Virus record (IMG/VR): IMGVR_UViG_3300034082_002445
Coordinates: 10,140-74,139 of that record
Origin: a virus
Lineage: Duplodnaviria; Heunggongvirae; Uroviricota; Caudoviricetes
Strand: one strand, 5' to 3'
Length of the DNA stretch: 64,000 nucleotides
Shown here: piece by piece, positions 1 to 64,000 of the stretch
How positions within the stretch are numbered: the stretch's first letter is position 1
How the letters are laid out: every line of letters begins with the position of its first letter
Notes under the pieces: generated by a model
What the model was told of the DNA's origin: nothing
Database searches by the model: none
The model's input: only the letters and a program-made list of their open reading frames with translations
Made by a program: the position numbers and the translations under genes

Positions 1-1
1 A

Positions 2-163
2 CAAAAGTTCAATCAGATGGCAAAAGCAAAAACCGGGGCTGCTTCTACAGGATTTAGAGCAACCACAAAAACAACAAGACCAGGAGTTCACTCTAAAAAG
101 AAAAATTCTTCACACAAAAGAAGTAAGAATTATCGTAAGAAGAACAGAGGTCAAGGAAAATAA
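2..163 (+). CDS. 3' end of a partial CDS, or a small 48-aa very basic K/R-rich protein if it starts at ATG 17
   Basis: Open frame from window edge to TAA 161-163; product ...MAKAKTGAASTGFRATTKTTRPGVHSKKKNSSHKRSKNYRKKNRGQGK. Confidence 0.3.
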   Translation, partial: QKFNQMAKAKTGAASTGFRATTKTTRPGVHSKKKNSSHKRSKNYRKKNRGQGK

Positions 164-185
164 TTTAGAAAAAGTTTAAAAAACG

Positions 186-215
186 TTGAAACAAACGATT
201 CGACAGATATATAAT
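186..215 (+). promoter_or_regulatory. sigma70-like promoter, TTGAAA-N18-TATAAT
   Basis: ttgaaa at 186-191 and tataat at 210-215 upstream of the tRNA array. Confidence 0.35.
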
Positions 216-360
216 CCTCAAACAACAATAAAACACAAGATGAAACGCATAGATTTACATAAGAATTATCTACAAGTGATTAGCTGGGCATTTATACCGG
301 GAACTAGTCATGGGCGTGCTTTATCTGTGAGTTGATAAGAAATTATTTAAACTTAAAGTT

Positions 361-393
361 AAAACCCAAGCCCTCAAAAAGCTTGGGTTTTTT
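361..393 (+). terminator. rho-independent terminator
   Basis: cccaagc...gcttggg stem followed by T6. Confidence 0.6.
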
Positions 394-406
394 ATTGGCC
401 CTAAAT

Positions 407-482
407 GGTGCGGTAGCTCAGATGGTAGAGCACAGGACTGAAAATCCTGGTGTCGGCGGTTCGATCCCGCCCCGCACCACCA
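407..482 (+). tRNA. tRNA-Phe(GAA), CCA encoded
   Basis: Acceptor ggtgcgg/ccgcacc, anticodon loop cTGAAaa, T-arm ggttcgatcc. Confidence 0.85.
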
Positions 483-514
483 GAATAAATGTTCTTTGAC
501 ATATTGGTAAATTT

Positions 515-584
515 GTATAAGTTGATCTTGGAGGTCAGTAGGTCTGCAAAATCTACGGAGTTGGTTCGATTCCAACCTTATACT
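515..584 (+). tRNA. tRNA-Cys(GCA)
   Basis: Acceptor gtataag/cttatac, anticodon loop ctGCAaa, T-arm ttggttcgattccaa. Confidence 0.75.
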
Positions 585-685
585 CAATGTCCTGTACCCT
601 TGAGAAACTCGTATCAAGTTAGTATGATTGACTGTGGATAAGCAGGACAGCACGAAATAAAGGGGTAAGAGAATAAGTGCACTAT

Positions 686-761
686 CGGGATGTGGACTAA
701 TTGGCTAAGTCGCCACTTTTGGGAAGTGGACATCATCCAGGTTCGAGTCCTGGTATCCCGA
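686..761 (+). tRNA. tRNA-Pro(TGG)
   Basis: Acceptor cgggatg/tatcccg, anticodon stem ccact/agtgg, loop ttTGGga, T-arm ccaggttcgagtcctgg. Confidence 0.8.
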
Positions 762-876
762 CAAAAATGTTCGTAACTTCTGAAAAATAGTTGCAAATAA
801 ATTTTTTATTGTCAAGTATTTCGTTTATATTTACTGTATAATTAAAAACAAAAGATCTTTGACATATTGGTAAAAT

Positions 877-970
877 AATCATAAGCCCATTGGTTGGGAG
901 CACCCCTCAAGGTTGAATCTTTGGATTCTTTATTGTAAAGCTGGAATTGGTTCGAATCCAATTATGATTA
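877..970 (+). ncRNA. tRNA-like element, 94 nt: perfect 7-bp acceptor stem, canonical T-arm and two short hairpins, but no canonical anticodon arm found
   Basis: aatcata/tatgatt acceptor, attgg-ttcgaat-ccaat T-arm; internal hairpins gaatc-tttg-gattc and cttta-ttg-taaag; exhaustive 5/7/5 search found no anticodon arm. Confidence 0.4.
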
Positions 971-975
971 CAAAC

Positions 976-1072
976 AGTCAGTCTTCAGAATGGTATCTGT
1001 ATGACTACATGATAAACCACAAGGCTCAGAAAGTCAATCTTGTGGCTGTAGGTTCGAATCCTACACTGACTA
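976..1072 (+). ncRNA. tRNA-like element, 97 nt: perfect acceptor stem and T-arm, 7-bp internal hairpin, no canonical anticodon arm
   Basis: agtcagt/actgact acceptor, gtagg-ttcgaat-cctac T-arm, ccacaag...cttgtgg hairpin. Confidence 0.4.
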
Positions 1073-1202
1073 CAAAGTCCAGGAGTAATTAACTTGGTAC
1101 CTGAGGTGTTCGAAAACCTCGATTGATTATGGTGTAAAGGTGCACAGCAGAACGTAATAGGGACGCAAGATTAAGGTTCAATTCCTTTTTAGTCAGCAAT
1201 TT

Positions 1203-1288
1203 GGATCGGTTGAGCAATTGGTTGGCTCAGCGGACTGTAAATCCGCCCTCTTACGAGCATGTAGGTTCGAGTCCTACCCGGTCCACCA
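1203..1288 (+). tRNA. tRNA-Tyr(GTA), type II, CCA encoded
   Basis: Acceptor ggatcgg/ccggtcc, anticodon gcgga-ctGTAaa-tccgc, long variable arm, T-arm gtaggttcgagtcctac. Confidence 0.85.
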
Positions 1289-1421
1289 AGAAAGTTGATT
1301 GGGGAATAGTATACTGTAACCTGATGATGGAGGTGGTATATAAGAGTTTGGAATCATCTTAGTAATGCCAATCGTAAAAACAGATGTCCACTGAACCATC
1401 TTCTGTTTTCTTTCTTTTTAC

Positions 1422-1492
1422 ACGTTTGTGGTGCAATGGTAGCATACCGGTCTCCAAAACCGTTGATGGGGGTTCGAATCCCTCCAAGCGTG
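1422..1492 (+). tRNA. tRNA-Trp(CCA)
   Basis: Acceptor acgtttg/caagcgt, anticodon loop ctCCAaa, T-arm gggggttcgaatccctc. Confidence 0.7.
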
Positions 1493-1497
1493 CAAAT

Positions 1498-1574
1498 GGT
1501 CCTTTAGCTCAGTTGGTTAGAGCGCCGCACTCATAATGCGAGGGTCACAGGTTCAAATCCTGTAGGGACCACCA
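1498..1574 (+). tRNA. tRNA-Met(CAT), elongator type, CCA encoded
   Basis: Acceptor ggtcctt/agggacc, loop ctCATaa, T-arm acaggttcaaatcctgt. Confidence 0.8.
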
Positions 1575-1578
1575 ACAT

Positions 1579-1650
1579 AGTTTATTAGTTCAATGGATAG
1601 AACACTTGACTACGGATCAAGAGATAAGGGTTCGAATCCTTTATAAACTA
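1579..1650 (+). tRNA. tRNA-Arg(ACG)
   Basis: Acceptor agtttat/ataaact, anticodon cttga-ctACGga-tcaag, T-arm aagggttcgaatccttt. Confidence 0.8.
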
Positions 1651-1656
1651 CTAAAT

Positions 1657-1730
1657 TGCGATATGGTAGAGTTGGTTTCTTACGATGCTCTCATAAGGCA
1701 TAGACACTGGTTCGAGTCCAGTTGTCGCAA
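1657..1730 (+). tRNA. second tRNA with CAT anticodon (Met, or Ile2 via lysidine)
   Basis: Acceptor tgcgata/tgtcgca, anticodon atgct-ctCATaa-ggcat, T-arm actggttcgagtccagt. Confidence 0.75.
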
Positions 1731-1739
1731 CAAAAATTT

Positions 1740-1813
1740 GATCTCGTAGCTCAGTTGGCTAGAGCACCTCACTTTTAATGAGGGAGTCAAGGGTTCGAGT
1801 CCCTTCGGGATCA
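1740..1813 (+). tRNA. tRNA-Lys(TTT)
   Basis: Acceptor gatctcg/cgggatc, anticodon cctca-ctTTTaa-tgagg, T-arm aagggttcgagtccctt. Confidence 0.85.
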
Positions 1814-1907
1814 CAAACTTCATTTATAATACTACGATCTCTCAGTTAAAAGCTGTCGTAGAGTAAAGTTATAGTCCGACATGGCTATTGGTTATAATGA
1901 AGTATTT

Positions 1908-1982
1908 GCTCTCTTAGCTCAGTTGGTTTAGAGCGCTGCCCTTACAAGGCAGATGTCGTAGGTTCGAATCCTACAGAGAGCA
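1908..1982 (+). tRNA. tRNA-Val(TAC)
   Basis: Acceptor gctctct/agagagc, anticodon ctgcc-ctTACaa-ggcag, T-arm gtaggttcgaatcctac. Confidence 0.85.
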
Positions 1983-2076
1983 CTCGCCGCACAAAGTGTG
2001 GAGGAACTGGCCAGAGATTTATTCTTGCAAACTCGATGCCGAAAGTCGAGCTGCCCATCTACGGGATGGGCTTTAT

Positions 2077-2150
2077 GGTGGATGTAGCTCAATCGGGAGA
2101 GCGTTGGTTTGTGGAACCAAAGGTAGTGGGATCGAAACCCATCATTCACC
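2077..2150 (+). tRNA. tRNA-His(GTG) with encoded G-1
   Basis: g + gtggatg/cattcac acceptor, anticodon ttggt-ttGTGga-accaa, T-arm gtgggatcgaaacccat, discriminator C. Confidence 0.8.
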
Positions 2151-2155
2151 CAAAT

Positions 2156-2242
2156 GGAAGATTGTCAGAGTGGTCTATCGTATCTCTTTGCTAAAGAGAT
2201 GGTCGCGAAAGCGGCCCAGAGGTTCGAATCCTTTATCTTCCG
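2156..2242 (+). tRNA. tRNA-Ser(GCT), type II
   Basis: Acceptor ggaagat/atcttcc, anticodon tctct-ttGCTaa-agaga, variable arm tggtcgcgaaagcggccc, T-arm agaggttcgaatccttt. Confidence 0.85.
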
Positions 2243-2338
2243 CTTAATTTTGATAAATAATAAATGAAGTTTTGAAACATACAAGCTTTGGTCTGTATAA
2301 CTAACATAACGTTCTTAAAATTATAAACGAATTAAAAT

Positions 2339-2424
2339 GCACTCGTGGTGAAATAGGTAGACACGAGGGACTTAAAATCCCTTGGCCAGTGATGGTCGTG
2401 CCGGTTCGATTCCGGCCGAGTGTA
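2339..2424 (+). tRNA. tRNA-Leu(TAA), type II
   Basis: Acceptor gcactcg/cgagtgt, anticodon aggga-ctTAAaa-tccct, long variable arm, T-arm gccggttcgattccggc. Confidence 0.8.
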
Positions 2425-2432
2425 CAAAAAGT

Positions 2433-3305
2433 ATGGCAAAAGCATTAGTTACAGGTGGAGCAGGTTTTATTGGATCTAATTTGGTCGACTTCTTATTAAA
2501 GGAAGGACACGAAGTTGAGGTTTGGGATGACTTATCCACTGGTAAACTTGAAAGACTTTCTAAAGAAGTAGAATTCAAAAGATTAGACTTAACTAGAGAT
2601 GTTCTACCAGATATTGAAGTTGATTGGGTATTTCACTTAGCAGCACCAGTATCTGTTCAAGAATCTTTGGAAAATCCATCTAAATATATGTATGGTTGTT
2701 TTGGTACAACTTATAGAATGTTAGATTGGTCTAGAAGAAATAGTGCTAAGAGCTTTACGTTAGCATCGACCGCTGCTGTGTATGGAGAAACAGAACAAAT
2801 ACCTGTTAAAGAAACAGATGAATTGAATCCTATTTCTCCATACGCTGAATGGAAATTAAAAGCTGAAGATTGTTTAAGCATGTACAAATCATATTTTACA
2901 TGTACAGCACTCAGATTCTTTAATGTCTATGGCAACGGTCAAAGTAGCACTGGAAGTTATGCTCCAGCTGTTGCAAGATTTTTAGATCAATATAGATCTG
3001 AACAACCAATAACAGTGACAGGTTCTGGCTTACAAACCAGAGATTATGTCAATGTTAATGATATATGTTCAGCACTATATGAATCTGGAAAAAGAATTGG
3101 ACCATTCTTAATAATGAATGTTGGATCAGGCAAAGAAATAGCTATCTTAGACATAGCAAAAGCCTTTGAAACAAATATAACATTCATTGATAAAAGAAAA
3201 GAACCAATGAGATCTGGAGCTGATATTACTTTAATTAAAAGTAAATTAGCATGGAGACCAAAGGAAAATATCTTTGAATGGATCAAACATAATTTAGATC
3301 TTTGA
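2433..3305 (+). CDS. NAD-dependent sugar epimerase/dehydratase (extended SDR; UDP-glucose 4-epimerase-like)
   Basis: Product MAKALVTGGAGFIGSNLV... with Rossmann GxxGxxG and catalytic YAEWK (YxxxK); the ORF-track start at 2382 lies inside tRNA-Leu, so the start is moved to ATG 2433. Confidence 0.8.
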   Translation: MAKALVTGGAGFIGSNLVDFLLKEGHEVEVWDDLSTGKLERLSKEVEFKRLDLTRDVLPDIEVDWVFHLAAPVSVQESLENPSKYMYGCFGTTYRMLDWSRRNSAKSFTLASTAAVYGETEQIPVKETDELNPISPYAEWKLKAEDCLSMYKSYFTCTALRFFNVYGNGQSSTGSYAPAVARFLDQYRSEQPITVTGSGLQTRDYVNVNDICSALYESGKRIGPFLIMNVGSGKEIAILDIAKAFETNITFIDKRKEPMRSGADITLIKSKLAWRPKENIFEWIKHNLDL

Positions 3306-3319
3306 CATATTGGTAAAAT
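3297..3319 (+). promoter_or_regulatory. Conserved motif gatcTTTGACATATTGGTAAAAT (copy 3 of 4); its TTGA overlaps the epimerase stop codon
   Basis: Near-identical copies at 491-511, 854-876, 3297-3319 and 3714-3727, all inside the tRNA array. Confidence 0.4.
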
Positions 3320-3390
3320 AAAGAAATTAGGATGCATACAGCAAATTTAAAAACTTTTATTGGAAAAAGCAAAACTGCATCCTGTTAAAT

Positions 3391-3464
3391 AGACACTTAG
3401 CTCAATTGGTTAGAGCATTCGCCTGATACGCGAAAGGTTACAAGTTCGATTCTTGTAGTGTCTA
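3391..3464 (+). tRNA. tRNA-Ile(GAT)
   Basis: Acceptor agacact/agtgtct, anticodon ttcgc-ctGATac-gcgaa, T-arm acaagttcgattcttgt. Confidence 0.85.
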
Positions 3465-3629
3465 CGCAGAAATCCAACACAACGACGACTTGCAAACAAA
3501 GTATTCTAGTGATAGAAGCAGTCATCCAAGTATGATTTGGAACGTGCACTGGTAGGCAACCAACCTATATTATGATACGAGCTAATACTTGTGGATTAAA
3601 GGTGACGATCAGGAAAGACTGATAATTTT

Positions 3630-3701
3630 GGTCTCATAGTTAATCGGCTATAATATTGCCCTGTCACGGCAAAGTGCCGGGTTCGATTCCCGGTGGGACC
3701 G
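3630..3701 (+). tRNA. tRNA-Asp(GTC)
   Basis: Acceptor ggtctca/tgggacc, anticodon ttgcc-ctGTCac-ggcaa, T-arm ccgggttcgattcccgg. Confidence 0.85.
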
Positions 3702-3749
3702 CAAACGATTGTTGTTCTTTGACATACTAAAAAATAAAAATTAAAAAAT

Positions 3750-4100
3750 ATGGATACAATATCATTTATTTTAGGAATGTCCTCGGTGGTGGTTATCGCA
3801 ATTGCGGTGGTTGCTGTCACAGGATTTTTTAAGGTCAGAAATGTTGAGAAACAATTCAATAACTACGAACAAAACTTTATGGTTGAGTTTGATAGTAGAA
3901 CAAAAGAAATTCACGATAATATAAATTATGTAAATAATGATTTAAATCGTAGAATTGATGAAGAAGGCAATGAATTAAATCGTAGAATTGATAACACAGA
4001 AAGAGAAATCTTTTCCCAATTAGATTCTCGATTAGATAAATTGGAAACTAAATTGACAGACACAATTAAAAACGGTTGTGATCCTGTTAAAAATAATTAA
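3750..4100 (+). CDS. Hypothetical protein with N-terminal transmembrane helix and coiled-coil repeats (NDLNRRIDEEGNELNRRID)
   Basis: ORF track; hydrophobic N-terminus followed by repeated heptads. Confidence 0.5.
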   Translation: MDTISFILGMSSVVVIAIAVVAVTGFFKVRNVEKQFNNYEQNFMVEFDSRTKEIHDNINYVNNDLNRRIDEEGNELNRRIDNTEREIFSQLDSRLDKLETKLTDTIKNGCDPVKNN

Positions 4101-4148
4101 CGAGTCATAAGACATAATAAATAAATCGTTAAAGACAATAATCGTTAT

Positions 4149-4222
4149 TACCCTTTCGTCTAATGGCAGGACAGCTGGTTTTGGTCCAGCTAATCGAGGT
4201 TCGAGTCCTTGAGGGGTAACCA
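4149..4222 (+). tRNA. tRNA-Gln(TTG), CCA encoded
   Basis: Acceptor taccctt/aggggta, anticodon gctgg-ttTTGgt-ccagc, T-arm cgaggttcgagtccttg. Confidence 0.75.
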
Positions 4223-4227
4223 AACAT

Positions 4228-4303
4228 AGCGGGTTGGTAGAAGTGGTATCTCGCGAGCCTCATAAGCTCGAGGTCGGGGGTTCGAATCCCTCACCCGCAA
4301 CCA
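4228..4303 (+). tRNA. third CAT tRNA, probably initiator tRNA-fMet (1:72 A-A mismatch), CCA encoded
   Basis: Acceptor agcgggt/acccgca with unpaired 1:72, anticodon cgagc-ctCATaa-gctcg, T-arm gggggttcgaatccctc. Confidence 0.65.
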
Positions 4304-4305
4304 AA

Positions 4306-4382
4306 TGAAGTGTAGCTCAGTGACATTAATGAGAGCAAGTCGTAAAAGACCGTGACGGTAGGTTGAATTCCTCCCACTTCAT
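4306..4382 (+). pseudogene. Degenerate tRNA-like sequence (acceptor and T-arm present, expanded D-loop, no pairable anticodon stem)
   Basis: tgaagtg/cacttca acceptor and gtagg-ttgaatt-cctcc T-arm with a mismatch; exhaustive search found no 5/7/5 anticodon arm. Confidence 0.35.
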
Positions 4383-4386
4383 ATTT

Positions 4387-4458
4387 GGTCCCATCGTCTA
4401 TCGGTTAGGACATCAGGTTTTCATCCTGAAAAGTCGGGTTCGACTCCCGGTGGGACTA
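4387..4458 (+). tRNA. tRNA-Glu(TTC)
   Basis: Acceptor ggtccca/tgggact, anticodon tcagg-ttTTCat-cctga, T-arm tcgggttcgactcccgg. Confidence 0.8.
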
Positions 4459-4605
4459 CTAAGAATAACTGTCACTCCATTCAATGTGATGTCGACAATC
4501 ACGAATGGATCAAAGTGTTCATCACCCTCAGCCTAGGCCTAGAGAAAACTCTAATGAAGCTGTTAAGATTGGAGCGAGACGGGTACTCCAAAGTTATTCT
4601 TAAAT
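4459..4605 (+). ncRNA. Structured about 147-nt spacer inside the tRNA array, closed by a long-range 9-bp stem (agaataact / agttattct)
   Basis: Internal hairpins ccattc..gtgat-gtcgaca-atcac..gaatgg and ggag-cgagacgggta-ctcc; no ORF; function unknown. Confidence 0.3.
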
Positions 4606-4679
4606 GGGGAATTAGCTCAGCTGGCTAGAGCGCCTGCCTTGCACGCAGGAGGTCATCGGTTCGACTCCGATATTCTCCA
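4606..4679 (+). tRNA. tRNA-Ala(TGC) with the G3:U70 identity pair
   Basis: Acceptor ggggaat/attctcc (G3-U70), anticodon cctgc-ctTGCac-gcagg, T-arm atcggttcgactccgat. Confidence 0.85.
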
Positions 4680-4887
4680 CTATTGATGATGAAATAGTAA
4701 TTAAACGAGTATCCAGAGGGAACACTGCCAGAATCCCACAACAGATAGGACGGAGAAAAGTTAATGAAAGACAATGGCGCATCGGGAACTCACACAGGCC
4801 GCAATCTGTAATCGAGTATGAAGAGTACATACCAATAGCTCTCTTTATCCCGCAATGGTAAGAAAAATGGTCGACTCATCAATAAAT

Positions 4888-4959
4888 TCCTCGGTAGCTC
4901 AGCGGTAGAGCACGCGACTGTTAATCGTGTGGTCGTAGGTTCAAATCCTACCCGGGGAG
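4888..4959 (+). tRNA. tRNA-Asn(GTT)
   Basis: Acceptor tcctcgg/ccgggga, anticodon cgcga-ctGTTaa-tcgtg, T-arm gtaggttcaaatcctac. Confidence 0.8.
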
Positions 4960-5069
4960 CAACTTAAAACCGATTCGGGTTCGACGTAAAATGGATCCTG
5001 CGCCTTGAAATATAGACAAAACGTCATTAAATATCCATCATTGAAGGTGTCATCGGTGACCTTCTAATT

Positions 5070-5145
5070 GCGAATATCGTATAATGGCTTATTACTCCAG
5101 CCTTCCAAGTTGGAGATCTCAGTTCGATTCTGAGTATTCGCTCCA
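5070..5145 (+). tRNA. tRNA-Gly(TCC), CCA encoded
   Basis: Acceptor gcgaata/tattcgc, anticodon ccagc-ctTCCaa-gttgg, T-arm ctcagttcgattctgag. Confidence 0.85.
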
Positions 5146-5169
5146 AATTTTACCAATATGTAAATAAAT

Positions 5170-5251
5170 GCCTGAGTGGTGGAATTGGTAGTCACGCCAG
5201 ATTTAGGATCTGGTGCCGAAAGGCGTGTCGGTTCGAGTCCGACCTTGGGTA
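5170..5251 (+). tRNA. tRNA-Leu(TAG), type II
   Basis: Acceptor gcctgag/cttgggt (G-U rich), anticodon ccaga-ttTAGga-tctgg, variable arm tgccgaaaggcgt, T-arm gtcggttcgagtccgac. Confidence 0.75.
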
Positions 5252-5277
5252 CAAAAATAATAGATATATAAGCCAAT

Positions 5278-5976
5278 ATGTCAAAGTTAAAATCATTTTC
5301 TGAATTCGCTGGATTTAAAGAAGTCGATGCTCTTGGTTACGGCAACGAAGCTAAGAAACATCGCTTAACATATTCCAAAGAAAAACCAGTTATCATTAAG
5401 ATGACCAAAGAAAATGGTGTCTATGAACAACTCTTACACTTTCAAAATCCAAGAAATTCAAGTCAAGAAACTCTTTCTGAAATAGAAGAAAATATATCTT
5501 TGCAAAAAGAATTAAGCGATTCAGAAATTGAGTTTATTAAAAGAGCTGAAACTGACATGTTACTTTTAATCAATGAAAGATTAATTGAACTAGGTGGAAC
5601 TGATGAGATGCTTCTTCTACAAGCAGTAACTGCATTTACAGATCCTTTGCTTTATAAGTTAAAACATTTTTATAATAGACCAAGACCTGCTCAATTAGCA
5701 AGAGCATTAGATTTAGAATTGTATCCTGTAATTCCTACTAATGCCTCAAGTGCAGCTTATCCAAGTGGACATGCTCTTGATTCATATACATGTGGTTGGA
5801 TCATTGGTCAAAAATATCCTGAATTAGCTGATCAAATTTCAACTTTTTGTGAAGAAGTAGCTTTTACCAGAATTCAGGCTGGTGTACACTACAGATCTGA
5901 TGCTGATTTTTCTAAAATCATCTTTGATAAATTAGTAGAATCACAGACAATAACCTTGGATTATTTTTTATTGTAA
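5278..5976 (+). CDS. PAP2-superfamily phosphatase (acid phosphatase / haloperoxidase fold)
   Basis: All three PAP2 motifs: KHFYNRPRP (KX6RP), PSGHA, TRIQAGVHYRSD (SRX5HX3D). Confidence 0.75.
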   Translation: MSKLKSFSEFAGFKEVDALGYGNEAKKHRLTYSKEKPVIIKMTKENGVYEQLLHFQNPRNSSQETLSEIEENISLQKELSDSEIEFIKRAETDMLLLINERLIELGGTDEMLLLQAVTAFTDPLLYKLKHFYNRPRPAQLARALDLELYPVIPTNASSAAYPSGHALDSYTCGWIIGQKYPELADQISTFCEEVAFTRIQAGVHYRSDADFSKIIFDKLVESQTITLDYFLL

Positions 5977-6924
5977 GCCAAAAGCCCAATTCGCTTCATT
6001 ATAAGAAGTCCAATAGCCATTAGCGTTTAATTCAGTTTTGGCAGTTGCTGCGTTAGCTGGACTAACTGTTACTAGAGTTTGTGCTAATTGTAAAAAAGCT
6101 GTATCATTCTTTGCACATCTTAAAAACTTGATATTGGCATTCTTGTTACCAAGAAAGTTAAAGCCATTTGGAACACTGTATTTTGAATTACTTTCAATAG
6201 TCATAACACCGTTTTGAGCTGGAGATAAACCAGGATATATCGCAGCGCCACCTGCGTCTATGCCAAATAAGTTTAAACCACCTGCACCTGCTGGAGATGC
6301 AGTTGGTGAATTATTCCAATTGCCACCATTTACTCTAATCCAACATGCATCATCTGTGGGTGATATTGCCATATCAATAATATCTCCATTTACCCAAGTT
6401 GGAGTACCTGACGACATGCCTAGGCCCGCGAATTGAATTGCGTTGGCATGCCAAAAGTTTCCATTACTAGAAAATCCAATACTAGCTGTATTATTTCCTA
6501 GAGGACTATTAGTCTTTGTTCCATCATTACCAATACCAATATAAGACAATCCAGTTCCGGAAGTACATTTGACACTAAACATTATTGATGATCCATCAAG
6601 TGGGCTTAATGTAAGCACTGATTGAATTACTGTGGTTCCTTGAGTAGCTGTTGTATTAGAATTACTTAATGTAATATTACTACCCATTACATTTGGATCT
6701 AAATAAAGATTATCGACTGGAAATTGAGTAGGTTGATTATTATTGGTATTATATACAGCAATGATATATCCTGGAACTTCATCTGGACCAGCATACCAAT
6801 CTAATCCACCTAAGCCATCGTAATTTTGATTATCCACACCGATAACGATATTTCCCACTACAGATGTTCCAATAGGAGGACTTCCAGGATTTTGTGTGAT
6901 TGCAAAGGGTCTAAATTGTGCCAT
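5968..6924 (-). CDS. Structural protein, probable tail-fibre / receptor-binding protein; the only complete minus-strand gene
   Basis: G/N/S/T-rich 318-aa product; N-terminus (AITQNPGSPPIGTSVVGN) resembles the N-terminus of the 32526-33506 ConA-like (LamG-like) protein. Confidence 0.5.
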   Translation of the reverse strand: MAQFRPFAITQNPGSPPIGTSVVGNIVIGVDNQNYDGLGGLDWYAGPDEVPGYIIAVYNTNNNQPTQFPVDNLYLDPNVMGSNITLSNSNTTATQGTTVIQSVLTLSPLDGSSIMFSVKCTSGTGLSYIGIGNDGTKTNSPLGNNTASIGFSSNGNFWHANAIQFAGLGMSSGTPTWVNGDIIDMAISPTDDACWIRVNGGNWNNSPTASPAGAGGLNLFGIDAGGAAIYPGLSPAQNGVMTIESNSKYSVPNGFNFLGNKNANIKFLRCAKNDTAFLQLAQTLVTVSPANAATAKTELNANGYWTSYNEANWAFGLQ

Positions 6925-6987
6925 TTAATATGATTATTTTCTTCTATATATTCAAAAAGATATATAGAAAAACAAAGTACATCTACC

Positions 6988-8031
6988 GTGGAATTATTAA
7001 CTTACGAATCATTTATAAACAGTTCTAAGATCGTTGAATCTAGAAGACAACTACTAATAAACATCTTTAATCAATTTGAAGATATTAAGCCGATTATGAA
7101 CGAGGCTATTGCTATCATAGAACTTGGATCTTTAGACGAGGCTTTCGAAGGAGAAATCAATGAAGAAAGCATCATGGCTAAAATGAAAGATAAATTAGCT
7201 CAAGCTGTTGCTGTTGCAAAAGAAAAAGGCAAAGAAGCCTTGACTGGAGCTCAACAAAAAATTATTCAATTAGGTGGAAGTATTGGTAGTGTTATTAAAT
7301 TAATGATTGGTAAATTAAAAGAATGGATTTCAGCTGCATTTACAGCTGCTAAAGGATTTTATGCCAAAGCTGCTCAAGCTAAATCAGCTGATATTAAGGA
7401 TATGGTTAGTAAAGCAAGCGATGATACAAAGAATTTAATGATTAAAGAAATAGGACATTTAAAAACAGTTACTTCTTCTACTGCTTCATGGGTAATGAGT
7501 GGATTTTCTAAAGATGCAACTAAAGCTGCGGCTGAAGCTGCTAAAGAAGATGTTAAAGAATCATTTGAATTGGTAATTTTAGAATCTATTAATGAAGCTG
7601 TTTTATCAGGTGAATTGGACTTTACAGATCTTTTAGAATCTGATGGTCACAGTGCTGGAATTCCGTTTGTTAGTGCTATTGCACATAAAATGCACCATAT
7701 TCCTCCATTTAATCTATTAGACAAAGTAAAACAAGGAGCTGAGAAAGTTGCCTCCGGAGTTTTAAATAAACTTTCATATTATGCAACTGAATTAGCAGGT
7801 GCTCCAGGCCCATTTAAATTTGTTGCTCTGGCCGCCATTATTGGTATTATAGCTGAAGTACAGTTTAAAGGTATTGCAAAACATGCAGTTTTACACGCTG
7901 TTCCTGGATTAGGTTTAATGGCTTCTATTATATCTAACGTTGCAATGGCATTAGCCGTTGTTGGTATTGTTGAAGCGCTTATCGCTAAAAAAGATGGCGA
8001 TGAAGAAGGTCACGACAAAGCTGAAGCCTAA
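6988..8031 (+). CDS. Hypothetical protein: A/K-rich helical N-terminal half, two hydrophobic C-terminal helices
   Basis: ORF track; no recognisable catalytic motif. Confidence 0.5.
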   Translation: MELLTYESFINSSKIVESRRQLLINIFNQFEDIKPIMNEAIAIIELGSLDEAFEGEINEESIMAKMKDKLAQAVAVAKEKGKEALTGAQQKIIQLGGSIGSVIKLMIGKLKEWISAAFTAAKGFYAKAAQAKSADIKDMVSKASDDTKNLMIKEIGHLKTVTSSTASWVMSGFSKDATKAAAEAAKEDVKESFELVILESINEAVLSGELDFTDLLESDGHSAGIPFVSAIAHKMHHIPPFNLLDKVKQGAEKVASGVLNKLSYYATELAGAPGPFKFVALAAIIGIIAEVQFKGIAKHAVLHAVPGLGLMASIISNVAMALAVVGIVEALIAKKDGDEEGHDKAEA

Positions 8032-8077
8032 CTGAAACATTATTTTATTAGGGAGTATAACTCTAAAATAAAATTAC

Positions 8078-9172
8078 ATGGACTCAAAAGAATTTCTTTA
8101 CAATTATCTAAACGCATTTTCACCAGTTGGTCAAGAGACCGAAGGACAGAAAATTTGGGCAGATTATATTAGACCATTTGCCGATCAAGTAAAAGTCGAT
8201 GCTTATGGTACTGCTTATGGCATCTTAAAAGGCAGCACAGCTGACCAAGATTTATCGCACAGATACGCTGAGCCATATCGAGTAGTTTTAGAAGCACATT
8301 GTGATGAAATTGCATGGATCATTACTCAAATCGAAAAAGACGGTTACGTTCGAGTTAAAAGAGCTGGTGGATCTGATAATATGATCGCAGCTTCAAAATC
8401 TGTGATCGTACATACTCATAAAGGTCAAAAAGTTAAAGCATTCTTTGGTTCTCCAGCAGTTCATGTTAGAGAAAAATACACCGAAATGGGACCAGATCAG
8501 CATGAATTATGGTTGGATTTTGGAGTTGATTCAGCTGACAAAGTAAAAGAACTTGGAGTTGAAGTTGGCTGTATGGTTACTTTTGACGATCAGTTTAGTG
8601 AGTTAGGTGACTATTATGTTGGTCGTTCATTGGATAATAAGATTGGTGGTTATATCATCGCTGAAGCTCTTTTACGCATTTCAAAAATGAATCATCGTTT
8701 ACCATTTGACTTATATGTAGTTAACTCAGTCCAAGAAGAGGTTGGCTTATTTGGAGCTCGTATGATTGCTCAAACTATCAAAGCTGATATTGCATTAGTA
8801 CATGATGTTTGTCACAATACGAATCATCCAATGATGAATAAAGCCAAAGATGGCGATATTGAAGGTGGCAAAGGACCTTGTGTTGAATATACTGCACAAA
8901 ACCATCGCAAACTGATCAAACTTTATCGCGATACAGCCCATGATCTTGAGATACCACTTCAATTAACAGTTGGATCTTATGGAAATGATACAGTTTCTTT
9001 CTTCTTAGAGAATACTCCGACTGCAATTTTAGCAACACCATTGAAATACATGCACACAACGGTTGAAATGGCACATAAAGATGACGTTGAAAACGCTATT
9101 ACACTATTTGTCAATACTTTATTAAACCTAACGGTTTATGAAATCGAATCTATAAAAAATCCTAGAATCTAA
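8078..9172 (+). CDS. M42-family metallo-aminopeptidase (FrvX / endoglucanase-like peptidase)
   Basis: EAHCDEIAW (HxDEIG-like), RSLDNKIGG, VQEEVGLFGA, and C-terminal H...E metal ligands. Confidence 0.7.
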   Translation: MDSKEFLYNYLNAFSPVGQETEGQKIWADYIRPFADQVKVDAYGTAYGILKGSTADQDLSHRYAEPYRVVLEAHCDEIAWIITQIEKDGYVRVKRAGGSDNMIAASKSVIVHTHKGQKVKAFFGSPAVHVREKYTEMGPDQHELWLDFGVDSADKVKELGVEVGCMVTFDDQFSELGDYYVGRSLDNKIGGYIIAEALLRISKMNHRLPFDLYVVNSVQEEVGLFGARMIAQTIKADIALVHDVCHNTNHPMMNKAKDGDIEGGKGPCVEYTAQNHRKLIKLYRDTAHDLEIPLQLTVGSYGNDTVSFFLENTPTAILATPLKYMHTTVEMAHKDDVENAITLFVNTLLNLTVYEIESIKNPRI

Positions 9173-9354
9173 TGGAAACCTACATTATTGTAAAAAACAT
9201 CACAACTGAAACTGGCACACTTCCAGTCCTAATTCTAGATGGTCACTCTGAAATATTAGAATTTGACGATTTAGAAAAAGCTGAAGATACCAGGCAAATG
9301 CTACAAGAAAATAGTGATTCAGGTCATGTTTATACGATCAGAACTATCAAATGA
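9172..9354 (+). CDS. hypothetical protein (60 aa)
   Basis: ORF track; ATGA overlap with the upstream gene. Confidence 0.4.
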   Translation: METYIIVKNITTETGTLPVLILDGHSEILEFDDLEKAEDTRQMLQENSDSGHVYTIRTIK

Positions 9355-9403
9355 AACAATTCCAAACAGCTTCGTATAAAATCTGTAACTTAAAAAATAA
9401 AGT

Positions 9404-9823
9404 ATGACCGTTTACCATTCATTTAAGAGATTATCACAGAAGTTGGCAATTAGAATGCATAGGGCTATGGATCCTGCACAGCACACTCAGCCAACAGAGT
9501 TTGAATTTGAAACTTTAGCAATTTGCAGATCACTAATTAATAGATCTAATTCAGAATTGTTAATTTCACCATTATCTGGTAAAAGATTTATCAAAAATTC
9601 AGATTCACAAATCTACTTTATTATTCAAGATGGCATGGTTGATATTATTAATCACACTTATTCTTATAATGTCAAAATTACTTTAAAGGCTTATCAGCGT
9701 TTGGTTAATGCCTTTGATATGGAAGTAGAATCTCGTCGCCAAGAAATGGAAGATGAGATCAGATCAAATGTAAAGCATTCATTAAAAACCATTTTTCAAA
9801 CACTTTCAAATGAAGCAATCTAA
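9404..9823 (+). CDS. hypothetical protein
   Basis: ORF track. Confidence 0.45.
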   Translation: MTVYHSFKRLSQKLAIRMHRAMDPAQHTQPTEFEFETLAICRSLINRSNSELLISPLSGKRFIKNSDSQIYFIIQDGMVDIINHTYSYNVKITLKAYQRLVNAFDMEVESRRQEMEDEIRSNVKHSLKTIFQTLSNEAI

Positions 9824-10064
9824 ACTGCTATTCCTAGGAGGCGCATTTACCATATTATTAATTGTTGGCTTTTGTGGCATGATTATTTGGGCATTTATTA
9901 CTAAAAGCGATAATGTACCATTTCAATCAGTCAAAGAAAAGAAAGATTCAGTAGCAATTGAGATCAAAGAAGTAAAAGTGCCAGTTTATGTTCATGACAC
10001 AGTTACAATTAAAATTCCATGTCGTAAACAACACTGTGAAATAAAAACAGACACTGCACAATAA
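9810..10064 (+). CDS. hypothetical small membrane protein
   Basis: N-terminal transmembrane helix LLFLGGAFTILLIVGFCGMIIWAFI. Confidence 0.45.
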   Translation: MKQSKLLFLGGAFTILLIVGFCGMIIWAFITKSDNVPFQSVKEKKDSVAIEIKEVKVPVYVHDTVTIKIPCRKQHCEIKTDTAQ

Positions 10065-10101
10065 TTTTGAAACAAAAAAGAAAACAAATATATAATTAAC
10101 A

Positions 10102-10278
10102 ATGGAAAACTACAACAAAATCATCGCAGTTCTAGAAGAAGCTAGAGCAGATGCAGAAAAATTCTTTGAAAAAGGAAATAAAGCAGCTGGCACACGTGTT
10201 CGTAAAGCAATGCAAGATGTTAAAGCATTAGCACAAGCAGTACGCACAGAAGTTTCTGAAAAGAACAAAGAAGCGTAA
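10102..10278 (+). CDS. Small histone H1-like DNA-binding protein (58 aa); below the ORF-track length cutoff
   Basis: MENYNKIIAVLEEARADAEKFFEKGNKAAGTRVRKAMQDVKALAQAVRTEVSEKNKEA; the GNKAAGTRxRK core matches bacterial histone H1-like proteins as I recall them. Confidence 0.5.
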   Translation: MENYNKIIAVLEEARADAEKFFEKGNKAAGTRVRKAMQDVKALAQAVRTEVSEKNKEA

Positions 10279-10324
10279 AACGCATTAAAGGTTTCTTACA
10301 GCAATAAAACAGCATATAGAACCG

Positions 10325-10346
10325 GTACATTGTAGGTTCGAGTCCT
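10325..10346 (+). other. Orphan copy of the 3' T-arm of tRNA-Tyr, followed by an unrelated small hairpin
   Basis: cattgtaggttcgagtcctacc here versus catgtaggttcgagtcctacc at 1258-1278; no matching 5' half. Confidence 0.4.
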
Positions 10347-10487
10347 ACCTCTTATCGAAAGATAATTGTGGCGAAATTGGTAAACGCGCTGGTAAGCAAA
10401 AACAGAAACCTGACCTTATTGGGATACCTACAGCAACTACACAAAACTTCAATCTATAATGAACCAAAATGTGTATCCCGTTATTTT

Positions 10488-10560
10488 GCCTCCTTAGCTC
10501 AGCTGGTAGAGCAACTGATTTGTAATCAGTAGGTCGCTGGTTCGATCCCGGCAGGAGGCT
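10488..10560 (+). tRNA. tRNA-Thr(TGT)
   Basis: Acceptor gcctcct/aggaggc, anticodon actga-ttTGTaa-tcagt, T-arm gctggttcgatcccggc. Confidence 0.85.
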
Positions 10561-10598
10561 CACCTAACTTTTTTACCTTTTACATAGATATATAGTTT

Positions 10599-11288
10599 AT
10601 GGAAAAGTTAAAAAAGAAACAAGCCACTAGAAGAAAATATCATTACATTTATAAAACAATCTGTATCATTACAAATAAATTTTATATTGGAATGCACTCA
10701 ACTGACAACTTAGAAGATGGTTATATTGGTTCAGGTAAAAGACTTTGGTACTCAATAAACAAATACGGCAAAGAAAATCATACTTGTGAGATATTAGAGT
10801 TCTTAGAATCAAGAGAACTTTTAAAAGAAAAAGAAAAACAATTAGTTAATCAGGATCTTTTAAATGATTCAATGTGTATGAATCTTGCAATTGGTGGAGA
10901 AGGAGGCCATGGCTCTAAATTTTTAACTAAAGAACAATTAGCAAAAGGCGGTAAAAATTCTATGGCTATTATAAAATTACTTAGAGAAACTGATCCAGAA
11001 TATGCTAAAATAAATAGTAAGTCTATATCAAAGTCATATTATAAGGCGATTGAAGAGGGAAGAAGAATACCAAAAGCTTGGGGTAATTGGACTGGTAGGA
11101 AACACAAATTAGAAACTATTGAAAAATTAAAAGGTCATAGTCATCAAGTTGGTTTAAATAATTCCCAATATGGAAAATGTTGGATAACAAATGGAATTGA
11201 AAGCCAAAAGATTTACAAAGGCGATTCTATTCCAGAAGGCTGGAAATTAGGTCGTAAACAAATTTTGAAACAAAATAAAAACAATTAA
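10599..11288 (+). CDS. GIY-YIG homing endonuclease (I-TevI / Seg-like) with C-terminal NUMOD-like DNA-binding repeats
   Basis: YHYIYKTICIITNKFYIGMHSTDNLEDGYIGSGKRL (GIY-YIG core), followed by basic helix repeats; lies directly 3' of tRNA-Thr. Confidence 0.8.
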   Translation: MEKLKKKQATRRKYHYIYKTICIITNKFYIGMHSTDNLEDGYIGSGKRLWYSINKYGKENHTCEILEFLESRELLKEKEKQLVNQDLLNDSMCMNLAIGGEGGHGSKFLTKEQLAKGGKNSMAIIKLLRETDPEYAKINSKSISKSYYKAIEEGRRIPKAWGNWTGRKHKLETIEKLKGHSHQVGLNNSQYGKCWITNGIESQKIYKGDSIPEGWKLGRKQILKQNKNN

Positions 11289-11298
11289 TATAACTATT

Positions 11299-11466
11299 AT
11301 GAACAAAGAACAATTTTTAGGATTTTTACGTCACACTTTAACTGTATTAGGTGGTGTATTAGTAGCAAGAGGTTATATGGATGATTCAATGTTAGCTGAA
11401 GGTGCAGGTATTATTACTGCTCTTGTAGGTTTTATTTGGTCAGCAGCTTCTAAGAAAACAGTATAA
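11299..11466 (+). CDS. Small two-transmembrane protein, holin-like (55 aa); below the ORF-track cutoff
   Basis: MNKEQFLGFLRHTLTVLGGVLVARGYMDDSMLAEGAGIITALVGFIWSAASKKTV: two hydrophobic helices and a charged C-terminus. Confidence 0.4.
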   Translation: MNKEQFLGFLRHTLTVLGGVLVARGYMDDSMLAEGAGIITALVGFIWSAASKKTV

Positions 11467-11547
11467 TTATATGGTGTCTCGGTACGCTCTGACGAAAGTT
11501 AACGACGAGGTCTCGGTTGGCAGACGGCCTCTGATCCAACCCACATT

Positions 11548-11623
11548 GCGAAAGTAGCTCAGCTGGTAGAGCTCCAGTTTACCAAACTGGAGGTCGCGGG
11601 TTCGAATCCCGTCTTTCGCTCCA
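11548..11623 (+). tRNA. tRNA with anticodon loop TTACCAA; anticodon ACC (Gly) if the loop is the canonical 7 nt; CCA encoded
   Basis: Acceptor gcgaaag/ctttcgc, anticodon stem ccagt/actgg, T-arm gcgggttcgaatcccgt; backbone nearly identical to tRNA-Thr at 10488. Confidence 0.6.
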
Positions 11624-11641
11624 CTTTTAATTCAAAACAAA

Positions 11642-11971
11642 ATGACTGAAAACGAAATTTTCAAATTCGGTGAGATTCAATATCTAACAGGACGCTTAGA
11701 TGAACTTTACTACAAAGCATTACCAAATGTCTTAGATCTACATGGTAACAGAGGTATTGATGCCAGAATCGGTAAATACTTAGATAAGTTAAAATCAGTT
11801 GATGAGACAGCTTATTATCTTTACATGGTCGAGCATACTAATAGATCTCATGCCAGAACCAAAAGTCAAAAAGTAATTAAGAATATTTTAACTGAAGTTT
11901 TGGATCACGTGTCAGATGAGCCCTTAAAAGAAAAGATTCAAAGACATTTACATAAATACAGAAATGTATAA
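11642..11971 (+). CDS. hypothetical protein
   Basis: ORF track. Confidence 0.45.
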   Translation: MTENEIFKFGEIQYLTGRLDELYYKALPNVLDLHGNRGIDARIGKYLDKLKSVDETAYYLYMVEHTNRSHARTKSQKVIKNILTEVLDHVSDEPLKEKIQRHLHKYRNV

Positions 11972-12092
11972 GATAATTTTAATGTTTTGTGCAGTTTTCA
12001 TGGTGTTGGTATTTGTAATGGAATATCCAACATGGAGACGAGCAAAAAGAAAAGCCAAAAGAAAAGCAGAACGAGAGAGAAATAAATAAGTC

Positions 12093-12686
12093 ATGAAGAA
12101 ACTATTATTGATAGCACTGCTATTAATTACAAATTTAACATACGCACAACACAGAAGAGACTCAGTTAGAATTAAGACTGATATTTTTGAAGTAGTTTAT
12201 TCAGAAGTTTTAGAACAACCAAGATGGATTCAATATTATGTTGAATGTCCAGATGGAACAGCCCCAAGATCTGGCTTAGAATTTAGATCTTATCCCAAAG
12301 TTAAAACATCTGATGATTCAGATTACGTAAATAATGTTTACGACAAAGGTCACATGGCACCAGCTGCCGATTTTGCATGTGATAGGTTTACAATAGCCAA
12401 AACATTTACTTATATCAATTGTGCTCTGCAACACCAAGATTTAAACAGAGGTGTTTGGAAAAACTTAGAAGTTTTCGAAAGAAATTTAGCTTTACGTGGC
12501 ATAAAGGTAAAAGTTACTATTAAAGTTGATTTTACCAATGCAAAGAAATTATCCACAGGAGCCACAATCCCAACAGGCTTTTGGAAAATGATAGAAGCAG
12601 ACGGAAAGGTTTATGAATTTTACTTTCTAAACGTAACTCCTACAAAATCAGATTTCATGTTATATCAAACTAATTGCTGTAAATAA
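12093..12686 (+). CDS. Secreted DNA/RNA non-specific endonuclease (EndoG / Serratia nuclease family)
   Basis: Signal peptide MKKLLLIALLLITNLTYA; catalytic DKGHMAPAADF (DRGH motif). Confidence 0.75.
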   Translation: MKKLLLIALLLITNLTYAQHRRDSVRIKTDIFEVVYSEVLEQPRWIQYYVECPDGTAPRSGLEFRSYPKVKTSDDSDYVNNVYDKGHMAPAADFACDRFTIAKTFTYINCALQHQDLNRGVWKNLEVFERNLALRGIKVKVTIKVDFTNAKKLSTGATIPTGFWKMIEADGKVYEFYFLNVTPTKSDFMLYQTNCCK

Positions 12687-13309
12687 TGCAATCAAATACA
12701 AACCAAAATCGAGTACTACATATTGTAACTCGATGCAGTAGAATAAACAATATCATAACAGTTGGTCAATCTATTCCAGTAAAAGATGATGGAATACAAT
12801 GGCATATTATCTTTGATGCAAACGTCTTAAAAGATGTTAGTACTGAGATTCTTAGCACATTGCAACGAGATTATAATGCTAAATTATACTTTGAATATTC
12901 TCAAAATGATTATCTTTACACAAGAATGAATAATGTCATTATTGATAATATCAAAGATGGTTGGGTATATTCTTTAGATGATGACAATATTTTACACCAA
13001 GAGCTGTTTGACAATTTTAAATTAAATTTAGATTTTTGTGAACAGTCTAACTTATTTGCAATGATTTTTAATCAAGATGTTTCATACAAAGATTGGACAG
13101 ATCTTGATGTTAGGTTTGCAAAACCAGAGAATATGCGAGTTACTAAAATTGATCTAGCCCAATTTATTTTACACAGAACTGTCTTTAATAATTTTGAGTT
13201 TGAAGCTAGATATGATGCAGATGGTCGATTTATAGAGAGACTGTACGAAAACAACCCAGATAGATTTTTATTCATAGACAAGATTCTATCATACTATAAT
13301 TATTTATAA
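12686..13309 (+). CDS. Hypothetical protein, possibly a nucleotide-sugar transferase-like fold (weak)
   Basis: ORF track; a DDDN acidic motif only. Confidence 0.35.
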   Translation: MQSNTNQNRVLHIVTRCSRINNIITVGQSIPVKDDGIQWHIIFDANVLKDVSTEILSTLQRDYNAKLYFEYSQNDYLYTRMNNVIIDNIKDGWVYSLDDDNILHQELFDNFKLNLDFCEQSNLFAMIFNQDVSYKDWTDLDVRFAKPENMRVTKIDLAQFILHRTVFNNFEFEARYDADGRFIERLYENNPDRFLFIDKILSYYNYL

Positions 13310-13720
13310 ATGATGCAATTATTAAACACACACCCTATTAAGAAGTCCGATTTGGGCTTTCATGGCAATTTATTTGGTGGTAAACTAATGAGCTGGATTG
13401 ATTCAGCTGCAGCTTCTTATGCCATGGAATATTGTCACAATAGAAGAATGGTTACTGTTAGAATCGATGAATGCATCTTTAAAAAACCAGCAAAAGAAGG
13501 CAGTTTATTAAAGATCTACGGCCGAATGGAAAAGATTGGCACTACAAGTTGTGAACTTTACATGGAAGCCAGATCATTTAATGTTTACACTCATGGTGAA
13601 GAGGTGATTCTTGAAACTAATATTACATTTGTTCGTATAGATGAAGATGGCAATCCAATTCCAATCAGTGACAAAGTAAAAAAGCAGTTTAATGAAACAA
13701 AAGTAAAGAATGATATATAA
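13310..13720 (+). CDS. Hotdog-fold acyl-CoA thioesterase (YciA / 4HBT-like)
   Basis: HGNLFGGKLMSWIDSAA and ...VTVRIDECIFKKPA, characteristic of hotdog thioesterases. Confidence 0.7.
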   Translation: MMQLLNTHPIKKSDLGFHGNLFGGKLMSWIDSAAASYAMEYCHNRRMVTVRIDECIFKKPAKEGSLLKIYGRMEKIGTTSCELYMEARSFNVYTHGEEVILETNITFVRIDEDGNPIPISDKVKKQFNETKVKNDI

Positions 13721-14030
13721 ATATCAAAGAAAACGTTCTTAAAGATATTGGACCCAAGGTATACGCTGCACCGATATAAAGTATAATAACAGAGTTGAAT
13801 ACGCAGTCACACAAAGTTATACCTTGCCTACAAGTTTGGAGCAACCTGAGTTTAGCGACTCAGATATGGCCGCGGTAATGATAGAGTAAAGGTAATTTAG
13901 TCGACCTCTACAGGCTTAGTCCCTCTGTACACCACTATCATCGTGCATCATGCTGTGAAGAGATGCTTTATAATGGGTAAGTGCTGAGCTTCAAACTTTT
14001 TTATTTTAAAGAACATTAAACGAAAATAAT
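13721..14030 (+). other. 310-bp ORF-free region of higher GC with several hairpins; candidate ncRNA
   Basis: No ORF of 60 aa or more in any frame; about 45% GC locally against about 33% for the window. Confidence 0.25.
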
Positions 14031-14486
14031 ATGTATTGGTATAAACTGTATAAAGAAATAAGATTGTGGTATATTTTCCGCAAAGTAGCCAAAGCTAATG
14101 AAGAATTCTTAGCTAATAACAATTTGCGAGTTGATTGGATCGGTAGGATCTATACCGTTCTTAATATGCCACCAGAAGTTTTGGCTTCTCCTGAAATAGC
14201 TCAAGAAGGTTGGGTATTTCAACAACTTCCAAAAATGACCAAAGTTTTAATGGAAATGGGTATTGCTGAAGCAGCCTTTCCTTCTATGGAAAAAATAGAA
14301 GGCACTGATGGCTTTTTAGTTGTCTTATGGCCAGAATTCGATAGACTTTCTTTTTGGTCTATTCTAGGTCACACTGTTTTGACTACAGTTATCATCATCC
14401 TTGCAAAATTAGGATTTAACTTAGCTGCCAATCATTGGGAAGCTATTAGTCAAATGTGTTCTAACACCTGGAATTACATTTTTTAA
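14031..14486 (+). CDS. hypothetical membrane protein
   Basis: ORF track; C-terminal transmembrane helix. Confidence 0.45.
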   Translation: MYWYKLYKEIRLWYIFRKVAKANEEFLANNNLRVDWIGRIYTVLNMPPEVLASPEIAQEGWVFQQLPKMTKVLMEMGIAEAAFPSMEKIEGTDGFLVVLWPEFDRLSFWSILGHTVLTTVIIILAKLGFNLAANHWEAISQMCSNTWNYIF

Positions 14487-15247
14487 TGCAAACAATTAAT
14501 AGAAGAGAAATTGGTGGCTTAAGGTTTTATGAAGTCTCAGACGACAATAAAATCATTGGCTTATTTCCATCTATCACAACTGTATTAGGTCAAACAAAAG
14601 ACCAATCAGGTTTAGATAAGTGGAAGAAAAGAGTTGGTGAATCTGAAGCCAATCGAATTTCGACTCTGTCTATGAATAGAGGAACAGTAATGCATCGCTT
14701 ACTTGAACTTTACAAACCAATTCCGGGTACTCAACAGGAAAAACTAGCAGATCTTAAAATATTAGCAGCAACTGATCATGAGGTCAATCAATTCAAAGAT
14801 CATGAATCTGGTGAATTGTTTTTGTCCGAGGGTTGGAAATTCTTTATGAAGTTTTGGTATAATTCATCTAGAACTTTATCCAGAGTCGAAGAGGTCTTAA
14901 CAGCCGAAGAATTCTTATGGACTGCTAGAATGGGTGGTTATGCTGGTACAGTTGATAATGTTTCCAAGACATTTGACAAAGGTGTTTTGATTATTGACTA
15001 CAAAAACAGTCGTAGACCAAAAGAAGAGCAATGGATCCAAGATTACTTTATGCAAGGATCTGCCTATTACATTGCTTATTGGGACAGGACTGGAATTAAA
15101 CCAAATGGGGTTGAAATTTGGATAGCAAACGAAGAGGATGCTATACCCCAAGTATTTTCTTTAGATGACTCTGATGTTAAGTTTTATTTTAAAGAATTTG
15201 TTAAACGCCTAAAACAATTCCACTTTCAACGTGGTACGAATATATAG
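14486..15247 (+). CDS. PD-(D/E)XK-family nuclease (Cas4 / RecB / YqaJ-like fold)
   Basis: GYAGTVDNV...VLIIDYKNSRRP fits D...(D/E)xK. Confidence 0.5.
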   Translation: MQTINRREIGGLRFYEVSDDNKIIGLFPSITTVLGQTKDQSGLDKWKKRVGESEANRISTLSMNRGTVMHRLLELYKPIPGTQQEKLADLKILAATDHEVNQFKDHESGELFLSEGWKFFMKFWYNSSRTLSRVEEVLTAEEFLWTARMGGYAGTVDNVSKTFDKGVLIIDYKNSRRPKEEQWIQDYFMQGSAYYIAYWDRTGIKPNGVEIWIANEEDAIPQVFSLDDSDVKFYFKEFVKRLKQFHFQRGTNI

Positions 15248-15266
15248 AAAAACAAAACCATAAATT

Positions 15267-15575
15267 ATGAATAAATTAAACGATTTCGTAACAAAACATT
15301 TTACTAAGATTGTAGTAATTATGTTAGTAGTATTATTCTTTAGATCTTGCGGAGACGGAGGAACTAAAGGTTTAAACAAACGTATTGACACTTTGACTGA
15401 AAAGGTTGAAGTTCTTGAAAACAAGATCGATGCTAGAGCAACCACAACTGATTTAATGATCGAAGGCCTAAAAGCTGAAAAGAGAATGATTCAGTCAACT
15501 GACAGAAAAATGTTAGATGTAACTAGACAAAGCGTTATTGATACTGAAATAGAAAAATTAGAGAAGTCTAAATAA
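15267..15575 (+). CDS. hypothetical membrane-anchored coiled-coil protein
   Basis: ORF track. Confidence 0.45.
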   Translation: MNKLNDFVTKHFTKIVVIMLVVLFFRSCGDGGTKGLNKRIDTLTEKVEVLENKIDARATTTDLMIEGLKAEKRMIQSTDRKMLDVTRQSVIDTEIEKLEKSK

Positions 15576-15577
15576 TA

Positions 15578-15757
15578 ATGGCTAAAGTAGTCAAATCGAG
15601 AGGATTAGGCGACGATATTGCTAAATTTACATCAGCAACTGGAATTGATAAGTTAGCTGAAAAATTAGCAAAGTTGGCTGGTGCTAATGATTGTGGCTGC
15701 GATGGCAGACAAGACAATTTAAATAAGTTGTTTCCAAAAAAGACAAAGAAAAAATGA
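15578..15757 (+). CDS. small hypothetical protein (59 aa)
   Basis: MAKVVKSRGLGDDIAKFTSATGIDKLAEKLAKLAGANDCGCDGRQDNLNKLFPKKTKKK; its stop overlaps the next start (ATGA). Confidence 0.4.
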   Translation: MAKVVKSRGLGDDIAKFTSATGIDKLAEKLAKLAGANDCGCDGRQDNLNKLFPKKTKKK

Positions 15758-16734
15758 ATCAAAGTAAATTAGTAAATAGATTTGTAATAGGTACTTTTGT
15801 TACCTTATACCTGTTGGTTTCTACCATCTCAACAATTCACGTTATTGACTTCTTCGCGATGTCAAATCCATATTGGTTAGCAGTTACATTAGCAATTGCC
15901 TTTGAAGTTGGTGCAGCAGCATCTTTAGCTTCGTTAGTAGTTTTAGATAAAATGAACAAGGGTTTGATCTGGGCATTGTTTATCACTATTACTTTGATGC
16001 AAATGCAAGGAAACATGTACTACGCATTTAAGAATCTTAATAACTACCAATCATGGGTAGAATTATTTAACTTAGTTGATGAGGATCCTTTATACCAAAA
16101 AAGAATCTTATCATTTGTGTCTGGTGCTATCTTACCTTTGGTTGCTTTAGGATTTATTAAGTCATTGGTTGATTATATCAAACCTAGTGAAGAAAAACCT
16201 GCAATTGCTATAGAAGAGAATGTAGAATCAATGAGAGAGTTAGTTAAAGCTTATGATGATTTAGCTGAAGAAATGAAAGATTGGGAAGAAGCTTCATTGA
16301 CAGATTTTGTTGATGAGTGGGAAGAATCTACATTGACAGATTTACAAGATCTTGTTGAAGAAAAAACAGAGATCGAAGAAGAAAAAGCAGAGATCGAAGA
16401 AATGATTGAAACAGAATCAGCAACTGAAGAGGTTTTAGAAGAAAGAATTGAAGAAGTTTTAGAAAGAGAAGAATCATTAGAATCTAAGATCGAAGAAGTA
16501 ACTGAAGATATGACTAACGATTATATTTTTGGAAAGCAAATCTATCAAGATGCTATTAATAAAACAGCCAGAGCAAATGCTATTCTTAATGCTAGAAAAT
16601 CTAAGATTGAGGATCCAATTGCCAAAGAAGAATCTATCATAGAAGAATCACCATCAGAAAGAGAAATAAGAACCAATAAAATAAGTTCAACAGGTGCAAG
16701 AAGACCTAGTGGTGGATCAGTTGGAATGTACTAA
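15754..16734 (+). CDS. Hypothetical membrane protein with a highly acidic E-rich C-terminal half
   Basis: ORF track; four N-terminal transmembrane helices then EEKTEIEEEKAEIEE repeats. Confidence 0.5.
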   Translation: MNQSKLVNRFVIGTFVTLYLLVSTISTIHVIDFFAMSNPYWLAVTLAIAFEVGAAASLASLVVLDKMNKGLIWALFITITLMQMQGNMYYAFKNLNNYQSWVELFNLVDEDPLYQKRILSFVSGAILPLVALGFIKSLVDYIKPSEEKPAIAIEENVESMRELVKAYDDLAEEMKDWEEASLTDFVDEWEESTLTDLQDLVEEKTEIEEEKAEIEEMIETESATEEVLEERIEEVLEREESLESKIEEVTEDMTNDYIFGKQIYQDAINKTARANAILNARKSKIEDPIAKEESIIEESPSEREIRTNKISSTGARRPSGGSVGMY

Positions 16735-17197
16735 TACATTTGTTATTCCAGATGATTTTATTCTACAAAGCCTTTATATTTCTAATCAATTAGAAAAGAG
16801 TGCTTTTTTAGAAATAGTCAAAGAAAATAGTAGATTTGTTGCAGATAATTTATATCACATCGCAAATGATATAAAAACCAGACAACAGATCATAATCTAT
16901 GATGGTGAATTACCGTATTTCTTTGAAGCTACTATTAATACTGAAACAGCATATATTGGTCAAGCAAGATACCAAGCACAAAGAGTTTATTTTACAAAGA
17001 AGTTATTAACCAGAGGACCTAAATACAAAATTAAAGTTAGAATAGAAGGCAAAGGATTTGATGTTAATCAAACCTATTTTACAACTACTTATGAATCTAG
17101 CAATCCAGTTTTAATCACAAGAAAGATCAATTCACTATTAGAATACTTAAATTCAGGTAAACATTTAGATTTTATCCCGAAACAAATTCAAAGTTAA
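16694..17197 (+). CDS. hypothetical protein
   Basis: ORF track; overlaps the upstream gene by 41 nt; start uncertain. Confidence 0.4.
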   Translation: MQEDLVVDQLECTNTFVIPDDFILQSLYISNQLEKSAFLEIVKENSRFVADNLYHIANDIKTRQQIIIYDGELPYFFEATINTETAYIGQARYQAQRVYFTKKLLTRGPKYKIKVRIEGKGFDVNQTYFTTTYESSNPVLITRKINSLLEYLNSGKHLDFIPKQIQS

Positions 17198-17229
17198 TCA
17201 TATAAAGTAATACATTTAAACTATATAAT

Positions 17230-17457
17230 ATGTCACAAGAACAAACAACACAAGAAGCACCAGTAGCTGTAATGACTGATGGTCAAGCAATTCACTTATT
17301 GATCCAAGGAGTTAAAGCAGCTCAATCTAAAGGTGGAATCTACACATTAAACGATGCAGCTCTTTTAAACAAAGCAGTTGAGCATTTTGATTTTATCTTT
17401 AAGGCTACTGAAGCCGAACAAGCTGAACCAGAACAAGCTGAATCAGTAGAAAAGTAA
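17230..17457 (+). CDS. hypothetical protein
   Basis: ORF track. Confidence 0.4.
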   Translation: MSQEQTTQEAPVAVMTDGQAIHLLIQGVKAAQSKGGIYTLNDAALLNKAVEHFDFIFKATEAEQAEPEQAESVEK

Positions 17458-17521
17458 AAATACTTCACTTTTTCTTAAGCTTACTAGATACATATAGTAA
17501 GTCAAAAATAATTTTTAGATT

Positions 17522-17827
17522 ATGGAACAAAGCGCATCAAAAATAGACGTATTTTTATCTCTATTCAAGGATTTTGATTTAACAGTTACATACAGAGATG
17601 GACACTCTATTCCCAATTTTGAAAAAGAGGCTCTAGAAATTGAAAGAAATAATGTAAAGATTAAAAAAGATCTTGAAAAAGCTTTGAAAAGAGCACAAGA
17701 AGATTATTCTCTCGCAAGAAAAATGTTTAAAACTGGTAAGGTTACCAAAGAAGAACTTATAGACTTTGAATGGAGAATATTTGAGCTTAAAGAACAAATT
17801 AACCAAATTGATCAAGGTGAGTATTAA
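17522..17827 (+). CDS. hypothetical protein
   Basis: ORF track; followed by a terminator. Confidence 0.45.
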   Translation: MEQSASKIDVFLSLFKDFDLTVTYRDGHSIPNFEKEALEIERNNVKIKKDLEKALKRAQEDYSLARKMFKTGKVTKEELIDFEWRIFELKEQINQIDQGEY

Positions 17828-17845
17828 TACTCACCTTTTTTATTT
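17816..17845 (+). terminator. rho-independent terminator
   Basis: ggtgagtattaatactcacc hairpin followed by T6. Confidence 0.6.
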
Positions 17846-17924
17846 TACGAAAGTACCATATTTGTATAGACTGTTACGATAGATATGTAGAAGAGAAGAT
17901 CTTCTAAAAATTAAAACATTAAAA

Positions 17925-18839
17925 ATGTTTACTACACTTAAACTTGATTCTACTGGCGAAAACGTTAGACACTTACAAAGCTTTTTAAAACTTAAAGTGG
18001 ATGGTGATTTTGGCTCAAATACTGAAAAGGCTGTTAAAGAATGGCAAAAGAAAAAAGGTTTGCTTGATGATGGTATTGTTGGTCCTAAAACTTGGGCAGC
18101 AATGGGTCTTAAAGATACGTTATTAACAACAGATCAATCTGAAAAATCATATAAAACAACAGATGGACTCGTTATTAATAAGTTTAGACTAAGTGCTAAT
18201 GAGTATATGCCAGGTCCAACTAAAAAAGAATATATTTTTATACACCACACAGCTGGTTGGAATGATCCTTATAAAACCATCACAGACTGGGAAAAAGATG
18301 ATCGCGGTAGAGTAGGAACACAATATGTTATTGGTGGACCAAATGTTAAGAACGGGGATTTAACATTTGATGGTACGGTGGTAGAATGTTTTGATGACAA
18401 GGCATACGCTGGTCATTTAGGTGCAGTTAACTCTCATTATATGCACACTCACTCAGTTGGCATTGAAATCTGTAACTTTGGGTTCTTAAAGCCATCAGGT
18501 GCAGGTTATATTACTTATACTGGTCAAATCGTAGATGAAGATCAAGTTACTGATTTAGGCTATGAGTTTAGAAGTTACAGATACTGGCACAAATACTCAG
18601 ATGCACAATTAGCTAATCTTAAAAAACTAATTAGACATATTGCAAAGATGCATAATATTGATATGACAAAGGGTCTTTTAGACAGATTAGAAGAAATGGA
18701 AGAGGATGAAGCATTTGAATATGATATTAATATCTCAAATGGTAATGTCAAAGGAATCCTAAGTCATACTAATGTTAGAAAGGACAAAATGGATGTTTAT
18801 CCTTGTCCAAGGCTTATTGCAATGCTTAGAAATCTATAA
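17925..18839 (+). CDS. Endolysin: N-terminal peptidoglycan-binding domain and N-acetylmuramoyl-L-alanine amidase (Amidase_2 / PGRP)
   Basis: DGDFGSNTEKAVKEWQKKKGLLDDGIVGPKTW (PG_binding_1), then FIHHTAG...GHLGAVNSHYMHTHSVGIEICN (amidase zinc ligands). Confidence 0.8.
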   Translation: MFTTLKLDSTGENVRHLQSFLKLKVDGDFGSNTEKAVKEWQKKKGLLDDGIVGPKTWAAMGLKDTLLTTDQSEKSYKTTDGLVINKFRLSANEYMPGPTKKEYIFIHHTAGWNDPYKTITDWEKDDRGRVGTQYVIGGPNVKNGDLTFDGTVVECFDDKAYAGHLGAVNSHYMHTHSVGIEICNFGFLKPSGAGYITYTGQIVDEDQVTDLGYEFRSYRYWHKYSDAQLANLKKLIRHIAKMHNIDMTKGLLDRLEEMEEDEAFEYDINISNGNVKGILSHTNVRKDKMDVYPCPRLIAMLRNL

Positions 18840-18877
18840 TTTGAAACTTTCATTGTTTGGTGTATACAATCTAAACA

Positions 18878-19744
18878 ATGAAACGTATATTGATGTTGTT
18901 GATGCTTTTGGTCTCCTTAGCTACAGCAAATGCAAAATGTGATTGGAGTTCACTCAAGCTTCAACAATGGAATAATCGTAATGTTTATAAATGGTATGTA
19001 AGCGGCAAAGTATTAGATGATACTTGTGTTGATTACAGGTTTATGATTTACGATTTTCAAACCAAGAAAACCGATACTGTATTTGATAACAGAGGTATTT
19101 GTGAAGTTCAATTTAACAAAAAGGGCAAATACAAAATGTATTTGAAAGTTTGGAACAGATGCAAAAAATGTGATACAGCTCTTTATCGTGAAGTAAACAT
19201 CATCTATTTTCCAAAATGTACATTTACCTATGGCATGAGAAGTTCTAAAGGTAATAACTGCGCTGATAGTATGGTCGGTGAAATGAGTTTGGGACCTTGG
19301 ATTAAAGGTGATACTTGTTGGCAGTGGTGGAATTATATTTACAATAGTAAAGAATTAAATGCCTTATCGCAAAGTGATTGGGATTCAATGTCAAATGAGC
19401 AATTATACAACTATTACGATTTTAACGATACGGGCATGATATTTTATCAAGGTCCTGCTAATTCAGCTCGTAGAATTGAATACAAATTTCCACGTGATGG
19501 AAAATACTTAGTGGTAACTCAATGGTATAACAAATGTTTAAGTCAAGATACATTCTTCTTTACGCGCATCACTGTTAAATGCAATAAAGTAACAAGCGTT
19601 GAGACACTTGCCAAAGGAGAACCTAAATTGATTGGTATATTTGATATGATGGGACGTCCAGTTAATAATGCCCGTGACAATGAGATAACTATCTACTTGT
19701 ATGGTGATGGTACAACTCGCAAAATAGTTAGATTGAAAAACTAA
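18878..19744 (+). CDS. Secreted Cys-rich hypothetical protein
   Basis: Signal peptide MKRILMLLMLLVSLATANA; many Cys and Trp. Confidence 0.5.
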   Translation: MKRILMLLMLLVSLATANAKCDWSSLKLQQWNNRNVYKWYVSGKVLDDTCVDYRFMIYDFQTKKTDTVFDNRGICEVQFNKKGKYKMYLKVWNRCKKCDTALYREVNIIYFPKCTFTYGMRSSKGNNCADSMVGEMSLGPWIKGDTCWQWWNYIYNSKELNALSQSDWDSMSNEQLYNYYDFNDTGMIFYQGPANSARRIEYKFPRDGKYLVVTQWYNKCLSQDTFFFTRITVKCNKVTSVETLAKGEPKLIGIFDMMGRPVNNARDNEITIYLYGDGTTRKIVRLKN

Positions 19745-19838
19745 TTGTTCGTAACTTTTTAGAAAATAATTCAGCCCAAATTTTTTAGTTTGGGCTTTTT
19801 TATGTATATTAGCTGTATAATTAAAAGATAAATAACTT
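19745..19838 (+). promoter_or_regulatory. Intergenic cassette: TAATTGTTCGTAACTTTTT, terminator hairpin (agcccaaa/tttgggct + T7), then TGTATAATTAAAAG
   Basis: One of 13 related cassettes (766, 19745, 20658, 24799, 25860, 27962, 28620, 29225, 33508, 33724, 39955, 43386, 46427). Confidence 0.6.
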
Positions 19839-20657
19839 ATGAAAGCAATAAAATCCTATCAACAATTTGTAAATGAGGCAAAAAGCACAGGCTTAATTTA
19901 TACCATCTTAGATGCATTAGAACCAACTGTCTTAACTATGGTTAATGAAGTTGAAGCTTGGTTCATTAAAAAGTTTGAACGTCCTTTTTCTGATTTTGAT
20001 AGAGAAATGACTCATCTTCAGGTTATAGCTGACTTAGTTAAATCAATTGAATATTATACAGAGCCAACAGATACTTTGCTTTCAATCACACCATCTACAT
20101 CTCGTAAAGGTAACATTGAAATCTCTGCTCAAATTCAAAGAGGAACTGAAACATACAGTTTAAAGACAGAAGCTATTATTGCTGGTGGTTATAATATTCA
20201 ACGAGCTCATTATCGTTACCTAACAAGCACAAAATTGCCAAGAACTGGCAGATCAGAAATCAGCAAAGAATACACTGAAAAGATCAAGAAAATGACCAAA
20301 GCTGAAAAGCTAAATTTCGAGATTGAGAATTTGGAAAGAGACATTACACGAGTTAAAGAAAAACTAGCTAAAAACAGTCCAATGACTGATGCTCAAATTG
20401 AACAAGAGCTAATCGATACTCAATATTGGGCTTATAAAGACAATCCAACATGGGACGAATTGATCAAAAGAGATGCTGCTAAAAACTATAATAACTCTGA
20501 AGAAGAATACAATGCAAGTATAGCAAAAAACAAAGCTGGTGGTATTGAATTCTGGAAAACACAAAACGTTCAATGGCCTACCACCAGATTGAAATCTTTG
20601 GAAAAAGATGTTATCAAGCTTAGAGGCAAATTAGAAGTAATAACTGCTTCAATCTAA
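19839..20657 (+). CDS. CTS-family protein (divergent member: MKAIKSYQQFVNEAK)
   Basis: N-terminus related to the MKHIKLFEEFLNEA family. Confidence 0.5.
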   Translation: MKAIKSYQQFVNEAKSTGLIYTILDALEPTVLTMVNEVEAWFIKKFERPFSDFDREMTHLQVIADLVKSIEYYTEPTDTLLSITPSTSRKGNIEISAQIQRGTETYSLKTEAIIAGGYNIQRAHYRYLTSTKLPRTGRSEISKEYTEKIKKMTKAEKLNFEIENLERDITRVKEKLAKNSPMTDAQIEQELIDTQYWAYKDNPTWDELIKRDAAKNYNNSEEEYNASIAKNKAGGIEFWKTQNVQWPTTRLKSLEKDVIKLRGKLEVITASI

Positions 20658-20757
20658 TTGTTCGTAACTTTTTAAGATCCGGGTGAATTTATTTTCATCC
20701 GGATTTTTTTATGTCAAATGTTTTGTGTATATTTACAGTATAATTAAAAGAAAGAAA
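20658..20757 (+). promoter_or_regulatory. Intergenic cassette: TTGTTCGTAACTTTTT, terminator hairpin, TGTCAAA-N9-TATATTTAC-N2-TATAATTAAAAG
   Basis: Hairpin atccgggtgaatttattttcatccggat + T7; compensatory base changes among copies at 24799, 27962 and 43386. Confidence 0.65.
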
Positions 20758-21501
20758 ATGCCACAGATATTTAAAGTAGGAGGATGTGTAAGGGACAAGT
20801 TTCTTGGATTAGAATCCAAAGATATAGATTTTACATTTGTATTGGATGACTTATCCGGATCAGTCCAGGAAGGTTTCGCAACAATGGAAGATCATCTTAA
20901 ACAAGAAGGTTTTGAAGTGTTCTTGAGCACTCCAGACTGTTTTACTATTAGGGCTAAGTTTCCTAAAGGGCACCAATTTAGTGGCCTAGTGGCTGACTTT
21001 GTAATGGCTCGTAAAGAAGTTGGTTACATGGAAGGAACTCGTCAGCCTATTCTAGAACTTGGAACTCTGGCCGATGATTTACTTCGTCGAGATTTTACAG
21101 TCAATGCTTTAACTGAAGACATTGATGGAAACATTATTGATCTTTTTGGTGGTCAAGAGGACCTAAAACAAGGTTTGCTTAGAACACCGTTGCCTGCAAA
21201 AATGACTATGATGGATGATCCATTGAGAATCATGAGGGCTTTGAGGTTTAAAATCACTAAAGGATTTAGCATCCATGATGATATTTGGATGGCAATGATG
21301 CAACCTGAAATCTTAGAAAAATTAAGAACGACAGTTAGTGCTGAAAGAATTCGCGATGAGGTTTTCAAAATGATGAAGCATGACACTGTTGCAACTATCA
21401 AATTGCTACATTTAGTCGATGCTCAATCAATCCCAGGCTTTTTAGACTTGGTCTTTGATCGAGGCATGTGGTTAAAACCAACTTTTGAAAAGAAACAATA
21501 A
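20758..21501 (+). CDS. tRNA nucleotidyltransferase (CCA-adding enzyme, Pol-beta head domain)
   Basis: MPQIFKVGGCVRDKFLG...RRDFTVNAL...DDPLRIMRALRF; the ORF-track start at 20683 lies in the promoter cassette, so the start is moved to ATG 20758. Confidence 0.8.
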   Translation: MPQIFKVGGCVRDKFLGLESKDIDFTFVLDDLSGSVQEGFATMEDHLKQEGFEVFLSTPDCFTIRAKFPKGHQFSGLVADFVMARKEVGYMEGTRQPILELGTLADDLLRRDFTVNALTEDIDGNIIDLFGGQEDLKQGLLRTPLPAKMTMMDDPLRIMRALRFKITKGFSIHDDIWMAMMQPEILEKLRTTVSAERIRDEVFKMMKHDTVATIKLLHLVDAQSIPGFLDLVFDRGMWLKPTFEKKQ

Positions 21502-21539
21502 GATAAGTTGTTATATAATTAAATAAAAACAAGTATTAT

Positions 21540-22076
21540 ATGGCAACTACAGCACAATTAATGGCAGCTCTTGAAAAATTAACCGCAGATGGTGAGAAAT
21601 TTCCAGGCATGCCTTCAGTAAAAACTATTATTGAAAACTATATCAAAAAGAAATACCCTGAGTATGAACAATTTGATACAGCTGCTGAAAGAAAGAAATT
21701 CATCGATGACACTTATAAAGTGGTAGAACAAGAAGTTAAGATGCAAATTTATGTGGTTAAATCTACTTATGCTAATATAAAAGCTGGTATAACACAAGTA
21801 CAAGATACTATTAAAGCTACTATTGCGAGTGCTGCTATTCCTTCGGTTTTACCAAATGCGGGCGGACCTTCATTACCAAATCCTTTAAGTACATTACAAG
21901 AAGCCAGTGCAAAAGTTAATCAAATGTTGGCTATCTTAAATAACTTAGTTAATCAATTTGTTGGCTTGTTAGGAGCAGCAATCAAAATTGAATTAACAGT
22001 ACCAGATGCTGTAGTGGCTTTGATCGATATAATAGCAACACTAAGACAAGCTATTTTAGCAATCCCAAAAGTATAA
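21540..22076 (+). CDS. hypothetical protein
   Basis: ORF track. Confidence 0.45.
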   Translation: MATTAQLMAALEKLTADGEKFPGMPSVKTIIENYIKKKYPEYEQFDTAAERKKFIDDTYKVVEQEVKMQIYVVKSTYANIKAGITQVQDTIKATIASAAIPSVLPNAGGPSLPNPLSTLQEASAKVNQMLAILNNLVNQFVGLLGAAIKIELTVPDAVVALIDIIATLRQAILAIPKV

Positions 22077-22090
22077 TCAAATAAAACATA

Positions 22091-23221
22091 ATGGAAAGAA
22101 AACTAGCATCTGTACAGAGAATCGCTAGCATTAGACCAATTGAGGGTGCTGATGCTATCGAAGTGGCAAGAATCAACAACTGGGATGTTGTTGTTAAAAA
22201 GAACGAGTTTAAAGAAGGAGAACTTTGTGTTTACTTTGAAATTGATTCATTCTTACCAATCAGAGAAGAGTTTGAATTCTTACGTAAGAGCTCATTTAAA
22301 AAGATGGGTGACCAAGAAGGATTTCGCTTAAAGACTATTAGACTAAGAGGCCAAGTTTCTCAAGGTTTAGTAGTTCCTATTACTATCTTAAATGGTGATT
22401 ACATTATTGGAATCTCTCAACAACCACACGGAGATCAATTACAATTAGGACCTTATGATGATGCTTTAGTAATCGAAGAAGGTGCAGATGTAACTGAATT
22501 GTTAGGCGTAGAGAAATATGAACCACCAATTCCAGCTGAATTGTCTGGTAAAGTCAAAGGTTACTTTCCATCATTTATTCATAAAACTGATGAAGAACGA
22601 GTTCAAAACTTGGTTAAAGAATATGCACAATGGAAAGAACAAGATCTGGACTTCTATGTGACTGAGAAATTAGATGGATCTTCAGCAACTTATTACTATA
22701 ATAATGGTGTCTTTGGTGTATGTTCAAGAAACTTAGAACTAGCAGAACCTGAAGAATTTGTAGCAGGAATGGTAATGTGTGATGACGGTATCGAAAGACC
22801 ACGTCAACAAAATTCATTTTGGAAAGTAGCTCAAGAATTAGGACTCAAAGAAAAGTTAGAAGCTTATGGTCGAAATATCTCTATTCAAGGCGAATTGATT
22901 GGTGAAGGGATCCAAGGAAATCCTTACAAAATCAAGGGACAAACTGTTAGATTCTTTAATGTATTTGATATTGATACACAAGAGTACTATGGTTTACCAA
23001 TGTTCTTAGCAACTATGCAACATACTTTAAAATTGGAAACTGTACCAGTATTGGAATTTCCATGTAAGTTACCAGATACTATCGATGAATTATTGGCTTA
23101 TGCTGATGCAAAATCAGTCCTAAATCCTAATTTCGATAGAGAAGGCGTAGTTATTAGAAGTTTGGATCGTAAGATTAGTTTTAAAGCTATTTCGAATAAG
23201 TTTTTAATGAATGAAAAGTAA
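22091..23221 (+). CDS. ATP-dependent RNA ligase with N-terminal OB-fold tRNA-binding (EMAP/Myf-like) domain
   Basis: N-terminus SVQRIASIRPIEGADAIEVARINNWDVVVKK..GELCVYFEIDSFLP is tRNA-binding-domain-like; nucleotidyltransferase motif I TEKLDGSS (KxDG). Confidence 0.6.
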   Translation: MERKLASVQRIASIRPIEGADAIEVARINNWDVVVKKNEFKEGELCVYFEIDSFLPIREEFEFLRKSSFKKMGDQEGFRLKTIRLRGQVSQGLVVPITILNGDYIIGISQQPHGDQLQLGPYDDALVIEEGADVTELLGVEKYEPPIPAELSGKVKGYFPSFIHKTDEERVQNLVKEYAQWKEQDLDFYVTEKLDGSSATYYYNNGVFGVCSRNLELAEPEEFVAGMVMCDDGIERPRQQNSFWKVAQELGLKEKLEAYGRNISIQGELIGEGIQGNPYKIKGQTVRFFNVFDIDTQEYYGLPMFLATMQHTLKLETVPVLEFPCKLPDTIDELLAYADAKSVLNPNFDREGVVIRSLDRKISFKAISNKFLMNEK

Positions 23222-23547
23222 TGGATAACAGGAATATTTTAAAGGCATTGACATTTATCTTATCAGAAAGAGGCGTAGGTAAAACTGAATTGTTAAAAAG
23301 AGGTATTAGTAATTACGATCGACCTTTTATTTATGTGTGCATGAACAAAGAAGCTGGATTAGATGCATTTCATGGTAAACCAAACCCAAATGCTAAGTTG
23401 GTTGCAATAGACAGAATAGAAGAATTGATTGGCGAACACAAACCAGTTATTGTAGATCAAGAGGTTATCAGAAAGATCTGTGCAGATTCGTGGCTGTATA
23501 TGTCCAAATTAGAATTGCTTATTAAACCATCTAATATCGATATATAA
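23221..23547 (+). CDS. hypothetical protein
   Basis: ORF track. Confidence 0.4.
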   Translation: MDNRNILKALTFILSERGVGKTELLKRGISNYDRPFIYVCMNKEAGLDAFHGKPNPNAKLVAIDRIEELIGEHKPVIVDQEVIRKICADSWLYMSKLELLIKPSNIDI

Positions 23548-23566
23548 CTTAAAATAAGTTAAATCA

Positions 23567-24172
23567 ATGAAACATATTAAATTATTTGAAGATTTTTTAA
23601 ATGAAGCAACTCCTTCTGAAATTATAAAAGATTTGGATAAAGTAAGACATGACTTGATTAAAAAAGTAGATGTATTAATTGCTAAAAAGAAAAAACTTTA
23701 TTCTAATATAGATATTGAATCGCCGATGAGTGCTGATGAGAAAGAATTAGAGAAGGATATACAATCTATATTTTCACAGATCCAACAAATAATTCAACAA
23801 AAAAGAAAATTAAAAGAGTCGGTAAACGAAGCTGCAATAACATCTGATAAAATCAAACAATATTATTCTGCAATCTGTAAAGCTGAAGGCGTAGATGAAA
23901 TTCCATTGAGATTCGAATCAGTTAAATTCGGTGGTGCATCAACTACATATAATCCAAAAACAAACAAAGCACTTTACATTTCTTTCGATGTTAGTAAAAT
24001 GCACGATGCTGAATATGCTATTTTGCATGAATTAACACATCAAATAAAATTACAAACCGAAGGTGATCCATATCTTGGTAAAAAAGATCAATCTGCTAAA
24101 TTTAAGAAATTAGAGAATGCCATGATTGATAAATACATGTACTCTAGTTATTCCAATATACTTTGGAAATAA
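23567..24172 (+). CDS. CTS-family protein with an HExxH motif (putative zinc metallopeptidase)
   Basis: N-terminus MKHIKLFEDFLNEA; AILHELTHQ contains HExxH. Confidence 0.55.
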   Translation: MKHIKLFEDFLNEATPSEIIKDLDKVRHDLIKKVDVLIAKKKKLYSNIDIESPMSADEKELEKDIQSIFSQIQQIIQQKRKLKESVNEAAITSDKIKQYYSAICKAEGVDEIPLRFESVKFGGASTTYNPKTNKALYISFDVSKMHDAEYAILHELTHQIKLQTEGDPYLGKKDQSAKFKKLENAMIDKYMYSSYSNILWK

Positions 24173-24192
24173 AAAATTATAAAAATAAATTG

Positions 24193-24795
24193 ATGAAAAA
24201 TATTAGACTATTCGAACAATTTGTTAAGGATCTAGTCGAGAAAAAGGGCGACACATACAATTCAAGTTGTGCTATGTTGTACTTTGACTTTCCACAACTT
24301 GCAGAAATTCATTCCAAAATAGACGAAGAAGATCTTTACACCGAAGAAGAGGACAGAACATTTGGTTTAGAAGATGAACCGCATTGTACATTACTTTATG
24401 GTTTAGAAAACACAGTTACTCCAGATCAAATCGAACAAATAGTTAAGGGTATCAAATTTGGTAAGCTTAGACTTTACAATATGTCACTATTTGAAAATGG
24501 TAAGTATGATGTTTTAAAGTTTGATGTAGGCTATACTGATAAGAAATCTTCATTCTTGCATGATTGTAACGAAGAATTGACTAAGTTACCGTATAAGAGT
24601 GATTTCCCAGATTATCATCCTCACATGACAGTAGCATACTTAAAACCAGGAATGGGAGACAAATATACAATGGCATTTAAAAACGAAGAGCATGAGGTTT
24701 ATCCTAATCACATCATTTTTAGTGAGCCAGATAATACCAAGACTCAAATTGCAATTGATACGCTTTTGCCACCAGACAAAGCCAGAATGGATTAA
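24193..24795 (+). CDS. CTS-family protein with a 2H phosphoesterase fold (LigT / Acb1-like)
   Basis: N-terminus MKNIRLFEQFVKDL; two H-x-T-x motifs, PHCTLLYGL and HPHMTVAYL. Confidence 0.6.
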   Translation: MKNIRLFEQFVKDLVEKKGDTYNSSCAMLYFDFPQLAEIHSKIDEEDLYTEEEDRTFGLEDEPHCTLLYGLENTVTPDQIEQIVKGIKFGKLRLYNMSLFENGKYDVLKFDVGYTDKKSSFLHDCNEELTKLPYKSDFPDYHPHMTVAYLKPGMGDKYTMAFKNEEHEVYPNHIIFSEPDNTKTQIAIDTLLPPDKARMD

Positions 24796-24798
24796 TTC

Positions 24799-24900
24799 AA
24801 ATTGTTCGTAACTTTATTAGATCCAGGTGAATTTATTTTCATCTGGATTTTTTTATGTCAAAAACTTTTTGTATATTTACAGTATAATCAAACAAACAAC
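24799..24900 (+). promoter_or_regulatory. Intergenic cassette (TTGTTCGTAACTTT, hairpin, promoter boxes)
   Basis: Hairpin atccaggtgaatttattttcatctggat: G-C to A-T compensatory change relative to the copy at 20678. Confidence 0.6.
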
Positions 24901-25080
24901 ATGTATAAAGAAGAATTAAAAGCAGAAGCAATCAGAATTATCAAAGCAAATCCTGAACTTAAATCAGAAATACAAGAATTGTATTCGTTAGCCCTTTCAG
25001 AGATTGAAGAAGGTGGATCAGAATCACATGAATGTGATTTAGCTTATAATGATATGTTAGAACTTGAAAGAGAAGCATAA
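24901..25080 (+). CDS. small hypothetical acidic protein (59 aa)
   Basis: MYKEELKAEAIRIIKANPELKSEIQELYS...; the ORF-track start at 24802 lies in the cassette, so the start is moved to 24901. Confidence 0.45.
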   Translation: MYKEELKAEAIRIIKANPELKSEIQELYSLALSEIEEGGSESHECDLAYNDMLELEREA

Positions 25081-25724
25081 TGATAAACAACTTAGATGTA
25101 ATCAAACCATTATTAAACTTCGAAAAGAAGGGTGACTTTTACATGCTTTATGTTTTTAAGCGTAAAAAGGACCAACCTGAAGCCGAACGAGACAATCATC
25201 AATCAGTAAGAACTATTAAGTCTTATTGTATTGAAAGTATTGATCATTTAGAACGTAGATGGGATGAGATCAAACAATTGTGTGAGATGTTTAAAGCTCG
25301 TGCTTATATTCATGTTCAAAAACAAAATCACTTTGATGTTAGTTTAAACATGATGGTTGCACTTGCTCAGAGAATTCAAGATGGTAACACAAATCAAAAA
25401 GGTTTGTTTGATTCAGTTGTTGGTCAGATCAAGACTCAAGAAAAACGTTGGATTGTTGACATTGATACCAAAGATGAGTCATTTAATAGAGAAATTCAAT
25501 TATTCATTAATACTCAGTGTCTGCCATTTGGAATGAAGATTATTGCTAATATTCCAACTAAAAATGGGGTTCATTTAATCACTGAACGCTTTGATGTTAA
25601 GACTTTTAGTGAAAAGTATCCAGAGATTGACATCCAAAAGAAGAATCCAACCCTATTATATTACCCAAACAGTTTAGACTATGAAGAAGACATTAATGCT
25701 TTTGTTAATATTAGCGTTTACTAG
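25080..25724 (+). CDS. hypothetical protein
   Basis: ORF track; ATGA overlap with the upstream gene. Confidence 0.45.
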   Translation: MINNLDVIKPLLNFEKKGDFYMLYVFKRKKDQPEAERDNHQSVRTIKSYCIESIDHLERRWDEIKQLCEMFKARAYIHVQKQNHFDVSLNMMVALAQRIQDGNTNQKGLFDSVVGQIKTQEKRWIVDIDTKDESFNREIQLFINTQCLPFGMKIIANIPTKNGVHLITERFDVKTFSEKYPEIDIQKKNPTLLYYPNSLDYEEDINAFVNISVY

Positions 25725-25872
25725 TTGCGAAAAGGATCAGATTATTGTACCAAAGCAAATAGCAACTGAAACAAGCATCAAAGAAACAAAGAAGCCCAAG
25801 AAAAAACTTGGGTTTTTTAAACGATTGAAGGCCAGAAGGTTAGCAAAAAAAGCTAAAAATGTTCGCAAGTAA
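25681..25872 (+). CDS. Small putative lipoprotein
   Basis: MKKTLMLLLILAFTSC lipobox-like signal, basic C-terminus; overlaps the previous ORF by 44 nt. Confidence 0.35.
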   Translation: MKKTLMLLLILAFTSCEKDQIIVPKQIATETSIKETKKPKKKLGFFKRLKARRLAKKAKNVRK

Positions 25873-25928
25873 ATTTTTTTATGTCAAAACTTATTAGTAT
25901 ATTAGCTCTATAATTAAAAGATAAAGAT
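25860..25928 (+). promoter_or_regulatory. Promoter cassette (TTTTTATGTCAAA...TATATTAGCTCTATAATTAAAAG)
   Basis: Matches the cassette consensus. Confidence 0.5.
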
Positions 25929-26132
25929 ATGGAAAATACATTAGAACAAACCAAAAAATACTACTTCCAAGGAATTAGATGGGTACCAGGATATGACGAT
26001 TTTGACTTTGATGATTGCGAAGTTGATGCAGTTGATGAGAAATCAGCATGGGATAAATTATTCCAATTTACAAAAAAATGGACGTGGAAGAGAGTAAGTT
26101 TAACACACATTGATAACATTAAAATAGTTTAA
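25929..26132 (+). CDS. hypothetical protein
   Basis: ORF track. Confidence 0.4.
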   Translation: MENTLEQTKKYYFQGIRWVPGYDDFDFDDCEVDAVDEKSAWDKLFQFTKKWTWKRVSLTHIDNIKIV

Positions 26133-26133
26133 G

Positions 26134-26775
26134 ATGAAAATAACTTTAGAAAAAGGACAAAGGGTTTTCTTTACTAGTGATACTCATTATAATCACGCTA
26201 ACATCTGTAAAGCTACTTCACAGTGGCCAGATAGTTCAAGTGTGCGTGACTATAATTCATTGTACCACATGAATGCTGTCTTAATTGATAGCATTAACCA
26301 AATTGTTCGTGAAGACGATATTTTATTTCACTTAGGTGATTGGTCTTTTGGTGGTTTTGATTCTATTGCAGAATTTAGAAACCAACTTAACTGTAAGAAT
26401 GTTCACTTGATTTTGGGTAACCATGACCATCATATTGAAAATGACAAAGAAGGTATCAGATCATTATTTGCATCTGTTAACCACTACTTGTTTTTGACTT
26501 TGGTTCAGCAATCTGATAACAAGCACATCAAACATCGTTTTGTTTTGTGTCACTTTCCTATTGCAAGTTGGAATGGAATGGGTGATGGTGTTATACATTT
26601 ACATGGCCACGTCCATTTGCCTGAACACTCTAGGGTTGCTAAAGGTCGAGCAATGGACGTGGGTGTAGATGGAAACGATTTAAACCCGAACAGTTTAGAA
26701 GAGGTCTTAGATCTTTTAAAAGATCGACCTCAGTGTGCATTGAGTTTACCTAAAGATCATCACGAAAACATATAA
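26134..26775 (+). CDS. Calcineurin-like metallophosphoesterase; candidate 3'-phosphatase / 2',3'-cyclic phosphodiesterase half of a Pnkp-type end-healing enzyme
   Basis: SDTHYNH, LGDWSFGG, GNHDHH, GHVHLPEH metal-ligand motifs; immediately upstream of a P-loop polynucleotide kinase. Confidence 0.65.
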   Translation: MKITLEKGQRVFFTSDTHYNHANICKATSQWPDSSSVRDYNSLYHMNAVLIDSINQIVREDDILFHLGDWSFGGFDSIAEFRNQLNCKNVHLILGNHDHHIENDKEGIRSLFASVNHYLFLTLVQQSDNKHIKHRFVLCHFPIASWNGMGDGVIHLHGHVHLPEHSRVAKGRAMDVGVDGNDLNPNSLEEVLDLLKDRPQCALSLPKDHHENI

Positions 26776-26785
26776 ATAAATTAAC

Positions 26786-27199
26786 ATGACAAAAAAATTA
26801 TACATCGTACGCGGAGTGCCAGGATCTGGCAAATCAACATTGGCCTTAAACTTGGTTGGCTCAGACTTTTTAGTTTGTGAAGCTGATAAGTATTTTATGG
26901 TTGATGGCGAATACAAATTTGATGCTTCTAAATTAAAAGACGCACATGAATCTTGTCGAGCTTTAGTAGAAACCTACATGAAAGATTCATTAATGAATGA
27001 CCAATTCTATCGAGAAATTGCAGTTTCAAATACATTCACACAAGAGTGGGAAATGCAACCTTATTTTGATTTAGCTAAACAATATGGCTATATGGTCTTT
27101 AGCATTATTGTCGAGAATAGACATGGTGGATCCAATCAACACGGTGTGCCAGCTGAAGCTATTCAAAGAATGAAAGATCGTTTTAACGTTAAATTATAA
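26786..27199 (+). CDS. P-loop polynucleotide kinase-like protein (candidate 5'-OH kinase)
   Basis: Walker A IVRGVPGSGKSTLA; small AAA_33/Pnk-like size; adjacent to the metallophosphoesterase. Confidence 0.6.
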   Translation: MTKKLYIVRGVPGSGKSTLALNLVGSDFLVCEADKYFMVDGEYKFDASKLKDAHESCRALVETYMKDSLMNDQFYREIAVSNTFTQEWEMQPYFDLAKQYGYMVFSIIVENRHGGSNQHGVPAEAIQRMKDRFNVKL

Positions 27200-27612
27200 T
27201 GAAATCAACTGACTTAAGAATTGGAAACATCATAGATCTAGGCAATAGGATTGCCAAGATCATTGAGATTAGTCATGAATGTTGTACAGTCGTGGACTTG
27301 GAAGAAACTCAAGACACAATGGAAGACTATGAAAGAGTAAAAGGTCTTGTCTTAACTGATGAGTGGTTTGAGCAATGGGGATTCCATAAAGATGGTGAGT
27401 ATTGGTGCAAAGGTATTTATGACTATAAGTTTTGCTTTAGATACAGAGACTGGGCTAAAAACTGGGCTTTCTATCAAGAGTTCACAGATAGTCCTGACTC
27501 AAATGATGATGGCAAGAAATATCCGATCTCATTTGACATTGAATTTGTTCACCAGATCCAAAACTTATGGCATTCATTATTACATTACGAGATAACACAA
27601 ACAGAAGACTAA
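27199..27612 (+). CDS. hypothetical protein
   Basis: ORF track. Confidence 0.45.
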   Translation: MKSTDLRIGNIIDLGNRIAKIIEISHECCTVVDLEETQDTMEDYERVKGLVLTDEWFEQWGFHKDGEYWCKGIYDYKFCFRYRDWAKNWAFYQEFTDSPDSNDDGKKYPISFDIEFVHQIQNLWHSLLHYEITQTED

Positions 27613-27616
27613 AATC

Positions 27617-27961
27617 ATGATAGAAAAAACAAATTGGCCAGAACCAGTAGTTGAATTAACTAATTTAGCTGTAATGGCCTTTAAGGCCGAGGGTTTATTT
27701 GAAGAAGAACCAGAATTACTAGAAGATTGGTTCTATGAAGCACTTGCAGAAATAGCATTTCCTAAGTTCGTAGCTGGCACAGATATGTGGTGGTCAGAAG
27801 ATGAGATTGACAATGCCATCAATCGAGGTTTAGCCTACTCTATTACTCTTAAATTAAAGGAAGAGGGTTTGATGGATTGGATTGAAGACGAGAATGGTGA
27901 TCAAATGATCTTTTTAACAGAAAAGGGCAAGAAAGTCGGCGAGACTTACAAGAAAAAATAA
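27617..27961 (+). CDS. hypothetical acidic protein
   Basis: ORF track. Confidence 0.45.
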   Translation: MIEKTNWPEPVVELTNLAVMAFKAEGLFEEEPELLEDWFYEALAEIAFPKFVAGTDMWWSEDEIDNAINRGLAYSITLKLKEEGLMDWIEDENGDQMIFLTEKGKKVGETYKKK

Positions 27962-28060
27962 AATGTTCGTAACTTTTTTAGGTCTGGGTGAATTTATTTT
28001 CATCCAGATTTTTTTATGTCAAATATTTGTCGTATATTTACTCTATAATTAAAAAACAAG
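27962..28060 (+). promoter_or_regulatory. Intergenic cassette (ATGTTCGTAACTTTTTT, hairpin tctgggtgaa/ttcatccaga, promoter boxes)
   Basis: C-G to T-A compensatory change in the hairpin relative to other copies. Confidence 0.6.
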
Positions 28061-28279
28061 ATGATAAGAAATAAAGAAGAAAAATCAGGACCGATCATTA
28101 TCGATCTTACAGGACCAGAAGGTAATGCATTTGTCCTTATGGGAATGGCAGCTAAATTCGCAAGCCAACTTAAACTTAACAAAGATAAGATCATTGGAGA
28201 AATGATGTCAGGAGATTATGAACATCTCTTACAAGTATTCGATCGTGAATTTGGTGAATTTGTAATCTTAGAACGATAA
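28061..28279 (+). CDS. hypothetical protein
   Basis: ORF track. Confidence 0.4.
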   Translation: MIRNKEEKSGPIIIDLTGPEGNAFVLMGMAAKFASQLKLNKDKIIGEMMSGDYEHLLQVFDREFGEFVILER

Positions 28280-28282
28280 GCC

Positions 28283-28645
28283 ATGGAGATCTATACATTC
28301 CCACGTAGTCGGTTTTATGGTGATGTTTTTGCCATAGTCAAAACCCTATCAGGTACTTATGTATGTCCAGATTGGCACCCAGTGCCCGATGGGACTACTA
28401 GGGATCAGATCAGGTTCTTCGAAGCAGATAATACGTCTAAAAAACAAGTAGCACCATCAGCTCCTAAAGAGTCCAAACCTAAGCAAGAATGGACAGTAAA
28501 TGGATCTAAAGCTGGTGTAACTTACACAGTTTCAGATAATAATGGCTCTTGGAGCTGCACATGTCCATCAAATAGTTTTCATCGAGGTGACTGTAAGCAC
28601 ATTAAGGCTAAAAAAGCAGAATTGTTCGCAACTTCTGAAAAATAA
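28283..28645 (+). CDS. SWIM zinc-finger protein
   Basis: WSCTCPSNSFHRGDCKHI (CxCxnCxH); the 3' end of the CDS encodes the TTGTTCGCAACTTCTG motif as ELFATSEK. Confidence 0.5.
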   Translation: MEIYTFPRSRFYGDVFAIVKTLSGTYVCPDWHPVPDGTTRDQIRFFEADNTSKKQVAPSAPKESKPKQEWTVNGSKAGVTYTVSDNNGSWSCTCPSNSFHRGDCKHIKAKKAELFATSEK

Positions 28646-28702
28646 ATTTTGGGTTGTCAAATAAATCACGTATATTTACTCTATAATTAAAAGCAAAACA
28701 AC
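28620..28702 (+). promoter_or_regulatory. Cassette copy whose TTGTTCGCAACTT element lies inside the preceding coding sequence
   Basis: ttgttcgcaacttctgaaaaataa...ttgggttgtcaaataaatcacgtatatttactctataattaaaag. Confidence 0.5.
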
Positions 28703-29020
28703 ATGCAAAACATCAAATCACAAATCGAATCATGGGTAGCTAACGAAGCTCAAGCTACAATCAACAGCTATTATGCTGCTCATTTATCTAGTTTAAATGT
28801 TCCTAGACTTACTGTCAAGTTTGGCGTAAAGTACGCTCAAGTCTGGAACGGTACTACTATCTGGGCTTTTATAGCCTTATACAATACTCCTGAAAAAGCT
28901 GAAATAGCAGGTGACTTACTTAAACCAGCATCTTGGAGAGCACCAGCTAAACACAGTCGCGGTAACATCTTAGAAGGTACAGCATCTTATGGTCCTTACG
29001 GTCCAGCTTACATTAAATAA
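28703..29020 (+). CDS. hypothetical protein
   Basis: ORF track. Confidence 0.45.
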   Translation: MQNIKSQIESWVANEAQATINSYYAAHLSSLNVPRLTVKFGVKYAQVWNGTTIWAFIALYNTPEKAEIAGDLLKPASWRAPAKHSRGNILEGTASYGPYGPAYIK

Positions 29021-29021
29021 A

Positions 29022-29240
29022 ATGTTTTACGATATAATTAATTTTAAAAAGAATCTTGGTCTAGACGCCGATAAAATAATGGAATTTTGTTTAGGCGAAA
29101 ACTGGAAGAATATAACCGTTATACAGAGTAGAGAAATGTTTAATAAAAAGTTATCATTAAATTTAACAAACGATAATAACTTTGTAGATTCTGCCCTGAT
29201 AATAAAAGATGCATATTATTCAAAATGTTCGCAACTTTAG
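29022..29240 (+). CDS. hypothetical protein
   Basis: In frame with the ORF-track entry starting at 28989; start moved to ATG 29022, just after the upstream stop. Confidence 0.4.
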   Translation: MFYDIINFKKNLGLDADKIMEFCLGENWKNITVIQSREMFNKKLSLNLTNDNNFVDSALIIKDAYYSKCSQL

Positions 29241-29305
29241 TAAAATAAATTTTTTACTGTCAAATAAATCACGTATATTTACATATAATTAATCAGATAA
29301 ACAAC
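29225..29305 (+). promoter_or_regulatory. Cassette copy (ATGTTCGCAACTTTAG ... ACTGTCAAATAAATCACGTATATTTACATATAATTAATC)
   Basis: Matches the cassette consensus. Confidence 0.5.
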
Positions 29306-29707
29306 ATGAAAAATCAAATTAAAAACTTCGACCGTGCCACTGTTAAATCTCTTCGCTCTGAAATTGACATGGCTTTAGCTGCACTTTCTAAAAAGTATGG
29401 CATTGAAATCTCAACTGGTAATGCTTCCTTCACTGGATCTAATGTAACTTTTAAAGTTCAAGCAGCAGTTAAAGCCTCTAATGGTGTAGTAATGACCAAA
29501 GAAGCTAGTGATTTTGCTCGATACGCATCGACTCTTTTACCAGGTGTTAAAATTGGTGATACAGTTTCTATTCAAGGTAACGAATACGTTATCGCTGGTT
29601 GGAAAACAAGAGCTCAAAAGAATCCAGTTATTGTTACTCGCAATGGTAAATCTTACCGAGTTACTGCAAGTATGATTAAATTTTCATCTTTAAATCAAGT
29701 AAAATAA
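29306..29707 (+). CDS. hypothetical protein
   Basis: ORF track. Confidence 0.45.
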   Translation: MKNQIKNFDRATVKSLRSEIDMALAALSKKYGIEISTGNASFTGSNVTFKVQAAVKASNGVVMTKEASDFARYASTLLPGVKIGDTVSIQGNEYVIAGWKTRAQKNPVIVTRNGKSYRVTASMIKFSSLNQVK

Positions 29708-29712
29708 TTAAT

Positions 29713-30060
29713 ATGACAAAGACACAAGCCCTTAAGTTAGTAGAAATTACTAGTCAACGTCAAGCTGACAATGGTACAGTTTGTTATTTTGATCCAATCG
29801 CTAAATGTACTTATATGAGTTACGAATCTGGTTATGTTCGTCGAGCATACCAAACCAGAAATTGGCGAGGACATCTAATCACGACCATTTATCAAGTCAA
29901 TAAAACTCGTCAAGCAAAAAGAGTTTCTGATTGGTCAGGTTGTGAATACTTTCAAACTGAAAGAATCTTGGTTCCATCTCACGAAGATCGTTTAGATCTG
30001 ATCTGTCGTGCAGCTGTTAATTATCGTCAAACTCTTAGAAAATACACAAAAAATGCTTAA
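29713..30060 (+). CDS. hypothetical protein
   Basis: ORF track. Confidence 0.45.
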   Translation: MTKTQALKLVEITSQRQADNGTVCYFDPIAKCTYMSYESGYVRRAYQTRNWRGHLITTIYQVNKTRQAKRVSDWSGCEYFQTERILVPSHEDRLDLICRAAVNYRQTLRKYTKNA

Positions 30061-31348
30061 AAACCTTCAAAACTTTGTTAACGAGTCAAACTCGTCAAAC
30101 TCAAATACAGATAAGTTGAACGTGCTGAAAAAATATGCACATGATGCAGAAATCTGTAAAATACTCGAGTATACATATAATACTTTTAAGCAATATTATG
30201 TTACTTCTAAAAACTGTCAAAACCGCAGCGACTTGGTCGCTCCAGAAAATATGTATAGCAGCCTTTTTGGGCTTTTGGATGATCTCAGTGATCGTAATCT
30301 CACTGGCCACTCCGCTATTCAAGCAGTCAATGCGTTTGTTGGCGCACATCGTGAATCCGAGGACCTAATCTGGAACATCTTAGATCGTAATCTTAAGACA
30401 AGATCGACTGCCTCTATGATTAACACTGCCATTCCTGAGCTTATTCCAACTTTTGATGTTGCATTAGCACAAGCTTATGATGAAAAAACAGCCAAGAAAG
30501 TCAACTTCAAAGATGGTTGGTATATGAGCCGTAAATTAGATGGTGTACGTTGTATTGCCATTCTAAGAAAAAACGGAGATGTTAACTTTTATTCTCGAGT
30601 TGGTAATGAATTTGAAACTCTTGGCAATCTTAAACTAGAACTTACTCGTTTGGCCCAAGACATCGTTCTTGACGGTGAAATCTGTATGGTTGATGAGAAT
30701 GGCAAAGAGGATTTTCAAGGTATTATCAAAGAGATCAAACGTAAAAATCACACTATCAAACGTCCTAAATTCTTGGTCTTTGACGCATTGACTCATACTG
30801 AATTTATTGAGAAAATGTCAGGTCGTAAATTCTCTGCTCGTCAAGAATATCTGCAAGGTTGGTTTGAAAACTACAATTCAGAATTAGTTTTGACAGAGAA
30901 ACTTGAGCAGATCAGAATCGAGAACGAAGAACAAATGAATGCCTTTATTGCTGAAGGAACCAAAGAAGGTTGGGAAGGTATTATGCTTCGCAAAGATACT
31001 TTCTATCGAGGTAAACGTACAGCTGATGTCTTAAAAGTTAAACAATTCCATGATGCAGAATACACTGTCGTTGATATTCAAAATGGTCCATTCAGAGTTA
31101 TTGTTGATGGCAAAGAAGTCGAAGAAGATGTAATGCGCCATGTGGTTGTCGAGCACAAAGGTTATCGAGTTGATGTTGGATCTGGATTTAGTCTTGAACA
31201 ACGTAGACTTTATAAAGCAAATCCAAATGCTATTCTTGGTAAACAAATCACAGTTCAATACTTTGAAGAATCTTTTAATCAGCATGGTGGCATTAGCTTA
31301 AGATTCCCAACAGTAAAGGCTGTTTATGAAACAGAACGTAATTTTTAA
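30053..31348 (+). CDS. ATP-dependent DNA ligase
   Basis: Motif I SRKLDGVRC (KxDGxR), motif IV EGIMLRK, motif V LKVKQF; the ORF-track start at 30008 is probably too early (ATG 30053 overlaps the upstream stop as ATGCTTAA). Confidence 0.75.
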   Translation: MLKNLQNFVNESNSSNSNTDKLNVLKKYAHDAEICKILEYTYNTFKQYYVTSKNCQNRSDLVAPENMYSSLFGLLDDLSDRNLTGHSAIQAVNAFVGAHRESEDLIWNILDRNLKTRSTASMINTAIPELIPTFDVALAQAYDEKTAKKVNFKDGWYMSRKLDGVRCIAILRKNGDVNFYSRVGNEFETLGNLKLELTRLAQDIVLDGEICMVDENGKEDFQGIIKEIKRKNHTIKRPKFLVFDALTHTEFIEKMSGRKFSARQEYLQGWFENYNSELVLTEKLEQIRIENEEQMNAFIAEGTKEGWEGIMLRKDTFYRGKRTADVLKVKQFHDAEYTVVDIQNGPFRVIVDGKEVEEDVMRHVVVEHKGYRVDVGSGFSLEQRRLYKANPNAILGKQITVQYFEESFNQHGGISLRFPTVKAVYETERNF

Positions 31349-31359
31349 ATATAACTAAC

Positions 31360-31581
31360 ATGAAAGAAAAACTAAAAGGATTCCTTAACTTTTTTAACAC
31401 GTACATACTATGGTTTGGTATGGGTGTAGCGACAATATTCGCATTAGATCTAGCAAATTTTTTAATGACATATCCAAATGATATTGCATTCTTCGCTGGA
31501 CTCTTTATTTACACAACCAGTATCGGTGCAATAGGATACTCAGTTTACACAGTAATTACAAACAATCAAAATAAAAAATAA
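31360..31581 (+). CDS. small two-transmembrane membrane protein
   Basis: ORF track; two hydrophobic helices. Confidence 0.45.
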   Translation: MKEKLKGFLNFFNTYILWFGMGVATIFALDLANFLMTYPNDIAFFAGLFIYTTSIGAIGYSVYTVITNNQNKK

Positions 31582-31583
31582 AA

Positions 31584-32429
31584 ATGAAAATTAAAGCAAT
31601 CGTAGTATTATCAGCATTGATCTTTGGATCAATCTTCTTATTTAATTCATGTGAGCGTATTGACGCAGGACATGTAGGTGTAAAAGTTAACATGTATGGA
31701 TCTGGCAAAGGTGTCGGTGATGTAACAGAGTGCACAGGCTGGGTTTTTTATAATCCATTGACAACAAAAATTTATGAGTTTCCAACTTTCATGCAACACA
31801 AAGAGTACAAGAAATTTGAAGAAATTGACAACTCATTTATCGTAAACTCTAAAGATGGATCTGAGTTTCATGTTTCGCCAATTATTAACTATTCAGTTGA
31901 ACGCGAGAAAGTACCTTTTATCTTTTCAAAATATCGTAGAGAATTAGGTGATATTGAAGAAGGATTCTTAAAGACAACTATTTATGATGCTTTTAGAATG
32001 ACAGCCAATGCTTACACAGCCGAAGAACTAATCTCAAATCGTCAAATCTTTGAAACAAAAGTAAGATCTACATTGGACGCTAATTTATTAAAAGAAGGTT
32101 TTGTTATCAGTCAATTGACTTCAAACTTAATCTATCCTGAAACATTTAAACGTGCAATTGAGGCCAAGAACAATGCAGTCCAAACAGCATTAACAGCTGA
32201 AAACCAAGTTAAAACAGCCGAAGCTCAAGCCAAAATCAAAGTGGCAACAGCAACTGGTAATGCAGAAGCTATGTTAACTGCCGCTAAAGCCGAAGCTGAA
32301 GCTAACCGAATGAAGCAAGTAACTTTGACTCCACTATTATTACAACTTGAGTGGATCAACAAATGGAACGGACAATTGCCTAGTACGATGTTAGGTGACA
32401 AATCAAACACTATGTTTGGTATCAAATAA
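31584..32429 (+). CDS. SPFH / band-7 (prohibitin-like) domain protein with N-terminal membrane anchor
   Basis: Signal/anchor then IDAGHVGVKVNMYG (typical SPFH start), A/E-rich coiled coil at the C-terminus. Confidence 0.6.
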   Translation: MKIKAIVVLSALIFGSIFLFNSCERIDAGHVGVKVNMYGSGKGVGDVTECTGWVFYNPLTTKIYEFPTFMQHKEYKKFEEIDNSFIVNSKDGSEFHVSPIINYSVEREKVPFIFSKYRRELGDIEEGFLKTTIYDAFRMTANAYTAEELISNRQIFETKVRSTLDANLLKEGFVISQLTSNLIYPETFKRAIEAKNNAVQTALTAENQVKTAEAQAKIKVATATGNAEAMLTAAKAEAEANRMKQVTLTPLLLQLEWINKWNGQLPSTMLGDKSNTMFGIK

Positions 32430-32451
32430 ATTTAAATAACTAACATTTTAA

Positions 32452-32486
32452 GATCCCTGTGTATTTTTACACGGGGATTTTTTTGT
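32452..32486 (+). terminator. rho-independent terminator
   Basis: gatccctgtgta-ttttt-acacggggatt followed by T7. Confidence 0.6.
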
Positions 32487-32525
32487 AATAAAAAGGGTAA
32501 TATATACAGAAAAAATCTGATTATA

Positions 32526-33506
32526 ATGCCAAATAAATTCAAATATAATAAGACAGGATCTGAAGCTGACTCTATTTTTAAAGGCAATTGGGCCATTGAC
32601 ACAACCCCAAATAATACAGGTGGTGGACCAAGTTCATTAACTGGTTTTTACAACGGAGCTAATATTCCAGACGGGGGTTACGCTTTATATAGTCCTACTG
32701 GAGTTTTTACTGCGATAAACGATAATGATTTAATTGGTATTGCTAAACAATATGGAGGAACAAACATTAATACTGTTTATGATGCTTTAAGTTATTTTAA
32801 TGGGCAACCTAATTATTTGGTTACTAATATAAATTATCCATCAATTGTTACAAGTGGTTTAACATTAATGAATGATACCGCTTATGTTCCATCTTATCCA
32901 AAAACAGGGACAACATTTAATGATTTAAGTAGTTACAACAACAACGGGACATTATCGAGTGGTGTGACATATAATTCAATTAATGGTGGTGTCTTTTTAT
33001 TTAATGGTATTAGTGGTTATGTTAGTGTTCCCGAAACATCGAGTATTGACATTATAACTAATACGATTTCATTTGGCGGTTGGTGTTATCCAACTAGTAC
33101 TGGTAATTTCCTACATATTATTGCCAAAAATAATGGTCTTAATAGACAATATGGGATGTGGTTATACCTTAATAGCCAAATTCAAATATATCGAGCGTTA
33201 AATGGTGTTGTTGGCCAAACTGGTGTTATAATAAGTTCACCTTGGTCACTTAATGCTTGGAATTATATAATGCTTGTTTATAATGGTTCAACTATTAAAA
33301 TTTATTTAAATGGGAATGAAGTTTCTTCTCAGAACGCAACCGGTAATATTACACATACTAATTCAAATGTTAATATTGGTGGTGAACCTGGTAATGCCTA
33401 TACATTTGATGGTCGAATATCTTCAACTCAAATTTATAATCGAGCGTTATCTGCCTCGGAAATCCTACAAAACTTTAATGCCCTAAAATCAAGATACGGA
33501 TTATAA
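32526..33506 (+). CDS. Structural protein with a concanavalin-A-like (LamG) lectin domain; putative receptor-binding / tail-fibre protein
   Basis: ISFGGWCYP...WNYIMLVYNGSTIKIYLNGNEVSS...RISSTQIYNRALSASEI is typical of LamG; N-terminus paralogous to the minus-strand gene at 5968. Confidence 0.55.
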   Translation: MPNKFKYNKTGSEADSIFKGNWAIDTTPNNTGGGPSSLTGFYNGANIPDGGYALYSPTGVFTAINDNDLIGIAKQYGGTNINTVYDALSYFNGQPNYLVTNINYPSIVTSGLTLMNDTAYVPSYPKTGTTFNDLSSYNNNGTLSSGVTYNSINGGVFLFNGISGYVSVPETSSIDIITNTISFGGWCYPTSTGNFLHIIAKNNGLNRQYGMWLYLNSQIQIYRALNGVVGQTGVIISSPWSLNAWNYIMLVYNGSTIKIYLNGNEVSSQNATGNITHTNSNVNIGGEPGNAYTFDGRISSTQIYNRALSASEILQNFNALKSRYGL

Positions 33507-33507
33507 T

Positions 33508-33567
33508 TCTTGTAAAATAATTCAGCCTGCATTTTTTTATGTCAAATATTTTTAGTATATTAGCAGT
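33508..33567 (+). promoter_or_regulatory. Cassette copy (hairpin then TTTTTATGTCAAATATTTTTAGTATATTAGCAGT)
   Basis: Matches the cassette consensus. Confidence 0.45.
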
Positions 33568-33723
33568 ATGAAAAACAAGAAGAAAAACAAGCCAAATGAA
33601 AACTTGAACGGGTTAAGTTTTCGACATGTTGCAAGTATAGTTCGACGTATGATGATTACAAAAGATCATGGAGACAAGAACAAGTACACTCGTAAAGACA
33701 AATCATGGAAGAAGGATTTGTAA
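33568..33723 (+). CDS. small lysine-rich protein (51 aa); below the ORF-track cutoff
   Basis: MKNKKKNKPNENLNGLSFRHVASIVRRMMITKDHGDKNKYTRKDKSWKKDL; flanked by cassettes. Confidence 0.35.
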   Translation: MKNKKKNKPNENLNGLSFRHVASIVRRMMITKDHGDKNKYTRKDKSWKKDL

Positions 33724-33805
33724 ATTGTTCGTAACTTTTAGATAAAAAGCTTTCCTATATCAAAAGAATTTAGTATATTTACAGTATAACTTAAAAACAA
33801 AAACA
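33724..33805 (+). promoter_or_regulatory. Cassette copy (ATTGTTCGTAACTTTTAG ... TAGTATATTTACAGTATAACTTAAAAAC)
   Basis: Matches the cassette consensus. Confidence 0.5.
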
Positions 33806-34135
33806 ATGACAAAATCAATTATTTTTTTAGTAGTAGCACTTATCGTTGGGGGTATTGCATTTGAGATCTCATCTTATGGTCATGTAAGTACAATTGAAGC
33901 CAAAGTTGAAGGTAAAGAACGAATTACTGAATCTGTTGGAAATAACATTGAATCTTATTATTTGGTCTATACAGACAAAGGAACTTTTAAGCTTGAAGAT
34001 GACATGTTTAGAGGTAATTTCTACTCTAGTGATGTTTATGGGAAACTTAAACAAGATTCTACATATAAGTTTAAAACAGCAGGTTACCGAATTGGTTTCA
34101 TGAGTTCATACCCTAACATTATCGAAGTAAAATAA
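33806..34135 (+). CDS. hypothetical membrane-anchored protein
   Basis: ORF track. Confidence 0.45.
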   Translation: MTKSIIFLVVALIVGGIAFEISSYGHVSTIEAKVEGKERITESVGNNIESYYLVYTDKGTFKLEDDMFRGNFYSSDVYGKLKQDSTYKFKTAGYRIGFMSSYPNIIEVK

Positions 34136-34136
34136 T

Positions 34137-34391
34137 ATGAGAGACGCGGCAAAATATGTGATTATAGATGGTTGTGCAATCATCTTCTCACCTGCAATCC
34201 AACACAAAGACATGGTTGGTTACAATGAAAAAGCAACTGGAGCTGGCTTTGTAAGATTTTCAACAGAAGTTGATAGTTGGGGAGAAACAATTATCAAAGC
34301 AAATGCTTATGGTACTTCGATCTCATTAGGAGTTTCTTCTCAAGAAGGTGACTCAGAAATTTTAACTCGTCAAATCACTAATACTTATTAA
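34137..34391 (+). CDS. hypothetical protein
   Basis: ORF track. Confidence 0.4.
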   Translation: MRDAAKYVIIDGCAIIFSPAIQHKDMVGYNEKATGAGFVRFSTEVDSWGETIIKANAYGTSISLGVSSQEGDSEILTRQITNTY

Positions 34392-34392
34392 T

Positions 34393-34782
34393 ATGCAAAA
34401 GAATTATTTCCAACTAGATCTAGTACACTCGATCACATTAACACATGAACGCGAAACTGGTTACGAATGGTACGATGAAATACCTGCAAAACCAAAAACA
34501 TTCTTAGGAATTCAATATGGTATGACTAAAGCTATTCCAGCTGGTTGGTCAGATTATGAAGGTGGCAGATGGCCGGTACCAACGAGTTCCTTTGATGGCT
34601 ATAAATGGTATCGAGTTGACGAAGCCAATAAGAAAATTTACAACAAAGCGCATGTAGATATTCGATTCAGCTACAAAGAAGGTATTGGACACAACTTTAA
34701 TTCAAATGAAGCGGCTCAAAAATGGGTCGATGAACTAATATTATCTTCAGACAAAAAATTTACAGTAATCATAAACAAATAA
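34393..34782 (+). CDS. hypothetical protein
   Basis: ORF track. Confidence 0.45.
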   Translation: MQKNYFQLDLVHSITLTHERETGYEWYDEIPAKPKTFLGIQYGMTKAIPAGWSDYEGGRWPVPTSSFDGYKWYRVDEANKKIYNKAHVDIRFSYKEGIGHNFNSNEAAQKWVDELILSSDKKFTVIINK

Positions 34783-35068
34783 GATGAAACATTTTGCAGT
34801 ATCACTAGTCTTTATAGCTTTCTTCTCTTTGATTGGAGCAGTATGCTATCTTACACAATCAGCGTGGCCCATGTGGGGTCTTTTATTAACACCATCTTGG
34901 TCTTCAAAATCTAATGACGAAGACAATGAGTAAGATTATTTATATGGAACAAACCCTGGCGTTAATTGCCCGACATGATCCAATACGAGTAGAAGAAATT
35001 ATCAAGTCTGGAAAGATTTTACAGACTGAATCAGGAATCAAATACGTTTTAATACAAGAATAAAACAA

Positions 35069-36181
35069 ATGAACAAAGTAACATTAGATAAGTATGTAGA
35101 AGCAGGTTGGTTGATTCGTCAGTCACACCCTACTTTGCCATTGTCAATCTACAATTACTCTCAATCTACACAGTATGAGAAGCATTGGGATGATATTACT
35201 TTGTCTTGTCGTGGAGTTATTACTGATGATGAAAATGGCAAGATTATCGTTAAGCCATTTCCAAAGTTCTTTAACTATGAAGAATTGCCAGCAACTATGA
35301 TTCCATGGTCAAACTCTGACTATGTTTATGTTCAAGAAAAAATGGATGGATCCTTGGGTATTTTATTTAACTATAAGAATGAGTGGATCTTATCAACTCG
35401 TGGATCTTTTACATCAGATCAGGCCATTCGAGGCTTAGAGATCTTAAAGGCCAAATACATCTTAGATGCTTTTGAACCTTCTGTTGCCTATTTATGTGAG
35501 ATTATTTACCCAGAAAATAGAATTGTGGTTGATTATGGCAAAGAAAAGATTACATTTTTAGGTGCAGCCATTAATCGATCTTGGAATTGGAAAGAAGGTG
35601 GAGACGATGAATTACATTGGACTACAGCACAGGCCTATTTTAAAATGTCAGGTATTAAAAAGTCTGATATTGTTAAAACTACTCAAGTCTTTGATTTGGG
35701 TCCAGAATTATACTCAACTTTAAAAGCTTTGAACAAAGCCAACGAAGAAGGTTACGTCTTACGTTTCTTTCCTTCTAACTTAAGGGTCAAAATCAAATTC
35801 GAGGATTACTGTACTTTGCACCGAATCTTAACTAATGTTTCTTCATACGATATTTGGGAAAACTTAATGAAATTTGGTAAATTGCCAGAGCAAATGCTTA
35901 ATGATGTACCAGATGAATTTTATGATTGGGTTCATGCAACTCAAGCCAAAATCACGGCAGATTTTAAACAAGTAATGCACTATCATTTGGCAGTTTGTTC
36001 TTCGATCTTAAGAGATGGTATGATGACTCAAAAAGAATTTGCTGAACAAGTTTTAGCTTTGAGTGATGTTAATCATGGTATCATTTTTGGCATTGCAAAT
36101 GGCAAAGATGTGAGCGAAAAGGCCTGGAAAATGGTTAAGCCAGAATATAGTAAGCCTTTTTCAAATGTCGTTGATATATAA
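35069..36181 (+). CDS. T4 RnlA-like RNA ligase 1 (tRNA-repair ligase)
   Basis: N-terminal SIYNYSQ..CRGVI..KFFNYEE and motif I QEKMDGSLGILF parallel T4 Rnl1 SYNYAS..CRGIMF..KFFNLNE..KEDGSLVSTY. Confidence 0.75.
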   Translation: MNKVTLDKYVEAGWLIRQSHPTLPLSIYNYSQSTQYEKHWDDITLSCRGVITDDENGKIIVKPFPKFFNYEELPATMIPWSNSDYVYVQEKMDGSLGILFNYKNEWILSTRGSFTSDQAIRGLEILKAKYILDAFEPSVAYLCEIIYPENRIVVDYGKEKITFLGAAINRSWNWKEGGDDELHWTTAQAYFKMSGIKKSDIVKTTQVFDLGPELYSTLKALNKANEEGYVLRFFPSNLRVKIKFEDYCTLHRILTNVSSYDIWENLMKFGKLPEQMLNDVPDEFYDWVHATQAKITADFKQVMHYHLAVCSSILRDGMMTQKEFAEQVLALSDVNHGIIFGIANGKDVSEKAWKMVKPEYSKPFSNVVDI

Positions 36182-36214
36182 AGAAATTAATTAAATATAA
36201 AACAAACTAGAACA

Positions 36215-36685
36215 ATGAAGCACATTAAATTATTCGAAGCCTTTATAGCTTCAAAACTAAACGAAAGCGATAACGATCCACATGGTGAAGTTCAAGCAGG
36301 ACTAATTACATTTAAACAAGGTGGACTTAAATTAGTTTCACACAGCGATGACAATGGTTATTCTGGTTATATCTGTAAAGACGGTGATAAAGCAGCTCTA
36401 GTAAAATTCTTATTAGATGGCTTTGATGGTAAACTATCTAAAATTGAAGGAAATTCTACTGCAATGTCTGATGTTTATTCTGAATACAGCGATGATACTG
36501 ATGCAATGGAAGCAAAATGGGAACCAGTAACAAAGTTCTTAAAGTGCAAATTTGATGACCTAATATTCTTAGATCTTTTAATGAATGAGGCTGATTTTTA
36601 CACTGAAGAAGAATATGACTTCGCAGCTGAAACATTAGACAATGCTAAAGCAAACACTAAATCTGTTAAATTAGCAGGTTTCTAA
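36215..36685 (+). CDS. CTS-family protein (MKHIKLFEAFIASKLNE...)
   Basis: Conserved N-terminus, acidic body. Confidence 0.55.
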   Translation: MKHIKLFEAFIASKLNESDNDPHGEVQAGLITFKQGGLKLVSHSDDNGYSGYICKDGDKAALVKFLLDGFDGKLSKIEGNSTAMSDVYSEYSDDTDAMEAKWEPVTKFLKCKFDDLIFLDLLMNEADFYTEEEYDFAAETLDNAKANTKSVKLAGF

Positions 36686-36704
36686 TAGAATTTATACAAA
36701 ATTT

Positions 36705-36734
36705 AAAAAAGCTGCTTAATGCAGCTTTTTTTTT
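36705..36734 (+). terminator. rho-independent terminator
   Basis: aaaaaagctgcttaatgcagc followed by T9. Confidence 0.65.
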
Positions 36735-36790
36735 GAAATAGGTTGAAACAATCAAAAACTAAGCAGTATAACTATCAAATCAAATAAATT

Positions 36791-38221
36791 ATGAAATTCG
36801 TAGACGCTTTAAGACAAGAAGACATGCTAACCGAAAACGGTATGGCAACCAACTCAAGTTCATTGAATGCTTGTGTTGATTTATTCTTTAACATTGGTGC
36901 CATGAGAGGCCAAGACAAACAACGTTTGATCGCCACCTTCTCGAAAGCATTTAATGAAGATCCTAAACGTGCGATGAAACTTTTATTCTGGGCTCGTGAT
37001 GTCAGAGGTGGTGCTGGAGAACGTCAAGTTTTTAAAGACATTATCATTTACTTAGCAGAGGATCATGATTTGGCTTTAAAACCAAACTTGCATTTGATTG
37101 CCGAATATGGTAGATGGGATGATTTATTAGTTCTTACAGGAACACGTCTTGAAAAAGAAGCATTTACCTTAATTTCAGATGCTATCATAGCTGAAAATGG
37201 TTTATGTGCTAAATGGATGCCACGTAAAGGTCCAATTGCTGAAAAGTTACGTAAATTTACAGGCATGTCACCAAAGCAATATCGTAAATCTTTAGTTGGA
37301 TTAACTAGTGTTGTTGAGACTAAAATGTGTGCTAAAGAATGGGACACTATTGAATTTGGTAAATTACCATCAGTGGCCTCAGCCAGATACCAAAAAGCCT
37401 TTGGTAAAAATGCATACGAAAGTTATTCAGCTTATATCGCTTCTCTAGTAAAAGGTGAGGCTAAGATTAATGCAGGTGCAGTTTATCCTTATGACATTAC
37501 CAAGTCATTAAAACAAGGTAACGCAACAGTTGCAAACGAACAATGGAAAGCCCTTCCTAATTATTTAGAAGGCACAAGCGATATGATTTTACCAGTTGTG
37601 GATGTATCAGGTTCTATGTCAACTCCGGCTGGGGGTAGCAAATCTGTAACATGTTTGGATGTTGCTGTCTCATTAGGTCTTTATATTTCTGAAAGAAATG
37701 AAGGTCCTTTCAAAGATGCATTCATCACATTCTCTGATAATCCACAATTACAAGTATTAAGTGGTTCACTAAAAGATCGCTACGCACAGATGTCATCTTC
37801 AAATTGGGGAATGTCAACGAATCTCGAGGCGACTTTTAAATTGATCTTAGATCAAGCCACTAAGCATAATTTGTCTCAAGACGAAATGCCAAATAAGATT
37901 CTTATCTTATCAGATATGGAATTTAATGCGGCAACTGGAGGTGGAGGTTGGAGAAACGAAGATGGAAAATGGAATCCAACTGCACAACAAATGATCGAGA
38001 AGATGTACGATGCAGCAGGTTACACAATGCCTCAGATTGTTTATTGGAACATTCAATCTAGAAATGGTGGTGTACCAGTAGCCTTTGATACTCAAGGCAC
38101 TGCATTGGTAAGCGGATTCTCACCAGCAATTATGAAAAGTTTACTTGGAGGAGATATTGAATCTCCACAACAAATAATGGATAAAACAATCTTAAGCGAA
38201 AGGTACTCACCAATCGTTTAA
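36791..38221 (+). CDS. Ro60-like protein (TROVE-like N-terminal region plus C-terminal vWA domain with MIDAS)
   Basis: C-terminal vWA with DVSGSM..T..D MIDAS and ILILSDMEFN; a roughly 300-aa helical N-terminal region; architecture and size match bacterial Rsr/Ro60. Confidence 0.5.
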   Translation: MKFVDALRQEDMLTENGMATNSSSLNACVDLFFNIGAMRGQDKQRLIATFSKAFNEDPKRAMKLLFWARDVRGGAGERQVFKDIIIYLAEDHDLALKPNLHLIAEYGRWDDLLVLTGTRLEKEAFTLISDAIIAENGLCAKWMPRKGPIAEKLRKFTGMSPKQYRKSLVGLTSVVETKMCAKEWDTIEFGKLPSVASARYQKAFGKNAYESYSAYIASLVKGEAKINAGAVYPYDITKSLKQGNATVANEQWKALPNYLEGTSDMILPVVDVSGSMSTPAGGSKSVTCLDVAVSLGLYISERNEGPFKDAFITFSDNPQLQVLSGSLKDRYAQMSSSNWGMSTNLEATFKLILDQATKHNLSQDEMPNKILILSDMEFNAATGGGGWRNEDGKWNPTAQQMIEKMYDAAGYTMPQIVYWNIQSRNGGVPVAFDTQGTALVSGFSPAIMKSLLGGDIESPQQIMDKTILSERYSPIV

Positions 38222-38631
38222 GATATATAAAGAAAATTGGTTCCGTACAGCAACTTATACAACCATATACTTATATAAACGGAAAACAAGGAACCAGGTG
38301 GATCGGTACAGCAAAAAGTACACACAAACTATGACAGAGTCTGGGATAAACGTGGAGCTAATGATTCGTCCTTAGTTTTGAAGCGGCTAGACAAGGTGAA
38401 GACTAACACTGGAAAATAGGTTACACGTCAAACCACCCCAATAGGTGACTAGTAGGATGAAGTTGAAGATAGTAGACTCTCGCGAAAATCAAAGCCGAAG
38501 ACGTTAAACAGGGTTATTCTGCCGAGAAGAAAATAACGAACAACGATCCCGTTAAACATTAAAAGCCACTTCGGTGGCTTTTTTTATGAAACAAGTTTAA
38601 ATTAAGCTGTATAATCAGTATAGATAATATT
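38222..38631 (+). other. 410-bp ORF-free, structured, GC-elevated region downstream of the Ro60-like gene; candidate Y-RNA-like ncRNA(s)
   Basis: Long-range ggttcc/ggaacc stem, repeated gtacagcaa boxes, several hairpins; ends with a terminator at 38561-38586. Confidence 0.3.
38561..38586 (+). terminator. rho-independent terminator
   Basis: aaaagccacttcggtggc followed by T7. Confidence 0.65.
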
Positions 38632-39345
38632 ATGAGAATTACTCTTATTAGTGATACACACACGAAACACAAGCAGCTAAATGGTGATTTGCCAGGAGGT
38701 GATTTATTAATTCATGCTGGAGATATTATGAACTCTGGTTATAGTCCATACGAGATCGAAGATTTCTGTAAATGGTTTGAAGCTCAAGATTATGACCATT
38801 TGGTTTTTATTGCCGGAAATCATGATCGCTTGTTTGAAAATCAACCAGAAAAGGCAATGGAGATTGTCAATTCTTACAAATTGATTGATTACTTACAAGA
38901 TGATTGGATTGTAGTTGGAGATGCTGATCCACATGATGCAAATGTAAAAACTGCTAAAATTTATGGTAGTCCTTGGCAACCTGAGTTTTACAATTGGGCT
39001 TTTAACTTACCTCGTCAAGGAAAAGAATTAGAAGCTAAATGGGCTGCAATTCCAACTGACACTGATATTTTAATCACGCATGGCCCAGTTCAAGGACATT
39101 TAGATATGAGTGGACCTCCATATAATGAGCCAAACTTAGGCTGTCCATTATTAAGGCATCATATTGATACTGTTTCTAGACCAAAGATTCATGTCTGTGG
39201 ACACATTCATGGTGGTTATGGTTATAAGTTCGACGGACAAACACATTTCTTTAATGCTTCTATTTTAAATGAGGAATATGAATATGTTAATAAGCCTATG
39301 ACATTTGATTGGAACCCAGAAACAAACGAAATACAATTTATATAA
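38632..39345 (+). CDS. Calcineurin-like metallophosphoesterase (second copy)
   Basis: ISDTHTKH, HAGDIMNSG, AGNHDRLFE, ITHGP, CGHIHGGYG. Confidence 0.7.
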   Translation: MRITLISDTHTKHKQLNGDLPGGDLLIHAGDIMNSGYSPYEIEDFCKWFEAQDYDHLVFIAGNHDRLFENQPEKAMEIVNSYKLIDYLQDDWIVVGDADPHDANVKTAKIYGSPWQPEFYNWAFNLPRQGKELEAKWAAIPTDTDILITHGPVQGHLDMSGPPYNEPNLGCPLLRHHIDTVSRPKIHVCGHIHGGYGYKFDGQTHFFNASILNEEYEYVNKPMTFDWNPETNEIQFI

Positions 39346-39348
39346 ATT

Positions 39349-39954
39349 ATGATAGATCAAACTAACCCTAAAATCAAGACCTTTGTCGACCATGTGAAAA
39401 GAGAATGTAGAAGAAAGGGGATCAAGTTTGATCTAAGACCATGTAAGTATGTTAAAATGTCAGAATCAATCAAATGTTCAGGTTGGTTTGACACAGAGAA
39501 CATGGCACTTGTGGTTGCTGGCAAACATTCAATGGCTCTAGATGTCTTAGTCCATGAATATGGTCACTTTACTCAATGGGACGAAAACATTCCAATTTGG
39601 AATGCAGCTGATGTCTCAATGGGATATGTAGACGAGTGGTTGGCAGGTACAGAAGTCAGAAACATTAAAAAATGGTTGGGTTTATCAAGAGATTTGGAAC
39701 TTGACAATGAGAAAAGATCAGTAGCTTTGATTAAGAAGTTTAATCTGCCAATTAACACCAAAGAGTACACCAGAAAGGCCAACGCCTATGTGCAATTCTA
39801 TAATTGGATGTACTATTCAAGACGTTGGTGCAAACCAACTAATAGTCCTTATAAAAACTTAACTGTTTTGGAAGCTATGCCAGATAAGTTTAATATGAAC
39901 TATAAGACTCTTTCTTATAAGGTTTATAAAGCTTTTGAAGCATCTGAAATTTAA
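39349..39954 (+). CDS. Hypothetical protein with an HExxH motif (possible metallopeptidase)
   Basis: LVHEYGHFTQWDE. Confidence 0.4.
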   Translation: MIDQTNPKIKTFVDHVKRECRRKGIKFDLRPCKYVKMSESIKCSGWFDTENMALVVAGKHSMALDVLVHEYGHFTQWDENIPIWNAADVSMGYVDEWLAGTEVRNIKKWLGLSRDLELDNEKRSVALIKKFNLPINTKEYTRKANAYVQFYNWMYYSRRWCKPTNSPYKNLTVLEAMPDKFNMNYKTLSYKVYKAFEASEI

Positions 39955-40015
39955 TTGAAAATAAATTTTTTTATGTCAAAAGAATTTAGTATATTTACGT
40001 AGTAATAAAATTAGA
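39955..40015 (+). promoter_or_regulatory. Promoter cassette (TTTTTTTATGTCAAAAGAATTTAGTATATTTACGTAGTAATAAAATTAG)
   Basis: Matches the cassette consensus. Confidence 0.5.
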
Positions 40016-40372
40016 ATGAAAACAATAGTACATAGAAAACTAGGCAATATCAAGATCCATGTTGAATTCGAAAGATTTCAAGAAGGTCAGCCTATGCCAA
40101 TTCACGTTGCATTAGCAGAATGCACAACTATTCTTAGAGAAAGTGACAAAGGATGGTACAGATCATGGAAAATCAATGCAAGAAATTCAGTCACTACACA
40201 ATATTATTTGTTATGGGGTGATACTAATGATTTTGCAAATAACGGATTTACTCACATGCAAACACCAAGTGGCAGAGCAATGTCATTTAAATCTGCTCTA
40301 AAACAATTCAACGAATTAATCAAGGCAACTGAGTTTGTCAAATTTAACAAAATACAACATGAAGTACGCTAG
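40016..40372 (+). CDS. hypothetical protein
   Basis: ORF track. Confidence 0.45.
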   Translation: MKTIVHRKLGNIKIHVEFERFQEGQPMPIHVALAECTTILRESDKGWYRSWKINARNSVTTQYYLLWGDTNDFANNGFTHMQTPSGRAMSFKSALKQFNELIKATEFVKFNKIQHEVR

Positions 40373-41036
40373 TATTGATATAGAAACAACAGGCATTGAC
40401 AACGAAAGATCTCAAACATTATCAATTGGTATTGTTCTAGAGGACTGTAATGACATCAAGCCAATTAATGAGCTGCCAAAATTAGAAGTAGCTATCATTC
40501 GCGAAAGACTCGATGGAGAAATCTTTGCGCTGAACATGAACCGAGATTTGATCTCAGACATCTTACGTTATAAGTTGGCAAAAACAGACGAAGAACGTAA
40601 GCAAATTGAGGCTGAAACTGGTCGTGAATACTTAAACGAAGAAGATGTAGTTAAACGCATTTTCCAATTTATGTTCGATCATAGTGCTTTAGAAGGTGAT
40701 TATACCTTTGGAGATATGAGAGAAATTGTAAATGGTAAAAGTTACCCAGCTTTGACTTCTAAAATGAAGCCATGGTATTTTAATGCCGCTGGTAAAAACT
40801 TTGCATCATTTGACCAAAAATTCTTGGAAAGACTTCCACGCTGGAAACAGGTTTTTAAGATTAGAGGTCGTGTTTTGGATCCTGCAATACTATTTGTCGA
40901 TTGGACTAATGATAATGCTGCTCCAGGTTTGAGCCTGTGTAAAGAACGTGCAGGTTTATCAAACGTCGTAACCCATAACGCAGTAGAGGATGCACTTGAT
41001 GTTGTAATGTTACTAAGAAAGCAATATATTAAATAA
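40335..41036 (+). CDS. DnaQ-like DEDDh 3'-5' exonuclease (oligoribonuclease / RNase T-like)
   Basis: ASIDIETTG (Exo I), ...HNAVEDALDVVML (Exo III H-x4-D); the true start may be ATG 40359 (MKYASIDIETTG). Confidence 0.65.
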   Translation: MSNLTKYNMKYASIDIETTGIDNERSQTLSIGIVLEDCNDIKPINELPKLEVAIIRERLDGEIFALNMNRDLISDILRYKLAKTDEERKQIEAETGREYLNEEDVVKRIFQFMFDHSALEGDYTFGDMREIVNGKSYPALTSKMKPWYFNAAGKNFASFDQKFLERLPRWKQVFKIRGRVLDPAILFVDWTNDNAAPGLSLCKERAGLSNVVTHNAVEDALDVVMLLRKQYIK

Positions 41037-41224
41037 TGAAATTTGAATTAACAAAGGACCAAATGGTCAAGCTTAAAGAATGGCAAGAAAAGATCAAAGA
41101 TCTTTTTGGTGAATATGGAAACTACACTTATTCATTTACTCCAACAGGAATTGGTGATGGAGTTGAGGTTTGGAGTGACCTAACTAAAACCAAATTAGAC
41201 TTAACAGACGTTGACACATGGTAG
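41036..41224 (+). CDS. hypothetical protein
   Basis: ORF track. Confidence 0.4.
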   Translation: MKFELTKDQMVKLKEWQEKIKDLFGEYGNYTYSFTPTGIGDGVEVWSDLTKTKLDLTDVDTW

Positions 41225-41454
41225 AAGATAGCAATGGCTTGGATCAAGTCAAAAATGATCCATTTTATATTCATGAGGCATTAGATCGTACTCACATGGT
41301 TGCATCGATATTAGAAGATCATTTACTACAGCATCCTTGGGTTAAAATAAATAAATCTGTTAGTGACAAATTAGATGCAGCTTTAATGCTATTAGCTCAA
41401 GCTTATCAAGAAATAGGACAATATTCAGAAACAAAAGACGAGTCAAACATATAA
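41218..41454 (+). CDS. hypothetical protein
   Basis: ORF track. Confidence 0.4.
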   Translation: MVEDSNGLDQVKNDPFYIHEALDRTHMVASILEDHLLQHPWVKINKSVSDKLDAALMLLAQAYQEIGQYSETKDESNI

Positions 41455-41459
41455 TAACT

Positions 41460-41960
41460 ATGGGAACTAATTACGTTAGAGTGCCAACTGAGGCCGAAAT
41501 GATTGAAAGAAAGCAAAAGCTAGAAGAAAGAATAGCGAAGTTGACATTAGATGCACCGATGGTAGCTAATGGATTTAGAACTGTGCAAATTACAGCCAAT
41601 GACTGGGAAAATGCAGATCCATGGGATGAATTTAATGCTGGTATTTGTACACATCTTGGTAAAAGAAGCGGTGGCTGGCAGTTTTGTTGGAACCTAAATA
41701 CTAATTTGTATTACACCAACAAAGAAGAGATGTTGGCTTATATCAGAAGCGGTAGAGTAGTTGACGAATATGGAACTGAAATTCCATGTGAAGAGTTTAT
41801 TGAAATGGCCTTAAATTGGTGCCCTGATGGCCTAATATTTGATCAGGCTCATGAAGAAAAAGCTGCTTTGGAGAATCCAAACTATCATTATTGGGGACCA
41901 AGTGCTCATGACTCTATTATAGATGGTTTAAGATTTAGTTCATCAGATAGCTTTAGTTAA
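41460..41960 (+). CDS. hypothetical protein
   Basis: ORF track. Confidence 0.45.
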   Translation: MGTNYVRVPTEAEMIERKQKLEERIAKLTLDAPMVANGFRTVQITANDWENADPWDEFNAGICTHLGKRSGGWQFCWNLNTNLYYTNKEEMLAYIRSGRVVDEYGTEIPCEEFIEMALNWCPDGLIFDQAHEEKAALENPNYHYWGPSAHDSIIDGLRFSSSDSFS

Positions 41961-41961
41961 G

Positions 41962-42231
41962 ATGAAGAGGATTTCTATAGTTTTTGCAGCCCTAATACTG
42001 TTTTTATGTATGATGTGGTTTTTTATAAGCACTAAAATGCATGAAGAAAATCAATACAAAGTAAAAAGTATTGAATTTGAAGTAGTAGATTCGACTTGGA
42101 TAGGAGAAAAAAGCACATTAGAACCTAATTATCATTTTTATAAAACAAATTCAGGTAGGACTGGATGTTGTAGTGTTCAAAAATATTATGTTGGAGACAC
42201 TATAAAATTTATTCATGTAGACATAAAATGA
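41962..42231 (+). CDS. hypothetical membrane-anchored protein
   Basis: ORF track; N-terminal transmembrane helix. Confidence 0.4.
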   Translation: MKRISIVFAALILFLCMMWFFISTKMHEENQYKVKSIEFEVVDSTWIGEKSTLEPNYHFYKTNSGRTGCCSVQKYYVGDTIKFIHVDIK

Positions 42232-42650
42232 CACGAGAAGAGTTTAATACATATCTTGAAAGCATCGGTGGCTTGGTAAATGGATGGAAGACTCAAGCAC
42301 CGCCAATTACAGATAGTTACTTTATGCAACACGATGCTGGTTGGTATGAATTAGAGAAACATCTTATTGAAGATCTAATTAAATTAGGTTGGAACAAAGA
42401 AGTTTGCCAGATCAAAGAGAAATTTGGAGGTCTTAGATTCTATATTAATGAAGGCTCTGATGAGATCCATAAAAGAATCCAACAAGCTGAATCAGAATCA
42501 TACGAGACATGTGAAGGTTGTGGAACTAAAGAAGAAATAGGAAAGACGAAGGGTTGGATTACAACATGTTGCCAATCGTGCGCAATAAAAATATTTGAAA
42601 ACAAATCAGAACCTAAAGATTTTATTATGTTCTGGACTAAAAACACATAA
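42228..42650 (+). CDS. Hypothetical protein with a C-terminal zinc-ribbon (CEGCG...CCQSC)
   Basis: ORF track. Confidence 0.45.
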   Translation: MTREEFNTYLESIGGLVNGWKTQAPPITDSYFMQHDAGWYELEKHLIEDLIKLGWNKEVCQIKEKFGGLRFYINEGSDEIHKRIQQAESESYETCEGCGTKEEIGKTKGWITTCCQSCAIKIFENKSEPKDFIMFWTKNT

Positions 42651-42656
42651 AACAAA

Positions 42657-42866
42657 ATGGATCAAATTTACAATTACGTATTCTGGCACAATTCTTACGA
42701 ACAGATATGGTATGCAATTCCAAGAGATCAGTACAATGAATTCTTTAGTGGAAACAGAAACTACAAAAACGTTATTAAATCAAGTAAGATTGATACTCTT
42801 ATTATGATTATCGAAAACCCTAACCTAGAAATACAAGAAGATGGCGAGATTATACAAAATCCATAG
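42657..42866 (+). CDS. hypothetical protein
   Basis: ORF track. Confidence 0.35.
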   Translation: MDQIYNYVFWHNSYEQIWYAIPRDQYNEFFSGNRNYKNVIKSSKIDTLIMIIENPNLEIQEDGEIIQNP

Positions 42867-43119
42867 TGATGGATCAGCAGAATTTAAGGAACAAGGTGCA
42901 AGAATAGAAGCTATTGCATGGACAGAAAATGGCAAATTTGACAAAATAGTGGCAAATGTACCAACTGTTGGCTGTTCTTTATTAGTAGGATCTGTGACAG
43001 CAAGAAGTTACTCAGATCAAGACTATTGGTTAACAACCAAAGTGACTGAGATCCTAGTAGAATCAGCAATTAGCATTAAATTTAAAACAGAAAACTCAAC
43101 ATACGAACTAATATTTTAA
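42841..43119 (+). CDS. hypothetical protein
   Basis: ORF track. Confidence 0.4.
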   Translation: MARLYKIHSDGSAEFKEQGARIEAIAWTENGKFDKIVANVPTVGCSLLVGSVTARSYSDQDYWLTTKVTEILVESAISIKFKTENSTYELIF

Positions 43120-43121
43120 TC

Positions 43122-43385
43122 ATGGCAGAAGAAACAATCGAAAACATTACACATGGACTGGTAGCATTTGTAAAAGATGAAGAAAATCCAGAACAAATCG
43201 TTATCCTACACTTTTGTGGGTACTTTCAAGAACCAACAGAAGATGATTACGTAGCTCTTAAGACAGAACTTGCTGGTTCAGAAGACTTTGGTTTACAAGG
43301 CATTGACTTTGAACTTGGCGAGGCAACTCAAGAGATGCTTGATTACTTTAAAGATCCTTCAAGATTTGAGGAAGAAGTAGAGTAA
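43122..43385 (+). CDS. hypothetical acidic protein
   Basis: ORF track. Confidence 0.4.
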   Translation: MAEETIENITHGLVAFVKDEENPEQIVILHFCGYFQEPTEDDYVALKTELAGSEDFGLQGIDFELGEATQEMLDYFKDPSRFEEEVE

Positions 43386-43489
43386 TTGTTCGTAACTTTT
43401 TAGGTCCGGGTGAATTTATTTTCATCCGGATTTTTTTATGTCAAATATTATTAGTATATTTACATATAACAAATTTAAACTAGACAAAG
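43386..43489 (+). promoter_or_regulatory. Intergenic cassette (TAATTGTTCGTAACTTTTT, hairpin tccgggtgaa/ttcatccgga, promoter boxes)
   Basis: Matches the cassette consensus. Confidence 0.6.
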
Positions 43490-43807
43490 ATGACAAAGTT
43501 ACACATTTACAATGACCTCGGAATTTACAAGAACGCTATCAAGCAACAGATCAAAGACTATTTAGATATGCTTAGTACTGATGAAGCTAATGAACGAGGA
43601 TTGACTGGAGCTGCTGAATTAATCAATAAGCGTACTCAAATGTACACTCCAACGGAGGCTGAATGTTTGATCTCATGGTATATTAGTTCTCATGACGAGT
43701 GTGTTGTTGAAAACCCAGAAGACTTTCATCCTTTGCAAATCCATACAGCTACTGCAAAATTAGCAAGATACGATAAAGCCTATAACAAAATTAAAATCTC
43801 TCAATAA
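43490..43807 (+). CDS. hypothetical protein
   Basis: ORF track. Confidence 0.45.
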   Translation: MTKLHIYNDLGIYKNAIKQQIKDYLDMLSTDEANERGLTGAAELINKRTQMYTPTEAECLISWYISSHDECVVENPEDFHPLQIHTATAKLARYDKAYNKIKISQ

Positions 43808-43809
43808 TT

Positions 43810-44121
43810 ATGAAAATAACAGCATTAAACACAGAACAAGCCTCAGGCAAAACAAATGGCTCTAGCCTTAAAGGTTACATAGCTTGCAAATACGCAGATC
43901 TAATCTCATTATTGGGTCAGCCAGCTTATGGTCAATCTGGTGACGAAAAAGTCAATTTTGATTGGGTTGTAGAATTTGGAGGTAATTATTTTACCATCTA
44001 CGATTGGAAAACTTACAATGTCCGATATAGCACAGAGAGTTTAAATCAATGGAATGTTGGAGGTAAAGTTTCTGCTGCAGATTTTATTGAATATATAGAA
44101 AAACAAATTAAAAATAAATAA
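43810..44121 (+). CDS. hypothetical protein
   Basis: ORF track. Confidence 0.45.
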   Translation: MKITALNTEQASGKTNGSSLKGYIACKYADLISLLGQPAYGQSGDEKVNFDWVVEFGGNYFTIYDWKTYNVRYSTESLNQWNVGGKVSAADFIEYIEKQIKNK

Positions 44122-44122
44122 G

Positions 44123-44545
44123 ATGAAGAACGTACAGTTATTTGAACAATTCTTGAATGAAGCTGCCATTTTTGACAATGACACAGTAGACATACAGGCA
44201 GCCATCGATATATTAAAGGATCGATTAGAAAAAGAAAATCCAGGTTATTATTCTCTTAGCAAAGGTGTATTTGGCAATGACACTATTATGTTGCTAGTTT
44301 CCTTGGATCCTAAATCAGAATGGTCTAATGGTTATGTTGAAAACTCTAACTACTTTAGAATGGCTATTTATAAAGATGGTAAAATGGAAACATTTGTACA
44401 AAGTCTTTACTATCCTAATGTTCCTGTAAGTTACGAATCTCGTTTAAAGATTAAATTTAGAAAGTCAACTGCCAAATCTATGAAAGATGCTGCTGACAGA
44501 TTAGTTAAATTTATCAATGAAATTAAAAAAGAAATGGGTAAATAA
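44123..44545 (+). CDS. CTS-family protein (MKNVQLFEQFLNEA)
   Basis: Conserved N-terminus. Confidence 0.55.
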   Translation: MKNVQLFEQFLNEAAIFDNDTVDIQAAIDILKDRLEKENPGYYSLSKGVFGNDTIMLLVSLDPKSEWSNGYVENSNYFRMAIYKDGKMETFVQSLYYPNVPVSYESRLKIKFRKSTAKSMKDAADRLVKFINEIKKEMGK

Positions 44546-45012
44546 TGAAGCACATTAAATTATTTGAACAGTTCATTAGTGAAGCTGTACAATATAAAAC
44601 TTTAGATGATGATAAAATCAAAACTAAAGATATTCATGACTGGTTGACTAAGATCAGATATAATGTTGGTAAAAGATTTCCAGCTACAAATGCAAAAACC
44701 AGAGAAGAAAAGATTGCAATCATCATGAATCCTGGATTTCAAGGAGCTTATACTGATTATCACCAACAATATTTTGATAGTTTATTAGCACAATGGCAAG
44801 GTGTTTGCGATAGCAATTTATCATCTAGAGGCATTGATGCTAATACCACAAAGGCAGAAAAAGAAGACATGTTTGACGCACTAGAATCTTGGATCACTAG
44901 AGAAAACGGAATCCTTGATGCTATTAAAGAACTTGGATTTGAATCTTTTGCTGCTAATGAAATAATGGGTGTATCTCACAAGAAGCCATTAAAATTAAAA
45001 CGTAAATATTAA
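44545..45012 (+). CDS. CTS-family protein (MKHIKLFEQFISEA)
   Basis: Conserved N-terminus. Confidence 0.55.
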   Translation: MKHIKLFEQFISEAVQYKTLDDDKIKTKDIHDWLTKIRYNVGKRFPATNAKTREEKIAIIMNPGFQGAYTDYHQQYFDSLLAQWQGVCDSNLSSRGIDANTTKAEKEDMFDALESWITRENGILDAIKELGFESFAANEIMGVSHKKPLKLKRKY

Positions 45013-45013
45013 T

Positions 45014-45460
45014 ATGAAGCACGTAAAACTATTTGAAGACTTCTTAGATGAATCCTTCTTAAATGAAATCGAACCAATCAATGAAATAGCTATGAGCTCT
45101 GCTGGTGTTAAATCTTTTTTAAGAGCAATGTACACTAATGCAGATGTCTTAAAAAAGATGGGCTTTAATAGTTTTAAAGATTTAGTAGGTTATATTAAAT
45201 CTAATGATTTACGAGATTGGGATGAATTAAGAGACGAGGCTAGAGAATATGGCTTAGTAGTAACTGAAGCTATCATGAACGAATCTAAAGAGTCAGATAT
45301 ATTAGCCAAAGAAATTGACAAAGCAATTGTTAAAATTAATGACTCATTGTCATACGAAGATTTTGCATTAGCAGTAGCTAAAGTACTTAAAGATGAATAT
45401 GGTACACATAACTTTGCACCATTCATGGAAGTATTACACAAAGACTTAGGAATAAAATAA
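45014..45460 (+). CDS. CTS-family protein (MKHVKLFEDFLDES)
   Basis: Conserved N-terminus. Confidence 0.55.
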   Translation: MKHVKLFEDFLDESFLNEIEPINEIAMSSAGVKSFLRAMYTNADVLKKMGFNSFKDLVGYIKSNDLRDWDELRDEAREYGLVVTEAIMNESKESDILAKEIDKAIVKINDSLSYEDFALAVAKVLKDEYGTHNFAPFMEVLHKDLGIK

Positions 45461-45470
45461 AGACATAGCA

Positions 45471-45794
45471 ATGAAAAACGTAAAACTATTTGAAGACTTC
45501 TTGAATGAAGCTAAGATTTTAACAAGAGACGAAATGATGAGCACTATGCGTACAAAGTATGGTCTTGATTTTGTAAAAACAACTGAAGAATTCGACGGTG
45601 AAGAAGGTGGTATCTGGTTAGGTGGTAGTGATGATCTTTTAATGCCAAATGCCAAAGATGAGATGTTTAACTACTATCATGGTGGATCTAAATATCCTCA
45701 AGGTATTCATAAAGATCTTGCTAAGTTTCTTGACAAATGTGGCTGGTATGGTCAATTTGCAGATCCAGGAACAGTAATGTTATGGCCAAAATAA
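45471..45794 (+). CDS. CTS-family protein (MKNVKLFEDFLNEA)
   Basis: Conserved N-terminus. Confidence 0.55.
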   Translation: MKNVKLFEDFLNEAKILTRDEMMSTMRTKYGLDFVKTTEEFDGEEGGIWLGGSDDLLMPNAKDEMFNYYHGGSKYPQGIHKDLAKFLDKCGWYGQFADPGTVMLWPK

Positions 45795-45806
45795 AAATAT
45801 AAAATT

Positions 45807-46022
45807 ATGAAAAACGTAAAACTATATCAAGAATTTGTAAACGAAGAAAACGTTGAAGAGGCTATGGTCCAAGTTGCTGGTAAAAACAAACCATCTGGTG
45901 CTCAAGTTCTTGCTATGTTAATTGTAAAATACCTTGATGATAATCTAATTATGCCTTCAAATGCAAATAAGAAGGCAATCACAGAAGAGATTAAGCAGTT
46001 AATTATGGATTCTACTTATTAA
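45807..46022 (+). CDS. CTS-family protein (MKNVKLYQEFVNEE), 71 aa
   Basis: Conserved N-terminus. Confidence 0.5.
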   Translation: MKNVKLYQEFVNEENVEEAMVQVAGKNKPSGAQVLAMLIVKYLDDNLIMPSNANKKAITEEIKQLIMDSTY

Positions 46023-46027
46023 AAGTA

Positions 46028-46426
46028 ATGAAGAAGATCAAACTATATGAAGAGTTCTTAGCTGAGAAGAATCTACAAAATGTAGAAGAAGCTGTTGGCG
46101 ATATGGTTAAAGGTGCTGTAAAAGCTGGAGCTAAAAAAGCTGGTAATGCTCTTCTTAAAGCTACTGGTTTGGATCAAGTCAAGAACCTTATGACTCAAGT
46201 TAAAAAGAACAAAGAAAAAGCAGCTAAAATTGCAAAGAAAGCTCAAGCTGCGGCCAAATCAAAAAAGCCAGCAGAAGAAGCAAGCTTAGATAAAAATCTA
46301 GCAGCAGTGCAACTTAATATGACTAATCTTGATGCTCAAAAGCTACAGCTAAAAGCCAAAGAATTAAACATCAAAAAGCAAATTGCAGCTGAAAAAGCAA
46401 AACCTGATGAACCAAAGAAAAAATAA
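46028..46426 (+). CDS. CTS-family K/A-rich histone H1-like protein
   Basis: MKKIKLYEEFLAEK then KAGAKKAGNALLKA...KKNKEKAAKIAKKAQAAAKSKKPAEE. Confidence 0.55.
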   Translation: MKKIKLYEEFLAEKNLQNVEEAVGDMVKGAVKAGAKKAGNALLKATGLDQVKNLMTQVKKNKEKAAKIAKKAQAAAKSKKPAEEASLDKNLAAVQLNMTNLDAQKLQLKAKELNIKKQIAAEKAKPDEPKKK

Positions 46427-46513
46427 TTGTTCGCAACTTTATTAAAAATACTTAAGCCCAGATTTTTTTATTTGGGCTTTTTTGTTTATATTTACATAGA
46501 TAAATAAAAGATT
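46427..46513 (+). promoter_or_regulatory. Intergenic cassette (TAATTGTTCGCAACTTTATT, hairpin aagcccaga/tttgggctt + T6, then TATATTTACATAGATAAATAAAAG)
   Basis: Matches the cassette consensus. Confidence 0.55.
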
Positions 46514-47104
46514 ATGGATATTAAACATTATAATGAATTAAACGAAGCTAAACCATACCGATTGGGTAAAATCATGGTCTTTGATCTTGATGACACCTTA
46601 GTAATTACACAAGCTAAAATTAGGGTTTGTGATAAATTAACTGGTAAATGCTTTGAATTAACACCAGAGGAATTCAATGAATATGAAAAGAATCCTAATC
46701 ATGTTCTAGACTTTAGTGATTTCAAGAGCCTAGAGGTGATGAAAGCTGGTAAGCTCATAATGTATTACTTAAAGATATTAGCTCAAGCCTATAAGTCTGG
46801 AATAGCCATTGGTATTGTTACAGCTCGTGACGATAGAGACATGATTTACAAATGGATGAGAGAACATGTTGGATTTAGAATTGACAGAGATTTAATCTAT
46901 GCCGTTAATGATCCTATTCATCGTTTTAAGGGTTCTATTAGTGAACGTAAGAAAGAAGCTTTTGTCGAATTGGCTAAACAAGGTTTTCATAGCTTTCAAT
47001 TCTTTGATGATGATCAAAACAATTTAGATTTGGTTAAAACTCTTGAAGTTGAATACGACATTACAATTTCCACAATCAAAGCCAACAAAAACATCTCTTT
47101 TTAA
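46514..47104 (+). CDS. HAD-superfamily phosphatase (Pnk 3'-phosphatase / 5'-nucleotidase-like)
   Basis: Motif I MVFDLDDTLV (DxDxT), motif II IGIVTAR, motif IV FFDDDQNN. Confidence 0.7.
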   Translation: MDIKHYNELNEAKPYRLGKIMVFDLDDTLVITQAKIRVCDKLTGKCFELTPEEFNEYEKNPNHVLDFSDFKSLEVMKAGKLIMYYLKILAQAYKSGIAIGIVTARDDRDMIYKWMREHVGFRIDRDLIYAVNDPIHRFKGSISERKKEAFVELAKQGFHSFQFFDDDQNNLDLVKTLEVEYDITISTIKANKNISF

Positions 47105-47176
47105 AAGAAACAAAAGATTTTGCGTATATATAAGCTATGGAGAATCACCTTCATAGATCAAAATATTTAGTGCAAA

Positions 47177-47374
47177 ATGGACGATTTCATCACAGAACCT
47201 TCGTCGGCTTCTGAGATGGATCCCCTAAGAGAGATCAACACTACTGGCTCTAAGAAAGAGGCAAAAATCATGGATAAATTAAGATCCATGCCATTTGCAG
47301 AATTAATCGAAGGACTAGATGTAGCTGATGATTGCGCTTATTGGTTCCAGTTCGGCGTCGGCGGCCCAGCGTAA
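47177..47374 (+). CDS. hypothetical acidic protein (65 aa)
   Basis: ORF track. Confidence 0.35.
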   Translation: MDDFITEPSSASEMDPLREINTTGSKKEAKIMDKLRSMPFAELIEGLDVADDCAYWFQFGVGGPA

Positions 47375-47380
47375 AGCATT

Positions 47381-47406
47381 AAAGGAGACGTAAGTCTCCT
47401 TTTTTA
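47381..47406 (+). terminator. rho-independent terminator
   Basis: aaaggagacgtaagtctcc followed by T6. Confidence 0.6.
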
Positions 47407-50369
47407 TGAAGATATATAATGAAACAAAAATAAAGTTAAAAATGAATTACGTAAACTTCAATAACTTCCAACCACTAAACGAGACCGTTTATACAAGAGA
47501 AGAAGCAAAGACTGCCATTCTAATGGTAGAAACCAAAAACACAGCAAAAGCAAATATTTTAGTTGCTAATTTACCAGAAGAAGGAAATAGCATTAAGACT
47601 ATTCTTAGTTTGGTAGAAAACAAACTTGATATGGTTTCTGCTCTTAAAGCAGCAAAAGAATTGCTAGAAAGAAATGCATTTTTAGGTGCATTAGCAAAGG
47701 CAAGAGAAGCCAAAGCAAAAACATTTGAATTTAATGGCAAAGAATATGAAGTATTCGGTGCTGATGTTAGTGAAGAAGAAGCAGTAGAAGAAAAATTCAA
47801 ATACACTGAAGATCAAGTTAATATGGCTTATGGCTTTTATGGTTCTTTAGAAACAGTTTACAAAGAAGCTCAAGTACAGAAAATGTTTACAGATGCTGTT
47901 GCTGATTTAATGAAAGCATTCAAGATTAGCGAAGAAGTAGCATTACTAGTTTTAAATGCTCCAATTGGTCGTCATACAGCTGATATGCTTTATTCTAAGT
48001 TTGCAGCAACTGCATCAGAAGGTATTTTAAAATACTTTGGTGGTTCAGAAGCTAAAGCTAAGAATTTTATTAATCAAATGCACAAAGCAAATGAAGCAAT
48101 GAATCCTAACACCGAACTTAAAGAAGCTCTTACATCTAAAAAGCCAAATGAAGTTGAAACTATTGAACTTGATATGGCATGGGACGATTCAGACAAAGAA
48201 GAAGACAAAGCAGCTAAAGCCGCTTTCAAGAAATATAAACTTACAGTAAAAGGTGCTAATGGCCAACCTGGAACTTATGAAATGACTGGTAAGAAAAAAG
48301 ACATTCTTGCATACTTACAAAGTGAATTCTATGAAATGGATGCAGATACTGTTGAAGAATATTATCCAGAACTTTTAGAAGCAAACTCAAATTATGGTGC
48401 ACCTGCAGGCTTATCAAAAGCAGAAACTAAAAAAGTAGCTGAAACTCTTGCTAAAGCAATTTCTAAAAATGACGGTGTTAAATGCACGGTTAATGTTAAA
48501 ACTCTAGAAGAAGATTCATTTGACTTAGATGTTGACGGCGAAGAATATGATGGTGGTTCTTATAACATCTACGATGATGGATCTGTAAGAAACATGGCTG
48601 TAAGAGGTGAGAAATACGGTACAACTACTTCAACGGTTGAAGATTTTATCAAAGGTTTAAAGAAGCCAGTTAAAGAATCAGTAATTAATGAAGCACTTTC
48701 AAAAGAGCAGAAAATGGTTGAGACTTTCTTAAATAAAATAGCTAAAGAATTTGATTACTCTATTCAAGATGCTGTTAGATTTGTAAAAGAAACTATCTCT
48801 AAAATGGGATTAGATGAGGCTAAAGTTAATGAAGATGAAACTTTAATCTTTGATGAGGTTGGTACAACTTTAACACAATTACAAGATCAAATTATTATGA
48901 TGCTTGGATGGGACATTAAAGATCAAAAATGGATCAATGGTTTAAAAGCTATTCAAAAAGATCTAGACAGAGTAGAAAATACTATTGCTAAATTTGATCA
49001 GAAATTGGGAGCTATTGAGTATAACGAATCAGTTACAGAAGCTAACGATCATGAAGTTGGAATGGCAAATGGTCAATTACTTGATATTGCTAAGAATGCA
49101 GCTGAATTAATGAAAAAGATTGGTGAGACTGAAAAAGATCTTCCAGGTTGGATTCAAGATCACATCTCACAGGCACAAAACTTCTTAAATCAAGCTAACA
49201 CATCTTATCATGAATTAGAAGAATCTACAGAACTAGAAGAGGCTAAGAAATATGATTTAGGTTTTGGTTCATTAGGTAACGGAACGACAGTTTGGAACAG
49301 AGCACAGGAAGTAAATGGTGATTACAAAACAGTAGCACATATTTCAGTTGGTGGTAACATTACTTATTATGATAAGAAAATGCCAGAAGATGTTAAAAAG
49401 CAAATTGAAGACATGGCTGCAAATGAATCTACTATTACTGAAAAAGTTGATATGGCTGAATTAGAAAATACACTAAAAAGAGTTAAAAAAGAAAATCCTG
49501 GTAAAAAAGTAGGTTATATCTTTGTTCAAGATGCTCCAAAGGGTTACAAAATTTCAATTGATGGTAAATATACTAATGAATCTTTCAACGAAGGTGCAAT
49601 GGCTGATATTGACATAATGGCTCAAGAAGCAAAGGACTTTAAAGCATTTGTAAAGGCATTCACAAAAGAACACCATGATCTATCTAAAGCTGGTGAACCT
49701 GGTCAATTTGAATCATGGTTGAAATCAATTTATGATAATGCTAAAGAAAACATGGATGAGTCAGTAATTGCTGAAGCAAAAAAAGTAAAATTTGTTCTAT
49801 ACACAAATCCTGGAAATTCAACTAGCGCAGGCTATGTTGCAATTGGAACTGAAGATGTAAGAGAAGTTTTAAGCGACGCAAAAAGATATTCTGATAGTTA
49901 CAAGATATTATATCAAGGAAGTGGTACACAAGCTGACTTGGTAAAAGCTAAAAACATGTTTAGTGATTATAGTTTCGGTAACGAATCAATTGATGAAAAC
50001 ACAGATGAGTCTTTGGTTACCGAAAAAGATGAAGCGGTTTTTATTGAGTTCTTAAACAAAGACAAAAACTTTAAAAAAGACACTAAGCACTTTAAGTCTT
50101 ATGATGAAGCTGTAAAATGGGCAAAAGCAAACTTTGATAAATTTAGTCCTGATATGATTAAATACGAATCATTAGAAATCAATGAAAAGAACGAAGTAAC
50201 TGTTTCTTTAAGATATGCTGTACAAGCTAATGATATTTTTGATGACATGTATAGAAAATTAGGTGAGAAAGAATCTACAGATGTATTCTCTTTTAAATCT
50301 AAAACATACGCAAATGACTTCATCGAATCATTAATCATGGTTGGTGTTCCCAAGAATGAAATCAACTAA
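47406..50369 (+). CDS. Large (987 aa) acidic K/E-rich hypothetical protein; candidate virion internal or structural protein
   Basis: Longest ORF in the window; predicted largely helical with low-complexity acidic tracts; weak CTS-like start MKIYNETKIKLK. Confidence 0.55.
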   Translation: MKIYNETKIKLKMNYVNFNNFQPLNETVYTREEAKTAILMVETKNTAKANILVANLPEEGNSIKTILSLVENKLDMVSALKAAKELLERNAFLGALAKAREAKAKTFEFNGKEYEVFGADVSEEEAVEEKFKYTEDQVNMAYGFYGSLETVYKEAQVQKMFTDAVADLMKAFKISEEVALLVLNAPIGRHTADMLYSKFAATASEGILKYFGGSEAKAKNFINQMHKANEAMNPNTELKEALTSKKPNEVETIELDMAWDDSDKEEDKAAKAAFKKYKLTVKGANGQPGTYEMTGKKKDILAYLQSEFYEMDADTVEEYYPELLEANSNYGAPAGLSKAETKKVAETLAKAISKNDGVKCTVNVKTLEEDSFDLDVDGEEYDGGSYNIYDDGSVRNMAVRGEKYGTTTSTVEDFIKGLKKPVKESVINEALSKEQKMVETFLNKIAKEFDYSIQDAVRFVKETISKMGLDEAKVNEDETLIFDEVGTTLTQLQDQIIMMLGWDIKDQKWINGLKAIQKDLDRVENTIAKFDQKLGAIEYNESVTEANDHEVGMANGQLLDIAKNAAELMKKIGETEKDLPGWIQDHISQAQNFLNQANTSYHELEESTELEEAKKYDLGFGSLGNGTTVWNRAQEVNGDYKTVAHISVGGNITYYDKKMPEDVKKQIEDMAANESTITEKVDMAELENTLKRVKKENPGKKVGYIFVQDAPKGYKISIDGKYTNESFNEGAMADIDIMAQEAKDFKAFVKAFTKEHHDLSKAGEPGQFESWLKSIYDNAKENMDESVIAEAKKVKFVLYTNPGNSTSAGYVAIGTEDVREVLSDAKRYSDSYKILYQGSGTQADLVKAKNMFSDYSFGNESIDENTDESLVTEKDEAVFIEFLNKDKNFKKDTKHFKSYDEAVKWAKANFDKFSPDMIKYESLEINEKNEVTVSLRYAVQANDIFDDMYRKLGEKESTDVFSFKSKTYANDFIESLIMVGVPKNEIN

Positions 50370-50390
50370 TTAATAATCAATATATTACAT

Positions 50391-50419
50391 GAAGGCCAGA
50401 TATACTGGCCTTCTTTTTG
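50391..50419 (+). terminator. rho-independent terminator
   Basis: gaaggccagatatactggccttc followed by T5. Confidence 0.65.
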
Positions 50420-50475
50420 TTTGAAACTTTTTAAAACTAGTTCATATAAATTATACACTAACTAAATTTAATATT

Positions 50476-51048
50476 ATGATTTACAAGTATTGTACAAAAG
50501 GACTAGAGTTTAAAAGAGTTAAACTGGTCAAACCAACAATCTATACAAGCATCATCTTAGGTGTATTAATAGTAAGTTCTTATTTTATGGGTCGCATGGG
50601 ACAAATTACCAAGTTGACCACATACGAAAGAGAAGTTTTAATGGTTAGATCTGATTCTTCAAGAGTTAATTTTAGCAAAGAAAAGTTTGCTACTATGTTA
50701 AAGGATCTAAATGTAAAGTTTCCACATATTGTAATGGCTCAGTCTATTATTGAAACTGGAAAGTTTAAAAGCACAATCTTTAAAACTAATCACAATCTAT
50801 TTGGCATGAAAGAAGCCAATCGCAGAATTACAACTGCACAAGGCACACAATTAAATCATGCTTATTACAATTCTTGGCAAGAATCTGTCTATGACTATGC
50901 ATTCTTTCAATGTAGGTACTTAGGCCAAATTCAAACAGAAGATGAGTACTATGCATACTTAGGTGCAAACTACGCCGAAGCATCAAATTACGTACAAGTT
51001 CTTAAGTCTACAATAGAACGAGAAGGACTCAAACAACTATTTAATTAA
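50476..51048 (+). CDS. Membrane-anchored peptidoglycan hydrolase (FlgJ-like N-acetylglucosaminidase domain)
   Basis: Transmembrane helix then AQSIIETGKFKSTIFKTNHNLFGMKE, the glucosaminidase signature (ETG...S......NNLFGIK). Confidence 0.65.
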   Translation: MIYKYCTKGLEFKRVKLVKPTIYTSIILGVLIVSSYFMGRMGQITKLTTYEREVLMVRSDSSRVNFSKEKFATMLKDLNVKFPHIVMAQSIIETGKFKSTIFKTNHNLFGMKEANRRITTAQGTQLNHAYYNSWQESVYDYAFFQCRYLGQIQTEDEYYAYLGANYAEASNYVQVLKSTIEREGLKQLFN

Positions 51049-51072
51049 GAAAAGGCCGTAAGGCCTTTTTCT
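51049..51072 (+). terminator. rho-independent terminator
   Basis: aaaaggccgtaaggcc followed by T5. Confidence 0.6.
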
Positions 51073-51103
51073 TTGATATATAAAGCAAAAATAAACCAAA
51101 TTC

Positions 51104-51775
51104 ATGAACATACTGTTTTTTGACAATTTCATAGACTTTATCGGTCCACAAGCCCAGAAAATGGGCATGACTAGAGAAGAATATGTAGCTTACTACTTAA
51201 CTGAATCAGACAAATCTGATAACTCACTAGGACTTATGGCATTCGAAGCTTACCAAACATACGACGATTACAATAAAAGCAAGAAATCATTTGGATCTCC
51301 AGAAGATTTAGAAGCTGATGTTCTAGTTTCAGTTAAACACTTAATTCCAGTAAAATTTGACAAAGCTGACTCTTTTATTAAATCATTTGAAGATCAAAGT
51401 CAAGAGAAAAAAGGAATCAAGTTTGAGATTAAATTGACAACAGGAGATGTTATCCATGCCTATAAAATTGGTTCTTTTAGAGGATCATGGGAATGGTATC
51501 TAAATAAGAAGAAATTAACTAAGGATCAAATCTTAGCTATTTTAACAGATAAGATGTACACACCTTATGAGATTTGGCAAATGAATTTTGATAGATTCGA
51601 TAAGTATCACATGTATTCTGATGACAATAGAGCTTATACTGCTGGTAAATCACACGAAAGAGAGATTGAAAGAATGTACAATGGACTATCAAACAATGAA
51701 AAAACAAAGGCTTACAAATATTATGTAAGTCAATCACAAAGTCCTATTGATTTTGTTAACTTCAAAGGGATTTAA
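51104..51775 (+). CDS. hypothetical protein
   Basis: ORF track. Confidence 0.45.
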   Translation: MNILFFDNFIDFIGPQAQKMGMTREEYVAYYLTESDKSDNSLGLMAFEAYQTYDDYNKSKKSFGSPEDLEADVLVSVKHLIPVKFDKADSFIKSFEDQSQEKKGIKFEIKLTTGDVIHAYKIGSFRGSWEWYLNKKKLTKDQILAILTDKMYTPYEIWQMNFDRFDKYHMYSDDNRAYTAGKSHEREIERMYNGLSNNEKTKAYKYYVSQSQSPIDFVNFKGI

Positions 51776-51793
51776 AATAAAGATACATACTAT

Positions 51794-53161
51794 ATGAAAA
51801 CAACATTTAAAGAATTCGTCGGAGAAGCCTTAATTACAGAAGGTCAATTCTCGTGGATGACACATGATACAGGAAACCAAATTGGTTCTGAAAAGCAAAA
51901 TACCATTGAAGTTACTATGTTTGACAACAAAGGTAACAAATGGACTGAGAAGAAATACGACGGTTACGGAGAATTCAGTGGTAAAGACTACTATGAATTA
52001 CTAGCTCAAATGAATGGTATTGAAAATGCAGGCAGACAAGATGGTATTGATCTAGCGTTTGGTAAACAAAGAATCAAAGGAAAAGTTCTTTTCCCAGCTC
52101 TAATAGAAGATCCAAGAAGCTTTAACTATAAAAAGCACGATTTTACACAAGAAGCACCAAATGATCCAAATCAATCATGGTACCAAGAAGAAGAGGAAGA
52201 TGATTACAATGAATCAATAGTTACTGAATCTGCAGTTACTAAATTAGCTGACAAACTTATGGATATGGATTACACTGTTTTTAAATCATTAGGTTTAAGA
52301 AGTGGTGGAGAATTATATTCAAACAAAATGATGCAGAAAAAGTACACAGATGCTATGAAAGCTGCAATTGACAAAGCTGGTATCGCAGATACAATTACTA
52401 AAAATGGTCAAGCAATCTATGATGAATTAGAGGACAACAACTATCACTCAACAAATGCATTTTTAGTCTTAGGTGGTTATATTTTACCTAAATTAATTGG
52501 CATGTATAAAGAAATAGCTAAGTCAAGTCCTAATTCAACTTTACAACCATTCAATGAATCATTAGTGACAGAATCAAAAGTTACTTTCCACTTTAAAGAA
52601 TTTGACAATTCATTACACTTCTCCGATGGCACAATCGTCAAGATTGACTATGATGGTGATTTTGAATATAGAAGCAAATGGTTTACAATAGAAAGCGATG
52701 TTGAAAAACAATTAAACAAAGCATTTCCAACTGATAAATTTCAACACGCAGCTAGATTAGATGAATCAGTTGCTACTTCTACATCAAGTTCTGATGAATA
52801 TTCTTCGTTTTTTGTAAAGCTTTTAGCAGTAAGAGACCAAGCACATATTTTTCATTGGCAAACCAAAAGTTTTGAAGAACATGATGCATTTGGAGGTCAT
52901 TACGAAGCTTACATTGGTTTAATGGATAATTTAGCCGAAGCTATTATGGGTAAATATCAAAGACCATCTCTTGTTAAAGGAATTATTGAACTAGAAGACT
53001 ATAGTCCTCAAGCAATAGAAACATATTTAGGTGATTGCTATATGTTATTTGTTGAAGATTCAAAGGCGATATTCTCTGAACAAGATTCAGAACTTAACAA
53101 CATCGTTGATGAAATTATCGCTTTACTAGATAAGTTAAAATATGTTTTAACTTTAAAGTAA
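51794..53161 (+). CDS. CTS-like protein (MKTTFKEFVGEA; closest to T4 MKTYQEFIAEA), 455 aa
   Basis: N-terminal similarity; no recognisable domain. Confidence 0.5.
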   Translation: MKTTFKEFVGEALITEGQFSWMTHDTGNQIGSEKQNTIEVTMFDNKGNKWTEKKYDGYGEFSGKDYYELLAQMNGIENAGRQDGIDLAFGKQRIKGKVLFPALIEDPRSFNYKKHDFTQEAPNDPNQSWYQEEEEDDYNESIVTESAVTKLADKLMDMDYTVFKSLGLRSGGELYSNKMMQKKYTDAMKAAIDKAGIADTITKNGQAIYDELEDNNYHSTNAFLVLGGYILPKLIGMYKEIAKSSPNSTLQPFNESLVTESKVTFHFKEFDNSLHFSDGTIVKIDYDGDFEYRSKWFTIESDVEKQLNKAFPTDKFQHAARLDESVATSTSSSDEYSSFFVKLLAVRDQAHIFHWQTKSFEEHDAFGGHYEAYIGLMDNLAEAIMGKYQRPSLVKGIIELEDYSPQAIETYLGDCYMLFVEDSKAIFSEQDSELNNIVDEIIALLDKLKYVLTLK

Positions 53162-53197
53162 CTTTACATATTGTAAGCATTTTACTTTACACATTGC

Positions 53198-53226
53198 GAA
53201 GGGCGTCATTGACGCCCTTTTTTTGT
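53198..53226 (+). terminator. rho-independent terminator
   Basis: gaagggcgtcattgacgccc followed by T7. Confidence 0.65.
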
Positions 53227-53260
53227 TTGATATATAGCCTAAATAAATACATAGTCCAAC

Positions 53261-53980
53261 ATGCGTAATATTCTAACATTAGAACAATTTTTATATGAAG
53301 GTGTACACGATCCTAATATTCTCAAAGCTTTTTTTATGGCTGGAGGACCTGGATCTGGTAAATCTCACGTGGCTGGAGAACTTTTTGGCTTTCCGTATGG
53401 AACATCACAATCAGTTAGCTACTCGACTGGATTAAAAATGATTAATTCGGATCAAGCGTTTGAATTCCAACTTAGAAACGCAGGTATAGATCCAAAGGAT
53501 TTGGCTACTATGGATCCTGAAGAATTTCAAAAGCTAACAAGTGGACCTGATTCATTAAGAGGTATTGCAAAAAGATCTACTGTTGCAAGAAAAAATCTAT
53601 ATGAACAAGGCAAATTAGGCATGATCTTAGATGGAACTGGAGATGATTTTAATAAGATTGCTAAGAAGAAGAAAAAACTTAATGATTTAGGATATGACAC
53701 TTACATGATTTTTGTTAACACATCATTGGAAGTTGCACAATTTAGAAATTCAAATAGATCAAGATCTTTACCAGAAACAATGGTAGAAGAAATTTGGCAA
53801 GCAGTCCAAAATAACTTAGGACATTTTCAAAGAGAATTCGGCAGCAATAATATTATCATTGTCGACAATTCAGAAAATGCAAATGATATATTCGTCTCAA
53901 TTGAAAAAGAAATTAAAAAAATACTAACTCGTCCATTGAAAAACCCAATCGGTAAGAAATGGATAGCAGACAATAGATAA
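53261..53980 (+). CDS. P-loop NTPase / kinase (zeta-toxin / AAA_33-like) with a CTS-like N-terminus
   Basis: MRNILTLEQFLYEG...FFMAGGPGSGKSH (Walker A), MILDGTGDD (Walker B-like). Confidence 0.55.
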   Translation: MRNILTLEQFLYEGVHDPNILKAFFMAGGPGSGKSHVAGELFGFPYGTSQSVSYSTGLKMINSDQAFEFQLRNAGIDPKDLATMDPEEFQKLTSGPDSLRGIAKRSTVARKNLYEQGKLGMILDGTGDDFNKIAKKKKKLNDLGYDTYMIFVNTSLEVAQFRNSNRSRSLPETMVEEIWQAVQNNLGHFQREFGSNNIIIVDNSENANDIFVSIEKEIKKILTRPLKNPIGKKWIADNR

Positions 53981-53981
53981 C

Positions 53982-54377
53982 ATGTCAGAAGAAGCAAAAA
54001 ACCCAAGAGAACTAGTTGACGAAATGATTAGAGCATTTGAGTCATTAAAAACCAAAATTAATGATCCAAATTATAATCAATTAGAGAATTCTATAGCACT
54101 GCTTATAGAAAGTCAAAAGCAAATGAAGGACGATATTTCGGACCTGAAGAAACAGCTATTGAATCCTTATGATGGTGTTGTTGTTGAAACCAGAAAGAAC
54201 TCAGAAATTAGAAAAGAATGGGATGCGTGGCATGATGAGAAACAACTTTTACTTCAAGAACATAAAGAACTTATGTCATGGAAAGCTAACGTCATGAAAT
54301 TATTTTGGATGCTAATAACTGGTATCGGCGGTATTATTGGTTACATGCTTACAAATTGGATAACACATATTAAATAA
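53982..54377 (+). CDS. hypothetical protein, coiled coil plus C-terminal transmembrane helix
   Basis: ORF track. Confidence 0.45.
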   Translation: MSEEAKNPRELVDEMIRAFESLKTKINDPNYNQLENSIALLIESQKQMKDDISDLKKQLLNPYDGVVVETRKNSEIRKEWDAWHDEKQLLLQEHKELMSWKANVMKLFWMLITGIGGIIGYMLTNWITHIK

Positions 54378-54378
54378 T

Positions 54379-54933
54379 ATGACTACAGATAAATTAACAC
54401 TTACATTAATCAATGATTGTTTGTATAGAATCGAACAAAATGTTGGTCATATTACTGAAATAAAGGTTTCAGTTGAAAGGGATGGAGTTAGAAGAAATTT
54501 TAACTTTGCAGATCTTAAAGAACTTAAAGCCAGAATAGATCTGACAAAACCCAACATTAGAATTGATAGTGCATGTAATTGTTATTTGGTTGATGAAGAA
54601 TTTTATCAATTGGTTAATTTTATAGTTGATGCAAGAGATCCTTATAATGGTGGTAAAACTAATAGAATCTTTATTGATACTGCAATTGACTTTTCTAGTG
54701 GAAAAGCATTGGCATTTAATGCCTCACATATTAAAGATCTAAACGATCTTAGAACACAATTAAATAAGATTTATTCATGGTATAAAACTGCAACTTGTTT
54801 GGCTTACGTTGAAGATATTGAAAATTATATTCAAGATCCATGTTATGTAGAAGCAGCAAAAAATCTTAGTTACAAAAATTTAACAAAAGAATATAAAAAA
54901 TACGTATTAAAAAATGACAACACCATCAGATAA
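54379..54933 (+). CDS. hypothetical protein
   Basis: ORF track. Confidence 0.45.
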   Translation: MTTDKLTLTLINDCLYRIEQNVGHITEIKVSVERDGVRRNFNFADLKELKARIDLTKPNIRIDSACNCYLVDEEFYQLVNFIVDARDPYNGGKTNRIFIDTAIDFSSGKALAFNASHIKDLNDLRTQLNKIYSWYKTATCLAYVEDIENYIQDPCYVEAAKNLSYKNLTKEYKKYVLKNDNTIR

Positions 54934-57772
54934 AGGCAGAAGTGATATTCGTCCAGGACAACATCCATTTTCTTCAACTGGAAGAGTAGAAGGGGGCGAT
55001 GAAACTTATGGAGTATATGGCACAAAAGGCTATTACAAATCATTTCAACCTCAATTTAAAGGAAGACCGCTTAGACACACTGAGATGGACTTTAACATTG
55101 ACTTAATTGGTCAAGTAATTAAAGGTTATAGAATCGTTGGTAGTTCAGAAGAAGTACCAGACGAAATTGATTTATCAACTGATCTTGATAAAGTTCTGAT
55201 GTTTGCTGAAAGAGACATGATAGATGTTGAAGGCAATACAGTTTATGAAGAAGATGGAACTACACCTAAAGTGGAATATGTTTGGGAATTATCTAGTTTA
55301 GGTGCTATTTCAGGTACTAAAGGAGATAAAGGTGCAACTGGAACTGGTGGTGCTCAAGGTAGTGCTGGAACTAATGGTGCTCAAGGTGCCAAGGGTGCTC
55401 AAGGATCAACTGGTTTAACTGGTGTTAAAGGTGAAGTTGGTGCTCAAGGATTACAAGGAGGTGCAGGTGCTGCAGCTCAAGCGGCTTTAGTTTATGCATT
55501 CACACACGATACTTTTTCTCCAGCTGCGGTACCAAGTTTACCAGGTTCTGCTGCATTTTATGAACAAAATGGATCATTAGTACTTTCATTTAATGATAAT
55601 GCTGGAGTTGATAATGAAAATAAGTTTTTAGGTCTATTAGCAACAGGTAGTTTTGATATTACGACAGTTTCTCAAACTGGAGGTGCAGGAGTTTATAATC
55701 AATACAGCTTTTCTGAAGTTTATGTAGATTTCTCTGCTTTTTCAGAAAGTAGTTGTGTTGTTGTTTACGCATCAAATATTAATACAGTTGGTGTTGGTAA
55801 TCCTGATGTAAATGCAACAGGTAACATTACTTTTAATGGAAATTTACCAACAGATTTACCTATATTTTCAAATGTTTTTATAGACAAATGGAATGTAGGA
55901 GGTGGTGCTGGTGATGGTGCTCAAGGTGCAACTGGTCCAAGCGGAGCAGATGGTGCTCAAGGTGGTGCTGGAACAAATGGTGCTCAAGGTTCTGCTGGAA
56001 CTAATGGTGCTCAAGGTAGTGCTGGAACAGATGGTGCTCAAGGTGCTGCAGGTACAGACGGTGCTAAAGGTGCTGATGGTATAACAGGTGCTCAGGGTGC
56101 AATTGGAACAGGAACTCCAGGAGCAGATGGTGCTCAAGGTATAAAAGGTACTGCTGGAACAGATGGTGCTAAAGGTGCTACAGGAACAGATGGTGCTCAA
56201 GGTGCTGATGGAGCAGATGGAGCTCAAGGTGCAAAAGGCGACTCAGGTGCTCAAGGTGACAAAGGTGACTTAGGTACAACAGGAGCTCAAGGTGCAAAAG
56301 GCGATATTGGAACAGATGGTGCTCAAGGTTCAACTGGAACTGGAATTCCAGGATTAGAAGGCGCTCAAGGTAGTGCTGGATCTGATGGTGCCAAAGGTGA
56401 TGCTGGTACAAACGGTGCTCAAGGTGCTGATGGAACTCTAGGATTTGACGGTGCAAAAGGCGACACGGGTGCTCAAGGTGCCAAAGGTGACTTAGGTACA
56501 ACAGGAGCTCAAGGTGCAAAAGGTGATATTGGAATAGATGGTGCTCAAGGTGCAAAAGGTTCTTCAGGAATTGATGGTGCTCAAGGTGCAACTGGAACAG
56601 GAACTCCTGGAACAGATGGTGCTCAAGGCGCAAAAGGTGACTTAGGTACTACGGGAGCTCAAGGTGCTAAAGGTGATATTGGAACAAATGGTGCTCAAGG
56701 TGCAAAAGGCGATATTGGAATAGATGGTGCTCAAGGTGCAAAAGGTGACTTAGGTAATACAGGTGCTCAAGGAGCTAAAGGTGATTTAGGTGCAACAGGT
56801 GCTCAAGGAGCTAAAGGTGATTTAGGTGCAACAGGAGCTCAAGGAGCAAAAGGTGACTTAGGTGCAACAGGTGCTCAAGGTGCAAAAGGTGATATTGGAA
56901 TAGATGGTGCTCAAGGTGCAACTGGAACTGGAATTCCAGGATCAGATGGTGCTCAAGGCGCCAAGGGTGAATCTGGAACAGATGGTGCTCAAGGTGATAA
57001 AGGTGAAGTTGGAATCGGAACCCCTGGAACAGATGGTGCTCAAGGTGCTAAAGGTGAAGTTGGAATTGGAACTCCCGGATCAGACGGTGCTCAAGGTGCA
57101 AAAGGTGACGCTGGAACAAATGGTGCTCAAGGTGCAAAAGGCGATGATGGAATAGATGGTGCTCAAGGTGCAACTGGAGCTGGAACTGCAGGTTTATCTG
57201 GAGTTGATGGATCACAAGGTGCATCAGGAACAGATGGTGCTCAAGGTGCATCAGGAACACCAGGAACAGCAGGAGCTCAAGGTAGTAGTGGAACACCAGG
57301 AACTCCTGGAACTGATGGTGCTCAAGGTGATGCAGGTACAGCAGGTGCTCAAGGTGCTGCGGGTATAGATGGCGGTGGTGGTGGATCACCAGACGTTGGA
57401 ATAAATGTAGTTCCTGCTTCTAAATCTCTAACAACATGGTATCCTGCTAATAATTGGCATGATGCTTATGTAACTATTCCACACAGTATGGATGGTATGC
57501 GATTGGTAAGTATATTTGCCTCATACGGTGATTCTTGGCCAGAAGGTTCAGCAGATCAAGAATGGACCTTAGAATTAAGAGATCTAACAAATACTTGGGT
57601 ACATCGTGAAATATGGCAACACACAGACGGTAATAGATACCATGCGCACACTACTCTTGTAAATACGTCGTATGACTTAACAACAGGTTACACGCTTCAT
57701 GTTATACATAAAAACGGTGGTGGATTTACTCCAGCAGCACAAGGTTACTCAGTAACAGCAACATTTCAATAA
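54914..57772 (+). CDS. Collagen-like triple-helix repeat protein (tail-fibre-like) with a globular C-terminal domain
   Basis: About 480 residues of uninterrupted G-X-Y (GAQGAKGDLGTTGAQGAKGDIG...), N-terminal anchor domain, C-terminal roughly 130-aa non-collagen domain. Confidence 0.85.
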   Translation: MTTPSDKGRSDIRPGQHPFSSTGRVEGGDETYGVYGTKGYYKSFQPQFKGRPLRHTEMDFNIDLIGQVIKGYRIVGSSEEVPDEIDLSTDLDKVLMFAERDMIDVEGNTVYEEDGTTPKVEYVWELSSLGAISGTKGDKGATGTGGAQGSAGTNGAQGAKGAQGSTGLTGVKGEVGAQGLQGGAGAAAQAALVYAFTHDTFSPAAVPSLPGSAAFYEQNGSLVLSFNDNAGVDNENKFLGLLATGSFDITTVSQTGGAGVYNQYSFSEVYVDFSAFSESSCVVVYASNINTVGVGNPDVNATGNITFNGNLPTDLPIFSNVFIDKWNVGGGAGDGAQGATGPSGADGAQGGAGTNGAQGSAGTNGAQGSAGTDGAQGAAGTDGAKGADGITGAQGAIGTGTPGADGAQGIKGTAGTDGAKGATGTDGAQGADGADGAQGAKGDSGAQGDKGDLGTTGAQGAKGDIGTDGAQGSTGTGIPGLEGAQGSAGSDGAKGDAGTNGAQGADGTLGFDGAKGDTGAQGAKGDLGTTGAQGAKGDIGIDGAQGAKGSSGIDGAQGATGTGTPGTDGAQGAKGDLGTTGAQGAKGDIGTNGAQGAKGDIGIDGAQGAKGDLGNTGAQGAKGDLGATGAQGAKGDLGATGAQGAKGDLGATGAQGAKGDIGIDGAQGATGTGIPGSDGAQGAKGESGTDGAQGDKGEVGIGTPGTDGAQGAKGEVGIGTPGSDGAQGAKGDAGTNGAQGAKGDDGIDGAQGATGAGTAGLSGVDGSQGASGTDGAQGASGTPGTAGAQGSSGTPGTPGTDGAQGDAGTAGAQGAAGIDGGGGGSPDVGINVVPASKSLTTWYPANNWHDAYVTIPHSMDGMRLVSIFASYGDSWPEGSADQEWTLELRDLTNTWVHREIWQHTDGNRYHAHTTLVNTSYDLTTGYTLHVIHKNGGGFTPAAQGYSVTATFQ
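55300..57380 (+). repeat. Tandem degenerate repeats (9-nt GGTGCTCAAGGTGCAAAAGGYGAY... units) encoding collagen Gly-X-Y
   Basis: Highly periodic sequence; creates artefactual ORFs on both strands. Confidence 0.85.
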
Positions 57773-57785
57773 TAATATTTAATAT

Positions 57786-58730
57786 ATGATAACAGTATTT
57801 TCAAGAGGTTCTGCTGCCGCTACTAGTGGAAACAGTCTAAGATTTGAACCGGGTAATCCTCTTCCATATCCTGCTGCTCCAAGCTCCTCGTTTTTAGATT
57901 CAGGTCAACAAGCAGCCTTAAGAATAAAAGATCTATGTGATGTTGGTGGTGACGGTTTAACTTTCTCAACCTGGGTAAAACCAAATTGGGATAATCAAAC
58001 ACAAGGAGCACCTGCTTACTTTATGGGATTAAATGCACCCGCTCAATCTCCATCTAATCAAAATTATATAGCTAGATTTGGTTATGATTCAGAAACAACA
58101 CAAGATAGTATATTTTTATATCTTTACTTTTATGTTGATGGTAATCCTTTTACAATATGGGTTAATGCTCCTCTTGGCGATGCAACTAATGAAATGATTA
58201 CAGGTCTATATCCTAATATGTTAAGTCAAAGCGGTACTACAAATAGATGGAATAGTGTTAGTTCTTTTGGATTTGTTCATATTGCGGTTGTATTAGATAT
58301 GTTGGAACCTGCTCCAGTATCTGAAACAGTTATTAGTCCTAGAGCTAAAATTTTTTGGAATGGACAAGTTTTAAATACTTATGAAAAGTGGGGAGGAAAC
58401 TCACAAACGTTAGATCCATCATCTTTAAATTTGCGAAGATTTATAGATGTTAATCCTATATTAACCATAGGTCCTGACATTCATCATAGAGACCATTGGC
58501 AAGATCGCCCTATTTATAATCCAGATAGAGTTACTGCTTTGAATGTTTACAATCATTATTATGCAAGTCTAGCTCCAGCTGACCCACCACAAACGGCCTA
58601 TTTTCATTGGAATTTTGAAAACGGAACAGCACCATATACTTCTAATGGCGTAGGAAACACAATTACGATGACTGGACAAGCAGTTTCGCCAGGTGTTCTT
58701 CCGATTCGTGATAGTAATTATTTTGTATAA
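57786..58730 (+). CDS. hypothetical structural protein (possible tail-fibre-associated / ConA-like)
   Basis: ORF track; immediately downstream of the collagen-like gene. Confidence 0.45.
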   Translation: MITVFSRGSAAATSGNSLRFEPGNPLPYPAAPSSSFLDSGQQAALRIKDLCDVGGDGLTFSTWVKPNWDNQTQGAPAYFMGLNAPAQSPSNQNYIARFGYDSETTQDSIFLYLYFYVDGNPFTIWVNAPLGDATNEMITGLYPNMLSQSGTTNRWNSVSSFGFVHIAVVLDMLEPAPVSETVISPRAKIFWNGQVLNTYEKWGGNSQTLDPSSLNLRRFIDVNPILTIGPDIHHRDHWQDRPIYNPDRVTALNVYNHYYASLAPADPPQTAYFHWNFENGTAPYTSNGVGNTITMTGQAVSPGVLPIRDSNYFV

Positions 58731-58923
58731 TTAAGCTAATTAATAACACATTCAGGATCACACCAAGTGATCACCCTCACATTTAAATGCCTTTAGCGTA
58801 TGTAATAATACCTAAAGGCATTTTTTATGTCCAGTGTATCCATTTTAAAAGCTCTTAAATTAAACAAAATGATCGTATCACATAAAAGATATGGATAAAT
58901 AAAACAAAAAATACTGTTTTCTA

Positions 58924-60297
58924 ATGAAACACATTAAACTATACGAAGATTTCGTAAATGAAGCCACAACATCATGGAAGAAAATGATGCAAGGTGTTAG
59001 ATCAAGTGAAACCGGCCCTTGGTCAATCGTAGCAATTCAAGACCGTAAGGTTGTTGGACAATCAATCGATATTAAAATTCAAGACCTAATTCCTGCAAAA
59101 TACGAAGCTCTAAAAAAAGAGTTTCCTAAAGCCAAACTTCATATTGAAGATGGAACTGGTATGGTGGTTTGGAATGAATCATTAGAAATTAACGAATCTC
59201 TTATTAATGAAGATTCATCTATGGCATTTTTTATATTAATGCAAGCTGCAATAGTTAATGGACTTTTAATAGGTCAAATGGCTAATAGTGGTGGTGGAGA
59301 TGGATTTCATCCTATTGATGATTTAAAAGCATGGTGGCAGAAAAGAAAATCTGACAAGGCTCTAAAGTCTATTATTGATAAAATAAAAGATGATGAAGAT
59401 GTTGTTAAATTTATGAAGCTTACGCCTTCTCAGCAACGTGGTAAGTTTAGATCATTAATTGCAACCAAATTAAATGACGAGGAATTAGAATACCTAAATA
59501 GAATTAATAGAAATCATTTTCAAACAGAATCATTAGACCTTAATGAAGGTGGTGGTACTTTAAAGGTTGAAAAAGAAAAAGATGGTAAATATTACTGGAC
59601 TTTTACATTTAATTCTGGTAAAGTCGAAAAATGGCCAAATGGATTTGCTACATCTGCTGAAGCACAAAAAGATTTCATGTACAGATCAAAGCATTTAAAA
59701 GAAGGTACTTTTAATTCTAAAAGAGAAATTGCCATCTATGATGGAGCAGAAGGATTAACTCACATCGAGAAACGTGGAAAAGGTTACTATGGTTACAATG
59801 ACGAATTTGATTTTGTAGCCGATGATAAAGCTGATCTAGAAAAGAAACTAAAATCATGGAAATACAAACTGATTTCAGGTTCTATTGATGAAAATGCTAC
59901 AGAACTTGATGAAGCAGTTAAAATTCAACCAGGCATGGGAGCATTTTACAGTTACACAACAGATCACAAACTAATCGAAAAGATTTTCAAAGAAGCATTC
60001 AAAGGTCAAGAAGACAAGTTGTATCGTGCAAACTTCTTTAACACAGGTGCACCTTGCATTAAATTTGAATTAAAGAATCAAAGCAGTTGGCAATTGGTTT
60101 ATTATCCAGGTCAAACTTATTTAGAAGATCATGGTTTAGGTAGTATTTCATTATACCCTTATGGTCCACAAGACTCACGTTACTTGGTTTTTAAAGTTGG
60201 CGTAAAAGGCAACAGAAGATTCGGTGACACTAAAATGACACCAGCTGAAATCAAAGAAGCTGCAACAGAATTTAAAAATTGGGTAAATAAACAATAA
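58924..60297 (+). CDS. CTS-family protein, 457 aa (MKHIKLYEDFVNEA)
   Basis: Conserved N-terminus. Confidence 0.55.
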   Translation: MKHIKLYEDFVNEATTSWKKMMQGVRSSETGPWSIVAIQDRKVVGQSIDIKIQDLIPAKYEALKKEFPKAKLHIEDGTGMVVWNESLEINESLINEDSSMAFFILMQAAIVNGLLIGQMANSGGGDGFHPIDDLKAWWQKRKSDKALKSIIDKIKDDEDVVKFMKLTPSQQRGKFRSLIATKLNDEELEYLNRINRNHFQTESLDLNEGGGTLKVEKEKDGKYYWTFTFNSGKVEKWPNGFATSAEAQKDFMYRSKHLKEGTFNSKREIAIYDGAEGLTHIEKRGKGYYGYNDEFDFVADDKADLEKKLKSWKYKLISGSIDENATELDEAVKIQPGMGAFYSYTTDHKLIEKIFKEAFKGQEDKLYRANFFNTGAPCIKFELKNQSSWQLVYYPGQTYLEDHGLGSISLYPYGPQDSRYLVFKVGVKGNRRFGDTKMTPAEIKEAATEFKNWVNKQ

Positions 60298-60308
60298 TAA
60301 ATAAGATT

Positions 60309-61253
60309 ATGAAACACATTAAATTATACGAAGAATTCTTAAATGAAGCTAAAGGCAAACCTACAAAAGATTCGTCGATTAAAGATCATTATGGCAAAAC
60401 CATAAAACAAGTTCTTGAAGACGAGGATGGAGAAAATGAATATCTAACTATTCAATTCACTGACAATACAGAAATGTACATCACAGCATATCCTACTGGA
60501 AACGGAGGAGTTGGTTTAGTAGTAGAATCAGTAAATGAAGCTATCGATACTAAATATTGGGCAACTTACAACAAAGACACATCAGGTCAAGGTAATAAAG
60601 ATTTCGCTGACAAAAGCAAAAACTTTGATGACTGTTTTGATTATGCAGTAGAAGCTTGGAACAATGAAGCAGATGGTCCAGAAAACAAGATTAAAGGCGC
60701 TGCTATCGGTAAAATTCAAAAAATGGCTAAAGAATTCTTCAAGAAAGAAGGATGGATTTCAGTTAACGTAATACAAGCAATGATTATGCAAGACGGTGCA
60801 ATGACCGAGTCAACTAACATTAATGAATCATCGATCCAATATTTTAAGCCAACTGTTTTAGACAAGAAAAATGCAGTAGATGCTAAACTTTTCAAAAAAT
60901 TAATGCCAAGAACATCAGGTACAACTGAAGAGGCAATGGAAAGAATCTGGCATTTTGAAGATTCAACTATGTTTGCACATTATCAGTACCATGTAGTAAA
61001 GCCAAATGGCAATAAGCCTGATAGACCAACTTACAGATTACACCAATCACAATATTGGTTATCGAGCGCATACGACAATCAAATCAAAAATCTAGGTTTA
61101 GATCCAAAAGAAGGCGTTAACACAACACTAGTTACTATTTTTGATATTACAGATCCCGCAAACGAAGTTAACTTAGGTAAAGTTTGGGTAGACACTAGAC
61201 AATTCTTAGACGAGATGAACAGAGTCTTTGAAATAATTAAAAGAGCATCATAA
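60309..61253 (+). CDS. CTS-family protein, 314 aa (MKHIKLYEEFLNEA)
   Basis: Conserved N-terminus. Confidence 0.55.
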   Translation: MKHIKLYEEFLNEAKGKPTKDSSIKDHYGKTIKQVLEDEDGENEYLTIQFTDNTEMYITAYPTGNGGVGLVVESVNEAIDTKYWATYNKDTSGQGNKDFADKSKNFDDCFDYAVEAWNNEADGPENKIKGAAIGKIQKMAKEFFKKEGWISVNVIQAMIMQDGAMTESTNINESSIQYFKPTVLDKKNAVDAKLFKKLMPRTSGTTEEAMERIWHFEDSTMFAHYQYHVVKPNGNKPDRPTYRLHQSQYWLSSAYDNQIKNLGLDPKEGVNTTLVTIFDITDPANEVNLGKVWVDTRQFLDEMNRVFEIIKRAS

Positions 61254-61267
61254 AAAAATAAAATACA

Positions 61268-61750
61268 ATGAAACACATCAAACTATACGAAGAATTCGTA
61301 AATGAGTCTAAAACGATTCAACAAAAACACTATGACAGCTTAGTTAAATCAGCAACTAAGGCTCTTAAAAGCTGGGAGCAAGAATTAAAATCAGCACCAA
61401 CAGACAAGAAAGATTACATTGAAGATCGTATTGATACCATTGCTAGAATCTTGGCTAATGACACAAATCTACAAGCACATGCTGATGCAGCTGCTGCTAC
61501 AGAATTAGGCTATGACGATCCTAAAGTAATTCAAATGGATTTAGATGCTGCTGAAGAATTTTTAGCAGACAGAGAAGAAGTAGCAAAAGCTATTCAAGAC
61601 AAAATCAAAAAAGGCGAGTACCAAAGTGTGACTGTGGCTAGTAATTTGGTTGGTTCAGAATCAGATCTAAAATCAAATCTAAAAGAGATTGAGGCAACGA
61701 TCAAAAGCTTAAAAACCAGAATCGCTGACTTGACAAAAAAACTAGGTTAA
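61268..61750 (+). CDS. CTS-family protein, 160 aa (MKHIKLYEEFVNES)
   Basis: Conserved N-terminus. Confidence 0.55.
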   Translation: MKHIKLYEEFVNESKTIQQKHYDSLVKSATKALKSWEQELKSAPTDKKDYIEDRIDTIARILANDTNLQAHADAAAATELGYDDPKVIQMDLDAAEEFLADREEVAKAIQDKIKKGEYQSVTVASNLVGSESDLKSNLKEIEATIKSLKTRIADLTKKLG

Positions 61751-61752
61751 TC

Positions 61753-62136
61753 ATGAAACACATTAAACTATATGAAGAATTCGTAACAGAAGCCACTAAA
61801 TTAAAATCTCTGTATGACAACATCTATAGCACATCTATGGATCAAAACGAAGTTTCCAGTTATGTTGTTTATCTTGATGGTAAAAAACCAATATCAATCG
61901 GTTCATATAAAGATATAACACCTTATTCTGCTCAGGTTACTGGTGATAATGAATTTAAAGTTAGTTTTAGTGATGGTAAGAACAGAACGCAAGTTATTTT
62001 TACAACTAATGTAGATGCAAGAAAAGAGGACAGAGACTCTTATAACAAATACGGTGGACTGATCTATATTTTTGAACCAATAACAGATAAGCTAGCTTCT
62101 GAAATTATGAAGAAAGTGCCTGATTTAAATAAATAA
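61753..62136 (+). CDS. CTS-family protein, 127 aa (MKHIKLYEEFVTEA)
   Basis: Conserved N-terminus. Confidence 0.55.
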   Translation: MKHIKLYEEFVTEATKLKSLYDNIYSTSMDQNEVSSYVVYLDGKKPISIGSYKDITPYSAQVTGDNEFKVSFSDGKNRTQVIFTTNVDARKEDRDSYNKYGGLIYIFEPITDKLASEIMKKVPDLNK

Positions 62137-62141
62137 AACTA

Positions 62142-62534
62142 ATGAAGCATATTCAATTATACGAAGAATTCCTAAGAGAGAATCAGCTAGATAAAGAAAT
62201 GATCTTTAAGCAGAAACAAACGATGGATACTTATTTGGATATGAGAGATTTCTTTAGATCCAAATTGGATGACGAGTTTGATAATCCTAAAAAGCAAGCT
62301 AAACTCTTTGACAAGGCCAAGACTCAAACAGTTAATGTCAATGCCATTATCCCGAACCAAGATTATTTAAGAATGGATCAGGTACTTAGAAATCAAACCA
62401 AGACCTTAACTAAAAAACCATTAGGTGTTAAATTTCCGGATGGTAGAATCATCTTATTTGACGGTCATCACAGAATAGCAGGAGAGATCTTAAAAGGCAC
62501 CCAAGAGGTCGAGATGAAAATCTTAAACGCATAA
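62142..62534 (+). CDS. CTS-family protein with a ParB/Srx-like nuclease domain
   Basis: MKHIQLYEEFLREN N-terminus; C-terminal ILFDGHHRIAGEI (ParB N-terminal DGHHR-type motif). Confidence 0.55.
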   Translation: MKHIQLYEEFLRENQLDKEMIFKQKQTMDTYLDMRDFFRSKLDDEFDNPKKQAKLFDKAKTQTVNVNAIIPNQDYLRMDQVLRNQTKTLTKKPLGVKFPDGRIILFDGHHRIAGEILKGTQEVEMKILNA

Positions 62535-62550
62535 ATCCAAACTCTACTAC

Positions 62551-62583
62551 AAAAGCCGATCCCTAACCAGATCGGCTTTTTTT
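62551..62583 (+). terminator. rho-independent terminator
   Basis: aaaagccgatccctaaccagatcggc followed by T7. Confidence 0.65.
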
Positions 62584-62614
62584 GCGCACTAACCCAAACT
62601 GAATAAATAAGTAT

Positions 62615-63274
62615 ATGATAACATTTATAATACCAACTTTGTGGAAATCAAACAAGATCCACGAGACTATTGAGTTTTTTAAATCTTCAGATAGAAGAGA
62701 CATAGAGCTAATTGTCATAGACAATAGCAATTCAGAATTCTTTGACCATGATCCAAGAATAAATGTTATTAAATTCAAAGAAAATATCTTTGTAAATCCA
62801 GCCTGGAACATAGGAGTTTCTTTAGCTAAAAATCCATTTATTTGCCTATTAAATGATGATATTAGTTTAAACGTACCGTGTCTTTTAAATCAATTTGAAG
62901 AGCTAATAGCCACAGATCCGGATTTTGGTATGATAGGACTTTACAAACACAATTTTATAATCGACAGTAATAATTTAGCGACTGATAAATTAGAAATGAT
63001 TGAATTAGAGACCAGACCATTTGGCTTTGGTTGCATGATGATATTAAAAAAGGCCAACTATCTGGAAATACCATCAGATCTAAAAATCTTTTACGGTGAT
63101 GACTTGTTATGGGCTTATAATAAAACTGTTATGAAAAGAAAAGGCTATTGGTTAAAGGGACTTAAAACCCCGGGCCAGATTTCAGCTACTAGTTCAGGTT
63201 TTAATATTGCCGGCAAACAAGAAAGCCCGATTTATCATGCACACTTAGCTAAACTTCTCGCGCGCAACCAGTAA
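62615..63274 (+). CDS. Family-2 glycosyltransferase-like protein
   Basis: ITFIIPTLW...IELIVIDNSNSE...CLLNDDISL (GT2 IIPT / IVIDN / DD signatures). Confidence 0.6.
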   Translation: MITFIIPTLWKSNKIHETIEFFKSSDRRDIELIVIDNSNSEFFDHDPRINVIKFKENIFVNPAWNIGVSLAKNPFICLLNDDISLNVPCLLNQFEELIATDPDFGMIGLYKHNFIIDSNNLATDKLEMIELETRPFGFGCMMILKKANYLEIPSDLKIFYGDDLLWAYNKTVMKRKGYWLKGLKTPGQISATSSGFNIAGKQESPIYHAHLAKLLARNQ

Positions 63275-63279
63275 ATCTC

Positions 63280-63462
63280 ATGACAATTATCGACCCAACC
63301 GAATGGACCAATTTCATAGACAAGGGAATAGTAACAGATACTAGAGTACAACTTATAGCTAATAAGATTAAAGCAAACAAACCCTTAACCAAGCAAGAAG
63401 TATCCATGTATCAAGAAGCAAGCCAAAGGATAGAATCCCAACTCAAATCCCCCAACCAATAA
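63280..63462 (+). CDS. hypothetical protein (60 aa)
   Basis: ORF track. Confidence 0.35.
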   Translation: MTIIDPTEWTNFIDKGIVTDTRVQLIANKIKANKPLTKQEVSMYQEASQRIESQLKSPNQ

Positions 63463-63768
63463 CGGGTACCCAGAATTAACAAGACTAGATAGAGATCTAC
63501 AAAGACCAAACTAGTCAGATAAACCAGATAGGTAATCTTAAAGCCTTCTAGATCCTAAACTCCTCACAAATCATTACTTAGAAGTCTTAAAGCCTAAACA
63601 AGGCCAATTGGCGCTCCAACGCGCCCGCCCGCGGGGGATATATAAGGGCTTTGTGCATAAAAGGCAACCACTCGTCTGGGGTACCTTAAACCGCACCGCG
63701 AACTGACTCACACCCCATCAGGTCCTCCAGGCCCTCTGCTTCTCGACCACCCGCCGGGCCAAAACGCG

Positions 63769-63800
63769 AAAAAGCCTCAGGGGCTCAATCCTGAGGCTTT
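63769..63800. terminator. GC-rich hairpin (gcctcagg/cctgaggc) flanked by A- and T-runs; possible bidirectional terminator between convergent genes
   Basis: aaaaagcctcaggggctcaatcctgaggcttt. Confidence 0.5.
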
Positions 63801-63849
63801 AAACCCATGGCAGCTCAATTCCACGGGGTACTTATAATTAAAACAGCTT

Positions 63850-64000
63850 TTTATTCAGCTACAGGCTCCTCAACCTCGGTGGTCATCTTACCAAAGATCT
63901 TGTCAAAGGCATTTTCCTCGTGCTCTAGTCTGGCGTTCTCAGAAGCTAGTTGCTCATCGGCCCATAATTCTCTTGAGTATCTGGCCTCGTCAAAACTAAC
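63850..64000 (-). CDS. 3' end of a minus-strand gene in GC-rich sequence (partial; runs off the window)
   Basis: Reverse-strand frame open from the window edge to the stop at 63850-63852; C-terminus ...ELWADEQLASENARLEHEENAFDKIFGKMTTEVEEPVAE. Confidence 0.45.

What the first reader, a model, noticed from the sequence alone, without database searches (positions are those of the whole stretch)
766..46513. Thirteen PeSL-like cassettes (stop-TTGTTCGTAACTT, terminator hairpin, conserved promoter boxes) punctuating small hypothetical genes
A composite element of about 60-100 bp recurs at 766, 19745, 20658, 24799, 25860, 27962, 28620, 29225, 33508, 33724, 39955, 43386 and 46427. (a) TAATTGTTCG(T/C)AACTT begins with, or directly follows, the upstream stop codon; in one case (28620) it is inside the coding sequence, read as ELFATSEK. 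(b) A terminator hairpin shows compensatory changes between copies (ccggg/cccgg, ccagg/cctgg, ctggg/cccag). (c) Three conserved boxes follow: TGTCAAA, TATATTTAC and TATAATTAAAAG. The last box ends 6-12 nt before the start codon. The 20-22 bp spacing between TGTCAAA and TATAAT is not canonical for sigma70, so this may be a phage-specific or Bacteroidetes-type promoter (compare TAnnTTTG at -7). The arrangement mirrors T4 PeSL (promoter-early stem-loop) elements, which drive modular shuffling of small accessory genes in hyperplastic regions.
Basis: seen in the sequence. Interest (0 to 1): 0.7.

Follow-up and report, generated by a model that had tools for sequence, protein, structure and literature searches.

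The report
Repeated terminator-promoter cassettes in a Bacteroidota phage
An uncultured large phage that probably infects Bacteroidota marks the start of its accessory-gene operons with a repeated 60-105 bp cassette (conserved 13-nt box, optional terminator hairpin, Bacteroidota-style promoter), and genes are gained and lost exactly at these cassettes; this resembles the PeSL cassettes of T4-like phages but sits in an unrelated phage with a different promoter type.

Summary
A profile of the promoter core finds exactly the 13 listed copies in the window. It finds 131 copies in 50 related metagenomic phage loci, and every one points the same way as the genes.

- The universal element is TATATT(T/A)(A/G)C ("box 2"). 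It fits the Bacteroidota sigma-A -7 element TAnnTTTG. TATAAT is not the -10 element.
- In 12 unique cassettes the ATG starts exactly 4 nt after this 8-mer. That is leaderless geometry and places the transcription start there.
- A T-run sits at the -33 position.
- TATAATTAAAA is therefore the start of an A-rich leader without a Shine-Dalgarno sequence.
- Only 6 of 13 copies carry a real terminator hairpin, and these show compensatory changes.
- 11 of 13 copies carry the TTGTTCGYAACTT box. Its distance to box 2 falls into steps of about 10 bp.

Three lines of evidence point to a Bacteroidota host. The phage is not demonstrably T4-like, and it encodes an ECF-type sigma factor just outside the window.

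Related genomes show gene insertions, deletions and replacements whose junctions lie in cassettes.

Verdict: these are PeSL-like terminator/promoter cassettes, most likely early promoters read by host RNA polymerase. This is a new variant of a known kind and is moderately interesting.

The parts
767..850 (+). Cassette 1, directly after tRNA-Pro. 13-nt box 767-779; phased A-tracts; T-run and TTGTCAAG; -7 box TTATATTTAC 825-834; leader box 837-848. No hairpin and no ORF; tRNA-like sequence follows.
   Evidence: (z -0.77)
19745..19838 (+). Cassette 2. 13-nt box 19745-19757. Type B terminator hairpin 19773-19796: the -33 T-run forms the loop and the 3' arm replaces TGTCAAA. -7 box GTATATTAGC 19804-19813. 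ATG at 19839.
   Evidence: z -3.26
20658..20757 (+). Cassette 3. 13-nt box 20658-20670; type A terminator hairpin 20674-20707 ending in the T-run; TGTCAAA 20712-20718; -7 box 20727-20736; predicted start near 20740. ATG at 20758 (tRNA nucleotidyltransferase).
   Evidence: z -4.68
24802..24900 (+). Cassette 4. 13-nt box 24802-24814; type A hairpin 24819-24850; TGTCAAA 24856-24862; -7 box 24871-24880. ATG at 24901.
   Evidence: z -4.65
25859..25928 (+). Cassette 5. Degenerate 13-nt box (TGTTCGCAAGT at 25860), only 37 nt from the -7 box. TGTCAAA 25882-25888; -7 box GTATATTAGC 25897-25906. No hairpin. ATG at 25929.
   Evidence: z +0.97
27963..28060 (+). Cassette 6. 13-nt box 27963-27975; type A hairpin 27980-28011; TGTCAAA 28017-28023; -7 box 28032-28041. 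ATG at 28061.
   Evidence: z -4.87
28622..28702 (+). Cassette 7. 13-nt box 28622-28634, inside the end of ORF 28283-28645 (read as ELFATSEK). TGTCAAA 28655-28661; -7 box 28670-28679. No hairpin. ATG at 28703.
   Evidence: z -1.01
29225..29305 (+). Cassette 8. 13-nt box 29225-29237; TGTCAAA 29258-29264; -7 box 29273-29282. No hairpin. ATG at 29306. The 195-bp segment 29027-29221 just upstream is absent from relative L015 and is flanked by the direct repeat AAAATGTT (the left half of the box). A degraded cassette remnant lies at about 29020-29050.
33508..33567 (+). Cassette 9. No 13-nt box. TGTCAAA 33540-33546; -7 box GTATATTAGC 33555-33564. ATG at 33568 lies 4 nt after the 8-mer, giving a predicted leaderless 51-aa ORF.
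   Evidence: (synonymous differences against L015)
33725..33805 (+). Cassette 10. 13-nt box 33725-33737; TATCAAA variant of box 1; -7 box 33773-33782. No hairpin. ATG at 33806. In L015, 1984 bp carrying 3 ORFs and 2 further cassettes replace 33724-33759.
39955..40015 (+). Cassette 11. No 13-nt box. GAAAATAA; T-run; TGTCAAA 39974-39980; -7 box 39989-39998. No hairpin. ATG at 40016.
43386..43489 (+). Cassette 12. 13-nt box 43386-43398; type A hairpin 43402-43433; TGTCAAA 43439-43445; -7 box 43454-43463. ATG at 43490.
   Evidence: z -5.16
46427..46513 (+). Cassette 13. 13-nt box 46427-46439; type B hairpin 46454-46479; -7 box TTATATTTAC 46486-46495. ATG at 46514 (polynucleotide-kinase-like gene). 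In L015 the whole cassette is replaced by 34 nt.
   Evidence: z -2.97

Best explanation
Each copy is a compact boundary between transcription units in a large phage of a Bacteroidota host.

Proposed layout, 5' to 3':
1. A 13-nt box, TTGTTCG(T/C)AACTT (TTGTTAA(T/C)AACTT in relatives), at or just after the upstream stop codon.
2. Either phased A-tracts (GAAAATAA...) or a GC-rich hairpin with a U-tract that ends the upstream transcript.
3. A promoter with a T-run at about -36 to -30 (the place of the Bacteroidota -33 element), a conserved TGTC at -28 to -25, a T-rich stretch around -18, and the -7 element TATATT(T/A)(A/G) followed by C.
4. A transcription start 4-5 nt after that element. The conserved TATAATTAAAA is then the first bases of a roughly 20-nt A-rich leader without SD, or the mRNA is leaderless when the ATG sits there.

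I infer that unmodified host RNA polymerase with the Bacteroidota primary sigma factor reads these promoters early in infection. They drive tRNA-repair, counter-defence and ORFan genes, and also the phage's own ECF-type sigma factor, which would serve a later promoter class.

Because the same 60-100 bp recurs many times per genome in one orientation, recombination between copies inserts, deletes and swaps the genes between them, as proposed for PeSLs.

What is shown: repetition, orientation, conservation pattern, hairpin covariation, leaderless geometry, host phylum, and junctions of indels in cassettes.

What is inferred: the exact transcription start, which sigma factor reads the promoter, early timing, terminator efficiency, and that the cassettes cause the rearrangements and do not merely mark them.
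For: Repetition and strand:
- 13 of 13 window copies and 131 of 131 copies in related loci lie on the gene strand.
- in the right flank of the same genome, the cassettes that accompany minus-strand genes lie on the minus strand.

Conservation over 96 unique cassettes:
- The highest information is at TATATT(T/a)(A/g)C, TGTC and TTTT.
- Box 3 is only moderately conserved.

Transcription start geometry:
- the gap between the 8-mer and the ATG is exactly 4 nt in 12 unique cassettes from two gene families. It is never 0-3 or 5-13 nt, and otherwise 14-37 nt.
- (PMC6847099): the F. johnsoniae -7 element is T-12 A-11 T-8 T-7 T-6 G-5, with 4-5 nt to the start. Its -33 element is weak and there are AT-rich motifs at -18 and -28.
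- differences from L015 are synonymous in the leaderless frame.
- sigma70-type sites are not enriched (79 found against 67.5 +/- 7.2 expected).

Host phylum:
- SD-like motifs precede 1 of 99 genes, against 13% in the background. A at -3 is 68%.
- the best cellular relatives of the phage M42 peptidase are nearly all Bacteroidota.
- the phage sigma factor is closest to those of huge uncultured phages, Prevotella Lak phages and a crAss-like phage.

Use of host core polymerase:
- an ECF-type sigma gene lies about 1.5 kb left of the window. It is itself preceded by TTCGTAACTT...TTATATTAGC-AGT-ATG.

Terminators:
- hairpin z-scores of -3.0 to -5.2.
- compensatory changes in the type A stem.
- 15 different type B stems in the same register.

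Gene flux:
- 3 of 7 indels between the window and L015 end in cassettes.
- 8 unrelated gene families follow the cassette downstream of the conserved DUF2828 gene.
- homology breaks at the cassette's 3' end. L033 has an extra 70-aa gene plus a second cassette, flanked by an identical 28-nt repeat.
Against: - No transcript data exist, so the start site, timing and termination are all inferred.
- The -7 box deviates from the host consensus at a nearly invariant position: G-5 is A in 77% of cassettes, and where G is kept T-6 is usually A.
- The -33 position holds TTTT, not TTTG.
- TGTC at -28 to -25 and C at -4 are strongly conserved, and the known Bacteroidota consensus does not explain them. A phage factor or the phage sigma could be involved.
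- 7 of 13 window copies have no terminator.
- 4 of 7 indels against L015 are not at cassettes. Because intergenic cassettes are also the places where indels are tolerated, association does not prove cause.
- The test for within-genome homogenisation was only weakly positive and biased: mean identity between within-genome paralogues was 0.66, against 0.69 for orthologues.
- Only about 77 kb of the genome was seen, so a phage RNA polymerase cannot be excluded.
Confidence: 0.62

Rival explanations
1. The cassettes are middle-class promoters read by host core polymerase carrying the phage's own ECF-type sigma factor, not by the host primary sigma.
For: - The phage encodes a sigma70-family ECF-type factor next to the window.
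- The promoter has conserved positions that the host consensus does not explain: C-4, TGTC at -28 to -25, and A in place of G at -5.
- The whole roughly 50-bp conserved block is longer than a typical host promoter.
Against: - The sigma gene itself sits behind a cassette-type -7 box in leaderless geometry, and downstream of a full cassette. Something else must therefore read this promoter type first.
- The box does not resemble known ECF -35 (AAC) / -10 (CGT) motifs (my own knowledge).
- A second, separate promoter-like class, GATATATA(A/G), exists for the non-cassette genes and is a natural target for the phage sigma.
Confidence: 0.18
2. The cassettes are activator-dependent promoters in the manner of T4 MotA/AsiA middle promoters. 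A phage protein would bind TGTCAAA at about -28, or the 13-nt box further upstream, and recruit host polymerase to the -7 box.
For: - TGTC is 75-97% conserved, about 12 nt upstream of the -7 box. That is where no sigma contact is expected and is similar to the placement of a MotA box (T4 layout and my own knowledge).
- The 13-nt box keeps distances of 37-38, 46-47, 56-58 or 67-68 nt to the -7 box in 47 of 49 unique cassettes, across at least six different spacer types. These are steps of one helical turn.
- The box occurs almost only with the promoter and never on the other strand.
Against: - Two window copies and many copies in relatives replace TGTC with a hairpin arm but keep the rest of the cassette.
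- Two window copies, and about half of the cassettes in relatives, lack the 13-nt box.
- No MotA-, AsiA- or other recognisable activator-like protein was found among about 60 window proteins searched.
- The spacing steps could come from duplication of 10-11-nt A-tract units.
Confidence: 0.12
3. The cassettes are early promoters for a phage-encoded (virion) RNA polymerase, as in phiKZ/AR9-type jumbo phages.
For: - Relatives sit on contigs of 145-260 kb.
- Early promoters of virion polymerases in jumbo phages are roughly 10-nt AT-rich, highly conserved motifs centred near -10 (PMC7598289). Box 2 resembles these.
Against: - No RNA polymerase subunit was found in about 77 kb.
- The phage carries a sigma factor, which implies use of host core polymerase.
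- The conserved upstream T-run at the -33/-35 position and the A-tracts are typical of sigma/alpha-dependent promoters.
Confidence: 0.05
4. The copies are selfish or neutral dispersed repeats (MITE-like) with no regulatory role.
For: The repeats are dispersed and similar within each genome, and they are associated with indels.
Against: - The copies are strictly co-oriented with the genes: 131 of 131, and reversed where the genes are reversed.
- They keep a fixed distance to start codons.
- Conservation is position-specific and matches promoter elements, not uniform across the repeat.
- There are no terminal inverted repeats or target-site duplications.
Confidence: 0.03

Closest known systems
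PeSLs (promoter-early stem-loops) of T4-like myoviruses (Arbiol et al. 2010, PMC2839356; Comeau et al. 2014, PMC4122927)
   Same: - The order of parts is the same: AT-rich region, stem-loop just upstream of the promoter, promoter, translation-initiation region, ATG.
- There are many co-oriented copies concentrated among small accessory genes, with none in the late-looking (lysis/fibre gene) block at 47-63 kb of the window.
- Degraded half-copies occur.
- Insertions, deletions and replacements between close relatives have junctions in the copies.
- One case shows a gene plus cassette flanked by directly repeated cassette cores.
   Different: - The promoter is not sigma70-type. It has no TTGACA-N17-TATAAT arrangement. 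It has a Bacteroidota-like -7 box with a T-run at -33.
- There is no Shine-Dalgarno sequence, and some copies are leaderless.
- The hairpin is optional (6 of 13) and sits in three different registers. One register uses the -33 T-run as its loop.
- An extra 13-nt box lies at helical-turn distances upstream.
- The phage is not demonstrably T4-like.
- Terminator activity and mini-circles are untested.
Bacteroidota primary-sigma (sigma-ABfr) promoters, -33 TTTG / -7 TAnnTTTG (Bayley 2000; Chen 2007; Baez 2019, PMC6847099)
   Same: - T-12, A-11, T-8 and T-7 are invariant.
- Positions -10 and -9 are non-G.
- The inferred gap to the start is 4-5 nt.
- There are AT-rich stretches near -18 and -28.
- A T-rich element sits 19 nt upstream.
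- Leaders are A-rich and lack SD.
   Different: - G-5 is A in 77% of cassettes; otherwise the box reads TTAG.
- The -33 element is TTTT, not TTTG.
- There are extra conserved positions: C-4 and TGTC at -28 to -25.
- Far more upstream sequence is conserved than in host promoters.
T4 middle promoters and PmSLs (MotA box at -30 plus a -10 element)
   Same: A conserved box (TGTCAAA) lies about 10-12 nt upstream of the -10-like element, in place of a -35 hexamer. PmSL versions with stem-loops exist in phage nt-1.
   Different: - The box sequence is unrelated to TGCTT.
- The box is dispensable in several copies.
- No MotA or AsiA homologue was found.
- The T-run at the canonical -35/-33 position is kept.
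Early promoters of virion RNA polymerases of phiKZ/AR9-type jumbo phages (PMC7598289)
   Same: A roughly 10-nt, AT-rich, nearly invariant motif lies just upstream of the start of early genes and recurs many times.
   Different: - Here there are conserved upstream elements.
- The phage carries a sigma factor.
- No phage RNA polymerase genes were found in the 77 kb seen.

Membership tests
PeSL cassettes of T4-like phages | Composite order: AT-rich region, stem-loop immediately upstream of the promoter, promoter, translation-initiation region, start codon | tested here: met
   The order is the same in all copies. A significant hairpin is present in only 6 of 13 window copies.
PeSL cassettes of T4-like phages | Sigma70-like early promoter (-35 TTGACA-like, N17, -10 TATAAT-like) | tested here: not met
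   TGTCAA lies 21 nt from TATAAT and 10 nt from TATATT. The sigma70 scan does not pick up the cassettes and shows no enrichment. The conserved core is TATATT(T/A)(A/G)C.
PeSL cassettes of T4-like phages | Shine-Dalgarno sequence at the 3' end of the element | tested here: not met
   SD-like motifs precede 1 of 99 genes and none lie in cassettes. Leaders are A-rich.
PeSL cassettes of T4-like phages | Located in hyperplastic regions of a T4-like myovirus genome | tested here: inconclusive
   The region is rich in accessory genes and has T4-like auxiliary functions (Rnl1, Pnk, ligase). The RecA-like protein and the three large proteins tested from the 47-61 kb region have no T4-like matches in 50,697 phage genomes. 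Core genes lie outside the sequence seen.
PeSL cassettes of T4-like phages | Close association with insertions, deletions and replacements between related genomes | tested here: met
   3 of 7 indels against L015 end in cassettes. Eight unrelated gene families follow one conserved cassette position. Junctions lie at the cassette's 3' end, and one module is flanked by an identical 28-nt repeat.
PeSL cassettes of T4-like phages | Stem-loop is an effective terminator; the promoter is active early; recombination yields mini-circles | not testable with these tools
   This needs RNA 5'/3'-end mapping and PCR or long reads on phage DNA.
Bacteroidota sigma-A promoter (-33/-7) | -7 element TAnnTTTG (TAHHTTTG) | tested here: inconclusive
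   T-12, A-11, T-8 and T-7 are 98-100% conserved. Positions -10 and -9 are T and A. T-6 is 79%. Position -5 is A in 77% and G in 23%. That gives 5 of 6 specified positions in nearly every copy and a perfect match in a few relatives.
Bacteroidota sigma-A promoter (-33/-7) | Transcription start 4-5 nt downstream of the -7 element | tested here: inconclusive
   No transcript data exist. Indirect support: the ATG lies exactly 4 nt after the 8-mer in 12 unique cassettes and never 0-3 or 5-13 nt after it.
Bacteroidota sigma-A promoter (-33/-7) | -33 element TTTG about 19 nt upstream | tested here: inconclusive
   TTTT (92-97% conserved) occupies that position and G is absent. The element is also weak in F. 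johnsoniae.
Bacteroidota sigma-A promoter (-33/-7) | The host belongs to Bacteroidota | tested here: met
   Three lines support this: SD depletion with A at -3; relatives of the M42 peptidase are almost all Bacteroidota; relatives of the sigma factor are in Prevotella Lak phages and a crAss-like phage. The evidence is indirect because there is no isolate.
Intrinsic (Rho-independent) terminator | GC-rich stem-loop followed directly by a U-tract, maintained by compensatory change | tested here: met
   Six window copies qualify, with stems of 10-14 bp followed by T6-7 and z-scores of -3.0 to -5.2. Covariation is shown. The other seven copies do not qualify.
Jumbo-phage virion-RNAP early promoter | The phage encodes its own multisubunit RNA polymerase | tested here: inconclusive
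   None was found among the proteins of about 77 kb. A sigma factor is present. The rest of the genome was not seen.

The most novel reading that the evidence does not exclude
The 13-nt box (TTGTTCGYAACTT / TTGTTAAYAACTT) is held one, two, three or four helical turns upstream of the promoter, and two indel junctions fall inside it or at its edge. It may be the site of a dedicated phage (or host) protein. The cassettes would then form a factor-controlled system: a common operator that switches all early units together, and/or a site-specific recombination target that captures and excises ORFs in the manner of integron cassettes. They would not be merely passive promoter/terminator repeats that recombine by homology.
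Probability: 0.17. Interest if true: 0.7.

Novelty: new variant of a known kind. Interest (0 to 1): 0.45.

Why it matters
- It gives a concrete, testable promoter and terminator model for an abundant, uncultured clade of large Bacteroidota phages, where no transcription signals are known.
- It lets transcription units and leaderless genes be annotated directly from sequence.
- It shows that PeSL-style architecture (a repeated terminator-promoter module that doubles as a recombination substrate for accessory genes) is not peculiar to T4-like phages of Proteobacteria. It has arisen with a quite different promoter grammar, which argues for a general solution to accessory-gene flux in large phages.
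- The cassettes are also ready-made compact insulator, promoter and leader parts for engineering Bacteroidota.

Tried and rejected
- An exact scan of IMG/VR for TGTCAAA-N10-GTATATTTAC gave only chance hits in coding DNA.
- The 14-mer TTGTTCGTAACTTT is not clade-specific. Only 16 of 116 stretches that matched carried cassettes.
- Megablast and tblastn of window DNA and of the large 987-aa protein (47406-50366) against 50,697 phage genomes found nothing.
- T4-likeness was considered because the DUF2828 protein best matches KVP40-type phages at about 54% identity. It was not supported by the RecA-like protein.
- The sigma70 consensus scan was uninformative.
- Rfam at gathering thresholds found only the tRNAs. 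Nothing was found in the noncoding stretch after DUF2828.
- MAFFT re-registered the type B hairpins by sequence, so the tool count could not be used for them. I centred them by script instead. This selects for pairing, and the caveat is stated in the report.
- Strain-level contigs carrying the 105-aa protein were collinear with the window and added no rearrangements.
- The L019/L039 pair looked like a clean gene swap at the ATG but is only a small local difference, so I dropped it.
- The test for within-genome homogenisation of cassettes was weak and biased.
- The 13-nt box was absent from 385 kb of Bacteroidota genomic DNA. This sample is too small to exclude a host site.
- Reading the box as an ECF -35 element (GTAAC) was rejected because no -10 partner lies at a fixed distance.
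- PHROG and Pfam searches of about 60 proteins found no activator, anti-sigma or polymerase-modifying candidate.

Full report
**1. What the window is**

The window is 64 kb at about 33% GC, with nearly all genes on the + strand and 24 tRNA genes between 407 and 11623. It has no nucleotide match among 50,697 deposited phage genomes. The 987-aa protein (47406-50366) has no tblastn match there, and the other large proteins of the 47-61 kb region match no PHROG family of known function.

Recognisable genes are accessory and RNA-repair functions:
- Rnl1-like and PHA02142/Rnl2-like RNA ligases
- a polynucleotide-kinase-like protein
- tRNA nucleotidyltransferase
- DNA ligase
- a 2'-5' ligase/Acb1-like protein
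- metallophosphatases
- a homing endonuclease
- M42 aminopeptidase
- lysins
- a collagen-repeat fibre protein
.

A DUF2828 (TROVE-like) protein brought in 80 related IMG/VR loci from contigs of up to 256 kb or more. The window therefore comes from an uncultured clade of large phages.

**2. Check of the observation**

- TTGTTCGYAACTT with at most 1 mismatch gives 10 hits, all on the + strand, against 0.26 expected.
- I aligned the copies on the most constant block and built an nhmmer profile of the promoter core. It returns 107, then 131, copies in the related loci, every one on the gene strand.
- In the flanks of the same genome, reached through identical proteins, there are three more copies on the left. 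On the right there are four to five copies on the minus strand that go with minus-strand genes, and one on the plus strand with a plus-strand gene. Orientation therefore follows the genes.
- In the window the cassettes occupy 12 of the 29 intergenic gaps of at least 57 nt. Other gene junctions have a median gap of 5 nt. The cassettes delimit units of 1-10 genes.

**3. Anatomy, corrected**

Over 96 unique cassettes, the information content peaks in three blocks. The numbering assumes a start 4 nt after the 8-mer.
- T A T A T T (T/a) (A/g) C at -12 to -4
- T G T C at -28 to -25
- T T T T at -36 to -33

Weaker blocks are T-rich at -21 to -15 and AAAATA at -54 to -49.

Many relatives replace it with ATATCAAATTAAAAC, ACTGTAATTAAAAC and similar sequences.

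The decisive point is the distance to the start codon. In 12 unique cassettes from two unrelated gene families, including window copy 33555, the ATG begins exactly 4 nt after the 8-mer TATATTxx. No cassette has a gap of 0-3 or 5-13 nt, and the rest have 14-37 nt with a mode of 24-25. For the window copy, the two differences from the 98%-identical relative L015 are synonymous in that frame. A start codon in the place of "TATAAT" rules out TATAAT as the -10 element. It places the transcription start 4-5 nt after TATATTxx, which is the geometry of leaderless mRNAs.

**4. Which polymerase**

Baez et al. (PMC6847099, read) describe the F. johnsoniae primary-sigma promoter:
- It has T-12, A-11, T-8, T-7, T-6 and G-5, with non-G at -10 and -9.
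- There are 4-5 nt to the start.
- The -33 element is barely visible.
- There are AT-rich motifs at -18 and -28.

The cassette core fits this at 5 of 6 specified positions and in geometry. The T-run lies exactly where TTTG-N19 would put the -33 element. That T-run is retained even in copies where a hairpin arm replaces TGTCAAA.

A sigma70-type scan is not enriched and does not pick up the cassettes.

Three independent lines put the host in Bacteroidota:
- SD-like motifs precede 1 of 99 genes, against 13% in the background. A-rich leaders have 68% A at -3.
- The best cellular relatives of the phage M42 peptidase are almost all Saprospiraceae, Fluviicola, Pedobacter, Chitinophaga, Flavobacteriales and similar taxa.
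- The phage sigma factor is closest to those of huge uncultured phages, Prevotella Lak phages and a crAss-like phage.

That sigma factor is ECF-type. It scores Sigma70_r2 at 1.8e-11 and r4_2 at 5e-7, and TIGR02937 above its cut-off. It lies about 1.5 kb left of the window. It is itself preceded by TTCGTAACTT ... TTATATTAGC-AGT-ATG and by a full cassette one gene upstream.

From this I infer that host polymerase with the host primary sigma reads the cassette promoter early. The phage sigma more likely serves the second promoter-like class, (G)ATATATA(A/G). That class precedes many non-cassette genes, including the lysis and fibre genes, and has no conserved -35.

The unexplained conserved positions (C-4, A in place of G at -5, TGTC) keep the alternatives alive: reading by the phage sigma, or dependence on an activator. 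A phage RNA polymerase is unlikely but not excluded, because only about 77 kb was seen.

**5. Terminators**

Six window copies have a strong hairpin followed by T6-7 (z -3.0 to -5.2). Seven have none (z -1.8 to +1.1).

The hairpins sit in three registers:
- Type A ends at the T-run, so the terminator's U-tract is also the -33 T-run.
- Type B uses the T-run as its loop. Its 3' arm replaces TGTCAAA and a second T-run abuts the -7 box.
- Type C occurs only in relatives. It is a long hairpin that encloses the 13-nt box.

For type A, 8 sequences show 95.5% paired cells and 3 pairs changed on both sides. No shuffle reaches the observed pairing or covariation, and slid controls give 24-60% paired.

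For type B, 15 different stems in the same place all pair at 9 of 9 positions, with 28 extra pair types. These sequences were chosen because they fold, so the percentage paired is partly by construction.

The structure, not the sequence, is what is kept. This is as expected for intrinsic terminators.

**6. The 13-nt box**

- The box is present in 11 of 13 window copies and in about half of the copies in relatives.
- It reads TTGTTCG(T/C)AACTT or TTGTTAA(T/C)AACTT. The arms GTT/AAC are invariant and the centre varies.
- The exact pattern has 76 hits in the related loci and none on the minus strand. Nearly all hits are followed by a promoter.
- Its distance to the -7 box is 37-38, 46-47, 56-58 or 67-68 nt in 47 of 49 unique cassettes. 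This holds across at least six different kinds of spacer, including A-tracts and all three hairpin types.
- Steps of one helical turn suggest a function on DNA, such as a bound protein or a bend on one face relative to the polymerase. They argue against a signal in the upstream mRNA. Duplication of 10-11-nt A-tract units could give the same pattern.
- No candidate binding protein was identified.
- The box was not found in 385 kb of Bacteroidota DNA. That sample is small.

**7. Gene flux at cassettes**

Against L015, whose DUF2828 protein is 98% identical, there are seven indels in 20 kb. Three end in cassettes:
- A 195-bp segment (29027-29221) is flanked by the direct repeat AAAATGTT, the left half of the box. 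It sits next to a degraded cassette remnant.
- In L015, 1984 bp with three ORFs and two extra cassettes replace 33724-33759.
- In L015, 34 nt replace cassette 13.

Across the clade, 36 of 75 loci have a cassette after the DUF2828 gene and its conserved roughly 380-nt noncoding tail. The first gene behind that cassette falls into 8 unrelated families, although the DUF2828 proteins of most of these loci (34 of the 36) are 84-90% identical to the window's.

Pairwise comparisons (L047, L033 and L023 against L028) show homology ending within a few bases of the cassette's 3' end. Downstream they have 931 bp, 237 bp, or nothing extra. L033 carries an extra 70-aa gene plus a second minimal cassette, flanked by an identical 28-nt TTATATTTACATATCTAATTTAAACAAA. 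This is the configuration expected from recombination between tandem cassettes.

Four of the seven L015 indels are elsewhere. Cassettes are also simply places where indels are tolerated. The causal role is therefore inferred, to the same standard as in the PeSL papers.

**8. Comparison with known systems**

PeSLs were defined in T4-like phages as an AT-rich region, a stem-loop just upstream of a sigma70-like early promoter, an SD sequence and a start codon. They are enriched in hyperplastic regions and near indels.

The present cassettes work like PeSLs and share the order of parts and the link to gene flux. They fail three defining features that were tested or could be partly tested:
- a sigma70-type promoter (tested, not met)
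- an SD sequence (tested, not met)
- a T4-like genome (unsupported)

They also add features not described for PeSLs: the helically phased 13-nt box, hairpins interleaved with the promoter in three registers, and leaderless variants.

I file them as a new variant of a known kind, not as members of the PeSL family.

**9. Verdict**

The PeSL analogy and the Bacteroidetes-type idea are right. The choice of TATAAT as the -10 element is wrong, and T4 relatedness is unsupported.
- Interest is moderate. This is a useful, testable promoter and terminator grammar for an uncultured clade of Bacteroidota phages, and evidence that PeSL-like architecture recurs outside the T4-like phages.
- It is not a new principle unless the 13-nt box turns out to be the site of a dedicated regulator or recombinase.

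Noticed in passing
window 5264, 6960, 10088, 10588, 13713, 15240, 23540, 32500, 36174, 38223, 44091, 47126, 51076, 53230, 63638: There is a second promoter-like class, (G)ATATATA(A/G), 10-40 nt upstream of many genes that lack a cassette. Two sites directly follow terminator hairpins (51076, 53230). Nothing is conserved at -35, which recalls T4 late promoters (TATAAATA). This class is a candidate target of the phage ECF sigma factor.
   Followed up: partly
L177 6002-6652 (about 1.5 kb left of window position 1; window 1 = L177 7569): The phage encodes an ECF-type sigma70-family factor (Sigma70_r2 and r4_2; TIGR02937 above its cut-off). Its relatives are in huge uncultured phages, Prevotella Lak phages and a crAss-like phage. 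The gene is preceded by a cassette-type -7 box with the ATG 4 nt after it.
   Followed up: partly
window 853-1200 and 3296-3321: Between cassette 1 and tRNA-Tyr lie three stretches of about 100 nt. They have tRNA-like acceptor pairing and T-arm sequences (GGTTCGAATCC) that neither ARAGORN nor Rfam calls. A 26-nt sequence, AAGATCTTTGACATATTGGTAAAATA, occurs at 853 and again, identical, at 3296, and twice in relative L064.
   Followed up: partly
window 38222-38631: About 410 nt of noncoding sequence lie directly after the DUF2828 (TROVE/Ro-like) gene. Roughly the first 330 nt are conserved at about 83% in relatives, and an ATATATAA site sits at the start. This is a candidate Y-RNA-like partner RNA. 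No Rfam family matched, even at E <= 1.
   Followed up: partly
window 29020-29050: This is a degraded cassette remnant. The left half of the 13-nt box (AAAATGTT) is fused to TTACGATATAATTAAT, as if the terminator and promoter core had been deleted. It resembles the half-PeSLs described in T4-like phages.
   Followed up: partly
window 32450-32481: A strong terminator hairpin outside any cassette has a loop containing GTATTTTTAC, a near copy of the -7 box. An ATATATAC site follows it at 32500.
   Followed up: no
window 20758-24795, 35069-36181, 46514-47104: There is a dense set of RNA-repair and counter-defence genes: tRNA nucleotidyltransferase, a PHA02142/Rnl2-like ligase, a 2'-5' ligase/Acb1-like protein, an Rnl1-like ligase and a polynucleotide-kinase-like protein. 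Together with the 24 tRNA genes, this suggests a response to host tRNA-cleaving defences.
   Followed up: no
window 54914-57772: A 952-aa protein carries many collagen triple-helix repeats (Pfam 2.9e-69). It coincides with a local GC rise to 46.5% at 56-58 kb and is probably a fibre.
   Followed up: no

What the first reader, a model, noticed from the sequence alone, without database searches (positions are those of the whole stretch)
11548..11623. Well-formed tRNA with the unusual anticodon loop TTACCAA (anticodon ACC, reads GGU Gly)
Every arm is canonical and the backbone is near-identical to the tRNA-Thr(TGT) at 10488, suggesting duplication and anticodon remoulding. A34 anticodons are essentially restricted to tRNA-Arg(ACG, inosine) in bacteria. 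An ACC tRNA would be a recoded or engineered decoder: a Gly GGU/GGC reader after A-to-I, or a Thr-to-Gly identity switch causing deliberate mistranslation.
Basis: seen in the sequence. Interest (0 to 1): 0.58.

Follow-up and report, generated by a model that had tools for sequence, protein, structure and literature searches.

The report
Phage glycine tRNA with forbidden ACC anticodon
This is a real, conserved phage glycine tRNA whose anticodon starts with A (ACC), a type textbooks call universally missing; similar genes turn up in over a hundred AT-rich phage contigs, apparently to read the phages' favourite glycine codon GGU.

Summary
Window 11548-11623(+) is a canonical 76-nt tRNA (ARAGORN Gly-acc; Rfam 71 bits) with loop UUACCAA. 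It is a glycine tRNA, not a remodelled threonine tRNA. It has G1:C72, C2:G71, G3:C70, U73, C35 and C36, and is only 70% identical to the neighbouring tRNA-Thr. Relatives found through the downstream gene carry either the identical ACC gene (85-98% flank identity) or, in more distant phages, a tRNA-Gly(GCC) at the same spot. That GCC ortholog has identical D and T arms. So ACC arose from GCC by G34A plus remodelling of three anticodon-stem pairs.

It is not a one-off. Pattern scans found 106 further viral contigs (59 unique sequences), about 21 pelagimyophage contigs, and the cultured phage HTVC008M, where it is unannotated and the only tRNA. In tRNA arrays ACC replaces GCC. ACC contigs have lower GC (0.34 vs 0.40) and more GGU. 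ACC genes also have a weak 31-39 pair (39/59 vs 6/100).

Best reading: a phage-supplied Watson-Crick decoder of GGU, which is 54% of Gly codons here. A34 is probably unmodified; inosine is not excluded. Reviews call tRNA-Gly(ACC) "universally missing". I class it as a new variant of a known kind.

The parts
11548..11623 (+). tRNA-Gly(ACC) gene, 76 nt, CCA encoded
   Evidence: ARAGORN; Rfam tRNA 71.2 bits; fold z=-3.9; identical in L017, L527 and L529
11574..11590 (+). Anticodon arm CCAGU-UUACCAA-ACUGG (U32, A37, A38; G30-C40 and U31-A39 closing pairs)
   Evidence: Manual parse. Three of 5 stem pairs differ on both sides from the syntenic GCC ortholog. The weak 31-39 pair is typical of the ACC class.
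11581..11583 (+). Anticodon ACC; A34 at 11581
   Evidence: Position 34 is G in the orthologs L530 and L532.
11620..11623 (+). Discriminator U73 plus encoded CCA. With G1:C72, C2:G71 and G3:C70 this makes the GlyRS identity set.
   Evidence: Sequence. The identity set itself is from established knowledge of bacterial GlyRS.
5070..5145 (+). tRNA-Gly(UCC), the partner isoacceptor for GGA/GGG. No tRNA-Gly(GCC) is present in the window.
   Evidence: The ACC+UCC combination without GCC is the rule in other phage arrays: 19 of 27.
407..5252 (+). Array of 22 tRNA genes. With Thr and Gly(ACC) the window covers all 20 amino acids. Four-codon families have only U34 tRNAs, except Gly (UCC+ACC) and Arg (ACG).
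10488..10561 (+). tRNA-Thr(UGU), syntenic neighbour but not the parent of the ACC gene
   Evidence: 70% identity; also conserved next to the Gly gene in L527, L529, L530 and L532
11299..11466 (+). Holin-like ORF directly upstream (context)
   Evidence: Pfam Phage_holin_10, E=1e-16
11642..11971 (+). 109-aa ORF directly downstream, used as the synteny anchor
20683..21501 (+). tRNA nucleotidyltransferase (CCA-adding enzyme), tRNA-maintenance context
   Evidence: phrog_24229, E=3e-60
22091..23221 (+). RNA ligase (PHA02142 OB fold + RNA_ligase), tRNA-repair context
35069..36181 (+). T4 Rnl1-type RNA ligase, tRNA-repair context
54914..57772 (+). Collagen-like tail fibre gene, a heavy consumer of GGU (140 GGT among 231 Gly codons)

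Best explanation
The gene encodes a functional, glycine-accepting elongator tRNA with adenosine at the wobble position. It descends from a phage tRNA-Gly(GCC) by a G34-to-A change followed by, or coupled to, remodelling of the anticodon stem. In the infected cell it is charged by the host GlyRS. It pairs by a full Watson-Crick A34:U3 pair with GGU, the phage's commonest glycine codon. The phage's tRNA-Gly(UCC) covers GGA/GGG, and the rare GGC is left to weak A:C reading or to the host's GCC tRNA. A phage only supplements the host tRNA pool, so it can afford a U-ending-codon specialist that a cell, which needs one tRNA for both GGU and GGC, cannot.

Shown here: it is a tRNA, it has the Gly identity elements, it descends from GCC, it is conserved, it recurs widely, and it is associated with AT-rich, GGU-rich phages. 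Inferred: aminoacylation, decoding preference, and the state of A34. I favour unmodified A at about 0.55-0.6 against inosine at about 0.25.
For: - **It is a tRNA.**
- **Gly identity.** G1:C72, C2:G71, G3:C70, U73, C35 and C36 are read directly from the sequence. The best full-length matches among annotated phages are all tRNA-Gly.
- **Descent from GCC.** Relatives were found through the downstream ORF, without reference to the tRNA. L527 and L529 (flanks 85-94% identical) carry the identical ACC gene. L532 and L530 (flanks 74-84% identical) carry tRNA-Gly(GCC) at the same spot with identical D and T arms.
- **Purifying selection.** There are 0 changes in 76 nt across contigs whose flanks differ by 2-15%.
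- **A class, not an accident.** 106 of 113 viral pattern hits are tRNA-Gly(acc): 59 unique sequences, and 30 clusters at 85% identity from the first 80 loci plus three added types. Another 21 are pelagimyophage-type genes. Compensatory changes occur in 15 of 22 stem pairs. In a scan on the 5' body only, 18 of 109 tRNAs were ACC, 85 GCC and 6 UCC. That scan includes a stepwise series on one body: GCC, then G34A only, then also C31U, then a remodelled stem.
- **ACC replaces GCC.** In arrays of at least 5 tRNAs: acc+tcc 19, acc alone 7, acc+gcc+tcc 1.
- **Codon match.** Window Gly codons are GGT 54%, GGA 29%, GGC 15%, GGG 2%. ACC loci versus GCC loci: GGT/(GGT+GGC) 0.88 vs 0.67, p=1e-14; GC 0.34 vs 0.40, p=3e-18. 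In HTVC008M the only tRNA is Gly(ACC) and GGT is 72% of Gly codons.
- **Decoding precedent.** An engineered tRNA-Gly(ACC) is chargeable and reads GGU strongly, GGC weakly, and some GGA/GGG (Boren 1993 as cited in PMC11066159; PMC4928997).
- **For unmodified A34.** E. coli TadA leaves an ACC anticodon unmodified. No TadA-like ORF was found in the window or in 1.2 Mb around ACC genes. Phage arrays also hold tRNA-Ser(ACU), for which inosine would miscode AGA.
Against: - No expression, charging or modification data exist for any of these genes.
- The host of the window phage is unknown, so its tRNA-Gly pool, GlyRS and TadA specificity are unknown.
- The association with GGU-rich usage cannot be separated from general AT-richness: AUC is 0.85 for GC and 0.84 for the GGT share. 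Mutation pressure could therefore contribute.
- A Watson-Crick A:U pair was not better than G:U wobble in a eukaryotic tRNA-mimic assay: 55% vs 65% activity, with slightly more frameshifting (PMC6720975).
- ACC is a minority overall: about 2 of the first 80 hits when position 34 was left as R.
- The reason for the remodelled anticodon stem is not explained by simple codon matching.
- Only 64 kb of the phage was examined, so a deaminase could lie elsewhere in the genome.
Confidence: 0.75

Rival explanations
1. Same tRNA and same glycine identity, but A34 is deaminated to inosine by the host TadA or by a phage deaminase encoded outside the window. The working anticodon would then be ICC, reading GGU, GGC and GGA, a bacterial-virus analogue of tRNA-Arg(ICG).
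For: The loop has U33-A34-C35, the same first three positions as tRNA-Arg(ACG). Arg(ACG) and Gly(ACC) are the only A34 tRNAs in the window. Some bacterial TadA enzymes have widened their range to tRNA-Leu(AAG) (PMC8007984; PMC13249217 abstract). Human ADAT partially deaminates tRNA-Gly(ACC) in vitro (PMC4928997).
Against: Position 36 is C, not G. E. coli TadA modified only 3 of 15 A34 anticodons tested and gave no inosine signal for ACC (PMC11066159). No CDA-fold or TadA-like ORF was found in the window or in 1.2 Mb flanking 140 loci from the ACC scans. If ICC also read GGA, the near-constant co-occurrence with tRNA-Gly(UCC) would be less needed. Phage arrays also carry tRNA-Ser(ACU), where inosine would misread AGA.
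Confidence: 0.25
2. The A34 change and the remodelled anticodon stem are primarily an escape from a host tRNA-targeting defence, such as an anticodon nuclease or modifier that attacks tRNA-Gly(GCC), or from a phage-encoded weapon against the host tRNA. The phage copy keeps translation going, and the decoding change is secondary.
For: The substitutions between the ACC gene and its GCC ortholog are concentrated in the anticodon arm. The window encodes a tRNA-repair and maintenance kit: two RNA ligases, a CCA-adding enzyme and a phosphoesterase. From my own knowledge, phage T5 tRNAs are reported to evade anticodon nucleases through anticodon-loop changes.
Against: No nuclease specific for tRNA-Gly(GCC) is known to me, and none was identified here. 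Apart from position 34 the loop is unchanged (U32, U33, A37, A38). The class tracks GGU-rich codon usage and low GC, which an escape model does not predict. HTVC008M carries this as its single tRNA without any repair kit being evident in its annotation.
Confidence: 0.1
3. Neutral or slightly deleterious drift. In AT-rich phages mutation pressure turns G34 into A in an auxiliary tRNA that the phage hardly needs, and the gene is tolerated or on its way to decay.
For: ACC genes sit in lower-GC contigs. Single-step G34A variants exist on an otherwise unchanged GCC body (L140). ACC is only about 2-3% of phage GGY-type tRNA-Gly.
Against: The ACC genes are 100% conserved across flanks diverged by up to 15%. 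Cloverleaf-preserving compensatory changes occur across 42 diverse ACC genes. The anticodon-stem signature is distinct and non-random, p=3.6e-16. ACC replaces GCC rather than sitting beside it. It is the only tRNA retained by pelagimyophages.
Confidence: 0.07
4. One reading: a duplicated tRNA-Thr whose anticodon was remoulded, charged with Thr (or ambiguously), producing deliberate Gly/Thr mistranslation.
For: The D arm and part of the T arm resemble tRNA-Thr(UGU) at 10488.
Against: Overall identity to Thr is 70%, equal to that with Ala, against 81-84% to phage tRNA-Gly(GCC). D and T arms are identical to those of the syntenic GCC orthologs. The acceptor stem is GCGAAAG, versus GCCUCCU in Thr. 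All GlyRS elements are present and the ThrRS anticodon elements G35 and U36 are absent (plus established identity rules).
Confidence: 0.02

Closest known systems
Bacterial and phage tRNA-Gly(GCC), for example E. coli tRNA-Gly3 and the syntenic phage orthologs in L530 and L532
   Same: Same body: G1:C72, C2:G71, G3:C70, U73, D arm GCUC-AGCUGGUA-GAGC, T arm GCGGG-UUCGAAU-CCCGU, and loop U32 U33 N CC A37 A38. Same genomic slot in related phages. Same codon family (GGY).
   Different: A34 instead of G34. Anticodon stem is CCAGU/ACUGG instead of CGACC/GGUCG, with the 31-39 pair U-A instead of C-G. It is expected to prefer GGU strongly over GGC, where GCC reads both.
tRNA-Arg(ACG) with TadA (the bacterial wobble-inosine system)
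   Same: A34 is encoded in the gene, in a U33-A34-C35 context, in a four-codon box. A phage copy of Arg(ACG) is present in the same window.
   Different: Position 36 is C, not G. E. coli TadA does not modify an ACC anticodon. No evidence for inosine here.
Natural unmodified-A34 tRNAs: Mycoplasma tRNA-Thr(AGU) and Oenococcus/Leuconostoc A34 tRNAs (PMC11066159, PMC8007984)
   Same: Genomically encoded A34 that is, or may be, left unmodified and reads U-ending codons, in AT-rich genomes.
   Different: Those are cellular housekeeping tRNAs for Thr, Leu or Ser boxes. A glycine ACC tRNA is listed as universally missing. Here it is viral and supplements a host pool.
Engineered tRNA-Gly(ACC): Boren et al. 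1993; Saint-Leger et al. 2016; M. jannaschii tRNA(ACC), 2024
   Same: Same anticodon. These show that such a tRNA can be glycylated, works in elongation, prefers GGU and is a poor deaminase substrate.
   Different: Those are laboratory point mutants on unadapted bodies. The phage genes are natural, conserved and carry a distinct anticodon-stem signature.
Phage tRNA arrays that match phage codon usage, such as those of T4, T5 and mycobacteriophages
   Same: An auxiliary tRNA gene in a large phage with a tRNA cluster, plausibly compensating for a difference in codon usage between phage and host.
   Different: Published surveys state that phage tRNAs lack the same anticodons as bacteria (PMC8007984, citing PMC6409571). 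This anticodon breaks that rule.

Membership tests
tRNA (Rfam RF00005) | Covariance-model score above the gathering threshold over the full model | tested here: met
   71.2 bits against 29, model positions 1-71
tRNA (Rfam RF00005) | Cloverleaf with a 7-nt anticodon loop, U33, and conserved tertiary nucleotides (U8, A14, G18G19, G53, T54 T55 C56, A58, C61) | tested here: met
   Manual parse; ARAGORN
Bacterial-type tRNA-Gly (GlyRS substrate) | Discriminator U73 | tested here: met
   T at 11620
Bacterial-type tRNA-Gly (GlyRS substrate) | Acceptor pairs G1:C72, C2:G71, G3:C70 | tested here: met
   GCG.../...CGC; invariant in 42 of 42 ACC genes, although the 3' CGCU was part of the search pattern for most of them
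Bacterial-type tRNA-Gly (GlyRS substrate) | Anticodon C35 and C36 | tested here: met
   ACC at 11581-11583
Bacterial-type tRNA-Gly (GlyRS substrate) | Actual glycylation by GlyRS | not testable with these tools
   Needs an aminoacylation assay. An engineered human tRNA-Gly(ACC) is charged by human GlyRS (PMC4928997).
Orthologs of phage tRNA-Gly(GCC) | Same genomic slot and same body as GCC genes in related phages | tested here: met
   L530 and L532 carry GCC between tRNA-Thr and the ORF109 homolog, with identical D and T arms
TadA substrates (wobble-inosine tRNAs) | Loop context U33-A34-C35-G36 as in tRNA-Arg(ACG) | tested here: not met
   C36 instead of G36 and U32 instead of C32. E. coli TadA gives no inosine on an ACC anticodon.
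TadA substrates (wobble-inosine tRNAs) | Inosine present at position 34 in vivo | not testable with these tools
   Needs tRNA-seq or LC-MS
tRNA-Thr | ThrRS identity elements G35 and U36, and a Thr-type acceptor stem | tested here: not met
   C35 and C36; acceptor GCGAAAG versus GCCUCCU in the window's Thr; 70% overall identity
Phage tRNA-Gly(ACC) class (defined by this survey) | Gly body, loop UUACCAA, and a non-C:G 31-39 pair preceded by G30-C40 | tested here: met
   The window has U32, A37, A38, G30-C40 and U31-A39. In the class U32 occurs in 57 of 59, a weak 31-39 pair in 39 of 59, and G30-C40 in 32 of 59.
Phage tRNA-Gly(ACC) class (defined by this survey) | Occurs in place of tRNA-Gly(GCC), usually with tRNA-Gly(UCC), in an AT-rich, GGU-rich phage | tested here: met
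   The window has UCC and ACC but no GCC. GC is about 0.34. GGT is 54% of Gly codons and 78% of GGY.

The most novel reading that the evidence does not exclude
Phages of AT-rich hosts have repeatedly evolved, from both GCC- and UCC-type ancestors, a natural tRNA-Gly with a genuinely unmodified A34. They have also evolved other 'forbidden' A34 tRNAs such as tRNA-Ser(ACU). These tRNAs would act as Watson-Crick specialists for U-ending codons, with an anticodon stem co-adapted to the A34 wobble base. That would overturn the statement that A34CC is universally excluded from biology. It would also provide a natural, culturable system (HTVC008M on Pelagibacter ubique HTCC1062) for testing why cells avoid unmodified A34.
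Probability: 0.45. Interest if true: 0.8.

Novelty: new variant of a known kind. Interest (0 to 1): 0.66.

Why it matters
Reviews of tRNA gene sets list tRNA-Gly(ACC) among eight anticodons missing from all life. They state that phage tRNAs obey the same prohibition (PMC8007984). Why A34, and glycine A34 in particular, is avoided is treated as an open question (PMC4928997, PMC6720975, PMC11066159).

This window shows a conserved natural tRNA-Gly(ACC), and the follow-up shows that it is one of a diverse, recurrent phage class with its own anticodon-stem signature. That gives three things:
- Natural sequences that have solved whatever problem A34 poses in a glycine anticodon loop.
- A cultured phage-host pair in which modification state and decoding can be measured.
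- A concrete, testable idea: viruses can afford codon-specialist tRNAs that cells cannot.

It also flags an annotation gap. The HTVC008M gene is unannotated, and a tRNAscan-SE-based survey lists that phage as having no tRNA.

Tried and rejected
1. **Near-identity search in INPHARED** with 2 kb around the gene matched only the tRNA-Thr. The phage has no close cultured relative.
2. **Relatives through the endonuclease gene** at 12093-12686 gave 42 viral loci. Only the near-identical L039 (same contig as L017) is syntenic, and none of the other 41 has a Gly tRNA nearby. This route was uninformative for the tRNA.
3. **INPHARED search with 27 ACC representatives** returned only Erwinia phage Asesino, whose gene is Gly(ccc). 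ACC genes are essentially absent from cultured phages apart from HTVC008M.
4. **Search for a phage deaminase** used a CDA zinc-motif regex and phmmer with E. coli TadA (sequence recalled from memory). It found nothing in the window and nothing in 1.2 Mb of ACC loci.
5. **Promoter and terminator scan** around the gene found nothing above the shuffle expectation. The 80-nt upstream leader has no significant fold, z=+0.5.
6. **Literature searches** for a phage tRNA-Gly(ACC) found no report.
7. **Thr-duplication idea** rejected.
8. **The shared 17-nt arm.** I considered whether its presence in three unrelated bodies proves arm transfer. I could not distinguish this from convergence or chance, because that scan selected for the exact 17-mer.
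9. **Frequency estimates** are limited.

Full report
**1. The observation**

ARAGORN finds 24 tRNA genes in the window. One lies exactly at 11548-11623(+) and is called tRNA-Gly with anticodon acc at position 34. Rfam's tRNA model scores it 71.2 bits (gathering score 29, E=5.7e-15) over the whole model. As a single strand it folds at -32.2 kcal/mol, with z=-3.9 against shuffles.

Reading the sequence gives a textbook cloverleaf:
- acceptor GCGAAAG/CUUUCGC
- D arm GCUC-AGCUGGUA-GAGC
- anticodon arm CCAGU-UUACCAA-ACUGG, with A34 at 11581
- variable loop AGGUC
- T arm GCGGG-UUCGAAU-CCCGU
- discriminator U73 and an encoded CCA

There is no other plausible loop register.

**2. Identity**

The tRNA carries the complete set of bacterial GlyRS identity elements: G1:C72, C2:G71, G3:C70, U73, C35 and C36. 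The set itself comes from established knowledge; the nucleotides are read. It lacks the ThrRS anticodon elements G35 and U36.

It is 70% identical to the tRNA-Thr(UGU) at 10488, the same as to tRNA-Ala. It is 81-84% identical to common phage tRNA-Gly(GCC) genes. A sensitive BLAST against 50,697 phage records returns only annotated tRNA-Gly genes as full-length matches. The idea of a remoulded threonine tRNA is therefore not supported.

**3. Context**

The window is part of a large AT-rich phage (GC about 0.34) with no close cultured relative. Its contents include:
- an array of 22 tRNAs at 407-5252, plus Thr and Gly(ACC) further on, covering all 20 amino acids
- a CCA-adding enzyme, two RNA ligases and a DNA ligase
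- a holin-like ORF just upstream of the tRNA
- a collagen-like tail fibre

All four-codon families are served by a U34 tRNA only, except Gly (UCC plus ACC) and Arg (ACG). There is no tRNA-Gly(GCC) in the window.

Glycine codon usage in 80 ORFs is GGT 54%, GGA 29%, GGC 15% and GGG 2%. The collagen-like fibre alone uses 140 GGT.

**4. Orthologs, found without reference to the tRNA**

I used the 109-aa ORF immediately downstream as bait in metagenome contigs, then ran ARAGORN on the hits.

| Contigs | Flank identity to window | tRNA-Gly at the syntenic slot |
|---|---|---|
| L017 (found earlier by the exact-arm scan) | 93-98% | ACC, identical 76 nt |
| L527, L529 | 85-94% | ACC, identical 76 nt |
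| L532 | about 83% | GCC |
| L530 | 74-87% | GCC |

In all four contigs recovered with this bait (L527, L529, L530, L532) the Gly gene sits between tRNA-Thr and the ORF homolog.

The alignment shows that the ACC and GCC versions have identical D and T arms. They differ in:
- acceptor pair 5-68 (A-U vs G-C)
- N26 and N44
- G34A
- three of the five anticodon-stem pairs, each changed on both sides (CCAGU/ACUGG vs CGACC/GGUCG)

So within this phage lineage the ACC gene replaced, or evolved from, a GCC gene. The changes are concentrated in the anticodon arm. Since then the gene has not changed at all, while its flanks diverged by up to 15%.

**5. It is one of many**

- **Exact-arm scan.** Scanning IMG/VR for the exact 17-nt arm gave 34 loci, of which 23 hold an ARAGORN tRNA-Gly(acc). 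One is the close relative L017. Twenty-one are a 74-nt family from pelagimyophage-like contigs. One is an odd 84-nt type-II tRNA.
- **HTVC008M.** The 74-nt gene is present, unannotated, in the cultured Pelagibacter phage HTVC008M at 91140-91213, directly upstream of the phage S21 gene. Rfam scores it 49.5 bits.
- **General scan.** Of 113 loci, 106 hold a tRNA-Gly(acc). These give 59 unique sequences. The first 80 loci plus three added sequences (the window gene and two pelagimyophage variants) gave 30 clusters at 85% identity.
- **Covariation.** An RNAalifold analysis of 42 diverse members shows compensatory changes in 15 of 22 stem pairs. They evolve as working tRNAs.
- **Two kinds of ancestor.** Thirty bodies are closest to phage GCC genes and nine to UCC genes. 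This indicates several independent origins.
- **Body-only scan.** Scanning on the 5' body alone (GCGAAAGUAGCUCAG..GGUAGAGC) with the anticodon free gave 85 GCC, 18 ACC and 6 UCC. It includes a stepwise series on one body: GCC; then G34A only (L140); then also C31U (L157); then remodelled 30-40 and 31-39 pairs (L096).

**6. How common**

When position 34 was left as R, only 2 of the first 80 hits were ACC. So ACC is roughly 2-3% of phage GGY-type glycine tRNAs overall, although it is 17% within the window's backbone family.

In 185,579 bacterial and archaeal genomes the same ACC pattern gave mostly chance hits. Only 24 of 120 were tRNAs, and eleven of those sit in arrays of 5-22 tRNAs that look phage-derived.

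Twenty-seven ACC representatives had no close match in cultured phages.

**7. What goes with ACC**

| Feature | ACC | GCC | Test |
|---|---|---|---|
| Median GC of locus | 0.34 | 0.40 | Mann-Whitney p=3e-18 |
| GGT share of all Gly codons | 0.58 | 0.39 | p=1e-11 |
| GGT/(GGT+GGC) | 0.88 | 0.67 | p=1e-14 |
| Weak 31-39 pair (U-A, A-U, U.G), unique genes | 39 of 59 | 6 of 100 | Fisher p=3.6e-16 |

- In arrays with at least five tRNAs the Gly complement is acc+tcc in 19, acc alone in 7, and acc+gcc+tcc in 1. ACC therefore replaces GCC.
- GC and GGT share discriminate about equally well (AUC 0.85 and 0.84), so the two cannot be separated.
- HTVC008M's complete genome has a single tRNA, Gly(ACC). 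GGT is 72% of its Gly codons, and 23 of 29 in the major capsid gene.
- U32, A37 and A38 are the same in ACC and GCC genes. GCC genes have C31-G39 in 82 of 100.

**8. Mechanism**

The simplest reading is a glycine tRNA that pairs A34 with U3 and so supplies a cognate decoder for GGU. UCC covers GGA/GGG. GGC, which is rare in these phages, is left to weak A:C reading or to the host GCC tRNA.

Published work shows that an engineered tRNA-Gly(ACC) is glycylated and active. It reads GGU strongly, GGC weakly, and some GGA/GGG (PMC4928997; Boren 1993 as summarised in PMC11066159).

Whether A34 stays A or becomes inosine is not shown. I favour unmodified A for four reasons:
- E. coli TadA modified only 3 of 15 A34 anticodons and gave no inosine signal on ACC.
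- The loop differs from tRNA-Arg(ACG) at positions 32 and 36.
- No TadA-like ORF occurs in the window or in 1.2 Mb around ACC genes.
- The same phage arrays contain tRNA-Ser(ACU), for which inosine would misread AGA.

A plausible reason why phages but not cells use it is that a phage tRNA only tops up the host pool, so it can specialise on one codon. This is inference.

The remodelled stem is unexplained. Possibilities are tuning of loop dynamics for an A34 wobble base (molecular dynamics in PMC4928997 suggested that A34 destabilises the glycine anticodon loop), enzyme recognition or escape, or arm exchange.

**9. Rivals**

- **Inosine version (0.25).** See section 8.
- **Escape from a tRNA-targeting defence (0.10).** The tRNA-repair genes and arm-focused changes fit. 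There is no known nuclease for tRNA-Gly, the loop is otherwise unchanged, and the class tracks codon usage.
- **Neutral AT-driven drift (0.07).** Contradicted by conservation, covariation, the stem signature and replacement of GCC.
- **Thr-to-Gly mistranslation (0.02).** Contradicted by the identity elements and the orthology.
- **Sequencing error.** Excluded by four independent contigs.

**10. Comparison with what is known, and novelty**

It works like, and is derived from, tRNA-Gly(GCC). It shares encoded A34 with tRNA-Arg(ACG) but fails the TadA-substrate loop test. It resembles the rare unmodified-A34 tRNAs of Mycoplasma and Oenococcus, but for a different amino acid and in a virus.

Reviews state that tRNA-Gly(ACC) is universally missing and that phage tRNAs lack the same anticodons as bacteria (PMC8007984). 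A pelagimyophage survey lists HTVC008M with zero tRNAs (PMC7029224). Six literature searches found no description of a phage tRNA-Gly(ACC). The library covers only open-access papers, so prior mention elsewhere cannot be excluded.

I class it as a new variant of a known kind, with interest 0.66.

Noticed in passing
L001 8338-8421(+) and L533 7043-7126(-): An 84-nt type-II tRNA with a long variable arm, acceptor GGAGAUG/CAUCUCC and A73. It lacks the Gly identity set but carries anticodon ACC. The two copies are 85% identical with compensatory anticodon-stem changes. Rfam scores L001 at 53.5 bits. The body is closest to phage tRNA-Leu (D loop AAUUGGCAGAC, best identity 0.73). It could be a Leu- or Ser-type tRNA reading GGU, that is, a true missense or recoding tRNA.
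   Followed up: partly
L112/L189, L131/L187, L364, L431 (viral contigs); also L107, L185, L345, L371, L392, L114, L176, L419, L374, L413: Other A34 tRNAs occur in phage arrays. tRNA-Ser(ACU) has four distinct sequences and sits in the split AGN box, an anticodon also listed as universally missing. Also seen: Thr(AGU), Val(AAC), Leu(AAG) and Ser(AGA). A34 makes up about 3% of tRNAs in these arrays.
   Followed up: partly
HTVC008M KC465899 91140-91213 (L038 3001-3074) and about 20 IMG/VR loci (L002-L034): The pelagimyophage tRNA-Gly(ACC) has a non-canonical T loop (AGCGUUA, UGCGUUA or UGCGAUU instead of UUCRANY). It lies directly upstream of the phage ribosomal protein S21 gene. It is unannotated, and a tRNAscan-SE-based survey lists no tRNA for this phage.
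   Followed up: partly
HTVC008M 145120-145461: ARAGORN calls a permuted tmRNA with tag ANFNEYALAA in the complete genome. L051, L056, L060 and L062 also carry phage tmRNA genes next to homologs of the window's endonuclease.
   Followed up: no
window 10315-10400: There are tRNA-like fragments upstream of tRNA-Thr: a T-arm-like GTAGGTTCGAGTCCTAC and a D-arm-like GGCGAAATTGGTAAACGC. ARAGORN and Rfam call nothing here. They may be remnants of a decayed type-II tRNA.
   Followed up: no
L017 4752-4883 (insert relative to window 11466/11467): The close relative has a 132-nt insert between the holin gene and the tRNA leader. The insert contains a weak tRNA-like match (31 bits, L017 4804-4875). L017 also lacks the 229-aa ORF at window 10599-11288.
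   Followed up: no
window 20683-21501, 22091-23221, 35069-36181, 36791-38221, 38632-39345: A tRNA maintenance and repair kit: CCA-adding enzyme, two RNA ligases, a DUF2828/DUF7788 protein (phrog_850 'RNA-binding protein') and a metallophosphoesterase.
   Followed up: partly
window 54914-57772: A collagen-like tail fibre gene raises local GC to 0.47. It has 231 Gly codons, 140 of them GGT.
   Followed up: partly
Genome contigs L219, L248, L237, L276: Isolated tRNA-Gly(ACC) calls occur in high-GC bacterial genomes and MAGs. L219 and L248 lie in a thrU-tyrU-glyT-thrT-like context with loop CUACCAA. They look like U34-to-A changes in glyT-type genes. Whether these are real alleles or assembly errors is unknown.
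   Followed up: no
window 11467-11547: The 80-nt leader upstream of the tRNA is conserved in the ACC-bearing relatives and partly in the GCC-bearing L530 (GGCAGAAGGCCTCTGAT...CCCA). It contains a hairpin, GGUUGG...CCAACC. The fold is not significant (z=+0.5).
   Followed up: partly
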